A DNA stretch of 60,000 nucleotides from Schmidtea polychroa (taxonomy: Eukaryota): NCBI GenBank assembly GCA_044892525.1, contig CM097885.1, positions 28,646,001-28,706,000 on the forward strand, written 5' to 3'. Both the position numbers and the translations under genes were made by a program. Shown one piece after another: positions 1 to 60,000 of the stretch. Numbering within the stretch: position 1 is the first letter of the stretch; every line of letters starts with the position of its first letter. The notes under the pieces were generated by a model that had not been told where the DNA came from, made no database searches, and was given only the letters and a program-made list of their open reading frames with translations.

Positions 1-559
1 TACATGTCTAATGCGGGACACTTCCCGGGAGGAGGACAAACAACTCAAATCCAGGACAGTCCGGCATAATCCGGTCGCTTTAATTTAAACAGATAATAAA
101 ACATATAAATGTACCAATTTTACCGCTATTATCAGTTTTGGTAAACCCGTAAATATACGGAATAGACAGTTAAGGTGTTATTAGTTATTTATTTGGACAT
201 TTCACAAGTTTAATAATCATTGAATTAAATAACTCGTAAATAATTTGTTAATAATGTATTAAATAATTATTGAAAAAACAAGCATTTATAAATTCAGTGT
301 AAAAGTATCCGAACAAGAAGTTTGATTGAGAGAAAATATTATTTGTTTGCTTTTAACTGTAGCTACCATTCTACCTTGAAGAGCTAAAGAAAATATATTC
401 ATTAATTATATAATAAAAATATTTTATGAAGTAATAATAATAGCAGGAGTAAAAATATTTGAATATAGATGAATTTGGTAAATAACGGACAAGAGCATTG
501 AATATAGTTGTTCTTATTAGACACATCAATCACACAAAGTAGTTAACACAAAACATTAA

Positions 560-732
560 CACGTTCACGCCAGCGCGGACCACCGATGGGACGTATTTGA
601 TTGTGTTATTAGACTTATTATTAGAAAATTTAATGTATATTCATCAAAAACATTTATTTTTAATTACAATTATAATTAATAACTTATTATAAACAGATGC
701 GCAGCAAGAAAATCGGCGCCGGGGTGAACGTG
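560..732. mobile_element. piggyBac-like MITE
   Basis: TTAA at 556-559, imperfect ~20 bp TIRs (CACGTTCACGCCAGCGCGGA / rc CACGTTCACCCCGGCGCCGA), TAAA after the right end. Confidence 0.55.
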
Positions 733-917
733 TAAAATCATTAAAAATTGTAGAAATATAGGAATATAGATGTCAATTTTTTATGTTGAAACATAACTAT
801 GGCGACCATGTGGCAATTGAACAACCACCTGAAAACGCTATTTTAGGAATCACGACAAAACCATGTCATTTCTATAGAAATAATTCATCATCACATTGTT
901 CGAAATATCACATACAT

Positions 918-1271
918 TCAATTCATGGCTCCAATCACTTCTCGATATGTCGGAGCAAATTCGTTTGGGTCATCTCCTTCCACCGATCGTTCGCACTCAT
1001 CTCCGAAGGCAGCCATGTACCGAGAACTATGCAACTTTATTTGTGAATTAACTTCATAACACTGGTGTTTGAAGTGTCCATTCTTGTGACAATGATTGCA
1101 TTTGACAATTGGGCATTCTGACCTTAGATGACATTCTTCTCTACAATCCCAACATCTTCGCATGCGGTTATCTTGGTTTGGATAAACATTTCTCCTAATC
1201 GATCCGTTAAAATGTTTAGTGGGCATTGTTGTCCTTCTCGGAATTGTCCTTGATTTCTGGTCTTTTTCCAC
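918..1271 (-). pseudogene. gag: Gypsy gag C-terminal fragment with two zinc knuckles
   Basis: CWDCREECHLRSEC and CNHCHKNGHFKHQC; ends EVIGAMN*, like ELVGAIY* of the gag at 27.2 kb. Confidence 0.7.
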
Positions 1272-1419
1272 TCATTTCGATTTCTTGATATTTGAACATT
1301 TGTTTCCGGTCGTCCCACATTCCTACTTTGTTCGATTTGTTCGATGAAGATGAATCTTTACTTATTTCAAAAACAACAATTTCTTTGGATTTGATAGGTT
1401 AAAAATCGTATGTTGTAAA

Positions 1420-1778
1420 ATAAGGCCAATCTGATGACCTGCCAGCAATGATGACTCAACTCGCACTCGTCGAATCATTAATTTTACATCAACCAACTGA
1501 TATTTCGGTGATACACGAACAACAGCTGAATCCAAACCAAATTTTGAATCTAATATCGTCATATGAATATGTACATTAACTCCTGGGAGTGAATATATTT
1601 CAGTTGGTCCATAAAATCAAGTTGTAATGAGTAACACAATGAAAACTATCTCGATTTGGCAATCCATGTTTTCCTAAATTCTTTAGTTCCATAACCCATT
1701 GATGGAAGATACACACTCTTTGTATTTCCATTAAAGTTTAAAATCGTCTCAATTAAAGCTTTGTGTGCATATGTATTG
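1420..1778 (-). pseudogene. Frameshifted remnant of a Polinton major capsid protein (older element)
   Basis: NNTYAHKALIETILNF, PGVNVHIH and KLMIRRVRVESSLLAGHQIGL resemble conserved Polinton MCP (PY) blocks. Confidence 0.6.
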
Positions 1779-2914
1779 TTGAAGATAAGAATTGGATGCA
1801 AGATTTGGCTTTTTTGACGGACATGATGTTCCATCTTAACCAGCTCAATACCAAACTTCAAGGTTCCAACCAGCTTGTACACATTTTGTTTGAGGCTGTG
1901 AAGGCCTTTGAGTTGAAACTTCAAATTTTGATGACACATTTACATCAACACAAATTGGATCACTTTCCGACGTGCAAGAAAATACTCAATGCGGGAGACA
2001 AATCATTTAAATTCGAGCGGTATGAGGAATTAGTTACGAACCTGCTGCAGGAGTTTAAAAGAAGATTCGTTGACTTCCGTTCCAATGAAACGGAAATCTG
2101 TCTCTTTGGAAGTCCTTTCCTGGTTGATGTTGAATATGTGTCGATAGATTTTCAAATGGAGCTTGTTGAGCTGCAGTCAGATAGCTTTTTAAAACAAAAA
2201 TATCTAGTAGAAAACTTGATCGAGTTTTATTCCCTCTTAACTCCCGACAAGTATCCAGCATTGTGGAAGAATGCATTGAAGATGATAAGTTTGTTTGATA
2301 GTACATACATATGTGAGCCGACATTTTCGAGAATGAAATGCAATAAGTCGGTCACAGGGCCAGACTTACTGATGATCATTTGCACGACATCTTGCGCATT
2401 TCCGTGTCTACATTTGATGTTAGTATAGAAGAGCTCTCATCTGGCAAACAAGCTCAGGTTTCTCACTGAAAGACATTTGCCCTGAATAGTTAAAACGTAA
2501 TGTTTTTGTGCAAGAATGTTTTTTGAATGTAAAGTTTTAAATATCTCTTTCTTTTCTTTTTTTCAGTTGGTAGCTTTACGAACTGTAGTAAAAAATGTAA
2601 TAATGGGCCGCCGGTAAATAATGAACAAAATTTATTGTTTATTTCATATTTTTATCTATTTTAACCAATTAGTTTTGTATGCTACATTTTGAAAATTTGC
2701 CCGATTCATTATGCTTTATAATCAGGGCTATCAAGTATAAATAGTGCCAGTTTATCCTGTACCTAAGAAGCATAATTTATTTAACATGCACGCAAATGCT
2801 TTATTGTTTTTTTAGCGGTTGTCTCAGACCCCACTACGGGCTATTACTGCGCTTCTCCTGTTCCTTAGTTGGAATTAGCACAGAAGCATTAGTTAAAAAT
2901 TTACGCCACCCCTG
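1779..2914 (+). mobile_element. 5'-truncated hAT transposon (SPIN/Buster, GTF2IRD2-like transposase)
   Basis: ORF 1763-2428 has DLAFLTD..HLNQLNTKLQG and STYICEPTFSRMK; right TIR GCCACCCCTG ends at 2914, followed by ATCTAGAT (NNNTANNN-type site). Confidence 0.8.
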
Positions 2915-2922
2915 ATCTAGAT

Positions 2923-4540
2923 CCATATTGCTTACCCATAAAATATGGTAATTCTCCACCGATCTGACTACCCCAATGACAGGATTATTCATCTGTCTTT
3001 TTGAAATGTAAAGTTAAATGATTTTTTGAATCTGTTGAAAAATTTCCAAAATCATAAAGTATATTAATTTCTATATTGTTTATAAAGGATGTTGGGTTTT
3101 CCATTAAAATTAGCAATATTTCATCTTATTCATGTTTCTCAATCCATACTGATTTTAATAGAGGAACACTAACATCATCAACAATTATCGATTCAACAAT
3201 ATTATCACATATGAACATTTGATGAAGTTTGATTATTTTCGGTTTTGATGTTCCCTCATTAACTTGTCCATTTTTGTAAATATATTTCTATTGATAATTC
3301 CAATGTCTTGCCAAATTTTGGTTTAATTTAACTTGACAAATATTAGAATTTAATCGGAATTTAATATGTTTTGATATCACTTGCTGTTGAATATATGCAA
3401 TCTTAGATTCACTATAAAATGGAAAAAGATTATATACAAATGTAAACTCTAGCAATGCTACTTCCCAATTATTATTCAAATAGATTGGATTTTGAAGTTC
3501 AACAATAAATTTACTTGCATCGTTATTTGGATGGATTTGGAGTATCTATTGCTTGGTAAGATTATGTAAAAATTAGTTTTGTTCTTTTTTGTTCTAATAT
3601 CCACTTAGCGTTATGATAACCATGCAACTTGAAGTAATATTGTTTCTCTTTTTCCCTAGTCTTTAATATTTTTTCTATTCTAAAAATTGTAGGACTTGGA
3701 ATAACTTGTAGTTCTTTCTCGTAGAATTCCCTACAATTTCATTATTATTTCATTATTATTAATGACATACGTTACAAAACTCTGTTGAAATTTGAAGAAC
3801 TGCCTCGCTCCAATTGCTATCAAATATTCGTTTTTTAATCTAATTCTTTAAATTTCATTTCTTTGAAGGTTTGGCAATTATATTTTTGAGAAGACATTAT
3901 TAATCCTTTTTTTTGATCAACTTCATTTAAATACTATTGATCCGTTTTTGTTAAATAAATCTATTCGAACTCGTAAATCATCCGAACATTTCTGAGTAGA
4001 ATCGAGGAATAAATAACTATGTGGATTTTTAGTTGCATCTTGAAATGCTTCTTGTAGAAATTTCCGATTGTTTGGATATGCTTGTGTTGATGGAACATCA
4101 ATAACTGTTGCATATTTAGGTTTTTAAATATTATTAGATAATGCACATTTAAATTACGAGTTCTATGATTTCCTCCCTGATGGAAAAGGCTTTGGGTAAT
4201 AAAATTAACTGTAACTACAACATGTCTAGAAATCTTTGTAAACAAATTATTAAATTCCTTTTCTTTGTTGGTTGCTTGATACAAATCATCAATAATGATG
4301 ACATGTCTCTTTTGTAAACGTTTTGTCAATCTTTATCAAATCCGTTTACAGTTCTCATTTGAACTTTGCAAAATTCTGAATGAGTCAAACTATTTTCAAT
4401 TTCCAAACCTCGATGCCAATATATATTGTTGAAGTTTTCAACAAACAAATTAGATTGCAATAATTTACATACAACAAGCGTTTTACCACTACCACTAGGG
4501 CCGACAATTTGGTAAACAGCTTCATTTTGTAAATCCATTT
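2923..4540 (-). mobile_element. Degraded second Polinton: packaging ATPase, integrase tail and minor capsid remnants
   Basis: ATPase GPSGSGKT, IIIDDL, FTKISRH, NVHYLIIFKN (3961-4538, frameshifted); integrase-type KRIFDSNWSE; minor capsid-type LQNPIYLNNNWEVALLEF. Confidence 0.7.
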
Positions 4541-5177
4541 GAATTAATGTTTTACAATCAATAAACGTGATTAAATGAAAATAATTGTTGATAAATTCAA
4601 AGATTTTGAATTTTTAGAACAAATATTTTATTTTTAAACAAAGATTCGAGGTCTCTTTTATGAATTAAATCAAAATCAAAAACATTAGTATCAATATCAC
4701 TATTCATATCTGCTCTATATATTATTAAAACAAGTTTATTTAAACAAAAATTCATATTTTGCGCAATAATAATAAACATTTAAACAAATATTTTATATCT
4801 CCATCAAAAACTACTTCAGAAAGTTGAAAGTCACATTAAAATATCTTTTTGAAAATTATCGTGAATTATCGATTAATTTCCCTTTTTCTTAATTACCAAG
4901 ACGCAAATTTTTCTTGAAAAATGTCTTGACTAATTATTTCGCGTTCCAAATGTTCCCAAAAATGGAAATCTTTTTCTCGATTTAATAAGAAATCTTGTTT
5001 GTCATCAAAAAACACACCTTTTTCGTATAGGACGCTGGACAAAATATTATTTTCTTTTAAGGAACACCCATTAACACCTCTTATTATAGTTTTTTTGATT
5101 TTTAATTAATATTTTTATACTTTAAATTATTATTGTGAATTTGGTGTTTTTATTGCTTTTTCACATCATTTTTGTAC

Positions 5178-5259
5178 CTCTCTTGTTGAATCCCAACAAA
5201 CACGGTATTGGAGATTGATTTGTTATACATTTTTTTGGATTCAATTAACACCAAAAGCT
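5178..5259 (-). CDS. Candidate exon of an unidentified minus-strand host gene
   Basis: AG/GT bounded, open frame ELLVLIESKKMYNKSISNTVFVGIQQE, phase-compatible with exon 5363-5459. Confidence 0.35.
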
Positions 5260-5362
5260 CTGTAGCTATAGATATGAAAACTTAAATTATACAATAAATT
5301 TTAGGAGTCATCCAGCTAATAATTAATTGTATTAAAGATAAAACAATTTCAAATAACTTTAC

Positions 5363-5459
5363 CTTTGCAAGCTTCAATAAGTCCCCAGAGTAATAAAGCT
5401 ATCATTAATAGATACAGAAGGACCACAAATATCTTCAAGCAGAAGAGGCACGATTCACT
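5363..5459 (-). CDS. Candidate exon encoding a transmembrane helix (minus-strand host gene)
   Basis: tttag acceptor, gtaaag donor, SESCLFCLKIFVVLLYLLMIALLLWGLIEACK. Confidence 0.4.
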
Positions 5460-6055
5460 CTAAATAAACAAATACTTATCGTGGAAAACTATCATAAGTA
5501 GTGTGGATAAAATGATTTTTAGAGCCTATTGTTTTACCGAACCATTGTTTGACTTCATACGACAAGGGAAAAATTGTTAAATATATGAATCTTTATGAGA
5601 TATCGCGTAAAATGAAGAGATATCTATGAAAATTCAACCTCACTCAAGCTATTATTTACTAGAAACTATTTTTTATTTTAATCAAAAAAATTAGAAAATT
5701 TTTAGGAAATTAGAGAGTGCAAATTATGAATTGTACACAATATTAAAAAGAATGAAAGTAAAATAATTTATGAAGCTGGCAGCGTACGACTAAATGTGAG
5801 TCTAGAAATAAATCTTTATACATTAACGAAACGAATCTCACAGAAACTTCTGCAAAAATACATGAACTCACAAGCGAATGGTATGAGGACTAGTGGTACC
5901 GGATGACATGTCAAGGATACATATCAAGAACAATAGGTGCAAACAGACAATTAGCACATCTAATCAAATCACATACCCTAACAGACAAACAATACATTTT
6001 TCTCATTAAGGCAAGAAATAACATGATAAGTCTCAATTATAGCGCATACAAATTA

Positions 6056-6312
6056 TTAGGATTCTCATCCTTTTTTAAATCACTAAATAATTCCATAAAT
6101 TTTATTTAATAAAAGATATCTCAAAAAACTTGTCTGATCTTATTTTTGTTATTTAAACAAATTTAAGATTTTCTTAAAATATTTCTTTAATAAAGATATT
6201 TCTTAAAATTGATAAATTTTCTTTCTTCTTTTTAAAATATTTTTCAATAAAAATATATTTAAAATTTTTACCAAATTTCTAATTAATCTTTAAGAATCTT
6301 TTAACTTCCTCA
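6056..6312 (-). repeat. Gypsy 3' LTR (~257 bp, TGAGGA...TCCTAA)
   Basis: Follows the polypurine tract AAGGAGGGGGA on the minus strand; homologous to 28241-28449, which abuts the PBS. Confidence 0.85.
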
Positions 6313-7979
6313 TATCCCCCTCCTTAAGAAATTTTTTAAGTTTTTCCACGTTTCTTTCAATCTTTTTACCATTCTCGTTTCTTAAGATATATCGTCTGTC
6401 ATGCACTTTCTCGATTACTTTATATGGTCCCTCATATCTGTCCTGGCTTTTGTTGCGTGTTTCTAATTTTACTAACACATCATCTCCTACGTCAAATTTC
6501 CTTCTTGTTTGTTCTTCTTGTTCTTCCTTTACTTGTTTTTCTTTTGACCCGTACCATTTCTCCCTGCTAATCTTTTTTTCCAAAAACTATCTCTGCCGGG
6601 CTTATTCCTGTCGTTTTTTGTTTGGTTGCATTTAATGTAAATTCGACTTCTGGTAGTATCTCTGCCCAATCCGTCATCCTTCTGAATCGTAAAGAAGCAT
6701 TTATCCGCTTTCGTATTGTCCTGAATTGCCATTCTATCTGTCTATTTGTTTGGTGATGGTATGGACTCGAAAAACATAACTTAATATCAAGTTTCTTTGT
6801 GAATTCTCTCAACATTCCTGATTCAAACGCCTTCCCACAATCAACTTTTATCTCCTTTGGGCACCCGAATCTTAAAATCCATTTTTCTAAAATCGTTTAT
6901 TTTATTGTTTCTTCGTCTTGTCTTGTTATAGCTGTCAGGACTTGATACTTACTATACTGGTCTATTATACCCAATATATACTTCTTACGTCCTTTTGTTT
7001 CTTGCATTGGTCCACATATATCCACGAATATAATTTCGAACATTTCGGTTGATTCTAATTTTTTTACTGGTTTCTTCGTTGTATTTGTTATAGCCTTGGT
7101 TTTTTGACAAGTCTCACAACTTTGAATAGTTTCCTGAATCTGACTCCACAGGTTTTTCCCAATATATCTATCTTGCATATAATCAGCTATCTTCTCGACT
7201 CCAGCATGACACAATAGACTATGTATTTCCTTTATGGTTTCTTGTATCTCGATTTCATGTATCATCGTTCTCTTTCGTAATTCTTCTTCCAAATTTATTT
7301 GTTGATTGGTGCTTCTACCTTCTTCTCTGATCGAGTCTAGTAATCTAGTTTTTATCTTTCCTTTCTTAGCTTCTTCGTGAGCCATTTGACATTGAACACA
7401 CGTTTCACATTTAGTTCTGGACACCATGTCTGCATTTTGGTGATTAACACCCTTTCTATATTCAACGATTATATCCAAACTGCTCAAATAATTTATTCAG
7501 GTTTGGAATTGTGAAGTAAAACTGGCATCAGTATCTAAAATGAACTCCTTTCTCAGATCCGGAAAGCATAGAATCGGTGCCGTTGTGAATGCTAACTTCA
7601 TTCCTTCAATACATTATTCGTTCCTTCAGTCCATTCCAGTTTTATTTTAATCGGACCGCTACATAATTGTTCTAACATCCTTGATTTCTTTGCATACTCA
7701 CTGATGAATCTTCTATAATAATTACAAATGCCTAGAAAGCTTCGAAGTTTCTTTACGCAACTTGGCTTCCCAAAATTTTGTATAGCCTGAATCTTAGAAG
7801 GATCGGTTTTTACTCCTTCTTAACTGATTATTTGTACCTAAGAATCTGATTTTTTTCTTTATTATTTGACACTTTTCTGGGTTAATCTTTAGACCTGCTT
7901 CATCGATCGCTTTTAATACTTCACTGAGTATTGTATAATGTTTTTCTTTACTATTCGAATAAATCACAATGTCATCCAA
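6290..7979 (-). pseudogene. pol: Gypsy pol 3' half (RT from LDD, RNase H with 234 bp deletion, integrase)
   Basis: LDDIVIYS, KINPEKC, HHCC zinc region, FVDICGP, SPYHHQTN, GPY motif; stops and frameshifts. Confidence 0.9.
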
Positions 7980-8881
7980 AGTAGTGTGTATATATACCCA
8001 ACCCAAACAGCCCTCCCAACAAAAACATACCTCCATTACGCTTAAACCATTAGAAAAACAACATTAAACCTATGCTTTTATAGTATTTTAACCCCATATT
8101 TTAAACAACAACCACCCTTAATCTTTAAAGCCTCAAACTCAAAAGCTTCAAACTAAAAAGAGAATAGAAAAAAAAATGAAAAAGCATTATGAAAAAGTTA
8201 GAGGGCTATTTGGGATCAATCAAACTCCGGAGTTGATCTTTATCAGATTATTGATTTTAAATTATATAAATGAAAAAATAAATGAAAAATAGTAAAACTG
8301 CTCTGAGGGGACAGTGGTTTTTTTTTTTTTTTTTTCACTGTCCCCTCAACAGTTTTTTTGATCCGGATCATTTCAACCTCTTTCGTTTATCAAATCTCTT
8401 CTAATATACAAGCTGGCCAGACTCATACATCAGAATCAATCCGATAATAGCAGCACACCTTATTATTCGCTTCTCGCTCGAATACGATTTCATCGGCGTT
8501 TTAAGCGTGCTGCTCGAAAGTACAAATGAATTCGAAAGTGAATCCGAAAGAGGTCCGAAAACAACTGAGAAATAAATGTGCACATTAAAGAATCGATCCG
8601 GGGGTGTTCGAAAGACAGGTGGCGATAATTACCGGTTCGCCACCATCACCCGTTTCAATAATTTTTTTTTCATATTTATGTTTAAAAATAAAATAATTAA
8701 TAAAATAAATAAAATAAATAAAATAAAATAAAATAAAATAAAAATAAATAAAATAAAATATAAATCTAAGATACCCACACTATTATTTTCAAATTTTTAA
8801 AAAAAAAAAAAACTAACCACAGTTAGGATTTGAACCGCTATCCATTTGAACCACGGTGCCGGTCTAGCCCACTGCGCTATC
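7980..8881. repeat. Polinton left terminal inverted repeat (~900 bp)
   Basis: Starts AGTAGT; inner boundary defined by loss of homology with 21547-21910. Confidence 0.85.
8304..8348. other. 13 bp perfect hairpin with oligo-T loop in the TIR (copy at 23366-23412)
   Basis: TGAGGGGACAGTG-G(T)18-CACTGTCCCCTCA, extendable by AAAACTG/CAGTTTT. Confidence 0.85.
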
Positions 8882-8886
8882 GGGCT
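8813..8886 (-). ncRNA. tRNA-like Pol III unit at the inner edge of the left TIR
   Basis: A box TAGCGCAGTGG (8869-8879), B box GGTTCAAATCC (8826-8836), T14 terminator (8799-8812). Confidence 0.7.
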
Positions 8887-8985
8887 TTGGATTTTTGTTA
8901 TTTTTTATACTGTCACATTATGAAAATAAATATAAAAACATAAAAAATCAAAACAGGATATCCAATAAAAAATTTTTTTCTAAAA

Positions 8986-11900
8986 ATGAATTGTAATATT
9001 TGTAATAAAGTTTTTAAAAATAAAACTGGATTAATTTCTCACTTAAAATCGAAAGCTCATTTATTAAAAGAAAATAATCTTAATGACACAAATTCAAAAG
9101 TTTGTCCTAAATGTAAAGGAAGATTTCTACATTCTGGATATAATAAACATTTTGAAAATTGTATCGGGAAAAATAGAGAAATATTTACATGTTCTCACTG
9201 TAACTTTTCAACAAAAGTAAATTTCTATTATTTAGAACATATAAAAGAATGTAAAAATAAAAAACAAAATTCTGACGATGAGGAATGTCATTCAGAAGGA
9301 GAACCTGATCATGTTGAAAGAGAAAAATATAACTGGGATAATTTTAATCATATAGATGAATTTCAATTAAAAATTAATGGACCTGCAACTCCTGGAGAAT
9401 ATATAAATAAAAATAAAAAAAATATTAAAAATTCTTTCACTGAAGCTTTAAAAAATTATAAACCGACAAGGTATAATGTTATAAAATATAAGATTATAAT
9501 CAAAGCAAAATACTGGCGAGGAGCAGAAGAAAAGACAACACCTTTAGATGTTGAAATTGGAATACCCTTTAAATATTTATTTTCAACTAAAGGATTTGAT
9601 AAAACCATCAAAGAAATAATTCAAGCAGTAGAAGCAAAACAAGAAGAGGTTGAAAATGAATTAGGAGATTCAAACTTAGTATTCAACTCTTTCCAAACTT
9701 TAGTGATTGATTATTGGAGAGGATTACCACCTAATCCTAAATCTTATTTTCCTACACCCTTTAAATCTAAAAATGTTATAAACATACAGAATAATGATAA
9801 CAAATGTTTCGTCTGGTCAATACTTGCACATTTACACCCTCAAGAATCAAACCCTCAAAGAGTTTCAAAATACAAACAATATGAAAATGAATTAATATTT
9901 CCCAAAGGATTCAAACATCCAATGAAACTAGAAGACATTCCAAAATTTGAAAGTTTAAATAATCTTAAAATTAATATTTATGAACGTGTTAAAGGGAAAC
10001 ATGTTAATAGCAGAGAAATTATTCTAATTTATTTTTCAGATTATGAAGTTAGAGATAATGAACCCCAGGATAACACTAGGGAGATATATCTTTTAATCTT
10101 GGAACAACAAAATAATCAACATTATGTTTTAATAAAAAACTTTCAAGCTTTTACATCACCAGAGAATCCAACTAGTGGAGGAGGAACATGTAAAAGATGT
10201 CTTCATTATTCAACAACTAAAAACTCTATGATTAAACATACAAGATTTTGTGAAAAAGATGATCCAGCTTTAATTAAAATGCCTAATAATCCCAAGATGT
10301 ATTTTAAAAACTTTTCAAATTTACTACAAACAGTAGGAGTGCTTTATGGGGACTTTGAATCTATAAATCGTAAACAAGATTTGGTTAAACAATATTTAAA
10401 AATAATAGAAAAAAATAAACTCATGGATTCCTGGAACTCCTCAGGAGAGAAGATGAAACCAGAGAGGATGAAAGCCTTTCTAAGAAAAAGGAATAAACCT
10501 AATAGTGTTAAAAAAACTAAACAATTACCATCTGCTTATAAATTATTATTTAAAAGTAATTATCCTGAACTCATAGAATCTAGAGAATATACATTTCGAG
10601 GAATTTCAGAAACAGAAGTCTTGAATCATTTTACTAAAAGTATAAATGATCTTGAACATGAAATATTTAAAGTATTAAAAACAAACTATCCTCAAAATAT
10701 TTCTAATCAACAACAACAAGAATATGAAAACACTTCCAACTGTTGGATGTGTAAACAACCATTTGAAGAGTCTCCGAATATAAAAGTCCTCGATCATGAT
10801 CATTTAAAAAAGGAAAATAATTATCGAGGAGCAGCTCATAAAAATTGTAATCTTAATTGTCATACTCCTAAATTTGTACCTGTTATATTTCATAATCTTT
10901 TTGGTTATGACATACATCTATTTATTAAACATTTAGCAGCAAATGCTAAAAACTCTTTCAAAGTTATAGGACTTACAAAGGAAAAATATAAATCAGTTGA
11001 ATATGGAAAATTAAAATTTATAGACTCGTTAAACTTTCTTCAAATGTCTCTAGATGGAATAGCTAAAACAATGAAACCAGAAGATTTTAAAATCACTCGA
11101 GAATTCTTGGAAAAAAATAATATTCCTCTAGAAGAATATCCTACATGTTTAGCAAAAGGAATATATCCTTATGACTATGTTGACTCGTTTGAAAGATATA
11201 ATGAAACAAGTCTTCCTAGCCAAGAAGATTTCTATTCACAACTTCAAAAAAATCATATTACAAATCAAGAATATTCTCGAGCAAATAAAATGTGGGAATT
11301 ATTCAAGTGTAAAACTTTAGGAGAATATACAAGTATGTATTTATCCTTGGATGTTTATATTCTAGCAGATTGCTTTGAAGAATTTACAAAATCTTTTGTT
11401 CTTAAACCTTACAATTATATAACAGCACCCTCTTTAGCTTGGGATACTTTATTATATACCATTTGGACTTCAAATATAGAAGAAGCTGATAAAATTATAG
11501 ATCTTTTAACTAACCTCGATATGTTTAATCTAATTAAAACAAACATTAGAGGAGGAGTCTCTTCAGTAATGGGGAATAGAGAAATAAAAGCTAGAAATGC
11601 AATAACTACTAGCAGAATGCTTTCAAAGACCTCTGATCCATATATAAAAATTAACAATGAGGAATTAAAAGAAATATTAGAAACAATGAAAAATCCTATA
11701 TTTATACTTTATAGAGATGCAACAGCTTTATATTCAGGAATTATGATTCAATATTTACCAATGGGTGATTTCATTGAAATAGAATCATCAAAAGACCTTA
11801 TAAAAGAAATACTTTCAACATCGAAAGATTCTCCAATAGGTTACTTTGTAGAATGTGACTTATTATATCCAGATGATATAAAATCAGGAACAAGATATTT

Positions 11901-12876
11901 TCCTTTAGCTCCTGTAAGAAGAAAGATTGATATCAACGAACTTTCTGAATGGCAAATCTCACAAGATAAACCCCCAACAATGAAACTTCTTTGTGATCAA
12001 ACAGATCGAAGGTTTTATCTTTGTCACTATAGACTCCTCCAATTTTATCTTTCACGAGGTATGATATTAAAAAAAGTTCATAGTGTCATAAGATTTAAAC
12101 AGAGGCCATTCATGAAAGCTTTTATCGAGGAGAACATTAGATGTCGAAACATTGCAAAAAGAGAAGGTAACCTTTTTAAAGATAATAATTATAAACTTTT
12201 AAACAATTCAGTCTTTGGGAAGACAATGGAAAATGTAGACAAATATACTCATATTGAACTCCTAACAAATACTACCAAAGACATTAAGCGTTATAATCGT
12301 ATGCTAGGAAAGCCTACATTTAAAAACGCACAAGTATTTTCTGAAAGTCTTACTGCAATAGAACTAAAGAATTTTGAGAAAACATACAACAAACCAATAT
12401 TTATAGGGTTTTCAATTTTAGAACTTTCAAAATTACAAATGTATGAAACATATTATAACATCTTACAACCTATATATGGTTCTAATATATCAATGCATGC
12501 AATGGATACAGATTCAATGTTTTTAACAATAAGAACTCATGATTTACAAAGAGATATAGCTGAAAATCCTATACTTTCAAATTTAATAAATTCAACTGGA
12601 GAATTATTTTCATTTAAAGATGAAAAACCTTTTACTCCTATCGAAAATGGAATATTTATTCGTGCTAAACAATATTCATACGAAACATTTAGAAACCCTG
12701 AATTTATAACTAGATCATTTATATTTAAAACTCCAGAAACAGAAGAAACCATTACACATAGATATCCTATATTTCCTAAAGAAGAAAAACCTGTAAAGGA
12801 TAACAGATGTAAAGGAATACAGAGAGTGGTGGCAAAGAATCTTTCTCATCAAGATTATATATATAATTTTTATTAG
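8986..12876 (+). CDS. pPolB: Protein-primed DNA polymerase B polyprotein (Zn fingers, putative TP and vOTU regions, HNH/EndoVII insert), C-terminally truncated
   Basis: YGDFES, FHNLFGYD, KGIYPYDY, IRGGVS, KLLNNSVFGK, DTDS, KDE, KGI motifs; CWMC..DHDH..YRGAAHKNCN; usual terminal DDKR block is missing. Confidence 0.95.
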   Translation: MNCNICNKVFKNKTGLISHLKSKAHLLKENNLNDTNSKVCPKCKGRFLHSGYNKHFENCIGKNREIFTCSHCNFSTKVNFYYLEHIKECKNKKQNSDDEECHSEGEPDHVEREKYNWDNFNHIDEFQLKINGPATPGEYINKNKKNIKNSFTEALKNYKPTRYNVIKYKIIIKAKYWRGAEEKTTPLDVEIGIPFKYLFSTKGFDKTIKEIIQAVEAKQEEVENELGDSNLVFNSFQTLVIDYWRGLPPNPKSYFPTPFKSKNVINIQNNDNKCFVWSILAHLHPQESNPQRVSKYKQYENELIFPKGFKHPMKLEDIPKFESLNNLKINIYERVKGKHVNSREIILIYFSDYEVRDNEPQDNTREIYLLILEQQNNQHYVLIKNFQAFTSPENPTSGGGTCKRCLHYSTTKNSMIKHTRFCEKDDPALIKMPNNPKMYFKNFSNLLQTVGVLYGDFESINRKQDLVKQYLKIIEKNKLMDSWNSSGEKMKPERMKAFLRKRNKPNSVKKTKQLPSAYKLLFKSNYPELIESREYTFRGISETEVLNHFTKSINDLEHEIFKVLKTNYPQNISNQQQQEYENTSNCWMCKQPFEESPNIKVLDHDHLKKENNYRGAAHKNCNLNCHTPKFVPVIFHNLFGYDIHLFIKHLAANAKNSFKVIGLTKEKYKSVEYGKLKFIDSLNFLQMSLDGIAKTMKPEDFKITREFLEKNNIPLEEYPTCLAKGIYPYDYVDSFERYNETSLPSQEDFYSQLQKNHITNQEYSRANKMWELFKCKTLGEYTSMYLSLDVYILADCFEEFTKSFVLKPYNYITAPSLAWDTLLYTIWTSNIEEADKIIDLLTNLDMFNLIKTNIRGGVSSVMGNREIKARNAITTSRMLSKTSDPYIKINNEELKEILETMKNPIFILYRDATALYSGIMIQYLPMGDFIEIESSKDLIKEILSTSKDSPIGYFVECDLLYPDDIKSGTRYFPLAPVRRKIDINELSEWQISQDKPPTMKLLCDQTDRRFYLCHYRLLQFYLSRGMILKKVHSVIRFKQRPFMKAFIEENIRCRNIAKREGNLFKDNNYKLLNNSVFGKTMENVDKYTHIELLTNTTKDIKRYNRMLGKPTFKNAQVFSESLTAIELKNFEKTYNKPIFIGFSILELSKLQMYETYYNILQPIYGSNISMHAMDTDSMFLTIRTHDLQRDIAENPILSNLINSTGELFSFKDEKPFTPIENGIFIRAKQYSYETFRNPEFITRSFIFKTPETEETITHRYPIFPKEEKPVKDNRCKGIQRVVAKNLSHQDYIYNFY

Positions 12877-13063
12877 CAGCATCACCTTCATCAATTGGTA
12901 AAGATAAATCTTTTATCTTGTGTCCATTTAAATTTAAATCTCCCTTCATTGAATCACCTCTTTCATTAATATATTTATTTTCTGTTAAAGTTAATATTTC
13001 TTCTGTATTAAACCCTGTTTTTATTGTTCCACCACCTCTATTACAAGGAATATAAGAACTCAT
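12857..13063 (-). pseudogene. N-terminus of a fiber/adhesin-like Polinton protein, truncated at the pPolB junction
   Basis: GDSMKGDLNLNGHKIKDLSLPIDEGDAANKNY resembles the GDxMxGxL..DAAxKxYVD tail-fiber repeat. Confidence 0.6.
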
Positions 13064-13379
13064 TTATTAATAATTTAAAATGAATCTTCAAACCTGTTTC
13101 AAATGTAAATACATTGAAATCTCTTCTCCATTAAAATCAATCAATTCTCCTTCTTGATTAAGAATTTTAAAATTAATATCCATTATATATTTTCTACATA
13201 AAGGTAAATAATTTGGAGGATTCATTCTTTCAACTATTTTATATCCCATAGGAACTGTGTTTGAGGGAAAGGAATATAAAACATTTGTTTGTTTACCATT
13301 ATTATAAGAACCAGTTATACAATCACAATGAATATTTATTGTGTTTGTATGTATTATTTTTATAATATTTTCTGATGTA

Positions 13380-14845
13380 CAGGGTTTTAAGTTGTATTTT
13401 GACAAGCATAATATATTTTTTGACAATATTAACCAGATAATAAACAATATTAAATCTATTATTGACAATATATACTAAATTAATAACAATAAAAGCTTTA
13501 TTAATGACATTATAAATATATTTTTAGACATTCTATGCATGGCTCGACAAATAAGTCAATTTCCTGCTTCCATAGCAAATAATACAGAAATAGTAGTCGA
13601 AAGTGATAACACTGCCGAACCAGCTATCCGTAACACTTTTCGAGTACAACGAAGAAATAGTACAACTTCAAATGCTGATAGAGATCGTGTTATTACAGCA
13701 TACGATGACGGGACTTCAATAGTTGATATTTCTCGAATTTTATCAATAAAAAGAACTACAATTTATGGTATTTTGAAGAAGTACCATAACACTGGAGTGG
13801 TGGAAGCTGATAAGAGAGGCGGCGATCATCCACAAAAATTGACAGAGGATCAAAAAATCAAGTAAAAGAGTGGGTTGATAATAACTGCCAATTATCGTTG
13901 AAAGTTTTAGCGGAAAAGGTATTTACAGAGTTTCAAATTAGAATATCCACAACTTATGTATATAATTTATTATCTCGTTTTCATTATTCAATGAAAAGAC
14001 TTCATTTAATTCCAGAGAGAAGAAATTCAACAGAAGTAATTGAAACAAGAAAAGAATATGCACTTAAATTCTCTTCTATACTAAGTATATATTCAGAACA
14101 AGAATTAATATTTATTGATGAGGTGGGATTCAACGTTTCTATGAGAACAACAAGAGGAAGATCACAAATAGGCACTCCTGCAACATTAAATGTACCGACC
14201 ATACGATCAAGAAATATATCTATAGCATGTGCAATGAACAAAAATGGGTTATTGTTTTATAAATCTTTTAATCGGGCCCTCAATAAAGAGAAGTTTATCG
14301 AATATATAACAGAGCTAAAAGAAGTTTTAATTGATAAAGAGATTCACAGATGCGTATTCATAATGGATAATGTTAAGTTCCATAAAAGTCCTGAAGTGCT
14401 TAGCGCTATAAATAATGAAAATACAACTGTAAAATTTCTTCCGCCGTACTCCCCTTTTCTCAATCCTATTGAGAACATGTTCAGCAAATGGAAGGAAATC
14501 ACCAAAAGAACCAACCCCAGAAATGAAGATGATCTTATGCGAGCAATTGAAAATGGAAGTACCCTAATATCTTCACAAGACTGTAGTAATTATGTGCGAA
14601 ATATGTGGTCATATATACCAAGATGTATTGAGGGAGAAATTATTCTTAATTAAATGTCACTTAATTTTTTTGTCATTACATTTTTTGTAATATATTACAT
14701 TAATATATGTATTATTGTCATTAATATTATTTAAATTGGCATTTATTTTATTAATATTGTCATTAATGTATTTAACATTGTCAAAGATTATATTAAAATA
14801 TTCAAAAAATATGTTATGTTTGTCATAATACGACTTGAAACCCTG
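13380..14845 (+). mobile_element. Tc1/IS630-superfamily transposon (DD34E)
   Basis: TA duplications at 13378-79 and 14846-47; ~45 bp imperfect TIRs starting CAGGGTTT; TGACAAT subterminal repeats. Confidence 0.93.
13539..14653 (+). CDS. DD34E transposase split by a one-base frameshift in an A6 run (~13855)
   Basis: HTH N-terminal ORF 13539-13865; FIDEVG, MDNVKFH, LPPYSPFLNPIE in ORF 13898-14653. Confidence 0.88.
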
Positions 14846-15313
14846 TAACTTCAGGTGTGGTATAATGGTTTTGTGTAAATCCTAAAATTGTTCTAAAGAA
14901 ACTATTATTTTGAAAATGAATTCCTATATTCTCTAAAGTCATTATACATTTTGAAGTTGGTAAATCCATTTTAATTTTAATGACTCCATTTGTTTTTTTA
15001 GAAAGTATATTATTTAAATCTTTTATCTCATAAGCCCCAGGATCGATTGTTATTATAATCTTATCTGTAGCTTTTGGGCTTATATAATAAAATATGTTAT
15101 TATCTTTAGTTATATTAAAAATAGTATTATAAGCACAAAACCATAATAGACCTAATTCATAATTTAAATCTTGATCTAATTTAATTGAATCTTGAAAGTT
15201 TATAGTAAAGTCTGATTCTTTTGAATTTATAGATAAAGTTCTTGAATATTTATCTGACATTATGTTTACCATTTTTTTTAAATTATCTTCTGGAGGGTTG
15301 CGAAGCTCCATTT

Positions 15314-15775
15314 TTATAGTAGAGATTTTAAATCATTATAAATTTCTTGGATTAAGGAAGTGAAACCTTCTCCTTTGGATTTATTCAATCTATACAAAAC
15401 ATATAAGCTTAAAATACCACATATTTTAGTATTATTAGGTTGAACTTGTAAAGAATTAAAAGTGTAGTCCGAGAGATAGTCTTCAACTTCTTTAGTGGGT
15501 TTAATCCCAAAAGAATCAAAGTATATAGATTTATTATATATACAAACCCAATGAGATCCTTTCTCATTTGAATTTTGATAATTTATAATAATATTCAGGG
15601 GACTTCGTTTCTTTTGAGTGTCTTCTTTCAGAATATCTTTCAGACTTGATAATTCATCATTCATTAATATTTTTATTTTTAAATTTAAATAATTTGCATA
15701 ATCTTTTAAATCAAAATTTGTTTTTGCATTTATTCCAAATGTTTTTAAAAAATCTAATATTGAAGGATTAGTCAT
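15314..15775 (-). CDS. Adenain-like cysteine maturation protease
   Basis: GSHWVC, YFDSFG, QVQ..KICG catalytic motifs. Confidence 0.9.
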   Translation of the reverse strand: MTNPSILDFLKTFGINAKTNFDLKDYANYLNLKIKILMNDELSSLKDILKEDTQKKRSPLNIIINYQNSNEKGSHWVCIYNKSIYFDSFGIKPTKEVEDYLSDYTFNSLQVQPNNTKICGILSLYVLYRLNKSKGEGFTSLIQEIYNDLKSLL

Positions 15776-15797
15776 TTTATATTTTATAACTTTGTAT

Positions 15798-16664
15798 TTA
15801 TAACTTCGTATATTTATTAAATTTATCTTTTGAAATTATTCCTTGTTTTAACAAATCTTTAGAAATCTTTAAAATATCAGAATCTAAATTATTATGACCT
15901 GCTTTTTTAGCTGCTAATAGTTTTCTTAATTCAATAAAAAGGTTGATTGGGTTTGGTTTAACCCTTATACCATCACCTTCTTTAACAACATAACCCTTTT
16001 CATTTCTATCTAAATATTTCTTTAAATCTTGAATGTGTTTTGCTTTTGAACTAGCTTTTATTGATCTTATAAAATTTAAATATTTTTTAATTTCTTCAAC
16101 ATCATCTGAAGGATATCCACAAAGTAATCTATAAAAATCATCTGTAAATTCAAAGTCTAAATATTCATTATTATAAACATTTTGTGAATGAATATGTGAT
16201 TTCTTTTCTGGAGTTGTATATAAAGTAAAGTTTTGTTTATTGATTGTTATTATTGAATATCCTTCAGAATTAATATGAAATGTGGGTTTAATTGAATCAC
16301 TTAAACCTTCTCTAATTTTAGGATTAACTTTAAGAGGTTTAGTTTTTAAAAACATTTCTTCTTCTTCCACATTAGAGGTTCTTCTACGTTTTCTTTGATT
16401 TCTTTCAGAATGACTTTCAGGATGATTTTCAGTGGATTCTTTCTCCCACTCCAATTCTTTTATTTTTTGTTTTTTATCTTCCAACTCTTTAAATTTTGCT
16501 TGCTCATTTAATCCTTTTATAGCTTTAATTGTTGGTCCTTGTTGTTTTTGGATTACCTCATTTAATATTATAGATTCAGCATGTTGAGTTGTATCTTTTT
16601 TATTATACTTGTTTTGTTCTGATTGTAATTTTTTTAAAAGTGCTAATCTTTCTTCATATACCAT
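15798..16664 (-). CDS. Polinton hypothetical protein (288 aa)
   Basis: Intact ORF within the gene array; C-terminal LRKLLAAKKAGHNN..GII block; NLS-like RKRRR. Confidence 0.65.
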   Translation of the reverse strand: MVYEERLALLKKLQSEQNKYNKKDTTQHAESIILNEVIQKQQGPTIKAIKGLNEQAKFKELEDKKQKIKELEWEKESTENHPESHSERNQRKRRRTSNVEEEEMFLKTKPLKVNPKIREGLSDSIKPTFHINSEGYSIITINKQNFTLYTTPEKKSHIHSQNVYNNEYLDFEFTDDFYRLLCGYPSDDVEEIKKYLNFIRSIKASSKAKHIQDLKKYLDRNEKGYVVKEGDGIRVKPNPINLFIELRKLLAAKKAGHNNLDSDILKISKDLLKQGIISKDKFNKYTKL

Positions 16665-16754
16665 TTTAATGGTATCAAAAATGGTATCATGGTTCCTTCC
16701 AAGGTTTTAAATATAATCCTTTACCATTTTTAGTTTTACAAAGGCATCCATTCT

Positions 16755-17279
16755 TTAAAGATTTACACATTTTTTTAAATCATCTTTATCTTTTGAAGAT
16801 AAAGATTCAGATGATGAAATTTGATTTTTTAAAAAATCATTTAAACCGCGGCCTTTATAAGGATCAAGATAGAGACCCTTTCCAACGGAGGAACTCCCCT
16901 GAGACTTTTGACCTTCGGACACTTTCTGATATGGATTAAAATAGAGACCTTTTCCAACGGACTTTTGACCTTCGGACACTCCCTTCTTTTTTATTGAATC
17001 GATTTCAGTTTGTAATTTTTCTTTTTCTAGGTCTATCTTTTGAGATTCTTTAGCTTTTTGAACTGTAGTTGCAATTCCTCCAGCTATTCCAGCAGCACCT
17101 GATAGTCCGGCAATGATTGCAGGTATTAAAGCAGCTAATGGAAGAATGCCGCCTTCTTTAATCTTCGCTCTAACTTGTTCTTTTACATGTTTTCCAATAA
17201 AATATTTTTTACTATCAATTACTACTGATTTATTTTTATTTGAATTTATTAATTCTTGCAAAGATTCTTCAGTTGTCAT
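16755..17279 (-). CDS. Putative virion core/membrane-active protein, adenovirus pX-like motif
   Basis: GGILPLAALIPAIIAGLSGAAGIA; repeated GKGLY/GRGL candidate protease sites. Confidence 0.65.
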   Translation of the reverse strand: MTTEESLQELINSNKNKSVVIDSKKYFIGKHVKEQVRAKIKEGGILPLAALIPAIIAGLSGAAGIAGGIATTVQKAKESQKIDLEKEKLQTEIDSIKKKGVSEGQKSVGKGLYFNPYQKVSEGQKSQGSSSVGKGLYLDPYKGRGLNDFLKNQISSSESLSSKDKDDLKKCVNL

Positions 17280-17294
17280 TTTTAAATAAATAAA

Positions 17295-18087
17295 ATGGAT
17301 ATTTGGAAACCAATTTTAAATAGACATAAATCTAAATTTAATAATAAAGTATTTCCTGATAATTTTAGATTATTAATTGTTGGTTCTTCTGGATGTGGAA
17401 AGAATGTACTTGTTTTGAAAATGTTGCTTGAAGATGGTTTTTTAGATTATAATAATTTAATCTTTTACTCTACAACCATAAATCAACCAGAATTACAACT
17501 TTTGAAATGTGGATTTGAAAATAAATTAACTAAAAAAGCAATAATTGATATTTTTAAAAACCAACATAGATGTCCTGAAGACGTTTTTCAACCTTGTGAT
17601 ATGGTTGATTGGTATAAGGAAAAGATTTTAGAATCAGATATTAGTAATAAAAATGATTATATTTGTGAAGATCAGGGGCAGGAGGCAATTCAAGTTTTAT
17701 TCTCTAATAAACCTGAAGATGTTTTACATTGTGATTTACTTCCTAAAGATAAAAAGAATCTAGTTATATTTGATGATGTTGTCAACATGAAAAATCAAGA
17801 GATTCAAAAGAGTTACTTTACACGAGGTCGACATAATAATTGTAATGTTATTTATATCTCAAACTTATTATGCTTTAGATAAAAACTCTATAAGAAATAA
17901 TTCTAATTGTTTTATATTTTTTAAATTAGATCGCCGTGATAAGAATATGATTTATAATGATTTATTTTCAAATGTTGAACCTGATAAGAATATGTTTGAT
18001 ATGTTTGTTGATAATCATTGGAAAGAAAAATATAATTATATTTATTTGGATAGAGAAGAAGCTGAAATATGGAAAAGTTTGTTTTAG
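17295..18087 (+). pseudogene. A32/FtsK-like packaging ATPase, frameshifted near 17860
   Basis: GSSGCGKN (Walker A), LVIFDD, FTRGRH, and ISQ..SIRNNS continuing in the second frame. Confidence 0.88.
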
Positions 18088-19463
18088 AAATCTGTTTTCT
18101 GTAACTCATTATTATAAAATCTACCTAATATTTTTTCATTATTTAAATCAATGATGCTATATGTTATTGGGGTTGTATAATGTATTTTATTTATAATAAA
18201 AATTTCATTTGTCCATTTTGCTGTGAATCCTTTTTCAAATTTATTTTTATATTTAAATATTCTTACTCGGTCACCAATTTTAAACTTTGGTTTTTCAATA
18301 ACATCATTTTCAATATTTACCACTTTAATGGTTTCAGGATTCATGGAAGCATTTAAAGGTGTTGATTTTATAGAACTATGTACATCATTATTATATTCAT
18401 TTACAATCTTTTGTAACAATTCATTGTTCCATTTTTGTTTTCCAATAGCAGTAAAATATTTCCACACTTTATTTTTTAATGTTCTATTTAATCTTTCAAC
18501 TACGACTGCTTTTCCTTCGTTTTCTGTTGAATATAATTTAATATCATTTTCATTTAAAAACTTTGTAAAAACTTTGTTATAAAATTCTGTTCCTTTATCA
18601 CACCATAAATATTTTGGAATTCTTTGATGTTCTTCAAATATATTTTCAAATGCTTCTGTAATGGAATATCTTGTTTTATTTTCTAAACACCTTGCAAAGG
18701 CAAATCTTGTATATAAATCTATTACAGTTAAAATTATTTTATATTTTTCAGGGTCTGATGATTTGGTTGGCATAAAGACTTAATCTGCAGACCATGTTTG
18801 ATCTTTTTCATGTACTTGAACTTTTAAATATTTTTTATTTTTTCTAAATTCATGGTGTAATTCGTTGGCATATTTTATTTGTGATTCTGTTGGGGTTAAT
18901 AAGCTAGTCTTGGATATATTCTCGAGGGATCTTTCAGCATCTGCTTGTTCAATAATCTTTTTATTAGCATAATCTTTTGCCATCCTTGGTAAACTAGCAC
19001 CTATGAAAATCTTACCTTTCATTGCTAATTTAACTAGAGCTCTTTGAATCTTTTCTTGGGTTGATGGATTTTGGATACTATTTAAATCATGTATTAAATT
19101 CACATCTGCAACATGTCTATCTCTAAGATTTGTTGAATTGTATGCAATGTCATGTTTTAAAGCTGCTTGATCAATTCTATTTATTGGTTCTTCTCTTTGT
19201 TTGGGATTATTATTTTCATCTAATCTAATATCTAATCTTGTTCCTGGTCCGGTATAGTTGTGTTTAAATAAATGTCTTTCACCTGGATATTTTTCTGTAG
19301 TAAAAGGTTTTAATATTGAAGATGTTGTTTTTGAAGATTGTAGGTCGCCTCCGGCTCGTGGAATCATGTCGCCTCCTATATGTTTTTTAGTTTTTAGATG
19401 ACTTGCTTTATGATGTCTTGTAACTTGACAATTACAAGTTTCACATCTCCAATAGAGAGACAT
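18084..19463 (-). pseudogene. Zn finger-PLA2X-rve integrase fusion with one in-frame stop
   Basis: ORFs 18780-19463 and 18084-18773 are in frame (WSAD*VFMP); YTGPGT..DQAALKHDIAY; IDLYTR, CDKGTEF, VERLNRTLK. Confidence 0.88.
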
Positions 19464-19480
19464 TTTAAAATGTTAAAATA

Positions 19481-20767
19481 TTAAGAATCTCCCCTAACAT
19501 TTTCGATTATTGAAATCTTTCCACCATATAATTTCATTTCTATTTTCTTTTCTTCTAATATTAATGTATATACTTTAGCTTTAAAATTAGAATCCTTTGT
19601 TACATGAAGTGTAATATCAACATTATTTATGGCTAGGCGATCATCTTGGTCTGAAACATTTATACAAAATATAGAATATAAATTTTTGAAATCTTCTAAA
19701 CTTAATTGCGGTTCAACTTTGAAATCATAACATGTTTCAATATAATTTAGATATGGGAATATGTTTTCATTATTTTCAATATTAAATTCCATTCTATTTA
19801 TTGGATAATAAGAACTATTTAATTGAATTTGGATTGTTTTTAAATTATCAACTCCAATCTTTTGAATAAACAAGTTGTTATTTTTTTGGAAAGATGAATC
19901 TACTTCTTTGAATCCAATCAAGATATATCTTGGTCGGTATGCTAAATTTGCTACCTTTATAGAATATGTTGAACCCTCTGTCATACTAAATTCACTACAG
20001 ATTCTATTTAAATAATTTACATTTATAGACTTGTTGGAATTTAATCTTTCAAGGAGTTTGATTTCAGAATGTGGATTTAATGTCCATTCAGGTATATGCA
20101 ATTCAAGTGTTGATATTTTTAATTTAGCTGTTGTATCCTTATCTCCATAGAACAATCTTTTATCACCTTCTACTCTATTACAAACTAATTCTATAAAAAC
20201 ATTATGAAGTATACGATTATAGTTTTGAAGGAATCCAAACAAGTGTTTTAATTCAAAATAACCTTCAAATTTTTTAGATTTATAAAGTTCAGCTCTTTTA
20301 TAGTAACCATAATTTATATCTAAACCATCTTTATCTAAATCTCCTTTATTAACATCAGGAATCCAGCCTGTTAATTCACCATATTCATTTTTATAATCAC
20401 AACCAGTCAAAATAAAATTTAACATTGTAGAATATACTCCCGGATGCAAAACAGTTTCAATTTCTGATGATCCTAGTTTTAATCTCATGTTGGAGAATAA
20501 ATTTGGAAAGAAATTATTTTCTAGGGTTATATCTTTGTTTGCTTCAATTTCTAATTCGATTTTATAATATAATTTGGCATTACAAATATCTATAGGGTTT
20601 GATGTTTGAAGAGATTGAAAAACTATATCACCCCTACGATTTAAGTTTGCAATAGATCCTGAAGTTGGGGAGATTTTAAGTACATCGTTTTTCTTGATTT
20701 CATGAGTAAATTCTTTATTATAATCAAGATTTAATTTATTTTTTTCTTGAATTTTTATATTATTCAT
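19481..20767 (-). CDS. Major capsid protein (double jelly-roll, hexon-like)
   Basis: 428 aa; LENNFFPNLFS..IE, LFGFL, PRYILIGF, FKNLYSIFCINVS blocks; gene context. Confidence 0.85.
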   Translation of the reverse strand: MNNIKIQEKNKLNLDYNKEFTHEIKKNDVLKISPTSGSIANLNRRGDIVFQSLQTSNPIDICNAKLYYKIELEIEANKDITLENNFFPNLFSNMRLKLGSSEIETVLHPGVYSTMLNFILTGCDYKNEYGELTGWIPDVNKGDLDKDGLDINYGYYKRAELYKSKKFEGYFELKHLFGFLQNYNRILHNVFIELVCNRVEGDKRLFYGDKDTTAKLKISTLELHIPEWTLNPHSEIKLLERLNSNKSINVNYLNRICSEFSMTEGSTYSIKVANLAYRPRYILIGFKEVDSSFQKNNNLFIQKIGVDNLKTIQIQLNSSYYPINRMEFNIENNENIFPYLNYIETCYDFKVEPQLSLEDFKNLYSIFCINVSDQDDRLAINNVDITLHVTKDSNFKAKVYTLILEEKKIEMKLYGGKISIIENVRGDS

Positions 20768-20822
20768 TTTTATATATTAAAATTTACACACACAAAATAG
20801 GATTAATTAAATATATTATGTA

Positions 20823-20897
20823 AGCCATTATAGCGGAGTGGGAATAGGCTTCAATTTTATCACCGGGAGTACCGGGTTTAATTTTCGATTTTGGTCA
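20823..20897 (+). ncRNA. Degenerate tRNA-like Pol III unit
   Basis: A box TAGCGGAGTGG, decayed B box GGTTTAATTTT, ends GGTCA then T-run; downstream flank homologous to that of the 21059 unit. Confidence 0.4.
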
Positions 20898-21058
20898 ATT
20901 TTTTTCGATATTTTTTTTTCAACGGAATCTGATTCAGCGTACTGATTTTAGTATATATTTAAATTTTCAGATGGATCTGAGTGGTAGTTGTCGAGAAAAT
21001 GAATAATTAATTATTAATTTCATCAATAAATAGTCACACATTAACAACTTATTTTATA

Positions 21059-21131
21059 TTGAGTATAGCTTAGTGGTAATAGCACTCGACTGCATTGCCA
21101 ATACTAATGGGTTCAAATCCCATTTCGGTCA
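21059..21131 (+). ncRNA. tRNA-Cys(GCA)-derived Pol III unit
   Basis: GTATAGCTTAGTGGTAATAGCACTCGACTGCA resembles the tRNA-Cys 5' half; perfect T arm ATGGG-TTCAAAT-CCCAT; T8 terminator; acceptor and anticodon stems do not pair. Confidence 0.72.
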
Positions 21132-21294
21132 TTTTTTTTCAAATCTTTTTAACGAAATATTGATCAGCATACTCGATTTAGTACTTGTACAAATTTTTAA
21201 GGTGATTGGTCAACGGCAACTCTTGGAAATTTAAGATCAAAAACGTTTTAACTACCAAAAATTAATATATCCAATAAAAAAAATATTTATAAAA

Positions 21295-21564
21295 ATGGAT
21301 GAGTTAAAAGAAAGAATGAGAAATGAATTGAATGAAGTTAAACATAAGAGAATGAAAAGAAGAGAAGAAGAACCATTAGAATACATCAAAGAGTTGATGG
21401 TAGATAATGAAAAGTATCGACATTTTTATATGAAGGCTGTAGATGTTGCTGATATAAGATTGAAGAAAATGAAACAATTACAGGAAAGAGTTAAAGAACT
21501 TGAATCGATTATTTATAGTCTAAAAAATGACAAAAATTCAAACCTTGATGGCTCAGTGGGCTAG
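21295..21564 (+). CDS. Small coiled-coil hypothetical Polinton protein
   Basis: 89 aa ORF sharing the upstream motif ATATCCAATAAAAAA..TAAAAATG with pPolB. Confidence 0.6.
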   Translation: MDELKERMRNELNEVKHKRMKRREEEPLEYIKELMVDNEKYRHFYMKAVDVADIRLKKMKQLQERVKELESIIYSLKNDKNSNLDGSVG

Positions 21565-21615
21565 ACCGGCACCGTGGTTCAAATGGATAGCGGTTCAAAT
21601 CCTAACTGTGGTTAG
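21541..21615 (+). ncRNA. tRNA-like Pol III unit at the inner edge of the original right TIR
   Basis: A box TGGCTCAGTGG (21549-59), B box GGTTCAAATCC (21592-602), T9 terminator. Confidence 0.7.
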
Positions 21616-21910
21616 TTTTTTTTTCAACATAAAATAATATTAAAAATTTGAAAATAATAGTGTGGGTATCTTAGATTTATATTTTATTTTATTTATTTTT
21701 ATTTTATTTTATTTTATTTTATTTATTTTATTTATTTTATTTATTTTATTTATTTTATTTATTTTATTTATTTTATTTATTTTTTAAACATAAATATGAA
21801 AAAAAAAATATTGAAACGGGTGATGGTGGCGAACCGGTAATTATCGCCACCTGTCTTTCGAACACCCCCGGATCGATCCCGGTAATGTGCACATTTATTT
21901 CTCAGTTGTT
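21547..21910. repeat. Surviving inner part of the original right TIR
   Basis: Reverse complement of 8560-8881 with small indels. Confidence 0.9.
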
Positions 21911-22723
21911 ATCATTATTCTGTATGTTTATAACATTTTTAGATTTAGAGGGTGTAGGAATATAAGATTTAGGATTAGGTGGTAATCCTCTCCAATAATC
22001 AATCACTAAAGTTTGGAAAGAGTTGAATACTAAGTTTGAATCTCCTAATTCATTTTCAACCTCTTCTTGTTTTGCTTCTACTGCTTGAATTATTTCTTTG
22101 ATGGTTTTATCAAATCCTTTAGTTGAAAATAAATATTTAAAGGGTATTCCAATTTCAACATCTAAAGGTGTTGTCTTTTCTTCTGCTCCTCGCCAGTATT
22201 TTGCTTTGATTATAATCTTATATTTTATAACATTATACCTTGTCGGTTTATAATTTTTTAAAGCTTCAGTGAAAGAATTTTTAATATTTTTTTTATTTTT
22301 ATTTATATATTCTCCAGGAGTTGCAGGTCCATTAATTTTTAATTGAAATTCATCTATATGATTAAAATTATCCCAGTTATATTTTTCTCTTTCAACATGA
22401 TCAGGTTCTCCTTCTGAATGACATTCCTCATCGTCAGAATTTTGTTTTTTATTTTTACATTCTTTTATATGTTCTAAATAATAGAAATTTACTTTTGTTG
22501 AAAAGTTACAGTGAGAACATGTAAATATTTCTCTATTTTTCCCGATACAATTTTCAAAATGTTTATTATATCCAGAATGTAGAAATCTTCCTTTACATTT
22601 AGGACAAACTTTTGAATTTGTGTCATTAAGATTATTTTCTTTTAATAAATGAGCTTTCGATTTTAAGTGAGAAATTAATCCAGTTTTATTTTTAAAAACT
22701 TTATTACAAATATTACAATTCAT
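21902..22723 (-). CDS. Duplicated N-terminal 273 aa of pPolB
   Basis: Identical to the pPolB N-terminus except two substitutions near the junction and the last residue. Confidence 0.85.
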   Translation of the reverse strand: MNCNICNKVFKNKTGLISHLKSKAHLLKENNLNDTNSKVCPKCKGRFLHSGYNKHFENCIGKNREIFTCSHCNFSTKVNFYYLEHIKECKNKKQNSDDEECHSEGEPDHVEREKYNWDNFNHIDEFQLKINGPATPGEYINKNKKNIKNSFTEALKNYKPTRYNVIKYKIIIKAKYWRGAEEKTTPLDVEIGIPFKYLFSTKGFDKTIKEIIQAVEAKQEEVENELGDSNLVFNSFQTLVIDYWRGLPPNPKSYIPTPSKSKNVINIQNNDNN

Positions 22724-22822
22724 TTTTAGAAAAAAATTTTTTATTGGATATCCTGTTTTGATTTTTTATGTTTTTATATTTATTTTCATAATGTGACAGT
22801 ATAAAAAATAACAAAAATCCAA

Positions 22823-22896
22823 AGCCCGATAGCGCAGTGGGCTAGACCGGCACCGTGGTTCAAATGGATAGCGGTTCAAATCCTAACTGTGGTTAG
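22823..22896 (+). ncRNA. Duplicate of the left-TIR tRNA-like Pol III unit
   Basis: A box 22830-22840, B box 22873-22883, T-run from 22897. Confidence 0.7.
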
Positions 22897-23736
22897 TTTT
22901 TTTTTTTTTTAAAAATTTGAAAATAATAGTGTGGGTATCTTAGATTTATATTTTATTTTATTTATTTTTATTTTATTTTATTTTATTTTATTTTATTTAT
23001 TTTATTTATTTTATTAATTATTTTATTTTTAAACATAAATATGAAAAAAAAATTATTGAAACGGGTGATGGTGGCGAACCGGTAATTATCGCCACCTGTC
23101 TTTCGAACACCCCCGGATCGATTCTTTAATGTGCACATTTATTTCTCAGTTGTTTTCGGACCTCTTTCGGATTCACTTTCGAATTCATTTGTACTTTCGA
23201 GCAGCACGCTTAAAACGCCGATGAAATCGTATTCGAGCGAGAAGCGAATAATAAGGTGTGCTGCTATTATCGGATTGATTCTGATGTATGAGTCTGGCCA
23301 GCTTGTATATTAGAAGAGATTTGATAAACGAAAGAGGTTGAAATGATCCGGATCAAAAAAACTGTTGAGGGGACAGTGAAAAAAAAAAAAAAAAAAAACC
23401 ACTGTCCCCTCAGAGCAGTTTTACTATTTTTCATTTATTTTTTCATTTATATAATTTAAAATCAATAATCTGATAAAGATCAACTCCGGAGTTTGATTGA
23501 TCCCAAATAGCCCTCTAACTTTTTCATAATGCTTTTTCATTTTTTTTTCTATTCTCTTTTTAGTTTGAAGCTTTTGAGTTTGAGGCTTTAAAGATTAAGG
23601 GTGGTTGTTGTTTAAAATATGGGGTTAAAATACTATAAAAGCATAGGTTTAATGTTGTTTTTCTAATGGTTTAAGCGTAATGGAGGTATGTTTTTGTTGG
23701 GAGGGCTGTTTGGGTTGGGTATATATACACACTACT

Positions 23737-25659
23737 TTGGATGACATTGTGATTTATTCGAATAGTAAAGAAAAACATTATACAATACTCAGTGAAGTAT
23801 TAAAAGCGATCGATGAAGCAGGTCTAAAGATTAACCCAGAAAAGTGTCAAATAATAAAGAAAAAAATCAGATTCTTAGGTACAAATAATCAGTTAAGAAG
23901 GAGTAAAAACCGATCCTTCTAAGATTCAGGCTATACAAAATTTTGGGAAGCCAAGTTGCGTAAAGAAACTTCGAAGCTTTCTAGGCATTTGTAATTATTA
24001 TAGAAGATTCATCAGTGAGTATGCAAAGAAATCAAGGATGTTAGAACAATTATGTAGCGGTCCGATTAAAATAAAACTGGAATGGACTGAAGGAACGAAT
24101 AATGTATTGAAGGAATGAAGTTAGCATTCACAACGGCACCGATTCTATGCTTTCCGGATCTGAGAAAGGAGTTCATTTTAGATACTGATGCCAGTTTTGA
24201 TACCATTGGGGCAGTGCTTTCGCAAAGAGATAAAGATGAAAAGGAGAAAGTAATTGCGTATGGATCACACTCGATGACGAGCCATGAAAAAGGATATTGC
24301 ATTACAAGGAAGGAACTATTGGCGGTATACTATTTTTGTATTCATTTTAAGCACTATCTCTACGGAAGAAGATTCACGCTAAGGACAGACCACAAGGCGA
24401 TCACGTTTATGATGACAACCAAGAAGCTAATTACTTCACAATTCCAAACCTGAATAAATTATTTGAGCAGTTTGGATATAATCGTTGAATATAGAAAGGG
24501 TGTTAATCACCAAAATGCAGACATGGTGTCCAGAACTAAATGTGAAACGTGTGTTCAATGTCAAATGGCTCACGAAGAAGCTAAGAAAGGAAAGATAAAA
24601 ACTAGATTACTAGACTCGATCAGAGAAGAAGGTAGAAGCACCAATCAACAAATAAATTTGGAAGAAGAATTACGAAAGAGAACGATGATACATGAAATCG
24701 AGATACAAGAAACCATAAAGGAAATACATAGTCTATTGTGTCATGCTGGAGTCGAGAAGATAGCTGATTATATGCAAGATAGATATATTGGGAAAAACCT
24801 GTGGAGTCAGATTCAGGAAACTATTCAAAGTTGTGAGACTTGTCAAAAAACCAAGGCTATAACAAATACAACGAAGAAACCAGTAAAAAAATTAGAATCA
24901 ACCGAAATGTTCGAAATTATATTCGTGGATATATGTGGACCAATGCAAGAAACAAAAGGACGTAAGAAGTATATATTGGGTATAATAGACCAGTATAGTA
25001 AGTATCAAGTCCTGACAGCTATAACAAGACAAGACGAAGAAACAATAAAATAAACGATTTTAGAAAAATGGATTTTAAGATTCGGGTGCCCAAAGGAGAT
25101 AAAAGTTGATTGTGGGAAGGCGTTTGAATCAGGAATGTTGAGAGAATTCACAAAGAAACTTGATATTAAGTTATGTTTTTCGAGTCCATACCATCACCAA
25201 ACAAATAGACAGATAGAATGGCAATTCAGGACAATACGAAAGCGGATAAATGCTTCTTTACGATTCAGAAGGATGACGGATTGGGCAGAGATACTACCAG
25301 AAGTCGAATTTACATTAAATGCAACCAAACAAAAAACGACAGGAATAAGCCCGGCAGAGATAGTTTTTGGAAAAAAGATTAGCAGGGAGAAATGGTACGG
25401 GTCAAAAGAAAAACAAGTAAAGGAAGAACAAGAAGAACAAACAAGAAGGAAATTTGACGTAGGAGATGATGTGTTAGTAAAATTAGAAACACGCAACAAA
25501 AGCCAGGACAGATATGAGGGACCATATAAAGTAATCGAGAAAGTGCATGACAGACGATATATCTTAAGAAACGAGAATGGTAAAAAGATTGAAAGAAACG
25601 TGGAAAAACTTAAAAAATTTCTTAAGGAGGGGGATATGAGGAAGTTAAAAGATTCTTAA
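23737..25659 (+). pseudogene. pol: Gypsy pol 3' half (RT C-terminal part, RNase H, integrase), duplicated copy
   Basis: LDDIVIYS; FILDTDAS..GAVLSQ..ELLAV..TDHKA; integrase and GPY; same stops as the left copy. Confidence 0.92.
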
Positions 25660-25893
25660 AGATTAATTAGAAATTTGGTAAAAATTTTAAATATATTTTT
25701 ATTGAAAAATATTTTAAAAAGAAGAAAGAAAATTTATCAATTTTAAGAAATATCTTTATTAAAGAAATATTTTAAGAAAATCTTAAATTTGTTTAAATAA
25801 CAAAAATAAGATCAGACAAGTTTTTTGAGATATCTTTTATTAAATAAAATTTATGGAATTATTTAGTGATTTAAAAAAGGATGAGAATCCTAA
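25637..25893 (+). repeat. Gypsy 3' LTR copy, preceded by PPT (25624-25634)
   Basis: AAGGAGGGGGA-TA-TGAGGA...TCCTAA. Confidence 0.85.
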
Positions 25894-26730
25894 TAATTTG
25901 TATGCGCTATAATTGAGACTTATCATGTTATTTCTTGCCTTAATGAGAAAAATGTATTGTTTGTCTGTTAGGGTATGTGATTTGATTAGATGTGCTAATT
26001 GTCTGTTTGCACCTATTGTTCTTGATATGTATCCTTGACATGTCATCCGGTACCACTAGTCCTCATACCATTCGCTTGTGAGTTCATGTATTTTTGCAGA
26101 AGTTTCTGTGAGGTTCGTTTCGTTAATGTATATAGTGTAATCTTTTGTCTTTAAGAGTAGTATGTATTTGTTATTTTCTAGTGTAAGTGTGATTTTGATG
26201 CCAAATCTTTCATTTATTCTTTTGATGGCAGATCTAAATTTGCCAAATATTGTTGCTGGGCCGCTTGTGTCGCCTTTAATGTCTGCATTTATCCATCTAA
26301 ATGTGTGGTTTATATCTATTGGTGTGTTTAAATCTGATTTTAGCTAATGCTATCATTTGTTTAATTATGAATTCCCTCATTCTTATGTCTCGTGAGTGTA
26401 GTATTTTAATGAGGTGTGTGATGCCTTGTATCATGTATTCATCAATGCTTAGCACTATGACCAGCATATACCACACTATACCCGTTGAGCAATCAATGTT
26501 GGTACTGTATCGAATGGGTGAGTACTTGCGAAAAGCGAGCGTACCTTTGTACAATATAATATGCAAGCACTCAAGCGGGTTCGCGGACTGCCGTTAGAAG
26601 GCCTTTGTCCGACTTTAATTTAGGTCCCTTAGTTCTATAATCTAACGACTGGAAAACCAGTGACCTTCACTAAAAACCTTTTTATTCATTACGCCATACT
26701 GCGAGTTAACCATTACGCTGAGGAAGTACC
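25894..26730 (-). mobile_element. Remnant of an R2/NeSL-like non-LTR retrotransposon flanking the Gypsy LTR
   Basis: QGITHLIKILHSRD and QG..FLIKARNNMISLN resemble post-RT regions of RLE-type LINEs; partial copy at 5817-6055. Confidence 0.45.
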
Positions 26731-28281
26731 TATATCCAAATGCTTCTTGTAATTCTACTCCTCCAACCACCTCTGGTGTCACTTTCTCCACCACAATGAA
26801 TCTAACTTCCTTAGAAATATCTCCGATAGTTACTTTAACCTTTGTTCTTCCAATTGTCTCTATCGTACTTTCGTTTGCACATCGTAACTTATCGTCGCTT
26901 CTCATCAATTGTTGTCCTCGTAACTTGTTAAAACAGTTTACACTCATTACGTTTATTCGTTCTCCGGTGTCTAATAAACAGTCGAAAATTTCCCCATTCA
27001 TCATTACTGTTACACTAGGTCTTCCCTGTAGCTTGTTATATACAATTTCTACCTCCTGTCCAGTTTCAATTGTTCCAATTCTTTCCACTTCCTCTTCAAA
27101 CCTTTCTCTCCTTAGGAACCTGTATACTTTCTCACTTACCCTTCCTACATTCTCCCACTTTTCTACCCCTTGAGGATATCCCGTCCACTTTTCTGTTAGT
27201 ATATGGCTCCAACCAACTCTTCTACTGGTGGAGCCCTGTTGTTTGGGTACGTCCTACTAAAATTATCTTCATTTGTCTCTACGCACGATTCCATTTCCTC
27301 TTCTTCTTCGATTCCAATTATCCGGCTGTATCTGTTTCCTGTCGATCTTTGTTTCTCTATCGATTTCTTGTAACTCGACTTTGTATAACATTCTTCTGAT
27401 CTATGACCATTTTTGTTGCATCTTTTACACCGTATTTCTTGACATAACCTTCTTATATGGCTTTCTTTCCCACAACCAAAACATCTTGGCACTTTTTTAT
27501 CTGGACAATTCCTACTGATATGTCCGCTTCTGTGACATGTCCATCACTCTATCTTACTTCTTACTGGACATTCTATTTTTGTGTGGCCTATTTTGTGGCA
27601 TAGCCAGCACTCTGGTTCGTCTCGTCGCCTGACTTCTTCTCTTTCATCTTTTTGCTTGTACTGTCCTCTTCTCTGTGGATCCTGATAGACCACTCTTGCA
27701 TAACTTTTCAAAGCGTTGATATGATCTCTCTGCCTGTCCACTTTATCCATCAGAATTATTGTTTCCTTTATCTCCTCTGTGCTTTTTATCTTCCGCAATT
27801 TTACTTCTTTCTCAACTTCTTTATTCTCAGCACATACTATCAACATCTTTGCTGTTATTTTCTCTTTGGCGAATTCTTTATTCTCAAACAACCTGTCAAC
27901 AAGGTCCTCCAATTTTTTAAAATATGTTTCAATCTCTTCGCCTCTTCTTTTATAATTCAATAAACTTTCCATATCCTTTATTACGTCTCTTTCGTAATCA
28001 AATGCCATTCGTAACCTGGCTTGAAATCCTTCTGCCTTTTTAACTGTTTTTGCATATTTCTCCAATAGATCCTCGTCGATCATGCATGCGATCGATCTTT
28101 CTTGTTCTTTTTTATTGATGCCTTTAGCATCGAAATAGATCTCGGATCTTCTGATGAATTTTTCCAAGTCATCACCTTGACAGAACACTTTTGGCAACAG
28201 TCTTTCGGTAATCGCGTCGGTGTTTACCGCTGCCACCATATTAGGATTTTCATCCGTTTTTAAATCACTAAATAATTCCAT
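26730..28281 (-). pseudogene. gag: Gypsy gag (four CCHC knuckles) and aspartic protease
   Basis: CWLCHKIGHTKIEC, *WTCHRSGHISRNC, CFGCGKESHIRRLC, CKRCNKNGHRSEEC; protease LLDTG. Confidence 0.88.
28226..28238 (-). promoter_or_regulatory. Primer-binding site, tRNA-Leu
   Basis: TGGTGGCAGCGGT, 2 nt after the LTR end, complementary to the tRNA-Leu 3' end ACCGCUGCCACCA. Confidence 0.8.
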
Positions 28282-28449
28282 AAATTTTATTTAATAAAAG
28301 ATATCTCAAAAAACTTGTTTGTTCTTATTTATGTTATTTAAACAAATTTCAGATTTTCTTAAAATATTTCTTTGCTAAAAATATTTTTTTAAATTGATAA
28401 ATTTCTTCTTTTTAAAATATTTTTCAATAAAAATATATTTAAAATTTTT
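28241..28449 (-). repeat. Gypsy 5' LTR, outer end lost at the ATT tract
   Basis: Homologous to 6056-6269 with about 11 substitutions and a 5 nt indel. Confidence 0.85.
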
Positions 28450-28455
28450 GAAACA

Positions 28456-28475
28456 ATTATTATTATTATTATTAC

Positions 28476-28574
<99 letters not shown>

Positions 28575-28575
28575 G

Positions 28576-28610
<35 letters not shown>

Positions 28611-28638
28611 GATTATTATTATTATTATTATTATTATG

Positions 28639-28702
<64 letters not shown>
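28456..28702. repeat. (ATT)n microsatellite
   Basis: Direct observation. Confidence 0.98.
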
Positions 28703-28704
<2 letters not shown>

Positions 28705-30210
28705 TATATTATTATTACTGTTATTATTATTGCTATTATATAACTAATATATTATATTACTGCGACACGCGAGATAGGGTGGAAACAAGTGGACAGGGTT
28801 ATAACTAATAAATAAACAAAATAAGCATAAATTGTACCTAGTGGCACGAAGTGCTTATTAGTGCAAGTACCTTAAAGGACCCCGGATCAGAAATGGGTCT
28901 TTTAAGGTACACTTAAAACAACTAGAAAACATGTAGTCAGTGGCATAAAAATCCAACTGACACATAATACACATGTAAATGGTTTGATAACTCGCCAATA
29001 TCAAATCATTGAGCGGTTATATCTTTGATATTTCCGTGAAGCACTGCATAATAGTGCTCAAATCTTCGGCCACTACTGTTGTGATGCCTGATGATCCCTC
29101 AGGGAAACACAGAAGCTACCTATGTATATTAAAAACTAACCCCGATATGTTATGACCACTTTGAGGTTGGAGCTCAGGATCCCACCTTCTCTTCGAAGCG
29201 GTAGGTAAAACCAAGCTTTGAATCAAATAACACGAAAGGGTAAGCTTTGAATTACCTGAAACCCACCAATATTATTATATCTGTATTTTTCTTATCATTT
29301 TCTATTCATACATACCCATTTCTACTGGAATATATCAATTTTAATTGTTTCAAATTTTTTCCAATTTTTATCTTTTTTAATAAGTTTTTGCATTTTATCG
29401 ACTTGCACATCCAAATTTCATTTGCGCTACTTTAGACGAACCCAACACCATTATCAAATATTATTAATAACAATAGTTGATAAAGACAAAGCCGAAGTTT
29501 AGTGTAGTGAAGAATTAAATATTTGATTTTTTATCAGAAATGAAAAACAAATGAAATATCACCAAAAACCAGAAAACAGATAAGAGGTGACCAAAAAAAT
29601 AAACGATTTTACTAATAGTTTTTTGTAGGATATGCTCGACTTCCTATATCATCAAATACAGAATTTTATTGTGAAATGGTTTTTAGTGAATTTGCTATTT
29701 CTTTTTTATTAAATAAATGAAATTTCTTCAAATTACACTTGAAAATAATGGATGACGGTTAAACTATTGAACCAGTAAAGTAAAGTTGAAAAATAGTTTT
29801 GATTGATAAGCCGTTTTTTTTAAAGTGAACCAAGCCCATTTTGATATAACAAACTTTATATTTTCTTTAGACATTAATAAAGATTGGGTAATAAATTTAC
29901 AATATCTATAACTGTAAAACACACAAAAGTTGGCTGTTAGAGTCTATCAATAATTTTAAGTTGTTTGAAACGTATATCTTAAAATAACTTCTTATAACAA
30001 AATTGAACTTGTCCCACTTTCAAAATAAACGGCTCATGATAATTTTATTACGTTTACATTTTTTAAAATTTTAATTAACGTAAAGTTCTGAATATAATAC
30101 CCGGGTACTCTAATTGGAAAATGGCAATATTCTGATAAAATAATAAATCCAATTAGTATACCCGGGTACTCAAATTGGTTATCTATACCCAGGTACACTA
30201 TTGGGAACGT

Positions 30211-30287
<77 letters not shown>

Positions 30288-30446
30288 GCACAGGGAATGT
30301 ATTATCTAAAATTAAAATAAACCCAATTAATATATAATTAACGAAACAAAACAACTATATTATTAATTCAAAAAACAATAAGATTATTCATTAATAATAA
30401 TAAAAGTGAGTCTGATGAGTTAAAATCTGGGTGTGATTTTGTTGAG

Positions 30447-30959
30447 GTGTGTGAGTCTGATGAGTTAAATAAATTAAATAGTGTGAGCAAGGATTATGAG
30501 CCTAAATTTGTGTTAGTATTGCCATACTCAGAAGGTTTTAAGGATTATAAAGTGAAGATAAGAAAGCAGTTAGGGAATTTAAACTATAGGATAGTGTCAA
30601 CTTCATGGAAAGTACGCAATATGTTTATTAATAAGTCAAAGACTCCGGTTGAATTGTGTTCCGATCTCGTTTATCAGTTTACATGTAATGGGTGTAATGC
30701 CACATTCATTGGAGAGACTTCCCGTCATCTCTGTATTCGAGCTCGAGAACATTGTAGACCGAAGTCTTTGACCCATATTGGTGAGCACAATAAGGGCTGT
30801 AAGATTAAAATAGGTATGTCTGATTTTAAAATTTTATTAAAAAACTTCGATAATTATTGGGAACGTGTGATTTATGAGGCGTTGTTGATAAAATCATTGA
30901 ATCCGAAAATTAATGTGCAGAATGCTGTAAATACTTGTGTGTTGAGTGTTTTTAAATAA
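30447..30959 (+). mobile_element. Penelope-like element 3' fragment, GIY-YIG endonuclease
   Basis: LVYQFTCNGCNATFIGETSRHL..R..EH; EALLIKSLNPKIN. Confidence 0.9.
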
Positions 30960-31148
30960 GCTTTTGTGTATTGTATGTATTGATTGTTGTGTTAAATTAA
31001 ATAATTGATAAAAAAATTTTAAATTTTTAAATTATTAAATTAAATTTTAAATGTTAAAGTTTTTAAAAAATAATATTTTTATAAAATAAAAAATTTTTAT
31101 ATATAATTAAATTTGTTTAAAATCCTTTATTTAATGAGTATTATATCC

Positions 31149-31187
31149 CACCTGATGATGACAGGAAAACTGTCGAAATTAATCGTG
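31149..31187 (+). ncRNA. Minimal type I hammerhead ribozyme (Penelope-associated)
   Basis: CAC-CUGAUGA-U-GACAG(GAAAA)CUGUC-GAAA-UUAA-UC-GUG. Confidence 0.85.
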
Positions 31188-31980
31188 AAAAAAATGTTTG
31201 ATTGGCGTTATCTTATAATTAATTCAATTGTATATAATAATAGAAAAACTAGGAACAAATTTATTAATTATTTTTTAAAGTGTTATTTATTAATCATCTG
31301 AACCAATTTTAATAGCGCCTCTGTATCGACTTCACTGGAAGTCTCGCTGACATATTCATCATCATCATCATCAGAGGAAGAACTCAGACTATCAGTTACA
31401 TGTTCATAAACAGTTTCTAGATCAATTTCATTAGGTTCATCAACCCCGACCAGCTCATAAGTTGTATCATTTGGTTCGGTTTCGATTTCAGTAATATTTG
31501 ATTCATCTGATTTAAATACAGTTTGAAGTCGGCTATTCAGTTTTTCCAAAAATATTTCTTTTCCAAGCTCTCCAACTCCACAACACTCAAATGACCGTTC
31601 AATTATTTCTGGTGAAATTTGTTTTAAAGCTGAAGATGTAAAATTAACAATATCTTGATAGGTCGGTTTTTTCCTGTATCCTATTTTTCTAAATTCCTCT
31701 TTACCATTTATAAGCCAATCATTCCAAGCTACTCTCATAAAATGTTTAAATGAATAGTTAATTGAATAGTTAATCCAATATGATGTTCGAAATTAATTTT
31801 CAAAAAAAAATCCAATTACTGTACCCGGGGTACTGTATTTGGACAAATGTTGCTATTAGTGTATCTGGGGTACTATATTCGGGGGGGTATTATATTCAGA
31901 ACTTTACGTTGCATTTATTTATTTTCTTATTTGAGTCTTTATCCAACTTTTATCCACACTATATACATATAATTTCATAC

Positions 31981-32032
31981 TTTTTTACAGCAATTTTCGT
32001 TCTGAACTTGATCTCTATGATAATATGTTTCT
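31981..32032 (-). CDS. Candidate exon of minus-strand host gene
   Basis: ttag acceptor, gtatga donor, (R)ETYYHRDQVQNENCCKK; phases match flanking candidate exons. Confidence 0.35.
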
Positions 32033-32429
32033 CTAATATATTCTGGTTCGGCCATTGATTGAGGCCGAACATGAGTCTAGTGAAATAAATTACTAATCAA
32101 ATATAAATTATAAAAAAATCCTCTACATAAAATAATTCAAATAATGTATTTTTTATAAATATTTTTATTATTAAAATTAGTTCAGTTCTTATTCTTATTC
32201 ATCAATCCAATTCAAGGTTTTCCAAAAATATATTATTAAAACAAAATATCCAAATAAAGCCTTGAGAATTTAATTTTATAAATCAGCATCTTTATATACA
32301 TAATTGTTATACATCATTTTGTATTCACTGTAAAAAGACTGTAAAAACGAAAAACGAAAAAAAAATATTGTGATACGGTTTAAAGAAAAACAGATTATTG
32401 ACAAAAAAGAAACATTTTCTGTCAAATAG

Positions 32430-32990
32430 GTTGTGCAATTCGGAAAAAGCTGTTGGGAGTTTCATGAGAAGTGGACTAGCGATAAAGGAAACATTGAAAC
32501 TACCAAATTTGAAGAGATTGGTAATGAGGAGACTTGATATAAGTTATTTTTAAAATATGTAACTGCGTATCATTAAGTATGGTGGTAGAGATCTCTTAAA
32601 TTATTGTCTTGCTTTTCTTTGAAAGATAATAGCAAGGTCGGATGCTCATATATGAATGTTTTAAAAGAAAATCGAAGAATTTTGGCTAAGAAAATGTAAA
32701 TTGATTGACTTATCTAACAGCAGTATAATGACTCAAAGTATACTTCTAAGATTGAAAAACTTTTGGTACTTCTAAAATGCCCATCTCAATCACTAAATCT
32801 AAATCCAACTGAACATCTCTGAATAATATTGAAATATAAAATTATGCAATATCTTGAAATAGCTATTATTAGATTTCAAAAGATATACAAATGGCATAAG
32901 ACAAAATTGTCCTAAAAATGCTGCAAAATTTGGTATCCAGAATACCGCAGCCAGTGTAAGTTGTTATAGGTGCAAAAGTTGATAATAATA
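32430..32990 (+). pseudogene. Highly decayed Tc1 transposase remnant
   Basis: CPSQSLNLNPTEHL* at ~32778 matches WPSQSPDLNPIEHLW; limits approximate. Confidence 0.5.
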
Positions 32991-33293
32991 AATATATAAA
33001 ATAAATATATAAATATATAAAATAAATATATATTAAATAATTAAAAACAATATAATGTGTAAAAGTTCTATGTGTACGTTTTCTTCGAAGACATATGTCC
33101 CAATCTCATGAGGCATATGTTTTCCTTTTATTTCGATGAATCCAATAAAGGATAAAATGATTAAAAATGATTAAAAAATGAAAAAAAATTAGTACTCTAT
33201 TTTGTATTTAGTGAATTTTCATGCTATGTTTACTTTTATTGTCAAATAGTTTATATTTATTATAATATTTCATATATATTAAATATGATCATT

Positions 33294-34244
33294 CAGACCC
33301 GATTCTAGCAGTGTTTTGTGTGTAGATGAGATGCAAATTTGTCGCCGCAATACATTTTAAGTTGGTGATAATTAGAAAAACACTGAAAATCTAAACTTAA
33401 TATATTTTTATTTTATTAGGAAAAACATACAACAAAGCAAATAAAAAATTTCAGTTAATACAAAAAAAAAGAAATATAGATATTATAGAGTCGAAGAAAA
33501 AACATTAAAAAAAAGTTTTACAAGTGCATAACAAAAAAAACTGAAAATATTTTCGACTATAAGATAGTCCTTGTAGATTGACAAGGAGATTGACAAGGGC
33601 TATCTTATAGTCGAAAATGTTTTCATTAAATACATTATTCGCAGCAAAAGGCTTAAATTATCACTTTATTGTTTTAAATAATAAATGCTGCTACCAAGAA
33701 ATCATCACTTTATAATATTAATATTATGATAAACTTGTACTGAATATTTCTATTTTTGTTATGCAATTGTAAAACTTTTTTTTAATGTTTTTTCTTCGAC
33801 TCTTTAAACAAAAATGAAATATGTTTATCACACTTCTATTACAATATATTTATGTGAAAAAAATAGTTGTAAAGTTTCCAAAAATGACACCGCTACCTAA
33901 GCAAAAAACTTGGTTGTTTCAAAAAAATGCATATTAAGAAAAAAATATCTGAATAAAATTCCTTTGTTACTAATTTACATGAATAAAAACATGTATTGAT
34001 AATATTTTTTTTTAAAAAAATTAGGGAATTTCAATTTCAAGAATATACGACCTGAATAAGTGGATAACATTATATACCAAATCCATAACTTTAAATAATA
34101 CTAATGGTTCAGGACTCGCAAAATCTAAACATAAATTGGAAAATTTTTTAAAAAGCCTTTAATTTTTCCGGTTAAAACAAAAATAATTAAGAAAGTACCA
34201 ACCTAGAAAAGTGCTGACGTCGCCTACACTTAGAACCGGGCCTG
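33294..34244. mobile_element. Non-autonomous hAT-like element with nested foldback sequences
   Basis: TIR CAGACCCGATTCTAG / rc CAGGCCCGGTTCTAA; degenerate 8 bp TSD TGATCATT/AGATAATT; internal inverted repeats ~33487-33803. Confidence 0.55.
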
Positions 34245-34267
34245 AGATAATTTATCTTTTTGATTAC

Positions 34268-34308
34268 CTTTGATCTGTCTTTTCCATTGGAATTAAATTT
34301 ATTCTCAT
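34268..34308 (-). CDS. Candidate first coding exon of minus-strand host gene
   Basis: MRINLIPMEKTDQ(R) followed by gtaatc donor, phase 2. Confidence 0.3.
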
Positions 34309-34961
34309 TCGAATTTTAGCTATATCTCATTTTGTATTTTGTTTCATATTTAATAAAATAAACAATAATCTATAGTTGAAATGAAGATAAAAGAAATATT
34401 TTAAAACTATTCATACCAAAAAATTTGTTTCAATATGTATTAGTATCAAATATGGTCCCATAACCTCGCCTCTATGTGGTTTATTGACCCCTATTACGAA
34501 AATTTTACATCAAAAAGTAGATTAAAAATAGATTTTGACTTGTTTTCTTTTTAAAAATAGATTGAAAATTACGCATATTTTAATAATAAATTGACAATCC
34601 GAAGTCGGAACAGAAACTTACAACTGGCACAACTCCGACTTTCATTGCTTCGACTTTTTGAAAGGTTCGTTCCGGGTTGAAATAGGAAGCCGTTGTTGCG
34701 TTTGCTCCGCTTGAAATTGGCATAATTTCTAATAATGAATTTAATATAAACAAAAATATTTTAAAACCAATTTATATGATAATCAGTTGTAGATTTAATA
34801 TATTATTTGTTATTTGATCACTAATTAGTTTGAGATTTATATTTACTTAATATTCATTAACCTCACTGTTATGAACAAAGTTTGGTTAATAAAACATTTT
34901 TGACATTTATTAATTAATAATATAAAGATTATGTTCGTCTTACGTTTATAAATCATTATTA

Positions 34962-34966
<5 letters not shown>

Positions 34967-35019
<53 letters not shown>

Positions 35020-35020
35020 G

Positions 35021-35085
<65 letters not shown>

Positions 35086-35108
35086 GATTATTATTATTAT
35101 TATTATTA

Positions 35109-35184
<76 letters not shown>
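34967..35184. repeat. (ATT)n microsatellite; (AAT)n also at ~35431-35498
   Basis: Direct observation. Confidence 0.98.
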
Positions 35185-35185
<1 letters not shown>

Positions 35186-35430
35186 TTAAAATGACGGCCT
35201 TTTCATGTAAAAATTTCACCTTTAGATAATAAGTAATTTTATCTCTTGCAGTACATAAATCAAAATTTTTAATTCTCTTTTAAAAAGTTATTTTTATATT
35301 AAAATGTCTAACATGTCTAAATTTTATATGCATTAACTAATAATAAATTAGTATTCATTTGAAACCTTTTAAAATAGTTACAGTCATAAATTGTTACATA
35401 GAAGAAATAATAATTATAATAATTAATAAA

Positions 35431-35499
<69 letters not shown>

Positions 35500-37395
35500 T
35501 AATTATATTATTAATAATAAATATTATTATAATTATTTATTTTTACAAAAAATCAATATTTTGTGCATCTCTGTCATAATATTTGTGTGATTGATGTAGT
35601 TCAAGAAAAATACTTTATATTTTATGTTGTTAGTAACATATGTGTCCAAAAGAATATTTCACCGAATTGGAATTTTTCAAAATCAGGTTATTTTTTCAAT
35701 TTAAAATTTAATGAAAAGGCATGTTAAATATATCATACAATATAAAAATGGTTAATATATAAAATCTATTTTAATAAATAAATTATTTTCAAAAAATATA
35801 TATTATTTTTAAAAAATTGACATATTTAAAAATTAAAGAATAATTTAACTTAAATGCTATTTAAAGTTTTTGTTTTATTAAAATTCGCTTAAAATTGTAA
35901 TAAAAATTATTATTTCAATTTATTTTTGACCACCTTTGATTTGATATTGATGATATTTTATTTATTTTCATTTTGACAAAAGATCAAATATTTTTCATTA
36001 TACTTAACACAAATTTTCGGCCTTGTCTTTATCAAAAGTGTGGTTTATAATTATTGGTATCAAAAATGGGGTCCTGGTCAGAGTTTTCTCAAGAACCTTC
36101 ATTCTTTTTAATATTATATTAACCTCAGCTTTGGTTGCCAAAGACTGTTTTAAGCTATCAAACTATAAGTCTTAACAATAAATCTTAAGGTGTTGGGCCT
36201 ATTTGATTTTTTAAAGAACAGGTGGAAGTCAGTAATAATTATTTTACTTCCTAAATTATCTAATTAATATACGTAGTATGCAAGATCTAATCAGGATTTC
36301 AAATCCAATAATAAACAAAGTAAAAACGACATGATTTAGAGACAATCTAAAAAGTAGAAACACAATCACTTACTCAACATCTTTAAACAAACTATATTTA
36401 TTAAAGAATTTTAAATCTTTCTATGTCTTGTTCATATCTTGTTTATGATGTTAAATGTCATTGGAGCTATGCTACATACATAGGAATGATTACTCGTCAT
36501 CTCCGTTTACAAGTTGTTGATCACTTCGACAGAAAAAATTGATTATTATTGATTATAAAAAATTGATTATTAGATCTTATGCAGATTTTTTGAAAATGTT
36601 GTTTGATAGTCAAAGTGGTAATATGCATACATTCCGCCTTTACTCCTTGTGCTACTATATCATATTTTTCTCATAGCTGTTGCTAGGGCCTAGCAAATAG
36701 GATATCATCTTAGGCACTAAGGTTCGAAAGGAACATGGAAAATACAAAATGATATTAGGAAGTTGGAAAAATTCCAACTACAAATAAAAAATTAGAAAAC
36801 TATGAATTATTTTCCCCTTATAAAATCACTCCTAATATACATCAATCGCAACAATAGTAAATTAGATCATGCTCATGTATAATAAAACTCATTCTATTTC
36901 ATAATTCAGTGTTTAGTATTTTCCTATAAGTGCCATAAATATTACCTTTTATTATTTATTCCAGTATTTATATTGAGTAGCGTAACATTTCATTTATTTA
37001 TAATACAACTATAAATCAAATTTTAACTGATCAAAGGAGACGAAAAAATGATGTATTTTATGTATTGTATGACAAATTAAGTACTTCAGTCACACTCATT
37101 ATAATTATTAGATAATCTATATTTTTTAAATACTTTTTCAGAAAAAATGACTATCATAAATTTGAAAATAACTATTAGCGGAATTAAATAATTATAGTAC
37201 AAGACAGAAATAAATTTATAAAATTATCAATGAAATAAATTCAACTGTTTTAATTCATCAAAAAATAAAAATAAAGATTCATACATCAAAACCTTATTTA
37301 GCACGTATTTGTAATTTCAAAATTAGTTATTGAACCTGAATTTAGTGAGCAGAAAACATTTAAATTTAATTTAATAATTTTCTAATAACTAGCTA

Positions 37396-37555
37396 ATGAA
37401 AAAAAACCCATCTAGTTTCGAGATAAATAATTATTTCATCCAAAACCAAAATGTTAGTCGAGGAGTATCCAGATCACACTTAGAATTCATTTGTAATTTG
37501 GATATTGATAATGAACCTGATGTAGTAAGAAGTTCTAGCATTATATGTACAATTG
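37396..37555 (+). CDS. pyk: Pyruvate kinase exon 1 (start uncertain)
   Basis: SHLEFICNLDID..RSSSIICTIG; donor gtaaa at 37556. Confidence 0.85.
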
Positions 37556-37602
37556 GTAAAATTTTATATTTACTGTTGATTTCATTATTAACTTGTTTTA
37601 AG

Positions 37603-37817
37603 GGCCGGCTTGTAGAACTGTTAGCACACTGAAAAAAATGATTGCATCTGGAATGAATATCGCCAGAATGAATTTTAGCCACGGCTCTCATGAATATCAT
37701 GCAGAAACGATTAAGCTGGTTAGAGAAGCAGTTGAAACCTTTACTCCTTACTACAGACCAGTTGCACTGGCTTTAGACACTAAAGGACCAGAAATACGAA
37801 CTGGTCTAATTCATGGA
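37603..37817 (+). CDS. pyk: Pyruvate kinase exon 2
   Basis: [33 protein letters not shown]; follows a 47 nt intron. Confidence 0.96.
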
Positions 37818-38119
37818 GTAATATATAAATAGTTAATAAATTTTAAAATAATTATAAATTAATTAATTGATGATTATATTGAAAATTTCTTTGTTAAATC
37901 AATTTTTAAAATTGCAATATGGAAGATGGCGGAGTTTTTTTGATTATTACATAATATTATTTATTAGCTTGAAACTAATGTTTATTTCGAAATTGTGGGA
38001 AATTAATGAAATTATTGTAATAATATACGAAACTGATAATATATATTTTTATGCCATTTCAATTTGCAATCCTTTATCGATGAAATGGCCTAGAAACTGA
38101 ACTAGGAAGGATTAAATAG

Positions 38120-38622
38120 GCGACGCTCTAGTGTATGTCGCCCAAAATTTTAAATTATTTTAACTCAATAACTCAATAAATAAATTGATATGTATACACT
38201 TTTAACATACCCACCATGAAGTATACCCCCCCCCCCATATAGTCAGAGTTTATCCGACAAGATATTCTGTCCCCCTATGGGTACGGCTCACAAGGGTAAT
38301 AGATATGAGCAGTACCCTTGCGACCATCACCCTTGTGAACCGTACCCATAGGTGGACAGAATAACTTGTCGGATAAACTCTGACTATATGGGGGGTATAC
38401 TTCAGTTTACCCAAAATGTATAGTTAATATAATTTTTAAATATAATATTTTTTTGAAAATCGGGTGACCCATATCAGAGCGTCGCCATATTTTGATTATA
38501 TTCTGGCGCTTGGTTGCTTCGAAGTATAGTTTCGATGAATAAATTTTTAATAAACGTATTTACTTATATTTCATTTAAATATATTAATTTAAAATTTTGG
38601 GCGACATACACTAGAGCGTCGC
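38120..38622. mobile_element. MITE with ~37 bp perfect inverted arms and nested foldback 38217-38404
   Basis: GCGACGCTCTAGTGTATGTCGCCCAAAATTTTAAATTA and its reverse complement. Confidence 0.75.
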
Positions 38623-39203
38623 TAGCATATTTGGATTAGCTCTGCTTCACTCAGGATTATGTTTCTTGTATAAATGAATTTCATATTCAATTATATTTCC
38701 CTGGGAAAAGATTGATAAAAGCACGAAATAAGAACAATGCAATCAATTCATCGCAAATTATTGATGTTACACTGCAAAGCATTTTTTATTTTGTACTGCT
38801 GTAACAATGACGATGTATATGATTCACAGTCAAATCCATTTACAGGAAGAACCAGGAATTGTCGGACATAATCTCTCATTTCTATTAATATTTAATATAG
38901 AACATAGGCGGGCAAATATGGTTCTTCGTTGAGTCAAGTGGCTTTCCCATTAAAATTTTACTTTCATTTTTCCTCCTGAAAAGTATTAGCCAGTCCGCAG
39001 CAACAGTAGCACGTTTACACTACAATTTGTGCAACACTGACCTGTGCAGAATTTTCGACTTTGTTGGTGGTAGTGTATGTCAGTTTTCCTATTTAAATAA
39101 AGTAAATAAATTTTTTTAATCGTGTTTTTAAAATTAATTACGAGTATAATTATTATATTTAAATTTTATTACTAAAATTTTTAAATAAATTTTTTCTTGT
39201 TCC

Positions 39204-39255
<52 letters not shown>

Positions 39256-40761
39256 CTTATATGTAACTTGTAAAAATATGTAATTATAGTAAATAAAAAT
39301 TTTGGAATTTGTATATAAAAAGAACCGGATTGCAGCTCTCTTTGGCATCATGTTTGCCCAACCCTGGCATAGGATATATATCAATATTTAAACAATTCTG
39401 TTTAGTGATTTTTTAGGTTTTAAAATGAGAAATGACAAAATAGTTTTATTAAAATTTTTTAAAAACTTATAAAAATTGAGTAGAAATGGAAGGGAATACT
39501 GGAAAAAAACTGAAGGGCTTTGATAATTTTATTGACTACCGGTGGATTGACGATGCAAATGTGGTTTTGTGTTGGTTAGCAATGTGCTGAATGAATATTT
39601 CTTAGGTCTATAGTCCATGGTGGATATAATGTTGTGAGCAGAAAATAGTTGCATTGATTTAGAAAGTTGATCGAATTCAATGGTGGCATAGCTTATCATT
39701 TGAAAGTTTTTACAACTTCGGGCAAACAGAAATTTCATAATAATTGGTACAACATTATTTCAATAATTATTCTCTAGGCACTGATAGGATCATTCGGATA
39801 AATGTATTTCTTGATGTAATTGGCTGACATTATTTTTGTCCTCATTATTATATAAATCTTTTTTCTTTTTCCAAGCAGCTCTACTCTAATAACATTATTT
39901 CAGTCTCTTTGTACCCAATTATAATAACCAATGAATATAATTTCACCTCCAATGTTCGTTTAGTCTTTATTTGGTCTTAGAATTTATTTTCATAGAATGT
40001 TTATGGGAATTTGTTTATGAAAATTTAGATTCTTTATTTTATCATTTTTAATGCTCATTAAAATGCGTGCTATTGATTAACCCTCTTTATCATCGGTCAA
40101 TATTTGTGGAAGATGATAATTTTCATTGAAATTCTAGAATATCGTATTGAATTAAGTATAAATTTAAAATAAATTTTTTCGACTATCGTTCATATTAAAT
40201 TTTTTTATTGAGAAATTTCTGCATCCAGACAATTAGTACCACATACATTAATTTTTTATGTTTAAAAATCATAAAATTTATTAAAAACCAATCTTTACAA
40301 AGTCCCTGAATAAAAATTAAACCTAACGAACACGACGTAAGACTTTAACGATAGGAATTGGGTGTTAATTGTTTACTTTTTAACGAATATCTCTGAAAAA
40401 TTGAATGATTTCAATTTAAGGAGTTATATTCATGACAAAATAAAATTATCGGGAAGTATATGTATGAAGAGTCGTATAAACTTTTTCCATATCTTTATAT
40501 TATAAGTACAGAAAATGGAATAAAAATTAACTGTCATCAATATCCTAATTTTTTGAAGTCATTGAGTGTTTAGAATTTCTTTTATGCATCTTTAGATTGA
40601 GAGTAAAATTTTGTATGTAATGTAGTCGGTAGGATAATCAACGAAATGGTATCTTCAATTCAGTGTGATAACATATTGAAAAATAAGATTTTAAAAATTA
40701 TATATAAGTATGAGTAAAATATATTTTATCATTAAAGACCAATGATTTAGTAAAAAAATTC

Positions 40762-40833
40762 GGTTCTTGTTTGATATTTCCCCCCCCTTAAAATTAAATT
40801 AAAATTAAATATATAAATAATATATAAATAATC

Positions 40834-40886
<53 letters not shown>

Positions 40887-41206
40887 GTATTAGTATTAAT
40901 CTATATACTCCGAGTTTATCCGACAAAATATTTTGTCCCCCTATGGGTAATGTAAAATTAACAAAGGTAAACCATCAATATTTAGTTTACCTTTGTTAAT
41001 TTTACATTATTTTATTGTTTAAATAAATGTATGTTTTGTTGATTTTGTTGAGCGTGAGCATTACCCATAGGGGGACAAAATATTTTGTCGGATAAATTCG
41101 GAGTATATAGATTAATACTAATAATAATATTAATAATAATTGTTTTATTATTTATATATTTAATTTTAATTTAATTTTAAGTGGGGGGAAATATCAAACA
41201 AGAACC
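40762..41206. mobile_element. Foldback MITE
   Basis: Arms GGTTCTTGTTTGATATTTCCCCCC.. and ..GAGTTTATCCGACAAAATATTTTGTCCCCCTATGGGTAATG in inverted orientation. Confidence 0.8.
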
Positions 41207-41498
41207 AAAAATTCTTCTGCATTGCGTGTGTAAAGTTGCATTCGTCAAATTAACAACTGTGAAAGACAAAGTTGCGCCCGAGATTATTTGATGTTGAATC
41301 AAAATTAAGAGTTGTAGTTTCACCAATACAGAAGAGGCTAAATGAAATCTCCAGTAAAATCCACAGATCTCATTGAAATAAAATTTTTAATTAAAATCTC
41401 AATTGTTTTCTATTTCAATTCTTAGTTTAAAATTCCATTAATTTTGATTTTCACATTCCTATTTTATTTTATTAATTTTGTATATTAATCTTGAATTA

Positions 41499-41680
41499 TA
41501 GTATTAGCCGAATATAAGACGAGATTTTTTCTCAGAAATATCATTAAAAAACAAGAGTAGTTTTATTTTTAGAACTTTCGATTGTCGGGCATTTTTCTGC
41601 ATGATTAAACACAGAAAAATTAATTTTTTTATATTTGTTCAATAAAAAATGGGACTTGTCATATATTCGGGCTAATATGG
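41499..41680. mobile_element. Degenerate pogo-type MITE
   Basis: TATTAGCCGAATATAAGACGAG versus rc TATTAGCCCGAATATATGACAAG; TA flanks. Confidence 0.5.
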
Positions 41681-42008
41681 TAAATTGTTATATTTAGTTT
41701 TTGTTAGTATCTTTTCCCGAAATTCGGGCTTTAATTTCATCAGTCATATTACAAACAATTTCACGCTTTCAAAAATATATATTTTATAATACAATATTTA
41801 AACAAAGTTAGGAGAATACAAACTGAGCAATTTTTCTTAGCAGCTTCTTTTTAAATTCATACATTCAACATACGATTTTTAATTAATATATATTTTTTAT
41901 TTCTTTTTTAAATTAATTTCGGTTATATTTTAATAAACCTATATATTTAATAAAACTTTATGAGACTTTTTATTGTAATTTTAAATTTGATTTTAACTGT
42001 TCTAATAT

Positions 42009-42168
42009 AATAAAGTGATAATTTAAGCCTTTTGCTGCGAATGTATTTAATGAAAAAAATTTCGACTATAAGATAGTCCCTGTCAATCTATTTTATAGGA
42101 CTATCTTATAGTCGAAATTTTTTTCATTATATACATTCGCAGCAAAATGTTTAAATTATCACTTTATT
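42009..42168. mobile_element. Foldback element; related partial copy at ~33542-33690
   Basis: ~70 bp near-perfect arms containing TTTCGACTATAAGATAGTCC. Confidence 0.8.
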
Positions 42169-43154
42169 GTGTTAAAATAATAAATGCTGCTATCAAAAAC
42201 TATTCTAATAATTAAAAGTTTTACTTGATAATTATTTTTACTTTAAATGAATTGTTTCCTTTATAAAATACTTCTTTTATCACAATTAATTTTTTAGAAA
42301 TCTTTAGAGTATTTTTAAACATCTCACAGTTTTGATAAAATAGTTTTCATATATTTGATCTAACTAATCATAGTCGAGCATATATGGTTTTAGTTATGTC
42401 ATATAAGAATATGAAACACATGTTCAGTGCATGAAAAGTTGTGCATGGGAGTTAACCTAATAAATTCCCAGTGCCTAATATATAATTCTTTTGCGTTAAA
42501 TAGTTTACCTACCAATGTGCAAATTACATTTATATCAATAACTATGAAAAATTCAAATTAAAAATAAAAATGAATTTTTCCTTTTCACAGTAAAATGTTA
42601 TAAATAATGATTTTTACTATGTGAGCCTAATTTTATGTCTATTATACAACTTCTTTTTTTATTTTAATCGTGATATTGTGAAATTTCTCCTCTTGACATT
42701 TAGATCATTATCAGTGCTGAGAGAAGCCTTTTGGTTCATTGGCAATCAATAACGACGTGCACAAATTTCACATATCCAACTTTGTCTGCACTTTATTAGA
42801 AAATTGTTTAATGTCATTAATTTCTTGCAATTTTCGGCTACGTTAAGTCTACGTCAAATTAGTATTTTTTTACACAGTTGTTATCAATTTGAAATATTTG
42901 AATATTTTTCAGTTTAATTTATAAGAAAATAAGTAATAAAATTTGTATGAAAACACGAAATATTTAATATTTGGAATTTAGGAAATTATATTTAAATAAT
43001 TTAAGAGGTTTAGATCTTTTAATCACATATTCGAGAACTGTTAAAATCTAAGAATTACAGAAAATCATTGAAATATGTGCTATGAGAATGAATATGTATT
43101 CCAGTATAAGACTGTATTCCAACTATTATATAAGTTGTATTGTCTCCATTTTAA

Positions 43155-43368
43155 CACGTTAACTGCGTCTGACACCTATGTGTGACGGAACGGTTCTTAG
43201 CTCGGTACGCAAAACACACATAAATGACGTGACCCAAAAACACCAAAAACATTTTGTAAAAACAATTATCAAAAATAATTTTGATTTACTTTAAAAACAG
43301 TAGATTCATTTGAAAAACTGGCGCCGCTCCTGGTGAAAGTGTGATAAATTTGTGCCGCAGCGAATGGG
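43155..43368. mobile_element. piggyBac-like MITE
   Basis: TTAA on both sides; degenerate TIRs; motifs shared with 560-732. Confidence 0.5.
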
Positions 43369-44159
43369 TTAATAACTAAAAAGAAAATGTTTTAACCTTT
43401 TCAGTGTCAAAGGGACTCTTGAAGTAATACAAAGTTTTTAGGCACTAAATTTGTTGTTTTGATATGTGATTTATACTTAGAGTTGCACATTTGCTGAAAA
43501 ATATTTAAATAATTTTGTTTTACCTATATATTTTATGTGGGGACACAAATGTCTTGTAGTTATGAAAGTATTATTATAATTATGATTTTGATATTTTATT
43601 GTGGTATTGGATGATATTAATAGTTTGTTGATATGAGGAATTCATATCCTCTATTCATCTTGCGGCGCTGTTACTGAATTCAGATAAATTTAGAAAATCC
43701 GATTGTTTATTTGATATAACAAAGTTCAATAAATACTATGCGAATTCGACTATATTCGCAAGGATATCAAGTTATTTGCGGATAGCAAGATATAAACAAA
43801 AGTTGTCCTGTATTTGATGTAAAAGCATTAGATTGCATCACATTGCAACTAAGAGACACAATTCTTCATTAAAAAATTCAGCTCAGTCGCATTTATGAAT
43901 TAACCTGATATGTTCAGTGAGATATTAAAGCTCTCCGAATATTAATATAGTATCGCTATGAATATAATTTTTGCTTAATTTTTATTGTCATAATCTTTGA
44001 ACAATTTAACTGCAATTTTCCTATATAATTGTTACAAAATTTGCCGATTTGCTCATATTGATTATTTAAAAATGCAAATCTATTAAACATTGTGTATGTA
44101 AATAAATTTATTGATTAGAAAAATATTAGTTTCTTTTCAACATTTCTTTTTTGTAATAG

Positions 44160-44346
44160 AGTGGAACTGGAGAAGTTAATCTAGTTAAAGGCAATAAAAT
44201 AAAATTGGTGATTGATGAGATATATGCTGATTCATGTAGCGAAGAAATTTTATGGGTTGATTACAAGAATATTGTGAAAATTCTTCATAAAGGATGTAGA
44301 ATCTATATAGATGATGGATTAATTAGCCTCATTGTCCTTGAAGCAG
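44160..44346 (+). CDS. pyk: Pyruvate kinase exon 3
   Basis: SGTGEVNLVKG..ILWVDYKNI..IYIDDGLISL. Confidence 0.95.
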
Positions 44347-46032
44347 GTAAATCATTACTTATTTTTAAAATTTTAAATATATTAGAAACCAATCAAATAA
44401 TAAAACTTATTTAAGAGGTAGAAATTTGATGATGAAATGTCAAATGGTTAAGATGAGTACAGTAAAATTTCATGACATAGCCTCGTTATTTCCGAAATGT
44501 ATGAACAGTGTTAGGTCATACGTTGTTGTGCAGTATAATTTGTCCATATCATATTTGTTTTGCTCTCGGTTTTTCATGCATACAACCAATTTCCTGACAG
44601 TGTGTGTTTGTGGTGATTATTTGTCTTTATTGCACAAATTACATACCACCATAACCTTTTTTGGAATGCTAGTGGTTTGAGGTCTTCATGATTCATTTGC
44701 ATATAATTATTATATCCATTTCTTACTACGAGTATTTCTACCCCGGAATCCCGAGATTATAAAGCACCTAAAATTTCTAAAGGAAATAATATTGATTTTA
44801 TTGAGATTCCAAATATAATCAAAGAAAACATAAGATATCCAAAGTTTCATCACTTCAACTTTTACGAAGATTAGTACAAGAATTTCACTCCAATAAAGAA
44901 ATTAGTTTTTACTGATGTTACAGGAATTGTTGCTCAGTCAGCGCTAAGTTTTTTTCATAAAGAATAATTTTTAAATTTCATTCTTCAACGTGTTTTTAAT
45001 GATATATGCTGATGAAGCTCTTCAATATTTAGTGTAACTCCTAAATGATTAAAAAATGATTCTAAATGCATCACAGCATGATGATTTTCCCCTCAAATCT
45101 AATCTCATTACAAATCATGTTTTTTGAATTTATCAATAGATAAAAATCTTTAAGTGATAAAAATATAAAAACAAATATGAAATAAATTTCATATGAATTC
45201 TATATTATTCTTGAATTTCGGTAAAAAGAAAGTACGAAACCCCTAATCACAGGCAATGACATTGGAAAAAATAATCATATTTGTTATGAATTAGGATTTT
45301 CTATCGATTAGTTTGGAATCCATTTATATAACTTCATTTTTTTAATTGCACTCCAATGGCAGGAAACTTATTTTCGATATTTGTTTTTCACCAGCCCTTT
45401 TAAATTATCTTAATTTATGACTAATTTTGATTTTTATTCGAATCTCAATTTAAAAGGCTTTCATCTTCCGATCGAAATTTTGTTCAGTTGTGTTTTGTTC
45501 GATTTCAGTTGCATTCTGTGTTAATTTGAACTTGTATAAAAGTAGTTTCATGGAATTGCAAATGTTGATCGGAATATCTGCTAGAATGTTTATTGTTCGA
45601 AAGGCCTTATTTAATAAAAAACACGATGGATATATTGTACTTTGATTCTTCTGTGAATTCCATTATACATCTTTCCCCGTCCATATTCGTGGATACCGAA
45701 TTAGTTTTAAAATCCTAGCCTAGAATATTTACACAAATTAAACTGTCATTGGTCCTTTAACAACACTAAAAGTTTTACCACCATTGTTCACATTGAATAT
45801 CACACAACACCAGATTTTCCCTATCTCGTCTATATTAATAAGTTTGCCATATTTATAAAAAAAATGTTTCATGATCACAATGTTTTATATTCGATAGAAG
45901 ATTACTAATGTATCGTATATAATATTTACATTACGATATAGAAATTATATTTAATTTTAAATATTATCCTTACAGTCGTCAACCACTGATGAATGGCCTA
46001 ATACTTATCACTATATTTCACTAGTTGTAAAG

Positions 46033-46108
<76 letters not shown>

Positions 46109-46111
<3 letters not shown>

Positions 46112-48740
46112 GGCTGGCAAAAGCGTCGACCGCGTAGCTATCGAAAGTAGCCCGCTAGCACTATGGAAAATTGCATATAAAAATCAGTTTTTTATTTATT
46201 GAATTTCTAACTTTATAAACATATTTAAAATAAGTTTCGATTCATATGACAAAAAAATTCCAATAAGAAACATAATATTAGTCAGATAACACTCAGAGTG
46301 TAGTAAATTTTTAGTTTGAAATTCAAATATATACAGTTAGCTAATAATCAGAATAAATTTCATGTGTTTGAACAAGTAGGCCATAAAATAAACGCAAAAC
46401 ATTGACGCTACAATCTTCGATAAGGAATAAAAAAATAAAAAACAACCAAAATAAAATACAACAAACGTGTGTTTGTCTATTTCAATTTTGAAATCAAATT
46501 GTTTTCGTTAGAAAAATTTGAAAGCTTGAAGTATTCAGTATTGAATAATACCTGCTTATAATATTAATTTCAAAATTTTTTTATTAAAAAAAATTCTTTA
46601 TAAAAGTTAAAATTTTTAATTTTTGAGTATGTAAGTGTGTTTAACATTAATTTTCATATTTAATTTATTTTAGCTTTTATTATTTTCTTGTTTTAGCCCC
46701 AATGACACAACCGGCCAAAAAAACTAAAACGTACCATTATAATACTGAATGGGAACAGGAATTTTTTTTCATAATGATGAAAGATAAGTGTGTTTGTCTC
46801 ATTTGTAATTCAAACGTAGCACTACCTAAAAGAGCTAACGTTGAACGACATTTTCGAACAGTGCACAAACAGTATGAAATTGACTTTCCATTACATTCCG
46901 AGGTACGAAAAGACAAAGTCAAGCAGTTAAAGTCTCAATTAGGTGCACAACAAACTATTTTTACGAAATTTAACTCAAAATCAAAAACAGCTACCCTAGC
47001 ATCATTCAAGGTAGTTAATATTTTGATGAAACATAAAAAACCTTTTGGAGATGGCGAAATATGGAAACAGGCGTTTGTTGAAGCTGGTGAGGTGTTATTC
47101 AAAGATTTTAAAAATAAATCCGAAATAATGGATTGTATCAACAATATGTCATTGACGCGCAATACTAGCACGCAAAGAATGGTGGACATTAGCAAAAACT
47201 TGGAAGATATTTTGCGGCAAGATATTCGAAAATGCCGCTTTTTCTCTTTGCAATTTGATGAATCTACAGATTTCACTGATACTGCGCAACTATGCATCTT
47301 CATTCGAATGGTTTTTGATGATATGTCAACCAAAGAATTATTGACTATTCTTCCAATGAAAGGACAAACAAGGGGTCAAGATATTTACAATTTATTCAAG
47401 TCTTTTATAAGTCGCACCCATTTCCCGATTCAAAGTTGGTATCAATTACCACGGATGGAGCTCCGTCTATGATCGGAAAACATGTCGGATTTGTAACACT
47501 TTGCAAAAATGATGAAGAAATTCCCAGTTTTCATTCGTATCATTGCATTATCCACCAGCAAACCTTATGCTCCAAAGTGTTGAACTCTAACTATGTAATG
47601 AATATTGCGTTTAAAATAGTAAATTCGATACGTGCAAGAAGTCTACAACGACGTCAATTTCGAACTTTGCTTGAACAATGTGAAATTGAAAATACTGAAT
47701 TATTATTACACACGGATGTAAGATGGCTTAGCCGTGCAGCATTTTTAAAACGATTTAGAGATCTTTTGCCCGGAATAAAACAGTTTTTGACTGGAAGAGA
47801 AGAATTATATCCCGAACTGGAGGATAAAAGTTGGCTGATAAATCTTGCTTTTCTTTGCGACATTACAGAGCACCTGAATAAATTAAATTTACAGCTTCAG
47901 GGGAGTCACAAATCAATTCTTGACATGATAACGGCAGTAAAGACGTTTAAAGAGAAACTGTCCTTGTTTGTGCGTCAACTAGAACGGGGTGATTTGAAAC
48001 ATTTTAAAAACATGGAAGAAGAATCCAAAAATGCGCCAGGAATTCTTAATGATAAATATACAAATCAAATTACTACCCTTTTAAATGAATTTAACACACG
48101 TTTCGCAGATTTATCTAAAATTGCAAATATTGCTATGTTCATGTCATTCCCGTTTATTGATGTTATTGATACAGAGGAGATCGCTACTCAGATTAATGAA
48201 TTTCTGGATTCAGATTCAGCTTGCTTAGAAGATGAGATAATAGCGTTGAAAAGCGACATTTACTTAAAATCAAGAGCTACAACCGAAGATAAATTTTGGA
48301 ATCTTATTTCAGAAGAAAAATATCCAATTTTGCGGAGAGTAGTTGGATATATGTCCGCATTTTTTGGATCCACCTATCTTTGTGAATCAGCCTTTTCTTC
48401 AATGAATGTCATTAAAACAAAACATCGATCTTGTTTGACAGATGATCATTTGGAATCATGCTTGCGGATCGCCATAAGCTCCTATTGCCCGAAATACGAA
48501 GAACTTGCTGATAAGATGCAGTGCCACGTATCAGGTGCAAGTAGTAGCAGTAAATAATATTATATTAAGATATGTTTACGTTCTAGTAAAGTATTATAAG
48601 TTTTTTTCTAATTCGTTTTGTATTTAAATAGAATAAATAGAATAACTACAGGTAACAATTGAAAATAGTTTATCTGGTAGACCGCCAGATTTAATTTAGT
48701 TAAAAGTCGCCCGCAAGACTTGAAAGTTTTGCCACCCCTG
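46109..48740 (+). mobile_element. Near-complete hAT (SPIN/Buster-type) transposon in a PK intron
   Basis: TIR CAGGGCTGGCAAAA / rc CAGGGGTGGCAAAA; 8 bp TSD ATATATAT at the end of a (TA)n tract. Confidence 0.93.
46702..48557 (+). pseudogene. GTF2IRD2/SPIN-like hAT transposase, one frameshift near 47434
   Basis: CLIC..RHFRTVH, DESTD, TTDGAPSM, HCIIH, VRWLSR, GSTYLCESAFS. Confidence 0.92.
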
Positions 48741-48928
48741 ATATATATGATATAATTTAATAGCGATTTGCTCAAACGTATATAACCATCATATAATTGT
48801 TGAAAAATTTTTAAAATTCATAATTTCATAAGAAATACTTAGTAACTCAATTTTTTAAGTTTCTTATTTTAAAATTTGTTTATGTATTAAAAAGTTTTCG
48901 ATTTAACTAGGAAAATATGATATTTCAG

Positions 48929-49071
48929 GAAAAGATTATTTGGATTGTGAAGTAGAAAATGGAGGCAAATTAGGATCTAAAAAAGGCGTGAATTTGCCTG
49001 GAGCAAAAGTCGATTTACCTGCTGTTTCAGATAAAGACATATCGGATTTACATTTTGGAGTTGAGCAAGGG
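48929..49071 (+). CDS. pyk: Pyruvate kinase exon 4
   Basis: [26 protein letters not shown]. Confidence 0.96.
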
Positions 49072-49114
49072 GTATAATAATTATAGATATAGGCTTTTTA
49101 GATTTTTGAAACAG

Positions 49115-49242
49115 GTCGATATGGTATTTGCATCATTTATTCGATGTGGAGCAGCCGTTGATGAAATCCGTACCATTCTTGGTGAGAAAGGAAAACATAT
49201 TTTGATTATATCTAAAATCGAAAATCACGAAGGCGTGAAAAG
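49115..49242 (+). CDS. pyk: Pyruvate kinase exon 5
   Basis: [21 protein letters not shown]; follows a 43 nt intron. Confidence 0.96.
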
Positions 49243-49263
49243 GTAGGTTTAGAAACTTATTAA

Positions 49264-49578
<315 letters not shown>

Positions 49579-49676
49579 TAATCACCATTAAAATTTATTT
49601 TGTAAGATCGACTTATAAAACTCTAAAATATTTGAAACAAGTTCTCACTGTTCTAATTAGTAGTGAACCTTGTGAG

Positions 49677-51685
49677 TAGGGATTCCATTACCGGTAATAC
49701 CGAAATTTATTAATTTCGTTAAAAATGATATATTTTAATTATATTTTAAGTCTTATTTCTTTGCTGACTGGCTTTTCATGGTTTACGTCTACATCAACAC
49801 AAAACAGATGGGTGTACATTTCTAAGAAGCTTTTATATTTTATGACCCCAATATATCTAAACTATTCGTTCTGGTCAAATCACATCGTTTTTGCGGAAAA
49901 AAATCGACGACTCTTTGTCAGCTGTAATATCACGTATGATCGCTGTAGATGGTTTTCCGTTTATTTCAATATGTAAATCATATGATATACGAAAGCTGCT
50001 TGAAGGAAAATACGAAAATATTCCAAAATCTCCAAGTGCCATACAAAATATTGTTATCAATTATGGAAAAAATGCCAAGAATGCGCAAGTTAATCAAATT
50101 CAGTTTAACTCTTGATGAGTGGACATCGATTAGAAATCGTAGATATTTAAATATCAATGTGCACGATGGCACAACTTTTTGGAACCTCGGCCTCAGCAGA
50201 ATTCACGGGAAAATGCCAGCAGAAAAATGTGAAGAAATTTTGAGAAATAAATTGGAAAATTTTAACATATCTTTAAAAGATATCGTCGGGTGCACAACAG
50301 ATGGTGCATCAGTAATGCGCAAATTTGGATCTAATTTAAATATTATTCACCAATTATGTATGGCTCACGGTATACAATTAGCAGTTGTACAAATTTCATA
50401 TAAAAAAGGTAAACCAACAGAAATCGACGAAATTGAAAATCAAGAGCAGGAAAATATTGAAATTGAAGACGGTGAAGATATTGAAGATGACTCGGGTATT
50501 AAAATCATGTTGGACGATTCTCTAATTAATGATATTAAAGATCCTAGCGCCAATTGTCTAATTAATAAAATTAGAACGATTATAAAAATATTTAAAAAAT
50601 CTCCTACAAAAAATGAAGTTTTGCAAAAACATGTGATCGAACAGTTTGGAAAAGAAAAGTCATTATTATATGACTCTAAAACAAGATGGAATAGCTTGTT
50701 AACAACACTGGAAAGATTTTATGAGCTCAAAGATTGTATTCGTAAAAGCATTATCGATTTGAACTTAGATTTTGCATTTAATCAGGCTGAATTAAAATTA
50801 TTGCACGATATTATATCCGCTTTGCAGCCAGTAAAAGTTGCTGTGGAAGCTCTTTGCGGATCAGATATTAATTTACTTTCTGCAGATGTTGTATTAATAT
50901 TTATGTTAGATGAATTAACTGCATTGAACAGCGCATTAAGCATCAAATTAACAATTGAACTTGCTTACAGAATACAAGAAAGAAGAACAATTTATTCGAA
51001 AGTTTTACAATTTCTACACAACCCAGAACAACAAAATCACAATGATCACAGCATATTTAAATTACCTTCGAAAACAACGATAACCAAATTAATAATAGAA
51101 TTGATAGAGAAATTAAATTTATATGAAGAGGAAAATTAAAATGAAGATGATGAAAATCCTGAAGAAGTTATTTTAAATGAAGATATGCCGAGTGACAACA
51201 ATTTTTGCTCATTAAAAGAAAAATGATATAAAAAATGCATCAAAATCTTCATTATAATGTGCGAAATGAAAGAGTAAATAAAAGCTCGAATTTACAAACT
51301 ACGATTCGCAAAGAAATGAAAACTTTTGCGAGGAAAACATTCGTGGTAAACATTTAGAAATGGTTTACCAATATTTAAAACCATTCGTCCTACTAGTGTA
51401 GAGTCCGAGAGAGCCTTTTCAGCCGCAAGATTAATTTGCACGAGAATAAGGTCTAGGTTAGCGGACGAAAGTTTAGATACATTGTGTTTTTTTAAATCCT
51501 ATTTTAATACAAAAAAAATATTGTAAATAAATTCATTCTATTTTTTTTCTGTTTCTTTTTATAAAATATTTTGATTAATAATAGAAGTTGAATAAAAGAA
51601 GACGGTATTACCGGTAATACTGTCGATAGAAATATTTTTTTCGGTAATACCGGTATTGCAAAAGTCGGTATTTTTGGAATCTATA
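49677..51685 (+). mobile_element. Ac/ZBED-type hAT transposon, internally deleted and frameshifted
   Basis: Perfect 8 bp TSD CTTGTGAG; TIR TAGGGATTCCA; LDEWTS, TTDGAS, CMAH, TRWNS, SERAFS. Confidence 0.92.
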
Positions 51686-51720
51686 CTTGTGAGAATATAA
51701 TTAAATAGTAGAAAATCGTC

Positions 51721-52095
51721 ATGTTTATGTTTATGATTGTTTCAACGTCTTGCAAGGTAGGTTGCATGTTCACTAATAATTATCCAACTCCAGTTGGTCG
51801 GCGTTCAGAACTCGTGTATCAATTTTCATGTAATGGAGATAATGCCACATACATTACAGAGACTGCTCGTCATCTCTGCACTCGAGTTCTTAAACATTGC
51901 CGGCGGAATGGATTGACCCACATTAGTGATCGTTTAAGGAAATTTACCAGTAAAAAATAAGTATTTTTGATTTTAAGATCTTATCGAAGAGTTTGAGTAA
52001 TTACTGGGAAAGAGTAACGTTGCTAATTAAATCTTTAAAACCTATAATTAATATTCAAAATGTCCAGTCTACAGGGATTTTGAATTTATTTAAAT
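51721..52095 (+). mobile_element. Second Penelope GIY-YIG remnant
   Basis: ELVYQFSCNGDNATYITETARHL, homologous to 30447-30959. Confidence 0.8.
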
Positions 52096-52316
52096 AATTT
52101 AACTTGTATATTTATTATTCGGCATTATGTTTTTGTTTGTTAAATTTTTTTTCCTATAAATTTGTAGGAAAATGTTAACAATTTTATGCGTTTTTTATAA
52201 AAAGAAAATTTTATCAAAATATATTTTAATTTGATACAATTTGATTGCTATTATTTTTTGTTAATTTGTTTGAATATATTCTTATTTTCATTTATTTTTT
52301 ATTTATACGATTCTTA

Positions 52317-52353
52317 GTCTGAAGAAGACTGGTAATCGGTCGAAATATATAGC
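52317..52353 (+). ncRNA. Minimal type I hammerhead ribozyme (Penelope-associated, weak stem I)
   Basis: GU-CUGAAGA-A-GACUG(GUAAU)CGGUC-GAAA-UAUA-UA-GC. Confidence 0.7.
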
Positions 52354-53994
52354 AATGTTATATTTTAATATATTTAGTTGGCGATTTTCTGTTATTAAAA
52401 CTTTTCCTTCATTGATTATTAATAATGAAATAGAATAATTTATTTAATTAAAATTATCAATTTAATAAATGATTGCTTGAATGCACGTGGTAAGACTAAA
52501 AAAGTCCTAGTGCTCGCATAGAATTAATAAAGTTAATGGAACCAAATTATTTATTATGAACATAGATATTTCTTAACGTAACTTCAATTAATACCATTCT
52601 GCAATCGATTTCGTGGCATTTTGAAGAAATTTGGTTCTTTCATGACGATAAATCGTGCTTTGATTCAAATATTTGATCTCTCAGAGTGAACAACCAAAAA
52701 TAACTAGGTGCAAGATCTCGGATGGATGATTCAATTGCACAAGCCCACATTATCCTACTGCTACTTGTGCTTGATAAGATGTAAAGATTGGATCACTGTC
52801 ATAGAGTGAATTAAAGTTTGTGTTATATGACTCAAGTAGATGGAAAGTAGGAGCTTGGCCCATAGGAAATTTGACTTTAATAAAAATATTTTATGACTCA
52901 GAAAAATTTTTAAAATAAAATTATAAATTCACTCACACCCTAAAAAAACTGTATGGTAGGGGTCTTAAAAAATTTTTATTTCGCCTGTGGGTAAAAAAAC
53001 GAGTTTTGACATTTTGATTGTAATTAATGCCATTCATATTTATGGCAAACAGTTTGGTGCGTAATAAAATAATTTTTTATGTTATATTAGGATTAAAATT
53101 CATCCGTATAAATCGCCGTGCTTGTAACTACATAATTCGTAATAATCGGAATTATTTATAGTTTAATCGGAATTAATCGGAATTACTTGCTAGATTCATA
53201 GACTAAAAAATTATATTTAAAAATATTATAATTTTTTTTCGACCACTCGAGAAATGATATATTGAACTCTTGCAAAATACTATTGATTTATTTTTATTTA
53301 ATTTGCATATAAATAGGCAAAAAGTGTACATTTGTTTGTCATCAATGTCATTATTTTTATCAATCTATATATTATTACAATTATAATATAAATAGGAAAA
53401 TAATTTTACATCTGTGAATATTCACAAATTGCAAAATAGTAAATATTGTTTGGGTAGAAGATAAAATACTTTATCCAAAATTTCGGTCCCGTGAACTTTT
53501 CAGTTGAATCTCGTATATACGTTACTACTAAAATATCATTGGAAAATGTGCAATATCGCAGGGTTATTATGACTAGAATAAAATACTGGTTCTATGAAAT
53601 TAAATTGACAGGACTGAATGTTGAAATATTATCAAACATGTTTATTTAAGTTTGTACTAAATATAATTATCTGCATTTATTATAATTATCATTATGCAGT
53701 TTATTCATCTCGGTGAAATTGTCTGTCATTTCGAAATAATTATTTCGTAAATGGAATTTTAATTATTGTAGATCTTTTTGCAAATATTTTATTAATAATC
53801 TTTTAATAATGTAGAATTTACATTTTGAAATTTAGTTTATGAGTGTGATATTTAATATAATACTTTTATTGGGTTCTAATGATTAAAATACAGTTAACTG
53901 CATTTTTGAGATAAGATTTGATTAATTCAAAGTCAACTGTTCTCGATTTCATCATATAATAAAACATTGATAAATTCAAATGCCAAAATTTTAG

Positions 53995-54214
53995 GCGAAA
54001 CTGCAAAAGGTGCATATCCATTAGAAGCAGTGCAAATAATGCATCATATTTGTCGTGAAGCGGAATCAGCTGTTTTTCAAGGAAAATTTTTTGAAGATCT
54101 CAAAGGTGAAATCGTCGGTTCCACCGATCAGACACATAGCACAGCTATTGCTGCAGTAGAAGCTGCTCAGAGATGTCGAGCGTCTGCCATCGTTGTTGTT
54201 ACTACAACTGGAAG
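53995..54214 (+). CDS. pyk: Pyruvate kinase exon 7; remaining exons not found in the window
   Basis: [32 protein letters not shown]; donor gttaga. Confidence 0.95.
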
Positions 54215-54417
54215 GTTAGAGTTTTATTTATAAAACCGCATAGATAAATTATATGAATATAAAAGCATGTATTTTATTAAAGACTATATCTTTTTAGGTG
54301 CATTCCCTAGGAATTATTATATCTGAAGCTTTTATAAATTTATTATAAATATTATATTATAATTATCAAGATATGATAAATAATTTATCTGGATGTATTT
54401 TCCCGTTGCATAGTACA

Positions 54418-55224
54418 CAGTGCTGGACTGGCCTACCGGGATACTGGGAATATCACGGTGGGCCTACCGGCCCAATTTCCCAATGGGCCTATATAGTGAA
54501 CAAACATAGTGAAGTTTTTTATATTTTTTAATGAAATTAAATTAAATTTTTACAATTGTTACTTCTTTCTATTTCTGTTTAACTCAATGGTTGATCAACG
54601 AAACAAAAAAATAAACATGCAAATGATGTGAGTAGAATCGTAAATGAGATGTTCTGTCGTTCGTCGCAGCACCACACATTACACGAGTCTCGCTCAAAAA
54701 ATTCTCCATTTTAAATCGACTCAGAAATTGTTTAAGTCAAAAACATTTGGAAGCATTTATGCTCATGGGGTGTAAAAAAGATATTATAAATAACATTGAC
54801 AATAATAGAGTAATTGATATAATGAAAGAAAAAAGTGAAATATTAATAAAACTTGTTTTATTAATAATATTTATTTAATTATTTTATTACTTAATTTTGA
54901 TTTTTGTTGCAATTATTAAAAAAACTCTTTTATCTTGTTAACCCCTTGCGGTCCGTAAAAACAATTATCCACCAGCTTTACAATTGTTTTAATGATTTTT
55001 TGATGATTTTTTTCAAAACTCAACATAAATTATCTACATTCTACACATATTTGTTCTTAACACGAAATGCAAAAAAAAATACATACAACGAAATCTGAAA
55101 CTTCAAATGAGCAATTATTGAAATGTCAGTTAGGGTCAATAAATATGTCTATAAAAATTTTTAATATTGTGGTTCTACGTCACCGATATTTCCTGGGCCT
55201 AAATGTGTTTCCAGTCCAGTCCTG
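54418..55224. mobile_element. Non-autonomous hAT element
   Basis: Perfect 8 bp TSD ATAGTACA; TIR CAGTGCTGGACTGG / rc CAGGACTGGACTGG. Confidence 0.85.
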
Positions 55225-55504
55225 ATAGTACAATAATTATATATATAAACCAATGTGTTATATTACGTAATTACCCGAAATTTTGAAAATTTTTCAATAA
55301 TTTTTAACTTTAATTGACAGTTTTATTTTAATGTTATCTGAAAATCAATTTTTTAATCGAATGATGCATAATTTGTTCAATTTAACTAAACCTTTTAAAA
55401 CTTGAACTATGTTAAACGTGTCTTGGTATCAGAATACTATAATTTGAAAAAACATGTTTTCAAGTAGACTTAAAGTTAAATTACACGGAATAATTAAAGA
55501 GATA

Positions 55505-55720
55505 CAGTAACTACTCTCTTATCCGCAAAAAACGGGACTATAAAAAAGGTGGCAGTTTCTAGAAAATGACGGCTTTTAGGGTAAAAAATAATAAAATTTA
55601 TGAAAAAAATTAGTAAAAAATTCATTTGTTATATTTATTAAATCAAATTACACTTATTTATATTCAATTTTGCAAAAATAAATTGACGGATTCCAGAAAT
55701 GGCGGATAAGAGAGTAGTTA
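55505..55720. mobile_element. Tc1/mariner-type MITE
   Basis: TA-CAG start; 19 bp perfect inverted repeat TAACTACTCTCTTATCCGC. Confidence 0.7.
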
Positions 55721-55757
55721 AGAAGTATGAATATAAATAAGAAGTTTAAAAAGTACT

Positions 55758-56293
55758 CAGGGACGTAGTCAGGATTTCAGTTTGGGGGGACAAAATTATT
55801 AATTATTGCAATTCATCGAGCAATGTTAAAAGTTGACACGGAAAATAGAAAAAAATATTTTAAGATAATTAACAAATTTATTATTAATTATTAACAATGT
55901 ATATTACATAGAACATATTACAATATAATATTAATTCGTCTTTGTTCCTTCATTAATTCAAAAAGTATTTCATCGGGACTTGTTTTAATGTCTAGATGAA
56001 TATATAACAAAGCCAAACCGTTTAACCTTTTTTCATGCATGTTATTTCTTAAATATGACTTCAGGTATTTAAGTGATGAGAAAGAACGCTCCGTTGTAGA
56101 AGTTGATACCAGCAAAGTCGCAAATATTATGAGAAGAATATAAATATATAAAATTGGATCACATATTGATAATGTAGCTACAGCAGTAGTCGGTTTGATT
56201 TTAATTTCTTCAAATTTTTTGTACCCTAATTTATATTTGATAATCTATAATTTATTTTGGGGGAGTGGCAAATTCCCCCTAGTTACGTCCCTG
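55758..56293 (-). mobile_element. hAT deletion derivative retaining the dimerization domain
   Basis: TIR CAGGGACGTA; TSD AAAGTACT/GAAGTACT; TERSFSSLKYLKSYLR..RLNGLALL. Confidence 0.85.
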
Positions 56294-58599
56294 GAAGTAC
56301 TTTAATGCATATAGTCTTGTAACATGTTCTTAAATGTTTTTTAAAAACGTAATTCTAGCTTTTTGCTATTGAATGCTAAAAGCGTCATGTTTTGTGAAAA
56401 TATGTAGTACCAAAGGTAAAGCTTGAAAATATCATGAATTCATCATTAATATATAAAGAAGTCTCTATTTAATCAGAATAAAACTAAATAAATTACTATA
56501 TCGATTTCCTTTATTATAAAATTCTTTTTAGACTATCGATCAATATTTTTATATTTATCACTAAATTTTTACATCGTCCTTTTCAAAACTATTAAAAATT
56601 AGTTCCAGAAATTCTAATTAAATATAAAAAACTTATTGATAGTCTAAAAATGATATGAAGTTCCATAAAATTGAATGAAAGTCGATGGTGAATAATTAAA
56701 AAGATATTACCCTATAGTACTATATCAATATTTTTTATGTCGATGGCATTAAAGCTGTATTAATTACAAAAATGTAGTGTAAAAATGTATGTATAATAAA
56801 TACAATGGAAAAGAAATCAGTGGTGAAATTTGAAAAAAAAGTTATTATAATAAATAAAATATCGATAATATCACTAATTATTAACTTAATTTCTCACACT
56901 CTAATTTCCCATAATAAGTAATGTTGGGAAAGGATTGATCTTCCTTATTTTTATTTACAAAAATATGTGTTATATATAAATATGCATTTTAATATAAAGA
57001 TCCTTCTAGAATCTAGATCATAACGGCAAATGACACAAGTAAGTTATTTAATATGAAACTTTAGTTAATTTGATTTTGGATTTTACACCGCTTTAGAATG
57101 TATCTTAAATAAGCATCTGTTAAAATACAAAATAATGTTTGTGTATATTTTATAATATATGGAATATTATTAAATATTGAATATTATCCATGTTATTTTT
57201 TAAAATAAATTTTCTTTTCAATTACTTAATTATATTCCAAATCGCTTTGCCACTGGATTAGTTAAAACGATCATATATAAATAAGCTCAAAATAAATTGG
57301 AAAGTGCAAATCAAAATATGCGAAAGCCTATAAAAGTTCCAAATTAATTAAGAATTTGAAACAAAAAATCAAAATGACTTCTTACGGTGGAAAGTGGTAT
57401 GTAAGGATAACGAACGTTGAGACAAATACAGATATACTAATATGAAACCGATGAGGGGTCACCAGAAAAGATATTCAAGAAATGAATATTAATTAAAAAT
57501 AAATGGATAGGTTATTAGGTATGTAGGAGGCCCGGCACACGTGGGAAAGTTTTAAAGTCAACGGAACCTAACCTTTCAACACTTAAACTGCACCAGATTA
57601 AAGTTGTGGCTAGCAAGATTGACGTTGTTTTGTATGTGTTAGCCGCAACGAAGTTGTCTTTCGGCTCATTTTGTAAATCAAAAGTCATAAGTCATTTTGT
57701 TATAATTTTTATTAAACTAAAATCTGAATTTCAGATATTTAAACAAATTTTTTAATCCATTTATCCGAATAAACATTGTTATAAATTTCATTTCCTTTTT
57801 TTCAAAATTAAACTTTCTTATATCACATTAAAATTTTATAAAAACAAATAATTTTATAAATTCTTACAAATTTGTGAATTGCCATTTTGATCAATGGACC
57901 GTATATCACAGTATGAAAATGAATAATTAGCCAAAATGAACAAAATATAGTTTATATTTAAAAAAGTTAAAATTCAAAAATATTTTTTATAATTAATTGT
58001 TTTTCTTTCACTTGTTTGGGAACAGCATGTGCGCCTATATATAAACTCGCCAATGTTCCACTCATATTTAATGTACCATTAATAATGAATACATAAAAAT
58101 ATGTTGATTAATTATATCATTATATTATTTATTCTCTAATTAAGTTGTTTTAGTTAATTATTTGTATGTGATATTAGCAATTCATTAGATATACAAAATA
58201 GTGAAATAGCTTGAAAGACGATACAAGTAATCATTATTGACAGATACTTTTCGTTAAATGTTTCGTTAACATTGTTCAAACATTTTTTACACTAATTTTC
58301 ATTGTTTAGTTAAATATTTTGATTTCTCTTAAATTTCAATTTGTTATATAAATATTTGGAGTTCACATAAAAATTTGAGCTTTCCAAATTTATTCAAATT
58401 TTCAACTTCAAAATCATTACTATCACAAAATTTATTCATTAAAATTTTACTGACACATATTGTTTATGTGTCAAAATCATACACGATTGTGAAATGATCC
58501 TACAGCTGCCGCGCACCAAATAAATTATAAATAAAAAATTCAAATACCATACAAATATATTAAGTTTATTGTACACTAATAAAATATTTGTTTTAAAAT

Positions 58600-60000
58600 T
58601 TGCAAAGTTTACTCAAGCTTACTCCGAATTTTTTTGTGCACATCTTAGTTGAATTTCAATGTTTTCATCTAAAGCAATCTCAAAATTTGCTTTTATCAAA
58701 TGTTGTTTCAAAATAATGTCAGGGGAATGTGAATTGGAAAGCGCTGACAAAGTTTTATGTTAAATAAAGCCAATTGAATATTTTTCAGTATTTTACATAA
58801 TTACATGCAGTTTATATTTCTTTATGTTTTTATTAATAAATATAATTTTCGATATTCTCTGTGGGTTGTATGTTTGCTTCTCTTGCAATATTTTTTTCAA
58901 TTCTTCAATTTTTATGGATTCATCAAGTAAACTTTGTGGTTACAATTACCATAAGAAGAAATAATAAATTGATGTGAAGTATGATCTTTTGAATTGTACC
59001 GACCTAAATATCTTTCTGAAAAAAAACTGATGACATACTAAATTTAATTTACTAAAAGAAGTTGAAATTTTATGCGGTTAAAAGCAAAAAATTTGATTAT
59101 AAAAATATATTTTATTTTTACTTTTAAATACGATCAACTTTAAAATCTATTACAGTTTCACATAGACTGTCAGTGTTTGGTTAAAATGGGTTAATTTGTA
59201 CTGATGACAAAATTGGCATCTTAACGCATTGATAGTAAGTGTTATTTTGTTTAATAAAAAAAATAATTTTGGCTTCATAAAATTTATAATAACAAATATT
59301 TTGAAATCTTAACTACAAGTCACTACCGTCCCCCAGTGCGCAATCTATTGAAATTGTAAATAATAAATTTTCTATTTAAATTCTTAATTTGAATGCGCAT
59401 TAAAATACAGTTCATTAATATCAGCATATTAATCCATAACATTTTAAGATTTCCAAATTTTATAAAGATTATTGTTAAAAAACATAATTAAACAAATTAA
59501 AAAGTTAAATTAACAAAAAAAATTTAGTGAGTAAATATTTGGATTGATATTCTTTTGATGTATCCAAAATTATCCTTAAATTTCACCATTGTTATAGTTT
59601 TAGTTGAAGAATCACACTGATTGACTAAAATACTTTCTTCTTCGAGTAAATAATCATTTAAAACAATTAGATTAATCTTTATGTCGAATAGACTGCAAAA
59701 TGCAAACAACATTTTACTTTCTGTTAAGATTTCCTTTTTCAAACAAGTTTCTTTGATCAAAAAGTTCAGAAAGAATTTCATTCTCTTCAATATACTTCAA
59801 ACATTTTTCCATTGTTGATGTTTTCCAAATTTTGTAAATTTGTGGTGGTTCCTCATATCATAAATTGTCAGCAAAAGGGATTTAGATTTTTCTGAAAACG
59901 CCCACTCATGCTGGTTATGATCAAAATATGTTCTTTCACTGTCAATCGTTATTTTTTCAAATCTTTCAATCCATTCTTGAGACTTGAAATGATCTTGTCA
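58600..60000 (-). pseudogene. Probable decayed hAT (ZMYM-type) transposase remnant
   Basis: Fragmentary coding-like minus strand (NLENINNG, CLKKEIL..CSLFD); limits approximate. Confidence 0.35.

What the first reader, a model, noticed from the sequence alone, without database searches (positions are those of the whole stretch)
5817..26730. Inverted duplication rebuilt the Polinton right end from its left end plus flank
Both Polinton ends are flanked by the same Gypsy sequence in inverted orientation (ATCCAA|AGTAGT...ACTACT|TTGGAT) instead of a direct 6 bp TSD. The original right TIR breaks at 21906 and joins pPolB position 9803 through AACAA microhomology. The copy then runs through the left TIR, Gypsy pol, LTR and LINE-like flank and rejoins the Gypsy protease at ~26730. 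The RT N-terminal half is lost. Two substitutions cluster by the junction. This fits template switching (MMBIR/FoSTeS) and leaves an element with ~1.8 kb TIRs. The arms are far more alike than the two Gypsy LTRs, so the event is recent.
Basis: partly seen in the sequence, partly recalled or inferred. Interest (0 to 1): 0.72.

Follow-up and report, generated by a model that had tools for sequence, protein, structure and literature searches.

The report
Polinton end replaced by mirrored copy
A broken virus-like transposon (Polinton) carries a mirror copy of its left end and about 2 kb of neighbouring DNA where its right end should be, most likely the scar of a one-off DNA replication or repair error of a known type, with no sign of function.

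Summary
The inverted duplication is in the sequence: 5817-9803 mirrors 26132-21906 with 3 substitutions and 4 indels. ATCCAA|AGTAGT…ACTACT|TTGGAT and the 5-bp AACAA microhomology are confirmed. The new right TIR matches the left TIR (0 substitutions), not the residual right TIR (15), so it is a copy.

Corrections: shared sequence ends at 26132, not 26730. The right arm also keeps 598 bp of flank and 234 bp of RNase H that the left arm lacks, so there are four junctions. The template was more complete than today's left arm: likely a homologue or sister, so arm identity need not date the event.

A contig from a public run bridges junction 5817 with 0 differences. No listed contig bridges 21906 or 26730 (tables truncated), so a haplotype-switch artefact stays open.

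Best reading: replication template switching (MMBIR/FoSTeS type), about 60%. No junction sits at an element end, so integrase action is unlikely. The element is broken in cis (integrase stop, Tc1 insertion), and the junction-side allele is absent from 4 of 4 runs, so there is no sign of spread.

This is a known class of rearrangement. The scan noted a similar TIR-plus-flank mirror in a fish Tc1 (e1-9862240). Interest is low.

The parts
5817..9803 (+). Left arm of the inverted duplication (flank repeat, Gypsy 3' LTR, Gypsy pol 3' half, Polinton left TIR, pPolB 5' part)
5817..5817 (.). Outer-left junction: unrelated flank (decayed sequence) joined to the flank repeat; bridged by an X10 contig 5458-5866 with 0 differences
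6054..6313 (-). Gypsy 3' LTR, left copy (outer end approximate, read by eye from the purine-rich tract)
6314..7979 (-). Gypsy pol 3' half (RT C-half, integrase), left copy; lacks 234 bp of RNase H at 7517/7518 (2-bp microhomology)
7980..8911 (+). Polinton left TIR (about 932 bp), starts AGTAGT
8986..12876 (+). pPolB, open frame (PF03175, E 3e-15; N-terminal C2H2 finger)
13378..14847 (+). Tc1/IS630-type DNA transposon inserted in the Polinton (HTH + DDE_3; about 145-bp TIRs, 75% identical), between two minus-strand ORFs
15314..15835 (-). Probable protease ORF (by eye and position only; no Pfam match above cut-off)
17286..17882 (+). Packaging ATPase (Pox_A32, E 2e-5)
18084..19472 (-). PLA2-like domain and rve integrase in one frame, interrupted by an in-frame stop at 18780-18782
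19481..20776 (-). Double-jelly-roll major capsid protein (PF21738, E 1e-26); 32 relatives, best 96% identical
21517..21910 (-). Residual inner part of the original right TIR (15 substitutions and 4 indels against the left TIR)
21906..21910 (.). Inner junction, 5-bp microhomology TTGTT/AACAA; 1.24 kb out of register with TIR homology (8564 vs 9803)
21902..22723 (-). Truncated pPolB copy, 273 codons, stop right after the junction; two missense changes at 21948 and 21961
22798..23736 (-). Copied left TIR, forming the new right end (ACTACT at 23731-23736)
23737..25896 (+). Copied Gypsy pol 3' half (RVT_1 153-202, RNase H, integrase) and 3' LTR
24199..24432 (+). 234-bp RNase H segment present only in the right arm
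25897..26132 (-). Flank repeat shared with the left arm
26133..26730 (-). Continuation of the flank repeat found only in the right arm; its reading frame runs across 26132 without a break
26729..26730 (.). Outer-right junction to the Gypsy protease; about 2-bp overlap inferred from contig ends
   Evidence: records 3, 4
26731..28238 (-). Gypsy 5' half: PBS-like site (by eye), gag with zinc knuckles, aspartic protease
28239..28449 (-). Gypsy 5' LTR, outer end replaced by (ATT)n; same orientation as the left 3' LTR

Best explanation
The right end of this Polinton is an inverted copy of its left end plus flank, most likely made by host replication or repair switching templates at short microhomologies (MMBIR/FoSTeS type). 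SHOWN: four junctions (5817, 7517/8, 21906, 26729/30); the new right TIR equals the left TIR; the outer about 584 bp of the old right TIR and the Gypsy RT N-half are absent; no junction is at an element terminus. INFERRED: a fork or break inside the right TIR re-primed at AACAA in pPolB (9803) on the opposite strand. It copied about 4.8 kb outward through left TIR, Gypsy pol, LTR and flank repeat, made two errors just after the switch, and returned to its own chromosome in the Gypsy protease (26730). The template still had the 234 bp and the 598 bp that the present left arm lacks, so it was likely the homologue (standing deletions on this haplotype) or an intact sister in a multi-switch event. 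SPECULATIVE: pairing of the two TIRs brought the two sites close. The product is likely a neutral scar in a transposon-dense region.
For: 5-bp microhomology, P about 0.011. 2-bp microhomology at the 234-bp deletion and about 2 bp at 26729/30, both weak on their own (P about 0.22). Two of three substitutions within 55 bp of the switch; at 21948 all laid contigs of 4 of 4 runs carry the left-arm base, so the right-arm base is the derived one. SNVs flanking junctions are described as features of replication-based mechanisms (PMC6902434, passages). New TIR has 0 substitutions vs left and 15 vs residual right TIR; contigs of X7 and X8 carry the residual-TIR segment that both the left TIR and its copy lack (loose ends at 22904). 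The copy returns to the right place on the chromosome, and both LTRs and the Gypsy halves keep one orientation. Junction 5817 exists in a public run. That contig ends at exactly 5836+30, as expected for k=31 if a second version differing at 5836 is present (inference).
Against: No contig shown or 20 bridges 21906 or 26730 (tables cut: 62,256 pieces not shown; contigs drop rare variants). The 5817 junction could be a standing allele without the duplication. Depth by subtraction: the window allele is about 127 in the shared flank vs 68-70 in the right-only flank in X8 (about 2:1), but 24 vs 20/20/40 in X9 and 0 vs 238/238/24 in X7; the tool says depth is no copy number, and 2:1 also fits a heterozygous deletion. 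The switch is 1.24 kb out of register, so TIR homology was not used directly; no hairpin enrichment at 6 of 6 breakpoint windows. At least two left-arm deletions need a separate explanation.
Confidence: 0.6

Rival explanations
1. Haplotype switch: the window joins the left part of one haplotype (with the two deletions) to the right part of another, in which the block [flank-LTR-pol-TIR-pPolB 5'] had been moved by two inversions. The switch may be an assembly error or a real crossover in the 12-kb middle.
For: Junction 21906 is also exactly one breakpoint of a simple inversion of 9804-21906 (geometry). The arm differences (234-bp indel, flank extent, 1 SNP, 3 repeat-length indels) look allelic. 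No bridging of 21906 or 26730 was seen.
Against: It needs a second haplotype with two inversions and three junctions. A plain foldback chimera does not explain a 12-kb spacer, non-identical arms and a correct return at 26730. The window holds no N.
Confidence: 0.2
2. Two steps: an old inversion of the whole block created junction 26730; a recent staggered-break (or two-switch) inversion of the Polinton interior then duplicated the arm, making the LEFT arm the new copy.
For: The left arm carries most derived changes (truncation at 5817, 234-bp deletion, 1-bp T-run change that shortens the integrase frame). Inversions flanked by inverted duplications are common (17/29 in PMC1885836, passages).
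Against: It needs reuse or loss of the old left breakpoint. The duplications in that paper did not exceed about 1.9 kb of aligned sequence, against 4 kb here. The derived substitution at 21948 is on the right arm.
Confidence: 0.15
3. Element-driven event: alternative transposition by the Polinton integrase, or end repair on the Polinton's own panhandle replication intermediate.
For: One junction lies inside the TIR. The product has two complete matching ends. Alternative transposition makes inverted duplications in maize (10.1101/2020.01.07.897926, passages). Free poxvirus genomes replace one terminus with an inverted copy of the other (10.1101/2022.09.16.508251, passages).
Against: No junction is at an element end; the nearest is 237 bp from an LTR edge, and the nearest to a Polinton end is 462 bp away. 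There is no new TSD. The copy runs 2.4-3.0 kb into chromosomal flank, which a free intermediate would not contain. The integrase is interrupted in cis.
Confidence: 0.05

Closest known systems
Replication-based complex rearrangements (MMBIR/FoSTeS; DUP-NML-INV/DUP) as at human PLP1 (PMC6902434; search passages read)
   Same: Inverted duplicated segment separated from its source by a copy-neutral region; junction microhomology; SNVs flanking the junction
   Different: Here kb scale, includes a deletion at the insertion site, lies in nested transposons; no parent to prove de novo origin
DUP-TRP/INV-DUP mediated by inverted repeats (PMC11293582; passages read)
   Same: Inverted repeat at the first switch, reversal of direction, second junction with 1-9 bp microhomology; some events interchromosomal
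   Different: There the first switch is in register within the repeat pair; here it is 1.24 kb out of register, and there is no triplication
Polinton-associated rearrangements at C. elegans eri-6/7 (PMC11414722; passages read)
   Same: Polinton TIRs at inversion and duplication breakpoints in an animal genome
   Different: Attributed there to ectopic recombination between several copies, with a host-gene effect; here one copy, microhomology junction, no host gene found
[quoted passage not shown]
   Same: One end replaced by the inverted other end, lengthening the terminal repeat
   Different: Free viral genomes there; here chromosomal, and the copy includes host-side flank
Staggered-break inversions in Drosophila (PMC1885836; passages read)
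   Same: Inverted duplications flanking a unique middle
   Different: The middle here is not inverted relative to the Gypsy LTR orientation
Alpha-class adintovirus / Polinton-Maverick (PMC8502044, PMC8097293; passages read)
   Same: PF03175 PolB, rve integrase, ATPase, DJR capsid, PLA2-like gene, (AGT)2//(ACT)2 ends
   Different: No 6-bp TSD; TIR 1.83 kb, above the 46-1,447 bp range given for intact vertebrate Mavericks; integrase interrupted; Tc1 insertion

Membership tests
Polinton/Maverick | Protein-primed PolB | tested here: met
   PF03175 E 3e-15, 1310-aa open frame
Polinton/Maverick | Retrovirus-like integrase | tested here: met
   rve E 5e-10; frame interrupted by a stop at 18780-18782
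Polinton/Maverick | Packaging ATPase and major capsid protein | tested here: met
   Pox_A32 E 2e-5; PF21738 E 1e-26
Polinton/Maverick | Protease and minor capsid protein | tested here: inconclusive
   Candidate ORFs 15314-15835, 14823-15332 and 13088-13474 have no Pfam match above cut-off; assigned by eye and position only
Polinton/Maverick | TIRs with (AGT)2//(ACT)2 end motifs | tested here: met
   motif as in PMC8097293
Intact (potentially active) Maverick | 6-bp direct target site duplication and all core ORFs intact | tested here: not met
   Flanks ATCCAA / TTGGAT are inverted, not direct; integrase stop and Tc1 insertion
Alpha adintovirus | pfam03175-type PolB with PLA2-like gene in the virion module | tested here: met
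   PF03175 and PF08398 E 4e-9; definition from PMC8502044
Alpha adintovirus | OTU-like domain at the PolB N-terminus; pX-like tail on PLA2X | not tested
   No profile-profile or structure search run; Pfam shows neither
MMBIR/FoSTeS product | Microhomology at join points | tested here: met
   5 bp at 21906 (P about 0.011), 2 bp at 7518, about 2 bp at 26729/30; 5817 cannot be scored because the ancestral continuation is unknown
MMBIR/FoSTeS product | New point mutations near the junction | tested here: met
   21948 and 21961; 21948 shown derived against contigs of 4 of 4 runs; 21961 not among the rows shown
MMBIR/FoSTeS product | All junctions in cis on one molecule and arisen in one event | not testable with these tools
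   Only short contigs of public runs were available; no genome held
DUP-TRP/INV-DUP | First switch in register within an inverted repeat pair, and a triplicated segment | tested here: not met
   Switch pairs TIR position 8564-equivalent with 9803; no third near-identical copy
Alternative transposition product | Junction at a transposon terminus | tested here: not met
   0 of 5 breakpoint positions at an element end
Staggered-break inversion | Middle segment inverted relative to the ancestral arrangement | tested here: inconclusive
   Middle is collinear with the left arm and both LTRs; fits only if an earlier inversion is assumed
LINE (flank repeat) | Homology to a non-LTR retrotransposon ORF | tested here: inconclusive
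   No Pfam match above cut-off and no convincing homologue; fragments are short

The most novel reading that the evidence does not exclude
A snapshot of how Polinton TIRs are lengthened and re-homogenised. End-copying inside the chromosome turned a 0.93-kb, 4%-diverged TIR pair into a 1.83-kb near-perfect pair that includes the pPolB promoter region and 5' third. This could be recognised in trans by active family members and found a long-TIR lineage. Alternatively, convergent transcription from the two copies could make the locus a silencing trigger for the Polinton and Gypsy families, like Mu killer or the Ac killers.
Probability: 0.07. Interest if true: 0.55.

Novelty: new member of a known kind. 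Interest (0 to 1): 0.25.

Why it matters
If real, it is a tidy, well-resolved example of a replication-based deletion plus inverted duplication at a Polinton end. It shows that a host repair error can produce long perfect TIRs without a TSD, a trap for TIR-based dating and annotation of Mavericks. It affects no host gene that I found, and the element is broken in cis. It would matter more only if the long-TIR form were found at other loci or produced small RNAs. A paper search for Polinton + microhomology + template switch returned 0 papers, and the listings showed no such case by title or abstract start. The library lacks most subscription papers.

Tried and rejected
1) The whole genome is not held, so copy number and other alleles in the assembly could not be checked.
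2) A templated insertion at 5802-5816 from the right-only flank looked suggestive (10/11 match), but 7-13% of null comparisons score as well: rejected. An X7 contig ends at 5801; cause unknown.
3) Hairpins at breakpoints: z from -1.0 to +1.5 in 6 windows against mononucleotide shuffles: none.
4) The junction 40-mer had 0 matches in metagenome contigs: uninformative.
5) No relatives of the capsid gene in viral contigs.
6) LINE identity of the flank: searches found nothing; one search gave one repetitive hit (E 7e-5, 22 residues), not accepted. A sub-threshold Pfam hit to Enterotoxin_a (E 0.013, 15.6 bits against a cut-off of 21) is treated as chance.
7) Contig depth as copy number was inconsistent across X7, X8 and X9; weak hint only.
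8) Missing cover of the left flank in X1 and X3 is not taken as absence.
10) My notebook gives the RNase H gap as 233 bp; the correct size is 234.
Full report
OBSERVATION. The window (no N, about 27% GC) holds a 4-kb inverted repeat: 5817-9803 against 26132-21906. A gapped alignment gives three substitutions (5836, 9748, 9761) and four indels: 1 bp in a T-run, 2 bp in poly-T, 5 bp in an AAAAT repeat, and 234 bp present only on the right (24199-24432; sizes sum to the 240-bp arm difference). The Polinton termini read ATCCAA|AGTAGT (7980) and ACTACT|TTGGAT (23736/7): the same Gypsy bases mirrored, not a direct TSD. Its outer limit is not: identity ends at 26132, and 26133-26730 has no match elsewhere in the window.

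ANATOMY. Pfam gives pPolB (PF03175), Pox_A32 ATPase, rve integrase, a PLA2-like domain and a double-jelly-roll capsid protein. This is a Polinton with the gene set that PMC8502044 describes for Alpha-class adintoviruses (passages); OTU and pX domains were not tested. It is broken in cis: an in-frame stop lies at 18780-18782 in the integrase frame, and a Tc1-type transposon sits at about 13378-14847. It is inserted in a Gypsy RT; the adjacent fragment begins at RVT_1 position 153. The Gypsy 5' half (gag, protease, 5' LTR) lies at 26731-28449 on the minus strand, in the same orientation as the left-arm pol and 3' LTR. The natural ancestor is therefore a minus-strand Gypsy with the Polinton in its RT. 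Absent from the window are the outer about 584 bp of the right TIR and the RT N-half (about 0.6-0.7 kb; my estimate). The flank repeat could not be confirmed as a LINE.

DIRECTION OF COPYING. Over the comparable 348 bp, the new right TIR has 0 substitutions against the left TIR, while the residual right TIR (21517-21910) has 15 substitutions and 4 indels. Contigs of runs X7 and X8 carry a segment found in the residual TIR but missing from both the left TIR and its copy (loose ends at 22904). So the right end is a copy of this element's left end. However, the copy is more complete than the present left arm. It has the 234-bp RNase H segment, and the flank's reading frame runs on across 26132 for another 598 bp, whereas the left arm breaks at 5817 into unrelated sequence. 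Two large deletions in the time of about one substitution per 4 kb are improbable as later independent events (inference). The template was more likely the homologous chromosome, or an intact sister during one multi-switch event.

JUNCTIONS. At 21906-21910, TTGTT is shared by the TIR continuation and pPolB 9799-9803; P(>=5 bp) is about 0.011 at local base composition. The switch is 1.24 kb out of register with TIR homology. Two of the three substitutions lie 42 and 55 bp from it (post-hoc P about 7e-4). At 21948 every laid contig in 4 of 4 runs has the left-arm base, so the right-arm base is derived. The 234-bp deletion has 2 bp of microhomology. At 26729/30 a Gypsy-family contig and a flank-family contig of X1 stop matching from opposite sides (records 3 and 4), which fixes that breakpoint with about 2 bp overlap. 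None of five breakpoint positions is at an element end, and none shows hairpin enrichment. A possible templated insert at 5802-5816 was not significant.

INDEPENDENT DATA. No genome is held. Ten public runs hold parts of the stretch; six were laid, all as short contigs. An X10 contig covers 5458-5866 with 0 differences, bridging junction 5817 with 359 and 50 bases on the two sides. It ends at 5836+30, as expected if a second version differing at 5836 is present in that run (inference). X10 could be the same strain as the assembly, and 5817 could be a standing allele, so this does not prove the inversion. By subtraction, the window allele has depth about 127 in the shared flank and 68-70 in the right-only flank in X8, but X9 (24 vs 20/20/40) and X7 (0 vs 238/238/24) do not repeat this, and the tool warns that depth is no copy number. 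No listed contig bridges 21906 or 26730. The tables were cut, and contigs drop rare variants in these very high-copy families, so this is neither support nor refutation. The absence of the 21948 allele in 4 of 4 runs does argue against an amplified long-TIR subfamily in those samples. The junction 40-mer was not found in metagenome contigs, nor capsid relatives in viral contigs.

MECHANISM. The best reading (0.6) is host template switching. Synthesis stalled or broke inside the right TIR, re-primed by microhomology in pPolB on the opposite strand, copied about 4.8 kb outward, made errors just after the switch, and returned at the protease. Junction microhomology and flanking SNVs are described as signatures of such events (PMC6902434, passages), and inverted repeats as triggers (PMC11293582, passages), though there the first switch is in register.

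RIVALS. A haplotype switch between differently rearranged alleles, artefactual or real (0.2); junction 21906 is geometrically also one end of a simple inversion of the interior. An old inversion followed by a staggered-break inversion (0.15; PMC1885836, passages). An integrase- or panhandle-driven event (0.05), disfavoured because the junctions avoid termini and the copy includes chromosomal flank.

COMPARISON AND NOVELTY. Polintons at inversion and duplication breakpoints are known from C. elegans eri-6/7 (PMC11414722, passages). Replacement of one terminus by an inverted copy of the other is known from poxviruses (10.1101/2022.09.16.508251, passages). Inverted transposon duplications acting as silencers are known from maize (10.1101/2020.01.07.897926, passages). 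Intact vertebrate Mavericks have TIRs of 46-1,447 bp and 6-bp TSDs (PMC8097293, passages), so 1.83 kb is above that range, but here it is a by-product. PMC13712841 was seen as abstract and outline only and is not relied on. No supplements were read; they may list comparable Polinton cases. A search for Polinton + microhomology + template switch gave 0 papers. The scan holds an unchecked note of a similar TIR-plus-flank mirror at a fish Tc1 (e1-9862240), which agrees but is not independent evidence; nothing was noted near this locus or for this capsid.

VERDICT. The duplication is present in the sequence and probably real in the genome. It is a new instance of a known rearrangement class at a defective Polinton in a transposon-dense region, with no host gene or function evident. 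Interest 0.25. The novel case (a long-TIR founder or silencing trigger) has probability about 0.07 and interest 0.55.

Noticed in passing
window 18084-19472 (-): The PLA2-like domain and the rve integrase lie in one reading frame, separated only by an in-frame stop; whether relatives have them as one protein was not checked.
   Followed up: partly
window 13378-14847: Tc1/IS630-type transposon inside the Polinton, HTH and DDE parts in two overlapping frames, TIRs only about 75% identical.
   Followed up: partly
window 3961-4332 (-) and surroundings 3000-5816: ORF that by eye resembles a packaging ATPase C-terminal part (recalled motif; no Pfam hit), suggesting a second, decayed Polinton-like element left of the junction.
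   Followed up: no
window 918-1271 (-): Zinc-knuckle gag-like fragment related to the Gypsy gag at 27202-27540 (30% identity, E 2e-7): another Gypsy remnant.
   Followed up: partly
window 1757-2428 and 46651-48557: Two related hAT-type transposase pieces (34% identity; Spin-doc zinc finger and hAT dimerisation domain).
   Followed up: partly
window 30342-30959 and 51732-52062: GIY-YIG-like ORF (sub-threshold Pfam hit) with a 69% identical second copy, probably Penelope-like remnants (inferred).
   Followed up: no
window 38120-38622, 40759-41209, 42000-42177, 33483-33807: Several short palindromic or inverted-repeat elements (MITE-like) sharing sequence with each other.
   Followed up: no
window 8298-8348 and its mirror near 23370-23420: Small hairpin inside the TIR (GAGGGGACAGTG - poly-T - CACTGTCCCCTC), terminator-like in shape.
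   Followed up: no
window 5090-5200: Very high-copy short repeat in all runs laid, unclassified.
   Followed up: no
window 49949-51139 (+): 396-aa ORF without Pfam match that by eye resembles a hAT-type transposase core.
   Followed up: no
window 26154 and 26156: All laid contigs of 4 of 4 runs differ from the window at two sites about 20 bp beyond the end of the shared arm; private changes or a contig hole.
   Followed up: no

What the first reader, a model, noticed from the sequence alone, without database searches (positions are those of the whole stretch)
20823..21624. Cluster of tRNA-like Pol III genes inside a Polinton: candidate VA-RNA-like system
Seen: three ~75 nt units between the MCP gene and the right TIR (20823, 21059, 21541), plus one at the left TIR edge (8813-8886, duplicated at 22823). 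Each has an A box (TRGCNNAGTGG), a B box at tRNA spacing (GGTTCAAATCC; decayed in the first unit) and an immediate oligo-T terminator. None forms a full cloverleaf. Known: adenovirus VA RNAs and gammaherpesvirus TMERs are Pol III, tRNA-like RNAs that counter host defence or yield small RNAs, and Polintons are relatives of adenoviruses. Inference: this lineage may encode its own Pol III small RNAs (RNAi/piRNA decoys, small RNA precursors) or TFIIIC insulators. I do not recall such units described in Polintons.
Basis: partly seen in the sequence, partly recalled or inferred. Interest (0 to 1): 0.9.

Follow-up and report, generated by a model that had tools for sequence, protein, structure and literature searches.

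The report
Polinton's mixed Pol III gene cassette
A virus-like transposon in a flatworm-type genome carries several small genes with RNA polymerase III promoter signals: two were recently picked up from the host's ribosomal-DNA spacer, while one tRNA-like unit and a previously missed 360-base folded RNA gene sit in its terminal repeats and may make a virus-style decoy RNA, though transcription is unproven.

Summary
The units are real: A box, B box 44-45 nt later and a T7-T14 run, with no cloverleaf. They are not one system. U1+U2 (20779-21253) are a recent capture from the host 45S rDNA intergenic spacer, which holds a tRNA-like cluster antisense to the rRNA genes; sister Polintons show the empty site. 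U3 and U4 are one unit inside both terminal inverted repeats, and 22823 comes from a local inverted duplication. U3 keeps its boxes but has no shared fold. One sister subfamily lacks all units. Transcription was not shown. The best reading is a composite Pol III cassette with a structured decoy-type RNA; the main rival is a TFIIIC chromatin barrier.

The parts
20779..21263 (+). Captured piece of the host 45S rDNA intergenic spacer (holds U1 and U2), bounded by a 6-bp direct repeat at 20779-20784 and 21258-21263
   Evidence: 94-95% identical including gaps to spacer sequence next to 18S/28S genes; empty site in L114, L184, L186
20824..20905 (+). U1, tRNA-like unit (A box from 20831, B box region from 20875, T7 at 20899-20905); B box damaged in this copy only; three internal T4 runs
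   Evidence: same unit in the rDNA spacer
21061..21139 (+). U2, tRNA-like unit most similar to host tRNA-Cys(GCA) among three host tRNAs tested; keeps a 6-bp T-arm and forms a new 5' hairpin
   Evidence: Rfam tRNA 27 bits, spacer version up to 38.8 bits; alignment z 11.1 to Cys vs 6.0 Lys, 2.0 Arg; fold
21295..21564 (+). 89-aa ORF of unknown function whose last codons overlap U3's A box
   Evidence: no Pfam family; 89 or 98 aa in 42 of 58 copies read; Atlas hits unnamed and weak
21541..21624 (+). U3, tRNA-like unit at the inner edge of the right TIR; A box 21549, two B boxes, T9
   Evidence: diversity 0.086 vs about 0.008 in neighbours; box sites variable 1 of 13 vs 26 of 53 elsewhere
8799..8886 (-). 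U4, the same unit in the left TIR, pointing outward
   Evidence: (I9)
22823..22910 (+). U5, copy of U4 made by the local inverted duplication
8285..8651 (-). Long structured candidate Pol III gene in the left TIR: A box 8642-8632, B box 8599-8590, internal T4 8561-8558, 66-nt stem-loop 8514-8449, 61-nt pre-miRNA-sized hairpin 8447-8387, terminal hairpin 8354-8296, then T4/T5/T6
21818..21913 (+). 5' part of the same long gene in the right TIR, cut by the inverted duplication
23063..23431 (+). Duplicated full copy of the long gene
   Evidence: (I5)
7980..8911 (.). Left terminal inverted repeat (starts AGTAGT)
8986..12876 (+). Protein-primed DNA polymerase B
   Evidence: PF03175
17295..18087 (+). 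Packaging ATPase, split over two frames in this copy
   Evidence: PF04665
18084..18773 (-). Retroviral-type integrase
   Evidence: PF00665
18780..19463 (-). PLA2-like virion gene (typical of Alpha-type adintovirus modules per PMC8502044 passages)
   Evidence: PF08398
19481..20767 (-). Double jelly-roll major capsid protein, divergent from the Pol III units
   Evidence: PF21738
21903..26150 (.). Inverted duplication of 5799-9806 (left end plus host flank) replacing the right terminus
   Evidence: I1-I5; short microhomology at the junction

Best explanation
The element's ends hold a composite cassette of type 2 (A/B-box) Pol III genes, all pointing outward at roughly 240-bp steps. Shown: U1+U2 are shared with the host rDNA spacer and absent from sister Polintons; U3 and the long gene travel together and, in this subfamily, sit in both TIRs. 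Inferred with high odds (~85%): U1+U2 were copied from spacer to Polinton recently, by microhomology-guided template switching. Inferred (~60%): host TFIIIC binds the boxes and Pol III reads the long gene through its internal T4 to the T-runs behind the terminal hairpin, giving a ~360-nt folded RNA kept under selection as RNA; U3 is kept for its promoter (it concentrates TFIIIC/TFIIIB next to the long gene), not for its RNA. Inferred (~30%): the long RNA works like VA/EBER RNAs, as an abundant imperfect double-stranded decoy or Dicer substrate that blunts the host's small-RNA defence. U1/U2 are passengers or extra promoter pads.
For: Spacer origin; nested extents spacer > L112 piece > this family's piece; a 16%-diverged satellite copy already joins U2 to spacer-only flank; empty site with 6-bp repeat. 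Long gene: boxes at the same 44-nt spacing as U3; A box identical in 90 of 90 distinct copies, B box in 86 of 90; z -7.08 in the boxes' sense vs -4.30 antisense; 15 G-U among 108 pairs and no isolated A-C mismatch; shared alleles keep/break pairs 9/5 against 18/38 for rare ones, p 0.035, with one two-sided change in 25 of 90; a helix joins the B-box region to the 3' third, so the fold spans one transcript. U3 lies 201-402 bp upstream in 29 of the first 30 copies. U3: boxes conserved, no common fold. Host PIWI silences Polintons in planarians (PMC8532177, passages). VA RNAs are Dicer substrates (PMC4378190, passages).
Against: No transcript evidence. A sister subfamily (capsid ~89%, polymerase ~70% DNA identity, short TIR) shows no unit at the ends scanned, yet is abundant, so the cassette is dispensable. 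Copies differ by only 2.9% on average, are not independent, and 30 loci were picked by a pattern fixing parts of both boxes; the antisense version of the allele test is nearly as strong (p 0.058). Any transition at a G-U site keeps pairing, which inflates the 'keep' count. The internal T4 is present in 89 of 90 copies and the host tRNA-Cys gene sampled is followed only by T3/T4 runs, so Pol III may stop at ~95 nt; against this, host tRNA-Lys has an internal T4 and ends at T7. The long gene's A box misses the consensus at one of 11 places. None of 15 metagenomic relatives shows such units, but those contigs are short and mostly lack the ends. The tree of the U2 segment does not give the direction of transfer.
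Confidence: 0.5

Rival explanations
1. DNA-level barrier: the boxes are TFIIIC/TFIIIB landing pads, spaced like host tRNA arrays, that keep the TIRs and the divergent capsid and polymerase promoters open against PIWI-guided heterochromatin; any RNA is a by-product.
For: U3 keeps boxes but no fold and has a doubled B box; units sit at both ends facing outward; step of ~240 bp is near the host tRNA array periods of 278-281 bp; A/B-box DNA appears at two different sites in different subfamilies; SMEDWI-2 acts on Polintons at chromatin level (PMC8532177, passages). tRNA genes as barriers is recalled knowledge.
Against: Does not explain 300 nt of strand-biased, G-U-rich helices behind the fifth promoter.
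Confidence: 0.25
2. Neutral cargo: Polintons pick up host DNA during replication (rDNA spacer here) and hairpins arise by template switching; the pieces hitchhike with successful subfamilies and do nothing.
For: Likely true for U1+U2: diversity equal to flanks, recent capture, absent in sisters. Pokey transposons carry rDNA-spacer repeats and most rDNA pieces in transposons are thought not to help (PMC10946416 section 11). An earlier unchecked note reports a captured 7SL head in a related element.
Against: U3's boxes stay fixed in a region ten times more variable than its neighbours; decay of a DNA palindrome should give A-C as often as G-T, but 15 vs 0 is seen.
Confidence: 0.17
3. The long module is a single-stranded-DNA structure used in protein-primed replication or packaging, and its A/B boxes are incidental.
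For: It lies in the TIR; G-T wobble is also tolerated in DNA (recalled).
Against: It starts about 300 bp inside the terminus; sisters with short TIRs have it at one end only or lack it; chance of an A+B pair at this spacing is about 0.01 per element.
Confidence: 0.05
4. The long gene and U3 are captured, still unidentified host Pol III genes (7SK-like or similar) rather than element inventions.
For: Size and a closing helix plus 3' hairpin recall 7SK (recalled resemblance only); U1+U2 show that capture happens.
Against: No Rfam family beyond weak generic hairpin scores; 30 of the first 30 hits are in TIR context; not found in the two rDNA spacer types fetched. The other 2622 hits could not be read.
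Confidence: 0.03

Closest known systems
Adenovirus VA RNA I/II and EBV EBER1/2
   Same: Internal A/B promoter, oligo-T end, tandem arrangement, strong fold with long imperfect helices (long gene); carried by a DNA virus-like element. VA/EBER facts from PMC4378190 passages.
   Different: About 360 nt instead of about 160; no Rfam match; sits in the TIRs of an integrated element; the short units are 75 nt and weakly folded; transcription and function untested.
Murine gammaherpesvirus 68 TMERs; BLV/foamy virus Pol III pre-miRNAs
   Same: tRNA-like type 2 promoters in a viral genome; a 61-nt pre-miRNA-sized hairpin inside the long gene.
   Different: Each tRNA-like unit is closed at once by T7 or more, so no tRNA-pre-miRNA chimera; the hairpin is internal to a larger fold.
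Pokey DNA transposon with rDNA IGS repeats; Cassandra/Ajax elements with Pol III promoters in their terminal repeats
   Same: rDNA-spacer piece inside a DNA transposon; Pol III promoter inside terminal repeats (PMC10946416 section 11; PMC10886601 listing only).
   Different: Carrier is an autonomous-type Polinton; the spacer piece itself consists of tRNA-like genes; promoters are tRNA-type, not 5S-type.
tRNA genes in Polinton-like and MELD viruses
   Same: tRNA-related sequence in this virus class (PMC12220804 and PMC8502044 passages).
   Different: Those are predicted full tRNAs read as codon support; these fail ARAGORN and have lost acceptor/anticodon stems.

Membership tests
VA RNA | Internal type 2 promoter (A box, B box at tRNA spacing) | tested here: met
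   U2-U5 and the long gene, spacing 44-45 nt
VA RNA | Oligo-T terminator that sets the 3' end | tested here: inconclusive
   Met for short units (T7-T14); long gene has a conserved internal T4 and T4/T5/T6 at its end
VA RNA | About 160 nt with terminal stem, central domain, apical stem; Rfam VA model | tested here: not met
   Short units 75 nt, weak folds; long gene 360 nt, other fold; no VA match
VA RNA | Abundant Pol III transcript | not testable with these tools
   Only assembled contigs of guessed RNA runs
VA RNA | Blocks PKR or Dicer | not testable with these tools
   Needs bench assay
TMER | tRNA-like head co-transcribed with downstream pre-miRNA hairpins | tested here: not met
   T7 or longer directly after each head
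tRNA gene | Cloverleaf passing ARAGORN or Rfam cut-off | tested here: not met
   0 genes; U2 27 bits, cut-off 29; spacer versions of U2 reach 32-39 bits
tRNA-derived SINE | Dispersed copies starting at the tRNA head with their own flanks and target duplications | tested here: not met
   First 30 of 4505 hits all share long flanks with Polinton, rDNA spacer or satellite; the rest were not read
Polinton/Maverick (Alpha adintovirus-type) | pPolB, integrase, DJR capsid, packaging ATPase | tested here: met
   Pfam hits
Polinton/Maverick (Alpha adintovirus-type) | Long TIRs starting AGT | tested here: met
Polinton/Maverick (Alpha adintovirus-type) | 6-bp target-site duplication | not tested
   True right end is lost in this copy; both ends of one sibling were not compared
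rDNA-spacer capture by a DNA transposon (Pokey-like) | Internal piece homologous to host IGS, absent in sister elements | tested here: met

The most novel reading that the evidence does not exclude
An integrated Polinton lineage has assembled a multi-gene Pol III cassette in its terminal repeats, topped up with tRNA-like genes taken from the host rDNA spacer, and its ~360-nt structured RNA is a VA/EBER-like decoy against the host's Dicer/PIWI defence. With similar hairpin genes noted in Polintons of other animals, Pol III counter-defence RNAs would then be a recurrent invention of this virus class, older and wider than the VA RNAs of adenoviruses.
Probability: 0.3. Interest if true: 0.85.

Novelty: new variant of a known kind. 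Interest (0 to 1): 0.62.

Why it matters
Polintons are close to adenoviruses, yet I found no paper on Pol III regulatory RNAs in them (searches; listings only; subscription journals and Repbase reports not covered). A structured Pol III RNA present in over 2,000 TIR copies in what appears to be a model flatworm, where RNAi, northern blots and public small-RNA data are routine, makes the question 'do Polintons fight small-RNA silencing with their own RNAs?' directly testable. Separately, a cluster of antisense tRNA-like genes in the spacer of one of two rDNA types is itself unusual, and its capture is a clean case of rDNA-to-virus transfer.

Tried and rejected
Expression: the look-up of sequencing runs listed no RNA holder; four runs laid were contigs only, which cannot give level, strand or ends; the stretch laid held only the first 95 nt of the long gene. 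No verdict drawn. A hairpin pattern scan of viral contigs was too loose; its 117 hits were not examined and were dropped. Other Polinton families of the genome were not reached: the capsid search returned this clade only. Published RNAs: U2, U3 and long-gene motifs are absent from the planarian tRNA supplement (positive control found; file 3 and the figure PDF not searched); miRNA supplement searches were uninformative (not readable, no miRNA list, or conserved families only), so a published miRNA from the 61-nt hairpin is not excluded. U3 as a homologue of spacer unit U0: z 4-5, little above ordinary tRNAs at 3.6-3.8, no flank match: inconclusive. Common fold for U3: rejected. SINE and intact tRNA: rejected. 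Tree for direction of transfer: unresolved, 1 of 25 branches supported. The 4505 count is not a Polinton count: the genome has 858 18S starts, many with U1/U2.

Full report
1. The element. The window holds a Polinton from 7980 to about 21913: pPolB, a split ATPase, integrase, a PLA2-like gene and a double jelly-roll capsid gene by Pfam, with a Tc1-type insertion. Siblings define TIRs of about 930 bp starting AGTAGT. In this copy the right TIR starts at 21517 and is cut at about 21910 by an inverted duplication of 5799-9806. The genome is 781 Mb with four large contigs, two rDNA types and a tRNA-Cys motif matching the planarian tRNA supplement; I infer a Schmidtea-type planarian host. The family is young and abundant: the 40 best matches to 20780-21640 are 96-100% identical and a 40-base tag of this subfamily has 526 exact hits.

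2. Five units with A box, B box and T7-T14 are where stated. A scan of the 60 kb gives 7 A+B sites, all spaced 44-45 nt, against 0.01 per shuffled element. No cloverleaf: ARAGORN 0, Rfam nothing at cut-off, U2 27 bits. U1's weak B box is private to this copy; 18 of 20 copies match the motif. U3 and U4 are one unit in the two TIRs and U5 is the duplicate of U4.

3. U1 and U2 are host rDNA spacer. An earlier scan note (e1-7879912) said that a segment shared by a satellite and a Polinton is rDNA spacer; I tested it. A search with the satellite's U2-like segment hit arrays; all 10 stretches fetched there hold 20779-21253 or part of it at 91-95% including gaps, and 9 of the 10 hold rRNA genes by Rfam. 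Two more spacers have it and one of a second rDNA type does not (3 stretches fetched of 18 wanted). The spacer has an extra unit U0 and 1-4 copies of U2 at 237-244-bp steps, antisense to rRNA. Substitution distance Polinton-spacer is 0.032, within Polintons 0.017, spacer-satellite 0.163. Direction spacer to Polinton is inferred: the spacer contains the longer L112 piece, which contains this family's piece; the old satellite copy already joins U2 to spacer-only flank; L114, L184 and L186 show the empty site, and the insert is bounded by a 6-bp direct repeat also present at the spacer breakpoint. The tree cannot confirm direction. U2 is closest to host tRNA-Cys of three tRNAs tested (z 11.1). 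Among 20 copies U1 and U2 vary as much as their flanks (0.010, 0.009 vs 0.007-0.008): no sign of selection since capture, though young copies give little power.

4. Distribution in sisters. Of 30 capsid loci picked by likeness to a distant protein (not a random sample), 13 have U1+U2+U3, 6 have U3 only, 2 have U3 with a spacer piece further out, and 9 show no unit within 1.5 kb (one partly masked, some truncated). Fifteen far-end stretches show units only in a nested copy of this family. So the cassette is not universal.

5. U3. It was not found in the spacers fetched. It is ten times more variable than its neighbours (0.086). Among 49 distinct variants from 106 hits in overlapping loci, 1 of 13 box positions varies against 26 of 53 others (p 0.01; B box alone 0 of 6, p 0.03; the A box was partly fixed by how I collected them). 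There is no common fold. This is the pattern of a kept promoter with an unconstrained RNA.

6. The missed gene. About 240 bp downstream of U3 (201-402 bp in 29 of the first 30 copies) begins a segment with A box 8642-8632 and B box 8599-8590 at the same 44-nt spacing. It folds at -133 kcal/mol, z -7.08, 0 of 100 shuffles, against z -4.30 for the other strand. It has a 5' two-helix domain, a helix joining the B-box region to the 3' third, a 66-nt stem-loop, a 61-nt pre-miRNA-sized hairpin and a terminal hairpin before T4/T5/T6. The sense fold has 15 G-U pairs of 108 and no isolated A-C mismatch. In 90 distinct copies (103 hits; mean distance 0.029) the A box is invariant, the B box intact in 86, shared alleles keep/break confident pairs 9/5 against 18/38 for rare alleles (p 0.035; antisense 4/3 vs 11/42, p 0.058), and one pair changes on both sides in 25 copies. 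Caveats: related rows, 30 loci chosen by a motif covering parts of both boxes, and transitions at G-U sites always keep pairing. The 5' pattern has 2652 hits and 0 control hits; the first 30 are all in TIR context. Rfam offers only weak generic hairpin scores. An internal T4 at base 95 is in 89 of 90 copies. Host tRNA-Lys reads through a T4 and ends at T7, tRNA-Arg at T5-T6, but the tRNA-Cys gene sampled has only T3/T4 runs behind it; the product could be 95 nt, 360 nt or both.

7. How it most likely works. Shown: anatomy, spacer homology, empty site, box conservation, strand-biased fold. Inferred: TFIIIC binding, Pol III transcription, read-through, and a decoy or Dicer-substrate role against a small-RNA defence that is known to target planarian Polintons (PMC8532177, passages). 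I give the composite cassette with a functional structured RNA 0.5, a DNA-level barrier 0.25, neutral cargo 0.17 (and that is the likeliest reading for U1+U2 alone), others 0.08. The specific anti-defence role is about 0.3.

8. Comparison. It works like VA/EBER genes at best; it fails VA membership on size, fold and Rfam, and TMER membership on layout. Pokey is a precedent for spacer capture and Cassandra for Pol III promoters in terminal repeats (PMC10946416, section 11 and passages). Full tRNAs are reported in Polinton-like viruses (PMC12220804, passages; PMC8502044, passages). Searches (listings only) showed no paper on Pol III non-coding genes in animal Polintons or on tRNA-like clusters in planarian rDNA spacers; 'Polinton' with 'B box' gave 0 papers. 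Main-text passages of PMC6884822 and bioRxiv 10.1101/2023.02.20.529178 (supplements closed) did not mention it. Supplements I could not see (PMC3854530; parts of PMC7962491 and PMC3840308) may list small RNAs from these loci. The scan's own unchecked notes describe Pol III hairpin genes in Polintons of other genomes; I did not test them and do not count them as support.

9. Verdict. Observation confirmed; interpretation partly supported and redirected. New variant of a known kind; interest 0.62. The main gap is any evidence of transcription.

Noticed in passing
L346:6553-7350 (G000:C21), also L348-L355, L357, L358: The host 45S rDNA spacer carries a cluster of tRNA-like A/B-box units (U0, U1, then 1-4 copies of U2) at 237-244-bp steps, antisense to the rRNA genes, 2.9-3.6 kb upstream of 18S. 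A second rDNA type (L356, 85-90% alike) lacks it.
   Followed up: partly
G000:C1:145793-168524 (L082-L096): A 1245-bp tandem satellite carries a 16%-diverged U2 with spacer flank; 20 copies by exact motif.
   Followed up: partly
L111, L112: Elements of the short-TIR subfamily carry U3, the long gene and a longer spacer piece at another position: a second capture or a relocation.
   Followed up: partly
window 13380-14850: Tc1/mariner-type transposon (HTH and DDE_3 ORFs) inserted in this Polinton copy, absent from siblings.
   Followed up: partly
window 5799-9806 and 21903-26150: 4-kb inverted duplication including host Gypsy-like flank; a real fold-back rearrangement or an assembly error.
   Followed up: partly
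L151:5436-5515: A related metagenomic Polinton (capsid 50% identical) has an intergenic 80-nt near-perfect hairpin (48.6 bits to a miRNA model, below cut-off) with no A/B boxes nearby.
   Followed up: partly
L126 and loci L143, L145, L120: At least three TIR end types are combined with shared interiors, and L126 has two tandem U3 units, pointing to frequent module swapping between subfamilies.
   Followed up: no
window 37431-37772, 49264-49581, 53922-54233; 46651-48557; 49949-51139: Frames that read like pyruvate kinase exons (recalled likeness, not tested) and hAT-type transposase remnants.
   Followed up: no
G000:C1:269.25 Mb, C4:76.66 Mb, C140, C333: Host tRNA genes sit in long single-isotype tandem arrays (998 tRNA-Cys motif hits; periods 278-281 and 424 bp).
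   Followed up: no

What the first reader, a model, noticed from the sequence alone, without database searches (positions are those of the whole stretch)
21541..21560. A box stays consensus-perfect where TIR identity ends
Left and right TIR copies are identical through the B box and unit body but diverge inside the A box (TAGCGCAGTGG versus TGGCTCAGTGG). Both differences fall at degenerate consensus positions. Both 5' ends can still partly pair with the 3' GGTT. This suggests selection on promoter function. Both units are transcribed outward, toward the genome ends, so they could act as boundaries or aid origin opening.
Basis: partly seen in the sequence, partly recalled or inferred. Interest (0 to 1): 0.7.

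Follow-up and report, generated by a model that had tools for sequence, protein, structure and literature searches.

The report
Polinton repeat edge keeps tRNA promoter
A virus-like jumping element carries a worn-down tRNA-gene look-alike at the inner edge of both end repeats, whose RNA polymerase III signals are intact and likely kept by selection across the family, but the two left-right differences that were flagged are one common variant and one change that appears private to this copy, so they do not themselves show that selection.

Summary
The letters are as reported: the left (8879, -) and right (21549, +) A boxes of a Polinton/Maverick differ at positions 2 and 5, both degenerate, followed by 71 identical bases. 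But the repeat does not end there: homology runs 32 bases further in (26 of 32 identical), and left-right identity also breaks at four outer places. Two tolerated changes have P = 0.1-0.18 by chance. Family contigs show that position 5 is private to this right end (99-99.9% of depth has the left letter) and position 2 is polymorphic (31% and 65%); right ends with a left-type A box exist. Family-wide, 0 of 12 invariant box positions vary against 15 of 63 others (P = 0.054; about 0.15 after linkage), and the tRNA fold is lost, so selection on the promoter is likely but unproven. Outward direction follows from the inverted repeat; the unit terminates about 820 bases from the end, so origin opening is unsupported. 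A barrier or roadblock role is plausible, untested. This scan has already noted these Pol III units in other copies of the family in this genome.

The parts
21549..21559 (+). A box of unit 1, right TIR (the flagged feature); position 2 polymorphic in the family, position 5 private to this end
8869..8879 (-). A box of unit 1, left TIR; 107 bases upstream of the pPolB start codon, divergent
21541..21624 (+). Unit 1, right: tRNA-sized type-2 Pol III-like unit (A box, 33-base gap, B box 21592-21602, T9 run); tRNA fold lost; inner B-box-like 16-base tandem copy at 21574-21589
8799..8887 (-). Unit 1, left, with T14 run
21517..21548 (+). Diverged inner fringe of the TIR (26 of 32 identical to 8911-8880); true inner edge of homology at about 21517-21521
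   Evidence: loose ends and joints at 21517-21522 in family contigs
21517..21913 (+). Surviving inner 397 bases of the right TIR; cut at 21913 by an inverted duplicate
7980..8911 (+). Left TIR (about 930 bases, outer part inferred because the right partner is lost), beginning with the (AGT)2 end motif
   Evidence: motif in PMC8097293 passages
21827..21880 (+). Unit 2 (A box 21827, B box 21870-21880); left and right copies differ at B-box positions 9 and 11, again degenerate
8288..8654 (-). Unit 2-headed 367-base stretch that folds strongly on the outward strand (z -9.05 against -4.43 on the other strand); candidate structured RNA, expression untested
21295..21564 (+). 89-codon ORF whose last codons run through the fringe and the right A box (stop 21562-21564); 6 of 8 listed family variants at third codon positions; shares a 27-of-31 upstream motif with pPolB; no known family
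21061..21131 (+). tRNA-like unit outside the TIR (Rfam tRNA 27 bits, below gathering 29; GCA in the anticodon position)
20831..20890 (+). Further unit with strict A box; B box broken at 20879 in this copy
8986..12876 (+). Protein-primed DNA polymerase B (PF03175)
18084..18773 (-). rve integrase (PF00665)
19481..20767 (-). Double jelly-roll major capsid protein (PF21738)
17295..18087 (+). Packaging ATPase (PF04665 on the first piece), apparently in two frames
21903..26135 (+). Inverted duplicate of 5814-9806 (99.6-99.8%), holding a second copy of the left TIR (A box 22830); not an independent TIR

Best explanation
The flagged A box belongs to a tRNA-like unit that sits 32 bases inside the inner edge of a Polinton's terminal inverted repeats; the two left-right differences are likely just the ragged fringe of end-to-end copy correction (one family polymorphism, one change that appears private to this copy), while the family likely keeps the A and B boxes, but not the RNA fold, because a bound RNA polymerase III complex would act on the DNA there. 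Shown: anatomy, fringe, allele shares, loss of fold. Inferred: the two ends are homogenised during strand-displacement replication (panhandle or recombination; recalled from adenovirus biology), and correction thins out inward, where the left end must serve the pPolB upstream region and the right end the tail of an 89-codon gene. Inferred: TFIIIC/TFIIIB/Pol III occupancy keeps chromatin open beside the pPolB promoter (107 bases away) and separates the coding core from the TIR and host flank, as tDNA barriers and roadblocks do in yeasts.
For: Fringe 26 of 32 identical, then 10 of 32; five perfect runs, not one edge. Left and right share the same allele at all seven common polymorphic body sites (21567, 21573, 21591, 21602, 21603, 21605, 21609; other allele 12-65% in X1), as expected from homogenisation within a lineage. 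21553 private, 21550 polymorphic; contigs that reach into right-specific sequence carry the left-type A box (X7 record 24; X15 record 9). 0 of 12 invariant box positions vary against 15 of 63 others, all 17 variant rows shown (P = 0.054). Fold not kept: z 0.31 and -0.29, T stem 2 of 5 pairs, no ARAGORN or Rfam match for unit 1, and variants at 21602-21605 break the 3' hairpin predicted. Unit 2's left-right B-box differences are also at degenerate sites (4 of 4 in both units, P = 0.036 strict, 0.11 loose). Precedent: intact A box and full Pol III complex needed for the S. pombe cen1 barrier (PMC2040200, passages); TFIIIB blocks Pol II and Pol delta (PMC5052057, passages); planarian Polintons are under PIWI/H3K9me3 control (PMC8532177, passages; that the host is a planarian comes from earlier notes and was not tested here).
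Against: The family test is weak: P about 0.15 after merging linked changes, 0.12-0.25 with the loose consensus, 0.29 for whole boxes. Units were found by their boxes (ascertainment). Contig depth is no copy number, and left-type contigs seem mostly clipped or unlaid (left alleles at 21529, 21538, 21546 are not listed). No occupancy or transcript was shown. A constant roadblock at the right end would stop Pol II before the 89-codon gene's stop codon, which lies inside the unit. The right end lacks the TATAAA found 30 bases before the left A box.
Confidence: 0.5

Rival explanations
1. Unit 1 is a gene for a roughly 75-85-base Pol III transcript that acts in trans with little sequence constraint (decoy for La, Dicer or PIWI pathways, like gammaherpesvirus vtRNAs or adenovirus VA RNA); boxes and T run are kept to make it.
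For: A box, B box and a long T run 13 bases after the B box are all kept; a vtRNA alone is functional in MHV68 (PMC4337559, passages); the neighbouring unit heads a strongly folding stretch.
Against: No stable fold; spacer and tail vary at about a quarter of sites without compensation.
Confidence: 0.2
2. A vestigial captured tRNA gene: boxes survive by ascertainment and by hitch-hiking in a homogenised TIR, with no present function.
For: Family test not significant; the two units outside the TIR are skipped in some family contigs (joint 20778-21258 in X5 and X12); a neighbouring B box is broken in this copy.
Against: Stems have decayed so far that unit 1 is not recognised as tRNA while all 12 invariant box letters remain in units 1, 2 and the 21061 unit.
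Confidence: 0.18
3. The bound Pol III complex itself sets the inner TIR edge: it blocks the polymerase or branch migration that copies one end onto the other, so correction fades at the A box and start site.
For: Identity fades exactly over the A-box 5' half and the 32 bases where start site and TFIIIB edge would lie (start 17-19 bases before the A box, TFIIIB 10-40 bases further; Pol delta blocked in both directions; PMC5052057, passages); family contigs change partner at 21517-21522.
Against: Identity also breaks at four places unrelated to an A box; different gene neighbours left and right explain the fringe; the edge may simply be the end of the captured cassette; pPolB strand displacement is not Pol delta.
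Confidence: 0.1
4. Outward Pol III transcription helps to open the terminal replication origin.
For: Both units point outward.
Against: Outward direction follows from the inverted repeat; unit 1 ends in T9/T14 824 bases from the terminus; protein-primed initiation uses the terminal end motif (PMC8097293, passages).
Confidence: 0.02

Closest known systems
tDNA chromatin barrier of S. pombe cen1 (PMC2040200, passages) and TFIIIB roadblocks of S. cerevisiae (PMC5052057, passages)
   Same: Type-2 Pol III promoter with intact A and B boxes at a domain edge, inside an inverted repeat; function would rest on the bound complex, not the RNA.
   Different: Here the unit is a degenerate non-tRNA carried by a mobile element; no occupancy or barrier activity shown; right copy overlaps a coding tail.
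MHV68 TMERs/vtRNAs (PMC4337559, passages) and adenovirus VA RNAs (PMC9863843, passage)
   Same: Cluster of co-oriented tRNA-like Pol III units near a genome end of a dsDNA virus-like element, interspersed with a protein gene.
   Different: Unit 1 has no tRNA fold and no downstream hairpin within its predicted transcript; it lies in the terminal repeats; only the unit 2 stretch folds strongly.
tRNA genes of Polinton-like viruses and MELD viruses (PMC12220804 and PMC8502044, passages)
   Same: tRNA-derived sequence in a Polinton-type genome.
   Different: Those are ARAGORN/Rfam-detectable tRNAs read as codon compensation; unit 1 is detected by neither.
Maverick/Polinton imperfect TIRs (PMC8097293, PMC10748475, passages)
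   Same: TIR length in range, (AGT)2 end, perfect and imperfect repeats both occur.
   Different: Those papers hold no mention of tRNA (0 occurrences in each; polymerase III 0 in PMC8097293).

Membership tests
Maverick/Polinton (adintovirus-like) | Protein-primed PolB and rve integrase | tested here: met
   PF03175 and PF00665
Maverick/Polinton (adintovirus-like) | Double jelly-roll capsid protein and packaging ATPase | tested here: met
   PF21738; PF04665 on the first of two ATPase pieces
Maverick/Polinton (adintovirus-like) | Adenovirus-like cysteine protease | tested here: inconclusive
   ORF 15314-15775 has no Pfam match at E 0.01; protease identity is a recalled resemblance
Maverick/Polinton (adintovirus-like) | TIR of 100-1500 bases with (AGT)2 end motif | tested here: met
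   397 bases comparable; motif at 7980; definition
Maverick/Polinton (adintovirus-like) | 6-base target site duplication | not testable with these tools
   right terminus is lost at 21913
Type-2 Pol III promoter unit | A box TRGYnnAnnnG and B box GWTCRAnnC about 35 bases apart | tested here: met
   gap 33; consensus and spacing PMC4333407
Type-2 Pol III promoter unit | Run of four or more T downstream | tested here: met
   T9 right, T14 left
Type-2 Pol III promoter unit | TFIIIC/Pol III occupancy and a Pol III transcript | not testable with these tools
   no ChIP data; only contigs could be laid
tRNA gene | Cloverleaf recognised by ARAGORN or Rfam RF00005 | tested here: not met
   T stem 2 of 5, acceptor pairs at probability 0.001 or less
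TMER / VA-type structured viral RNA | Stable, conserved secondary structure in the transcript | tested here: not met
   unit 1 z 0.31 and -0.29; the separate unit 2 stretch folds at z -9.05
tDNA chromatin barrier | Intact A and B boxes | tested here: met
tDNA chromatin barrier | Blocks spread of silent chromatin when bound by the full Pol III complex | not testable with these tools
   definition from PMC2040200

The most novel reading that the evidence does not exclude
Polintons use a host RNA polymerase III complex as a built-in fence post: bound at the inner edge of each terminal repeat, it shields the integrated element's polymerase promoter from host silencing and also stops end-to-end copy correction, so that the promoter fixes where the terminal repeat ends.
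Probability: 0.12. Interest if true: 0.75.

Novelty: new variant of a known kind. Interest (0 to 1): 0.36.

Why it matters
The flagged two-base pattern is ordinary. The cassette it belongs to is less so: I found no paper describing degenerate Pol III promoter units in Polinton terminal repeats (searches; listings only, open-access library only). If the boxes are kept for binding, a self-synthesising transposon would carry its own tDNA-type insulator, which bears on how such elements stay active under piRNA silencing and on what sets the length of their terminal repeats. A very high-copy family offers thousands of paired ends for a direct statistical test.

Tried and rejected
No whole genome was held, so paired ends of other copies could not be collected. 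No relatives in viral contigs by capsid protein, alignment or a 24-base pattern or in genome contigs. 18 metagenome loci with distant capsid relatives (31-52% identity, 47,456 bases) hold 0 A+B units (0.37 expected) and no tRNA match; uninformative, since most are short and the one mapped (L002, 1 of 18) has another gene order and no visible end. Expression: no RNA holder listed; of two runs guessed to be RNA, X15 had 9 contigs over the unit, some running past its ends, X18 none; no evidence either way. In one search, 51 of 91 variant rows were hidden, so it was not used for box statistics. The copy at 22830 was rejected as a right TIR: it is a duplicate of the left end. The 89-codon ORF has no Pfam match and only unnamed look-alikes. 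Spacers of the three best units are not clearly related to each other (shuffle P 0.04-0.35). Earlier-findings look-ups near the window and by sequence returned nothing. Earlier notes that the two inner units come from the host rDNA spacer could not be tested. No supplementary files were read.

Full report
Setting. The finding lies in a Maverick/Polinton (adintovirus-like) element: pPolB 8986-12876, ATPase from 17295, rve integrase 18084-18773, a PLA2-like gene 18780-19463 and a double jelly-roll capsid gene 19481-20767. Its left end begins at 7980 with (AGT)2, the commonest Maverick end motif (PMC8097293, passages), and interrupts the reverse transcriptase of a Gypsy-type element. The copy is damaged: a Tc1/IS630-type element sits at 13378-14847, the ATPase is in two frames, and the right TIR is cut at 21913, where a 4.2-kb inverted duplicate of 5814-9806 takes over. 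Only the inner 397 bases of the two TIRs can be compared. Earlier notes of this scan call the host a flatworm; I did not test that.

Observation. The right A box (21549-21559, +) and the left (8879-8869, -) differ at positions 2 and 5 and are followed by 71 identical bases. Both positions are degenerate in TRGYnnAnnnG (PMC4333407, passages). The units are real sequence features: strict-A plus B-box pairs occur 4 times (21066, 21549, 8879 and its duplicate 22830) against 0.005 expected in 200 shuffles, loose pairs 7 times against 0.58; the stricter A-box pattern is recalled. But the repeat does not end in the box. The 32 bases inward of it are 26 of 32 identical, the next 32 only 10 of 32, so the edge of homology is at about 21517. 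Perfect identity is also broken further out, leaving five runs of 71, 100, 27, 69 and 28 bases. Two tolerated changes out of two have P = 0.10-0.18. The 5'-3' pairing is an acceptor-stem remnant in tRNA register (5 of 7 and 4 of 7 pairs) with pair probabilities of at most 0.001; neither copy folds better than shuffles.

Family variation. Contigs of public runs were laid on the region (6 of the 24 runs listed). Depth there is no copy number, and left-specific fringe alleles were not listed, so the shares describe mainly right-type ends. At 21553, 99.9% (X1) and 99% (X5) of depth carries the left copy's letter: the right letter appears private to this end. At 21550 both purines are common (31% and 65%); clipped left-type contigs could add to this, but X7 record 24 (21395-21576) and X15 record 9 (21505-21576) reach into right-specific sequence and carry the left-type letters at both sites. 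The left-right difference in the A box is therefore not a fixed feature of the family. This copy has another near-private change at an invariant B-box position of the unit at 20831 (20879, 98-100%), which shows that its private changes are not filtered by the consensus. Loose ends and joints cluster at 21517-21522, agreeing with the edge found from the window.

One search listed all 17 variant rows at 1% or more in 21505-21640; 15 lie in the 75-base unit (two, 21539 and 21540, lie just before it and were left out). None falls on the 12 invariant box positions, 15 on the other 63 (P = 0.054; about 0.15 if linked changes are merged into 10 events; 0.12-0.25 with the nine invariant letters of the published loose consensus; 0.29 for both whole boxes). 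The three box variants are at A2, A5 and the last B-box letter. The body that is identical between left and right is not invariant in the family (seven sites with the other allele at 12-65% in X1), so left-right identity reflects homogenisation within a lineage, not constraint. Unit 2 gives a second left-right case, with differences at B-box positions 9 and 11; all 4 of 4 box differences in the two units are at degenerate sites (P = 0.036 strict, 0.11 loose). The qualitative argument is stronger than these numbers: unit 1 is no longer recognised as a tRNA (T stem 2 of 5) yet keeps every invariant box letter, tRNA-like spacing and a long T run; against this, the units were found by their boxes.

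Why the fringe diverges. On the right, the fringe and A box are read as the last codons of an 89-codon ORF (stop at 21562-21564) that looks like a real gene: 6 of 8 listed variants in 21299-21482 are at third positions (P = 0.02; 4 of the 8 synonymous; rows are the best-supported 40 of 91) and it shares a 27-of-31 upstream motif with pPolB. On the left the same stretch is the pPolB upstream region, with a plus-strand TATAAA at 8931, 20 bases beyond the fringe. The two ends thus have different neighbours exactly where identity fades. End-to-end correction through a panhandle or recombination during strand-displacement replication is recalled from adenovirus biology; one search showed only a reference title on panhandle replication.

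Mechanism. Most likely (0.5) the boxes are kept for binding of TFIIIC, TFIIIB and Pol III, acting in cis beside the pPolB promoter and between coding core and repeat; precedents are the S. pombe cen1 tDNA barrier, which needs an intact A box and the full complex and is independent of orientation (PMC2040200, passages), and TFIIIB roadblocks to Pol II and Pol delta (PMC5052057, passages). A difficulty is that a constant roadblock on the right would stop Pol II before the small gene's stop codon; interference of a Pol III-bound repeat with an overlapping Pol II gene is known (PMC5358760, start of abstract in listing). Rivals: a short trans-acting RNA like the MHV68 vtRNAs (0.2; PMC4337559, passages); a vestige (0.18); the complex setting the TIR edge (0.1); origin opening (0.02), disfavoured because unit 1 ends in its own T run 824 bases from the terminus. 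The strongly folding stretch in the TIR belongs to unit 2 (367 bases, z -9.05 on the outward strand, -4.43 on the other), a lead taken from earlier notes and checked here for folding only. Nothing here shows occupancy or transcription.

Comparison with what is known. tRNA genes occur in Polinton-like and MELD viruses (PMC12220804, PMC8502044, passages), but as recognisable tRNAs. Searches for Pol III units in Polintons gave 5 general reviews, 75 papers of which 25 were listed and one, without the word Polinton, had 'B box', 47 papers of which the 20 listed had no 'Pol III' or 'VA RNA', and 9 general papers; these were seen as listings only, and subscription literature and Repbase were not searched. 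PMC8097293 and PMC10748475 (passages) do not mention tRNA. Within this scan the cassette has been noted repeatedly on other copies in the same genome, with the same split between a docking-site and a VA-like reading; those are unchecked notes and not support.

Verdict. Observation partly confirmed; interpretation partly supported. The flagged pattern is the ragged inner fringe of a homogenised repeat plus one private change, and carries little evidence by itself. The Pol III cassette at the inner TIR edge is a new variant of known kinds (viral tRNA-like units, tDNA barriers), with suggestive but not significant family-level support for selection on its boxes. Interest 0.36.

Noticed in passing
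window 21903-26135 versus 5814-9806: 4.2-kb inverted duplicate of the left flank and left end replaces the outer right TIR, joined at a short shared stretch near 21903-21913; the duplicate holds about 230 bases of Gypsy RNase H that the left arm lacks, so it was not copied from the left arm as it now stands (real rearrangement or haplotype mis-join).
   Followed up: partly
window 7974-7985: The Polinton interrupts the Gypsy reverse transcriptase right at its xLDD catalytic motif; Gypsy LTRs at 6054-6269 and 28239-28449.
   Followed up: partly
window 21574-21605: A 16-base tandem duplication (11 of 16 identical) puts a second B-box-like word in the anticodon-arm position of unit 1; its first eight letters show no variant at 1% in family contigs.
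   Followed up: partly
window 8958-8988 and 21267-21297: pPolB and the 89-codon ORF share a 27-of-31 motif directly before their start codons, a candidate common promoter or initiator.
   Followed up: no
window 20778-21258 and 20771-21521: Some family contigs skip the two inner tRNA-like units, others skip them together with the 89-codon ORF and rejoin at the TIR edge: the region between capsid gene and TIR is modular.
   Followed up: no
window 8290-8360: Long hairpin with an A-run loop at the 3' end of the unit 2-headed stretch, followed by a T4 run; weak miRNA-precursor matches below threshold.
   Followed up: partly
window 13378-14847: Tc1/IS630-type transposon with inverted ends inserted in the element, apparently splitting the gene at 14823-15311.
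   Followed up: no
L002 5436-5515: A distant Polinton relative carries a long intergenic hairpin (Rfam mir-754 model, 48.6 bits, below gathering 84) between a 205-codon ORF and the protease-like gene; no A or B box nearby.
   Followed up: partly
window 38217-38404, 40759-41209, 42000-42177, 33542-33700: Several palindromic, MITE-like repeats outside the Polinton; hAT-type remnants at 46702-48557.
   Followed up: no
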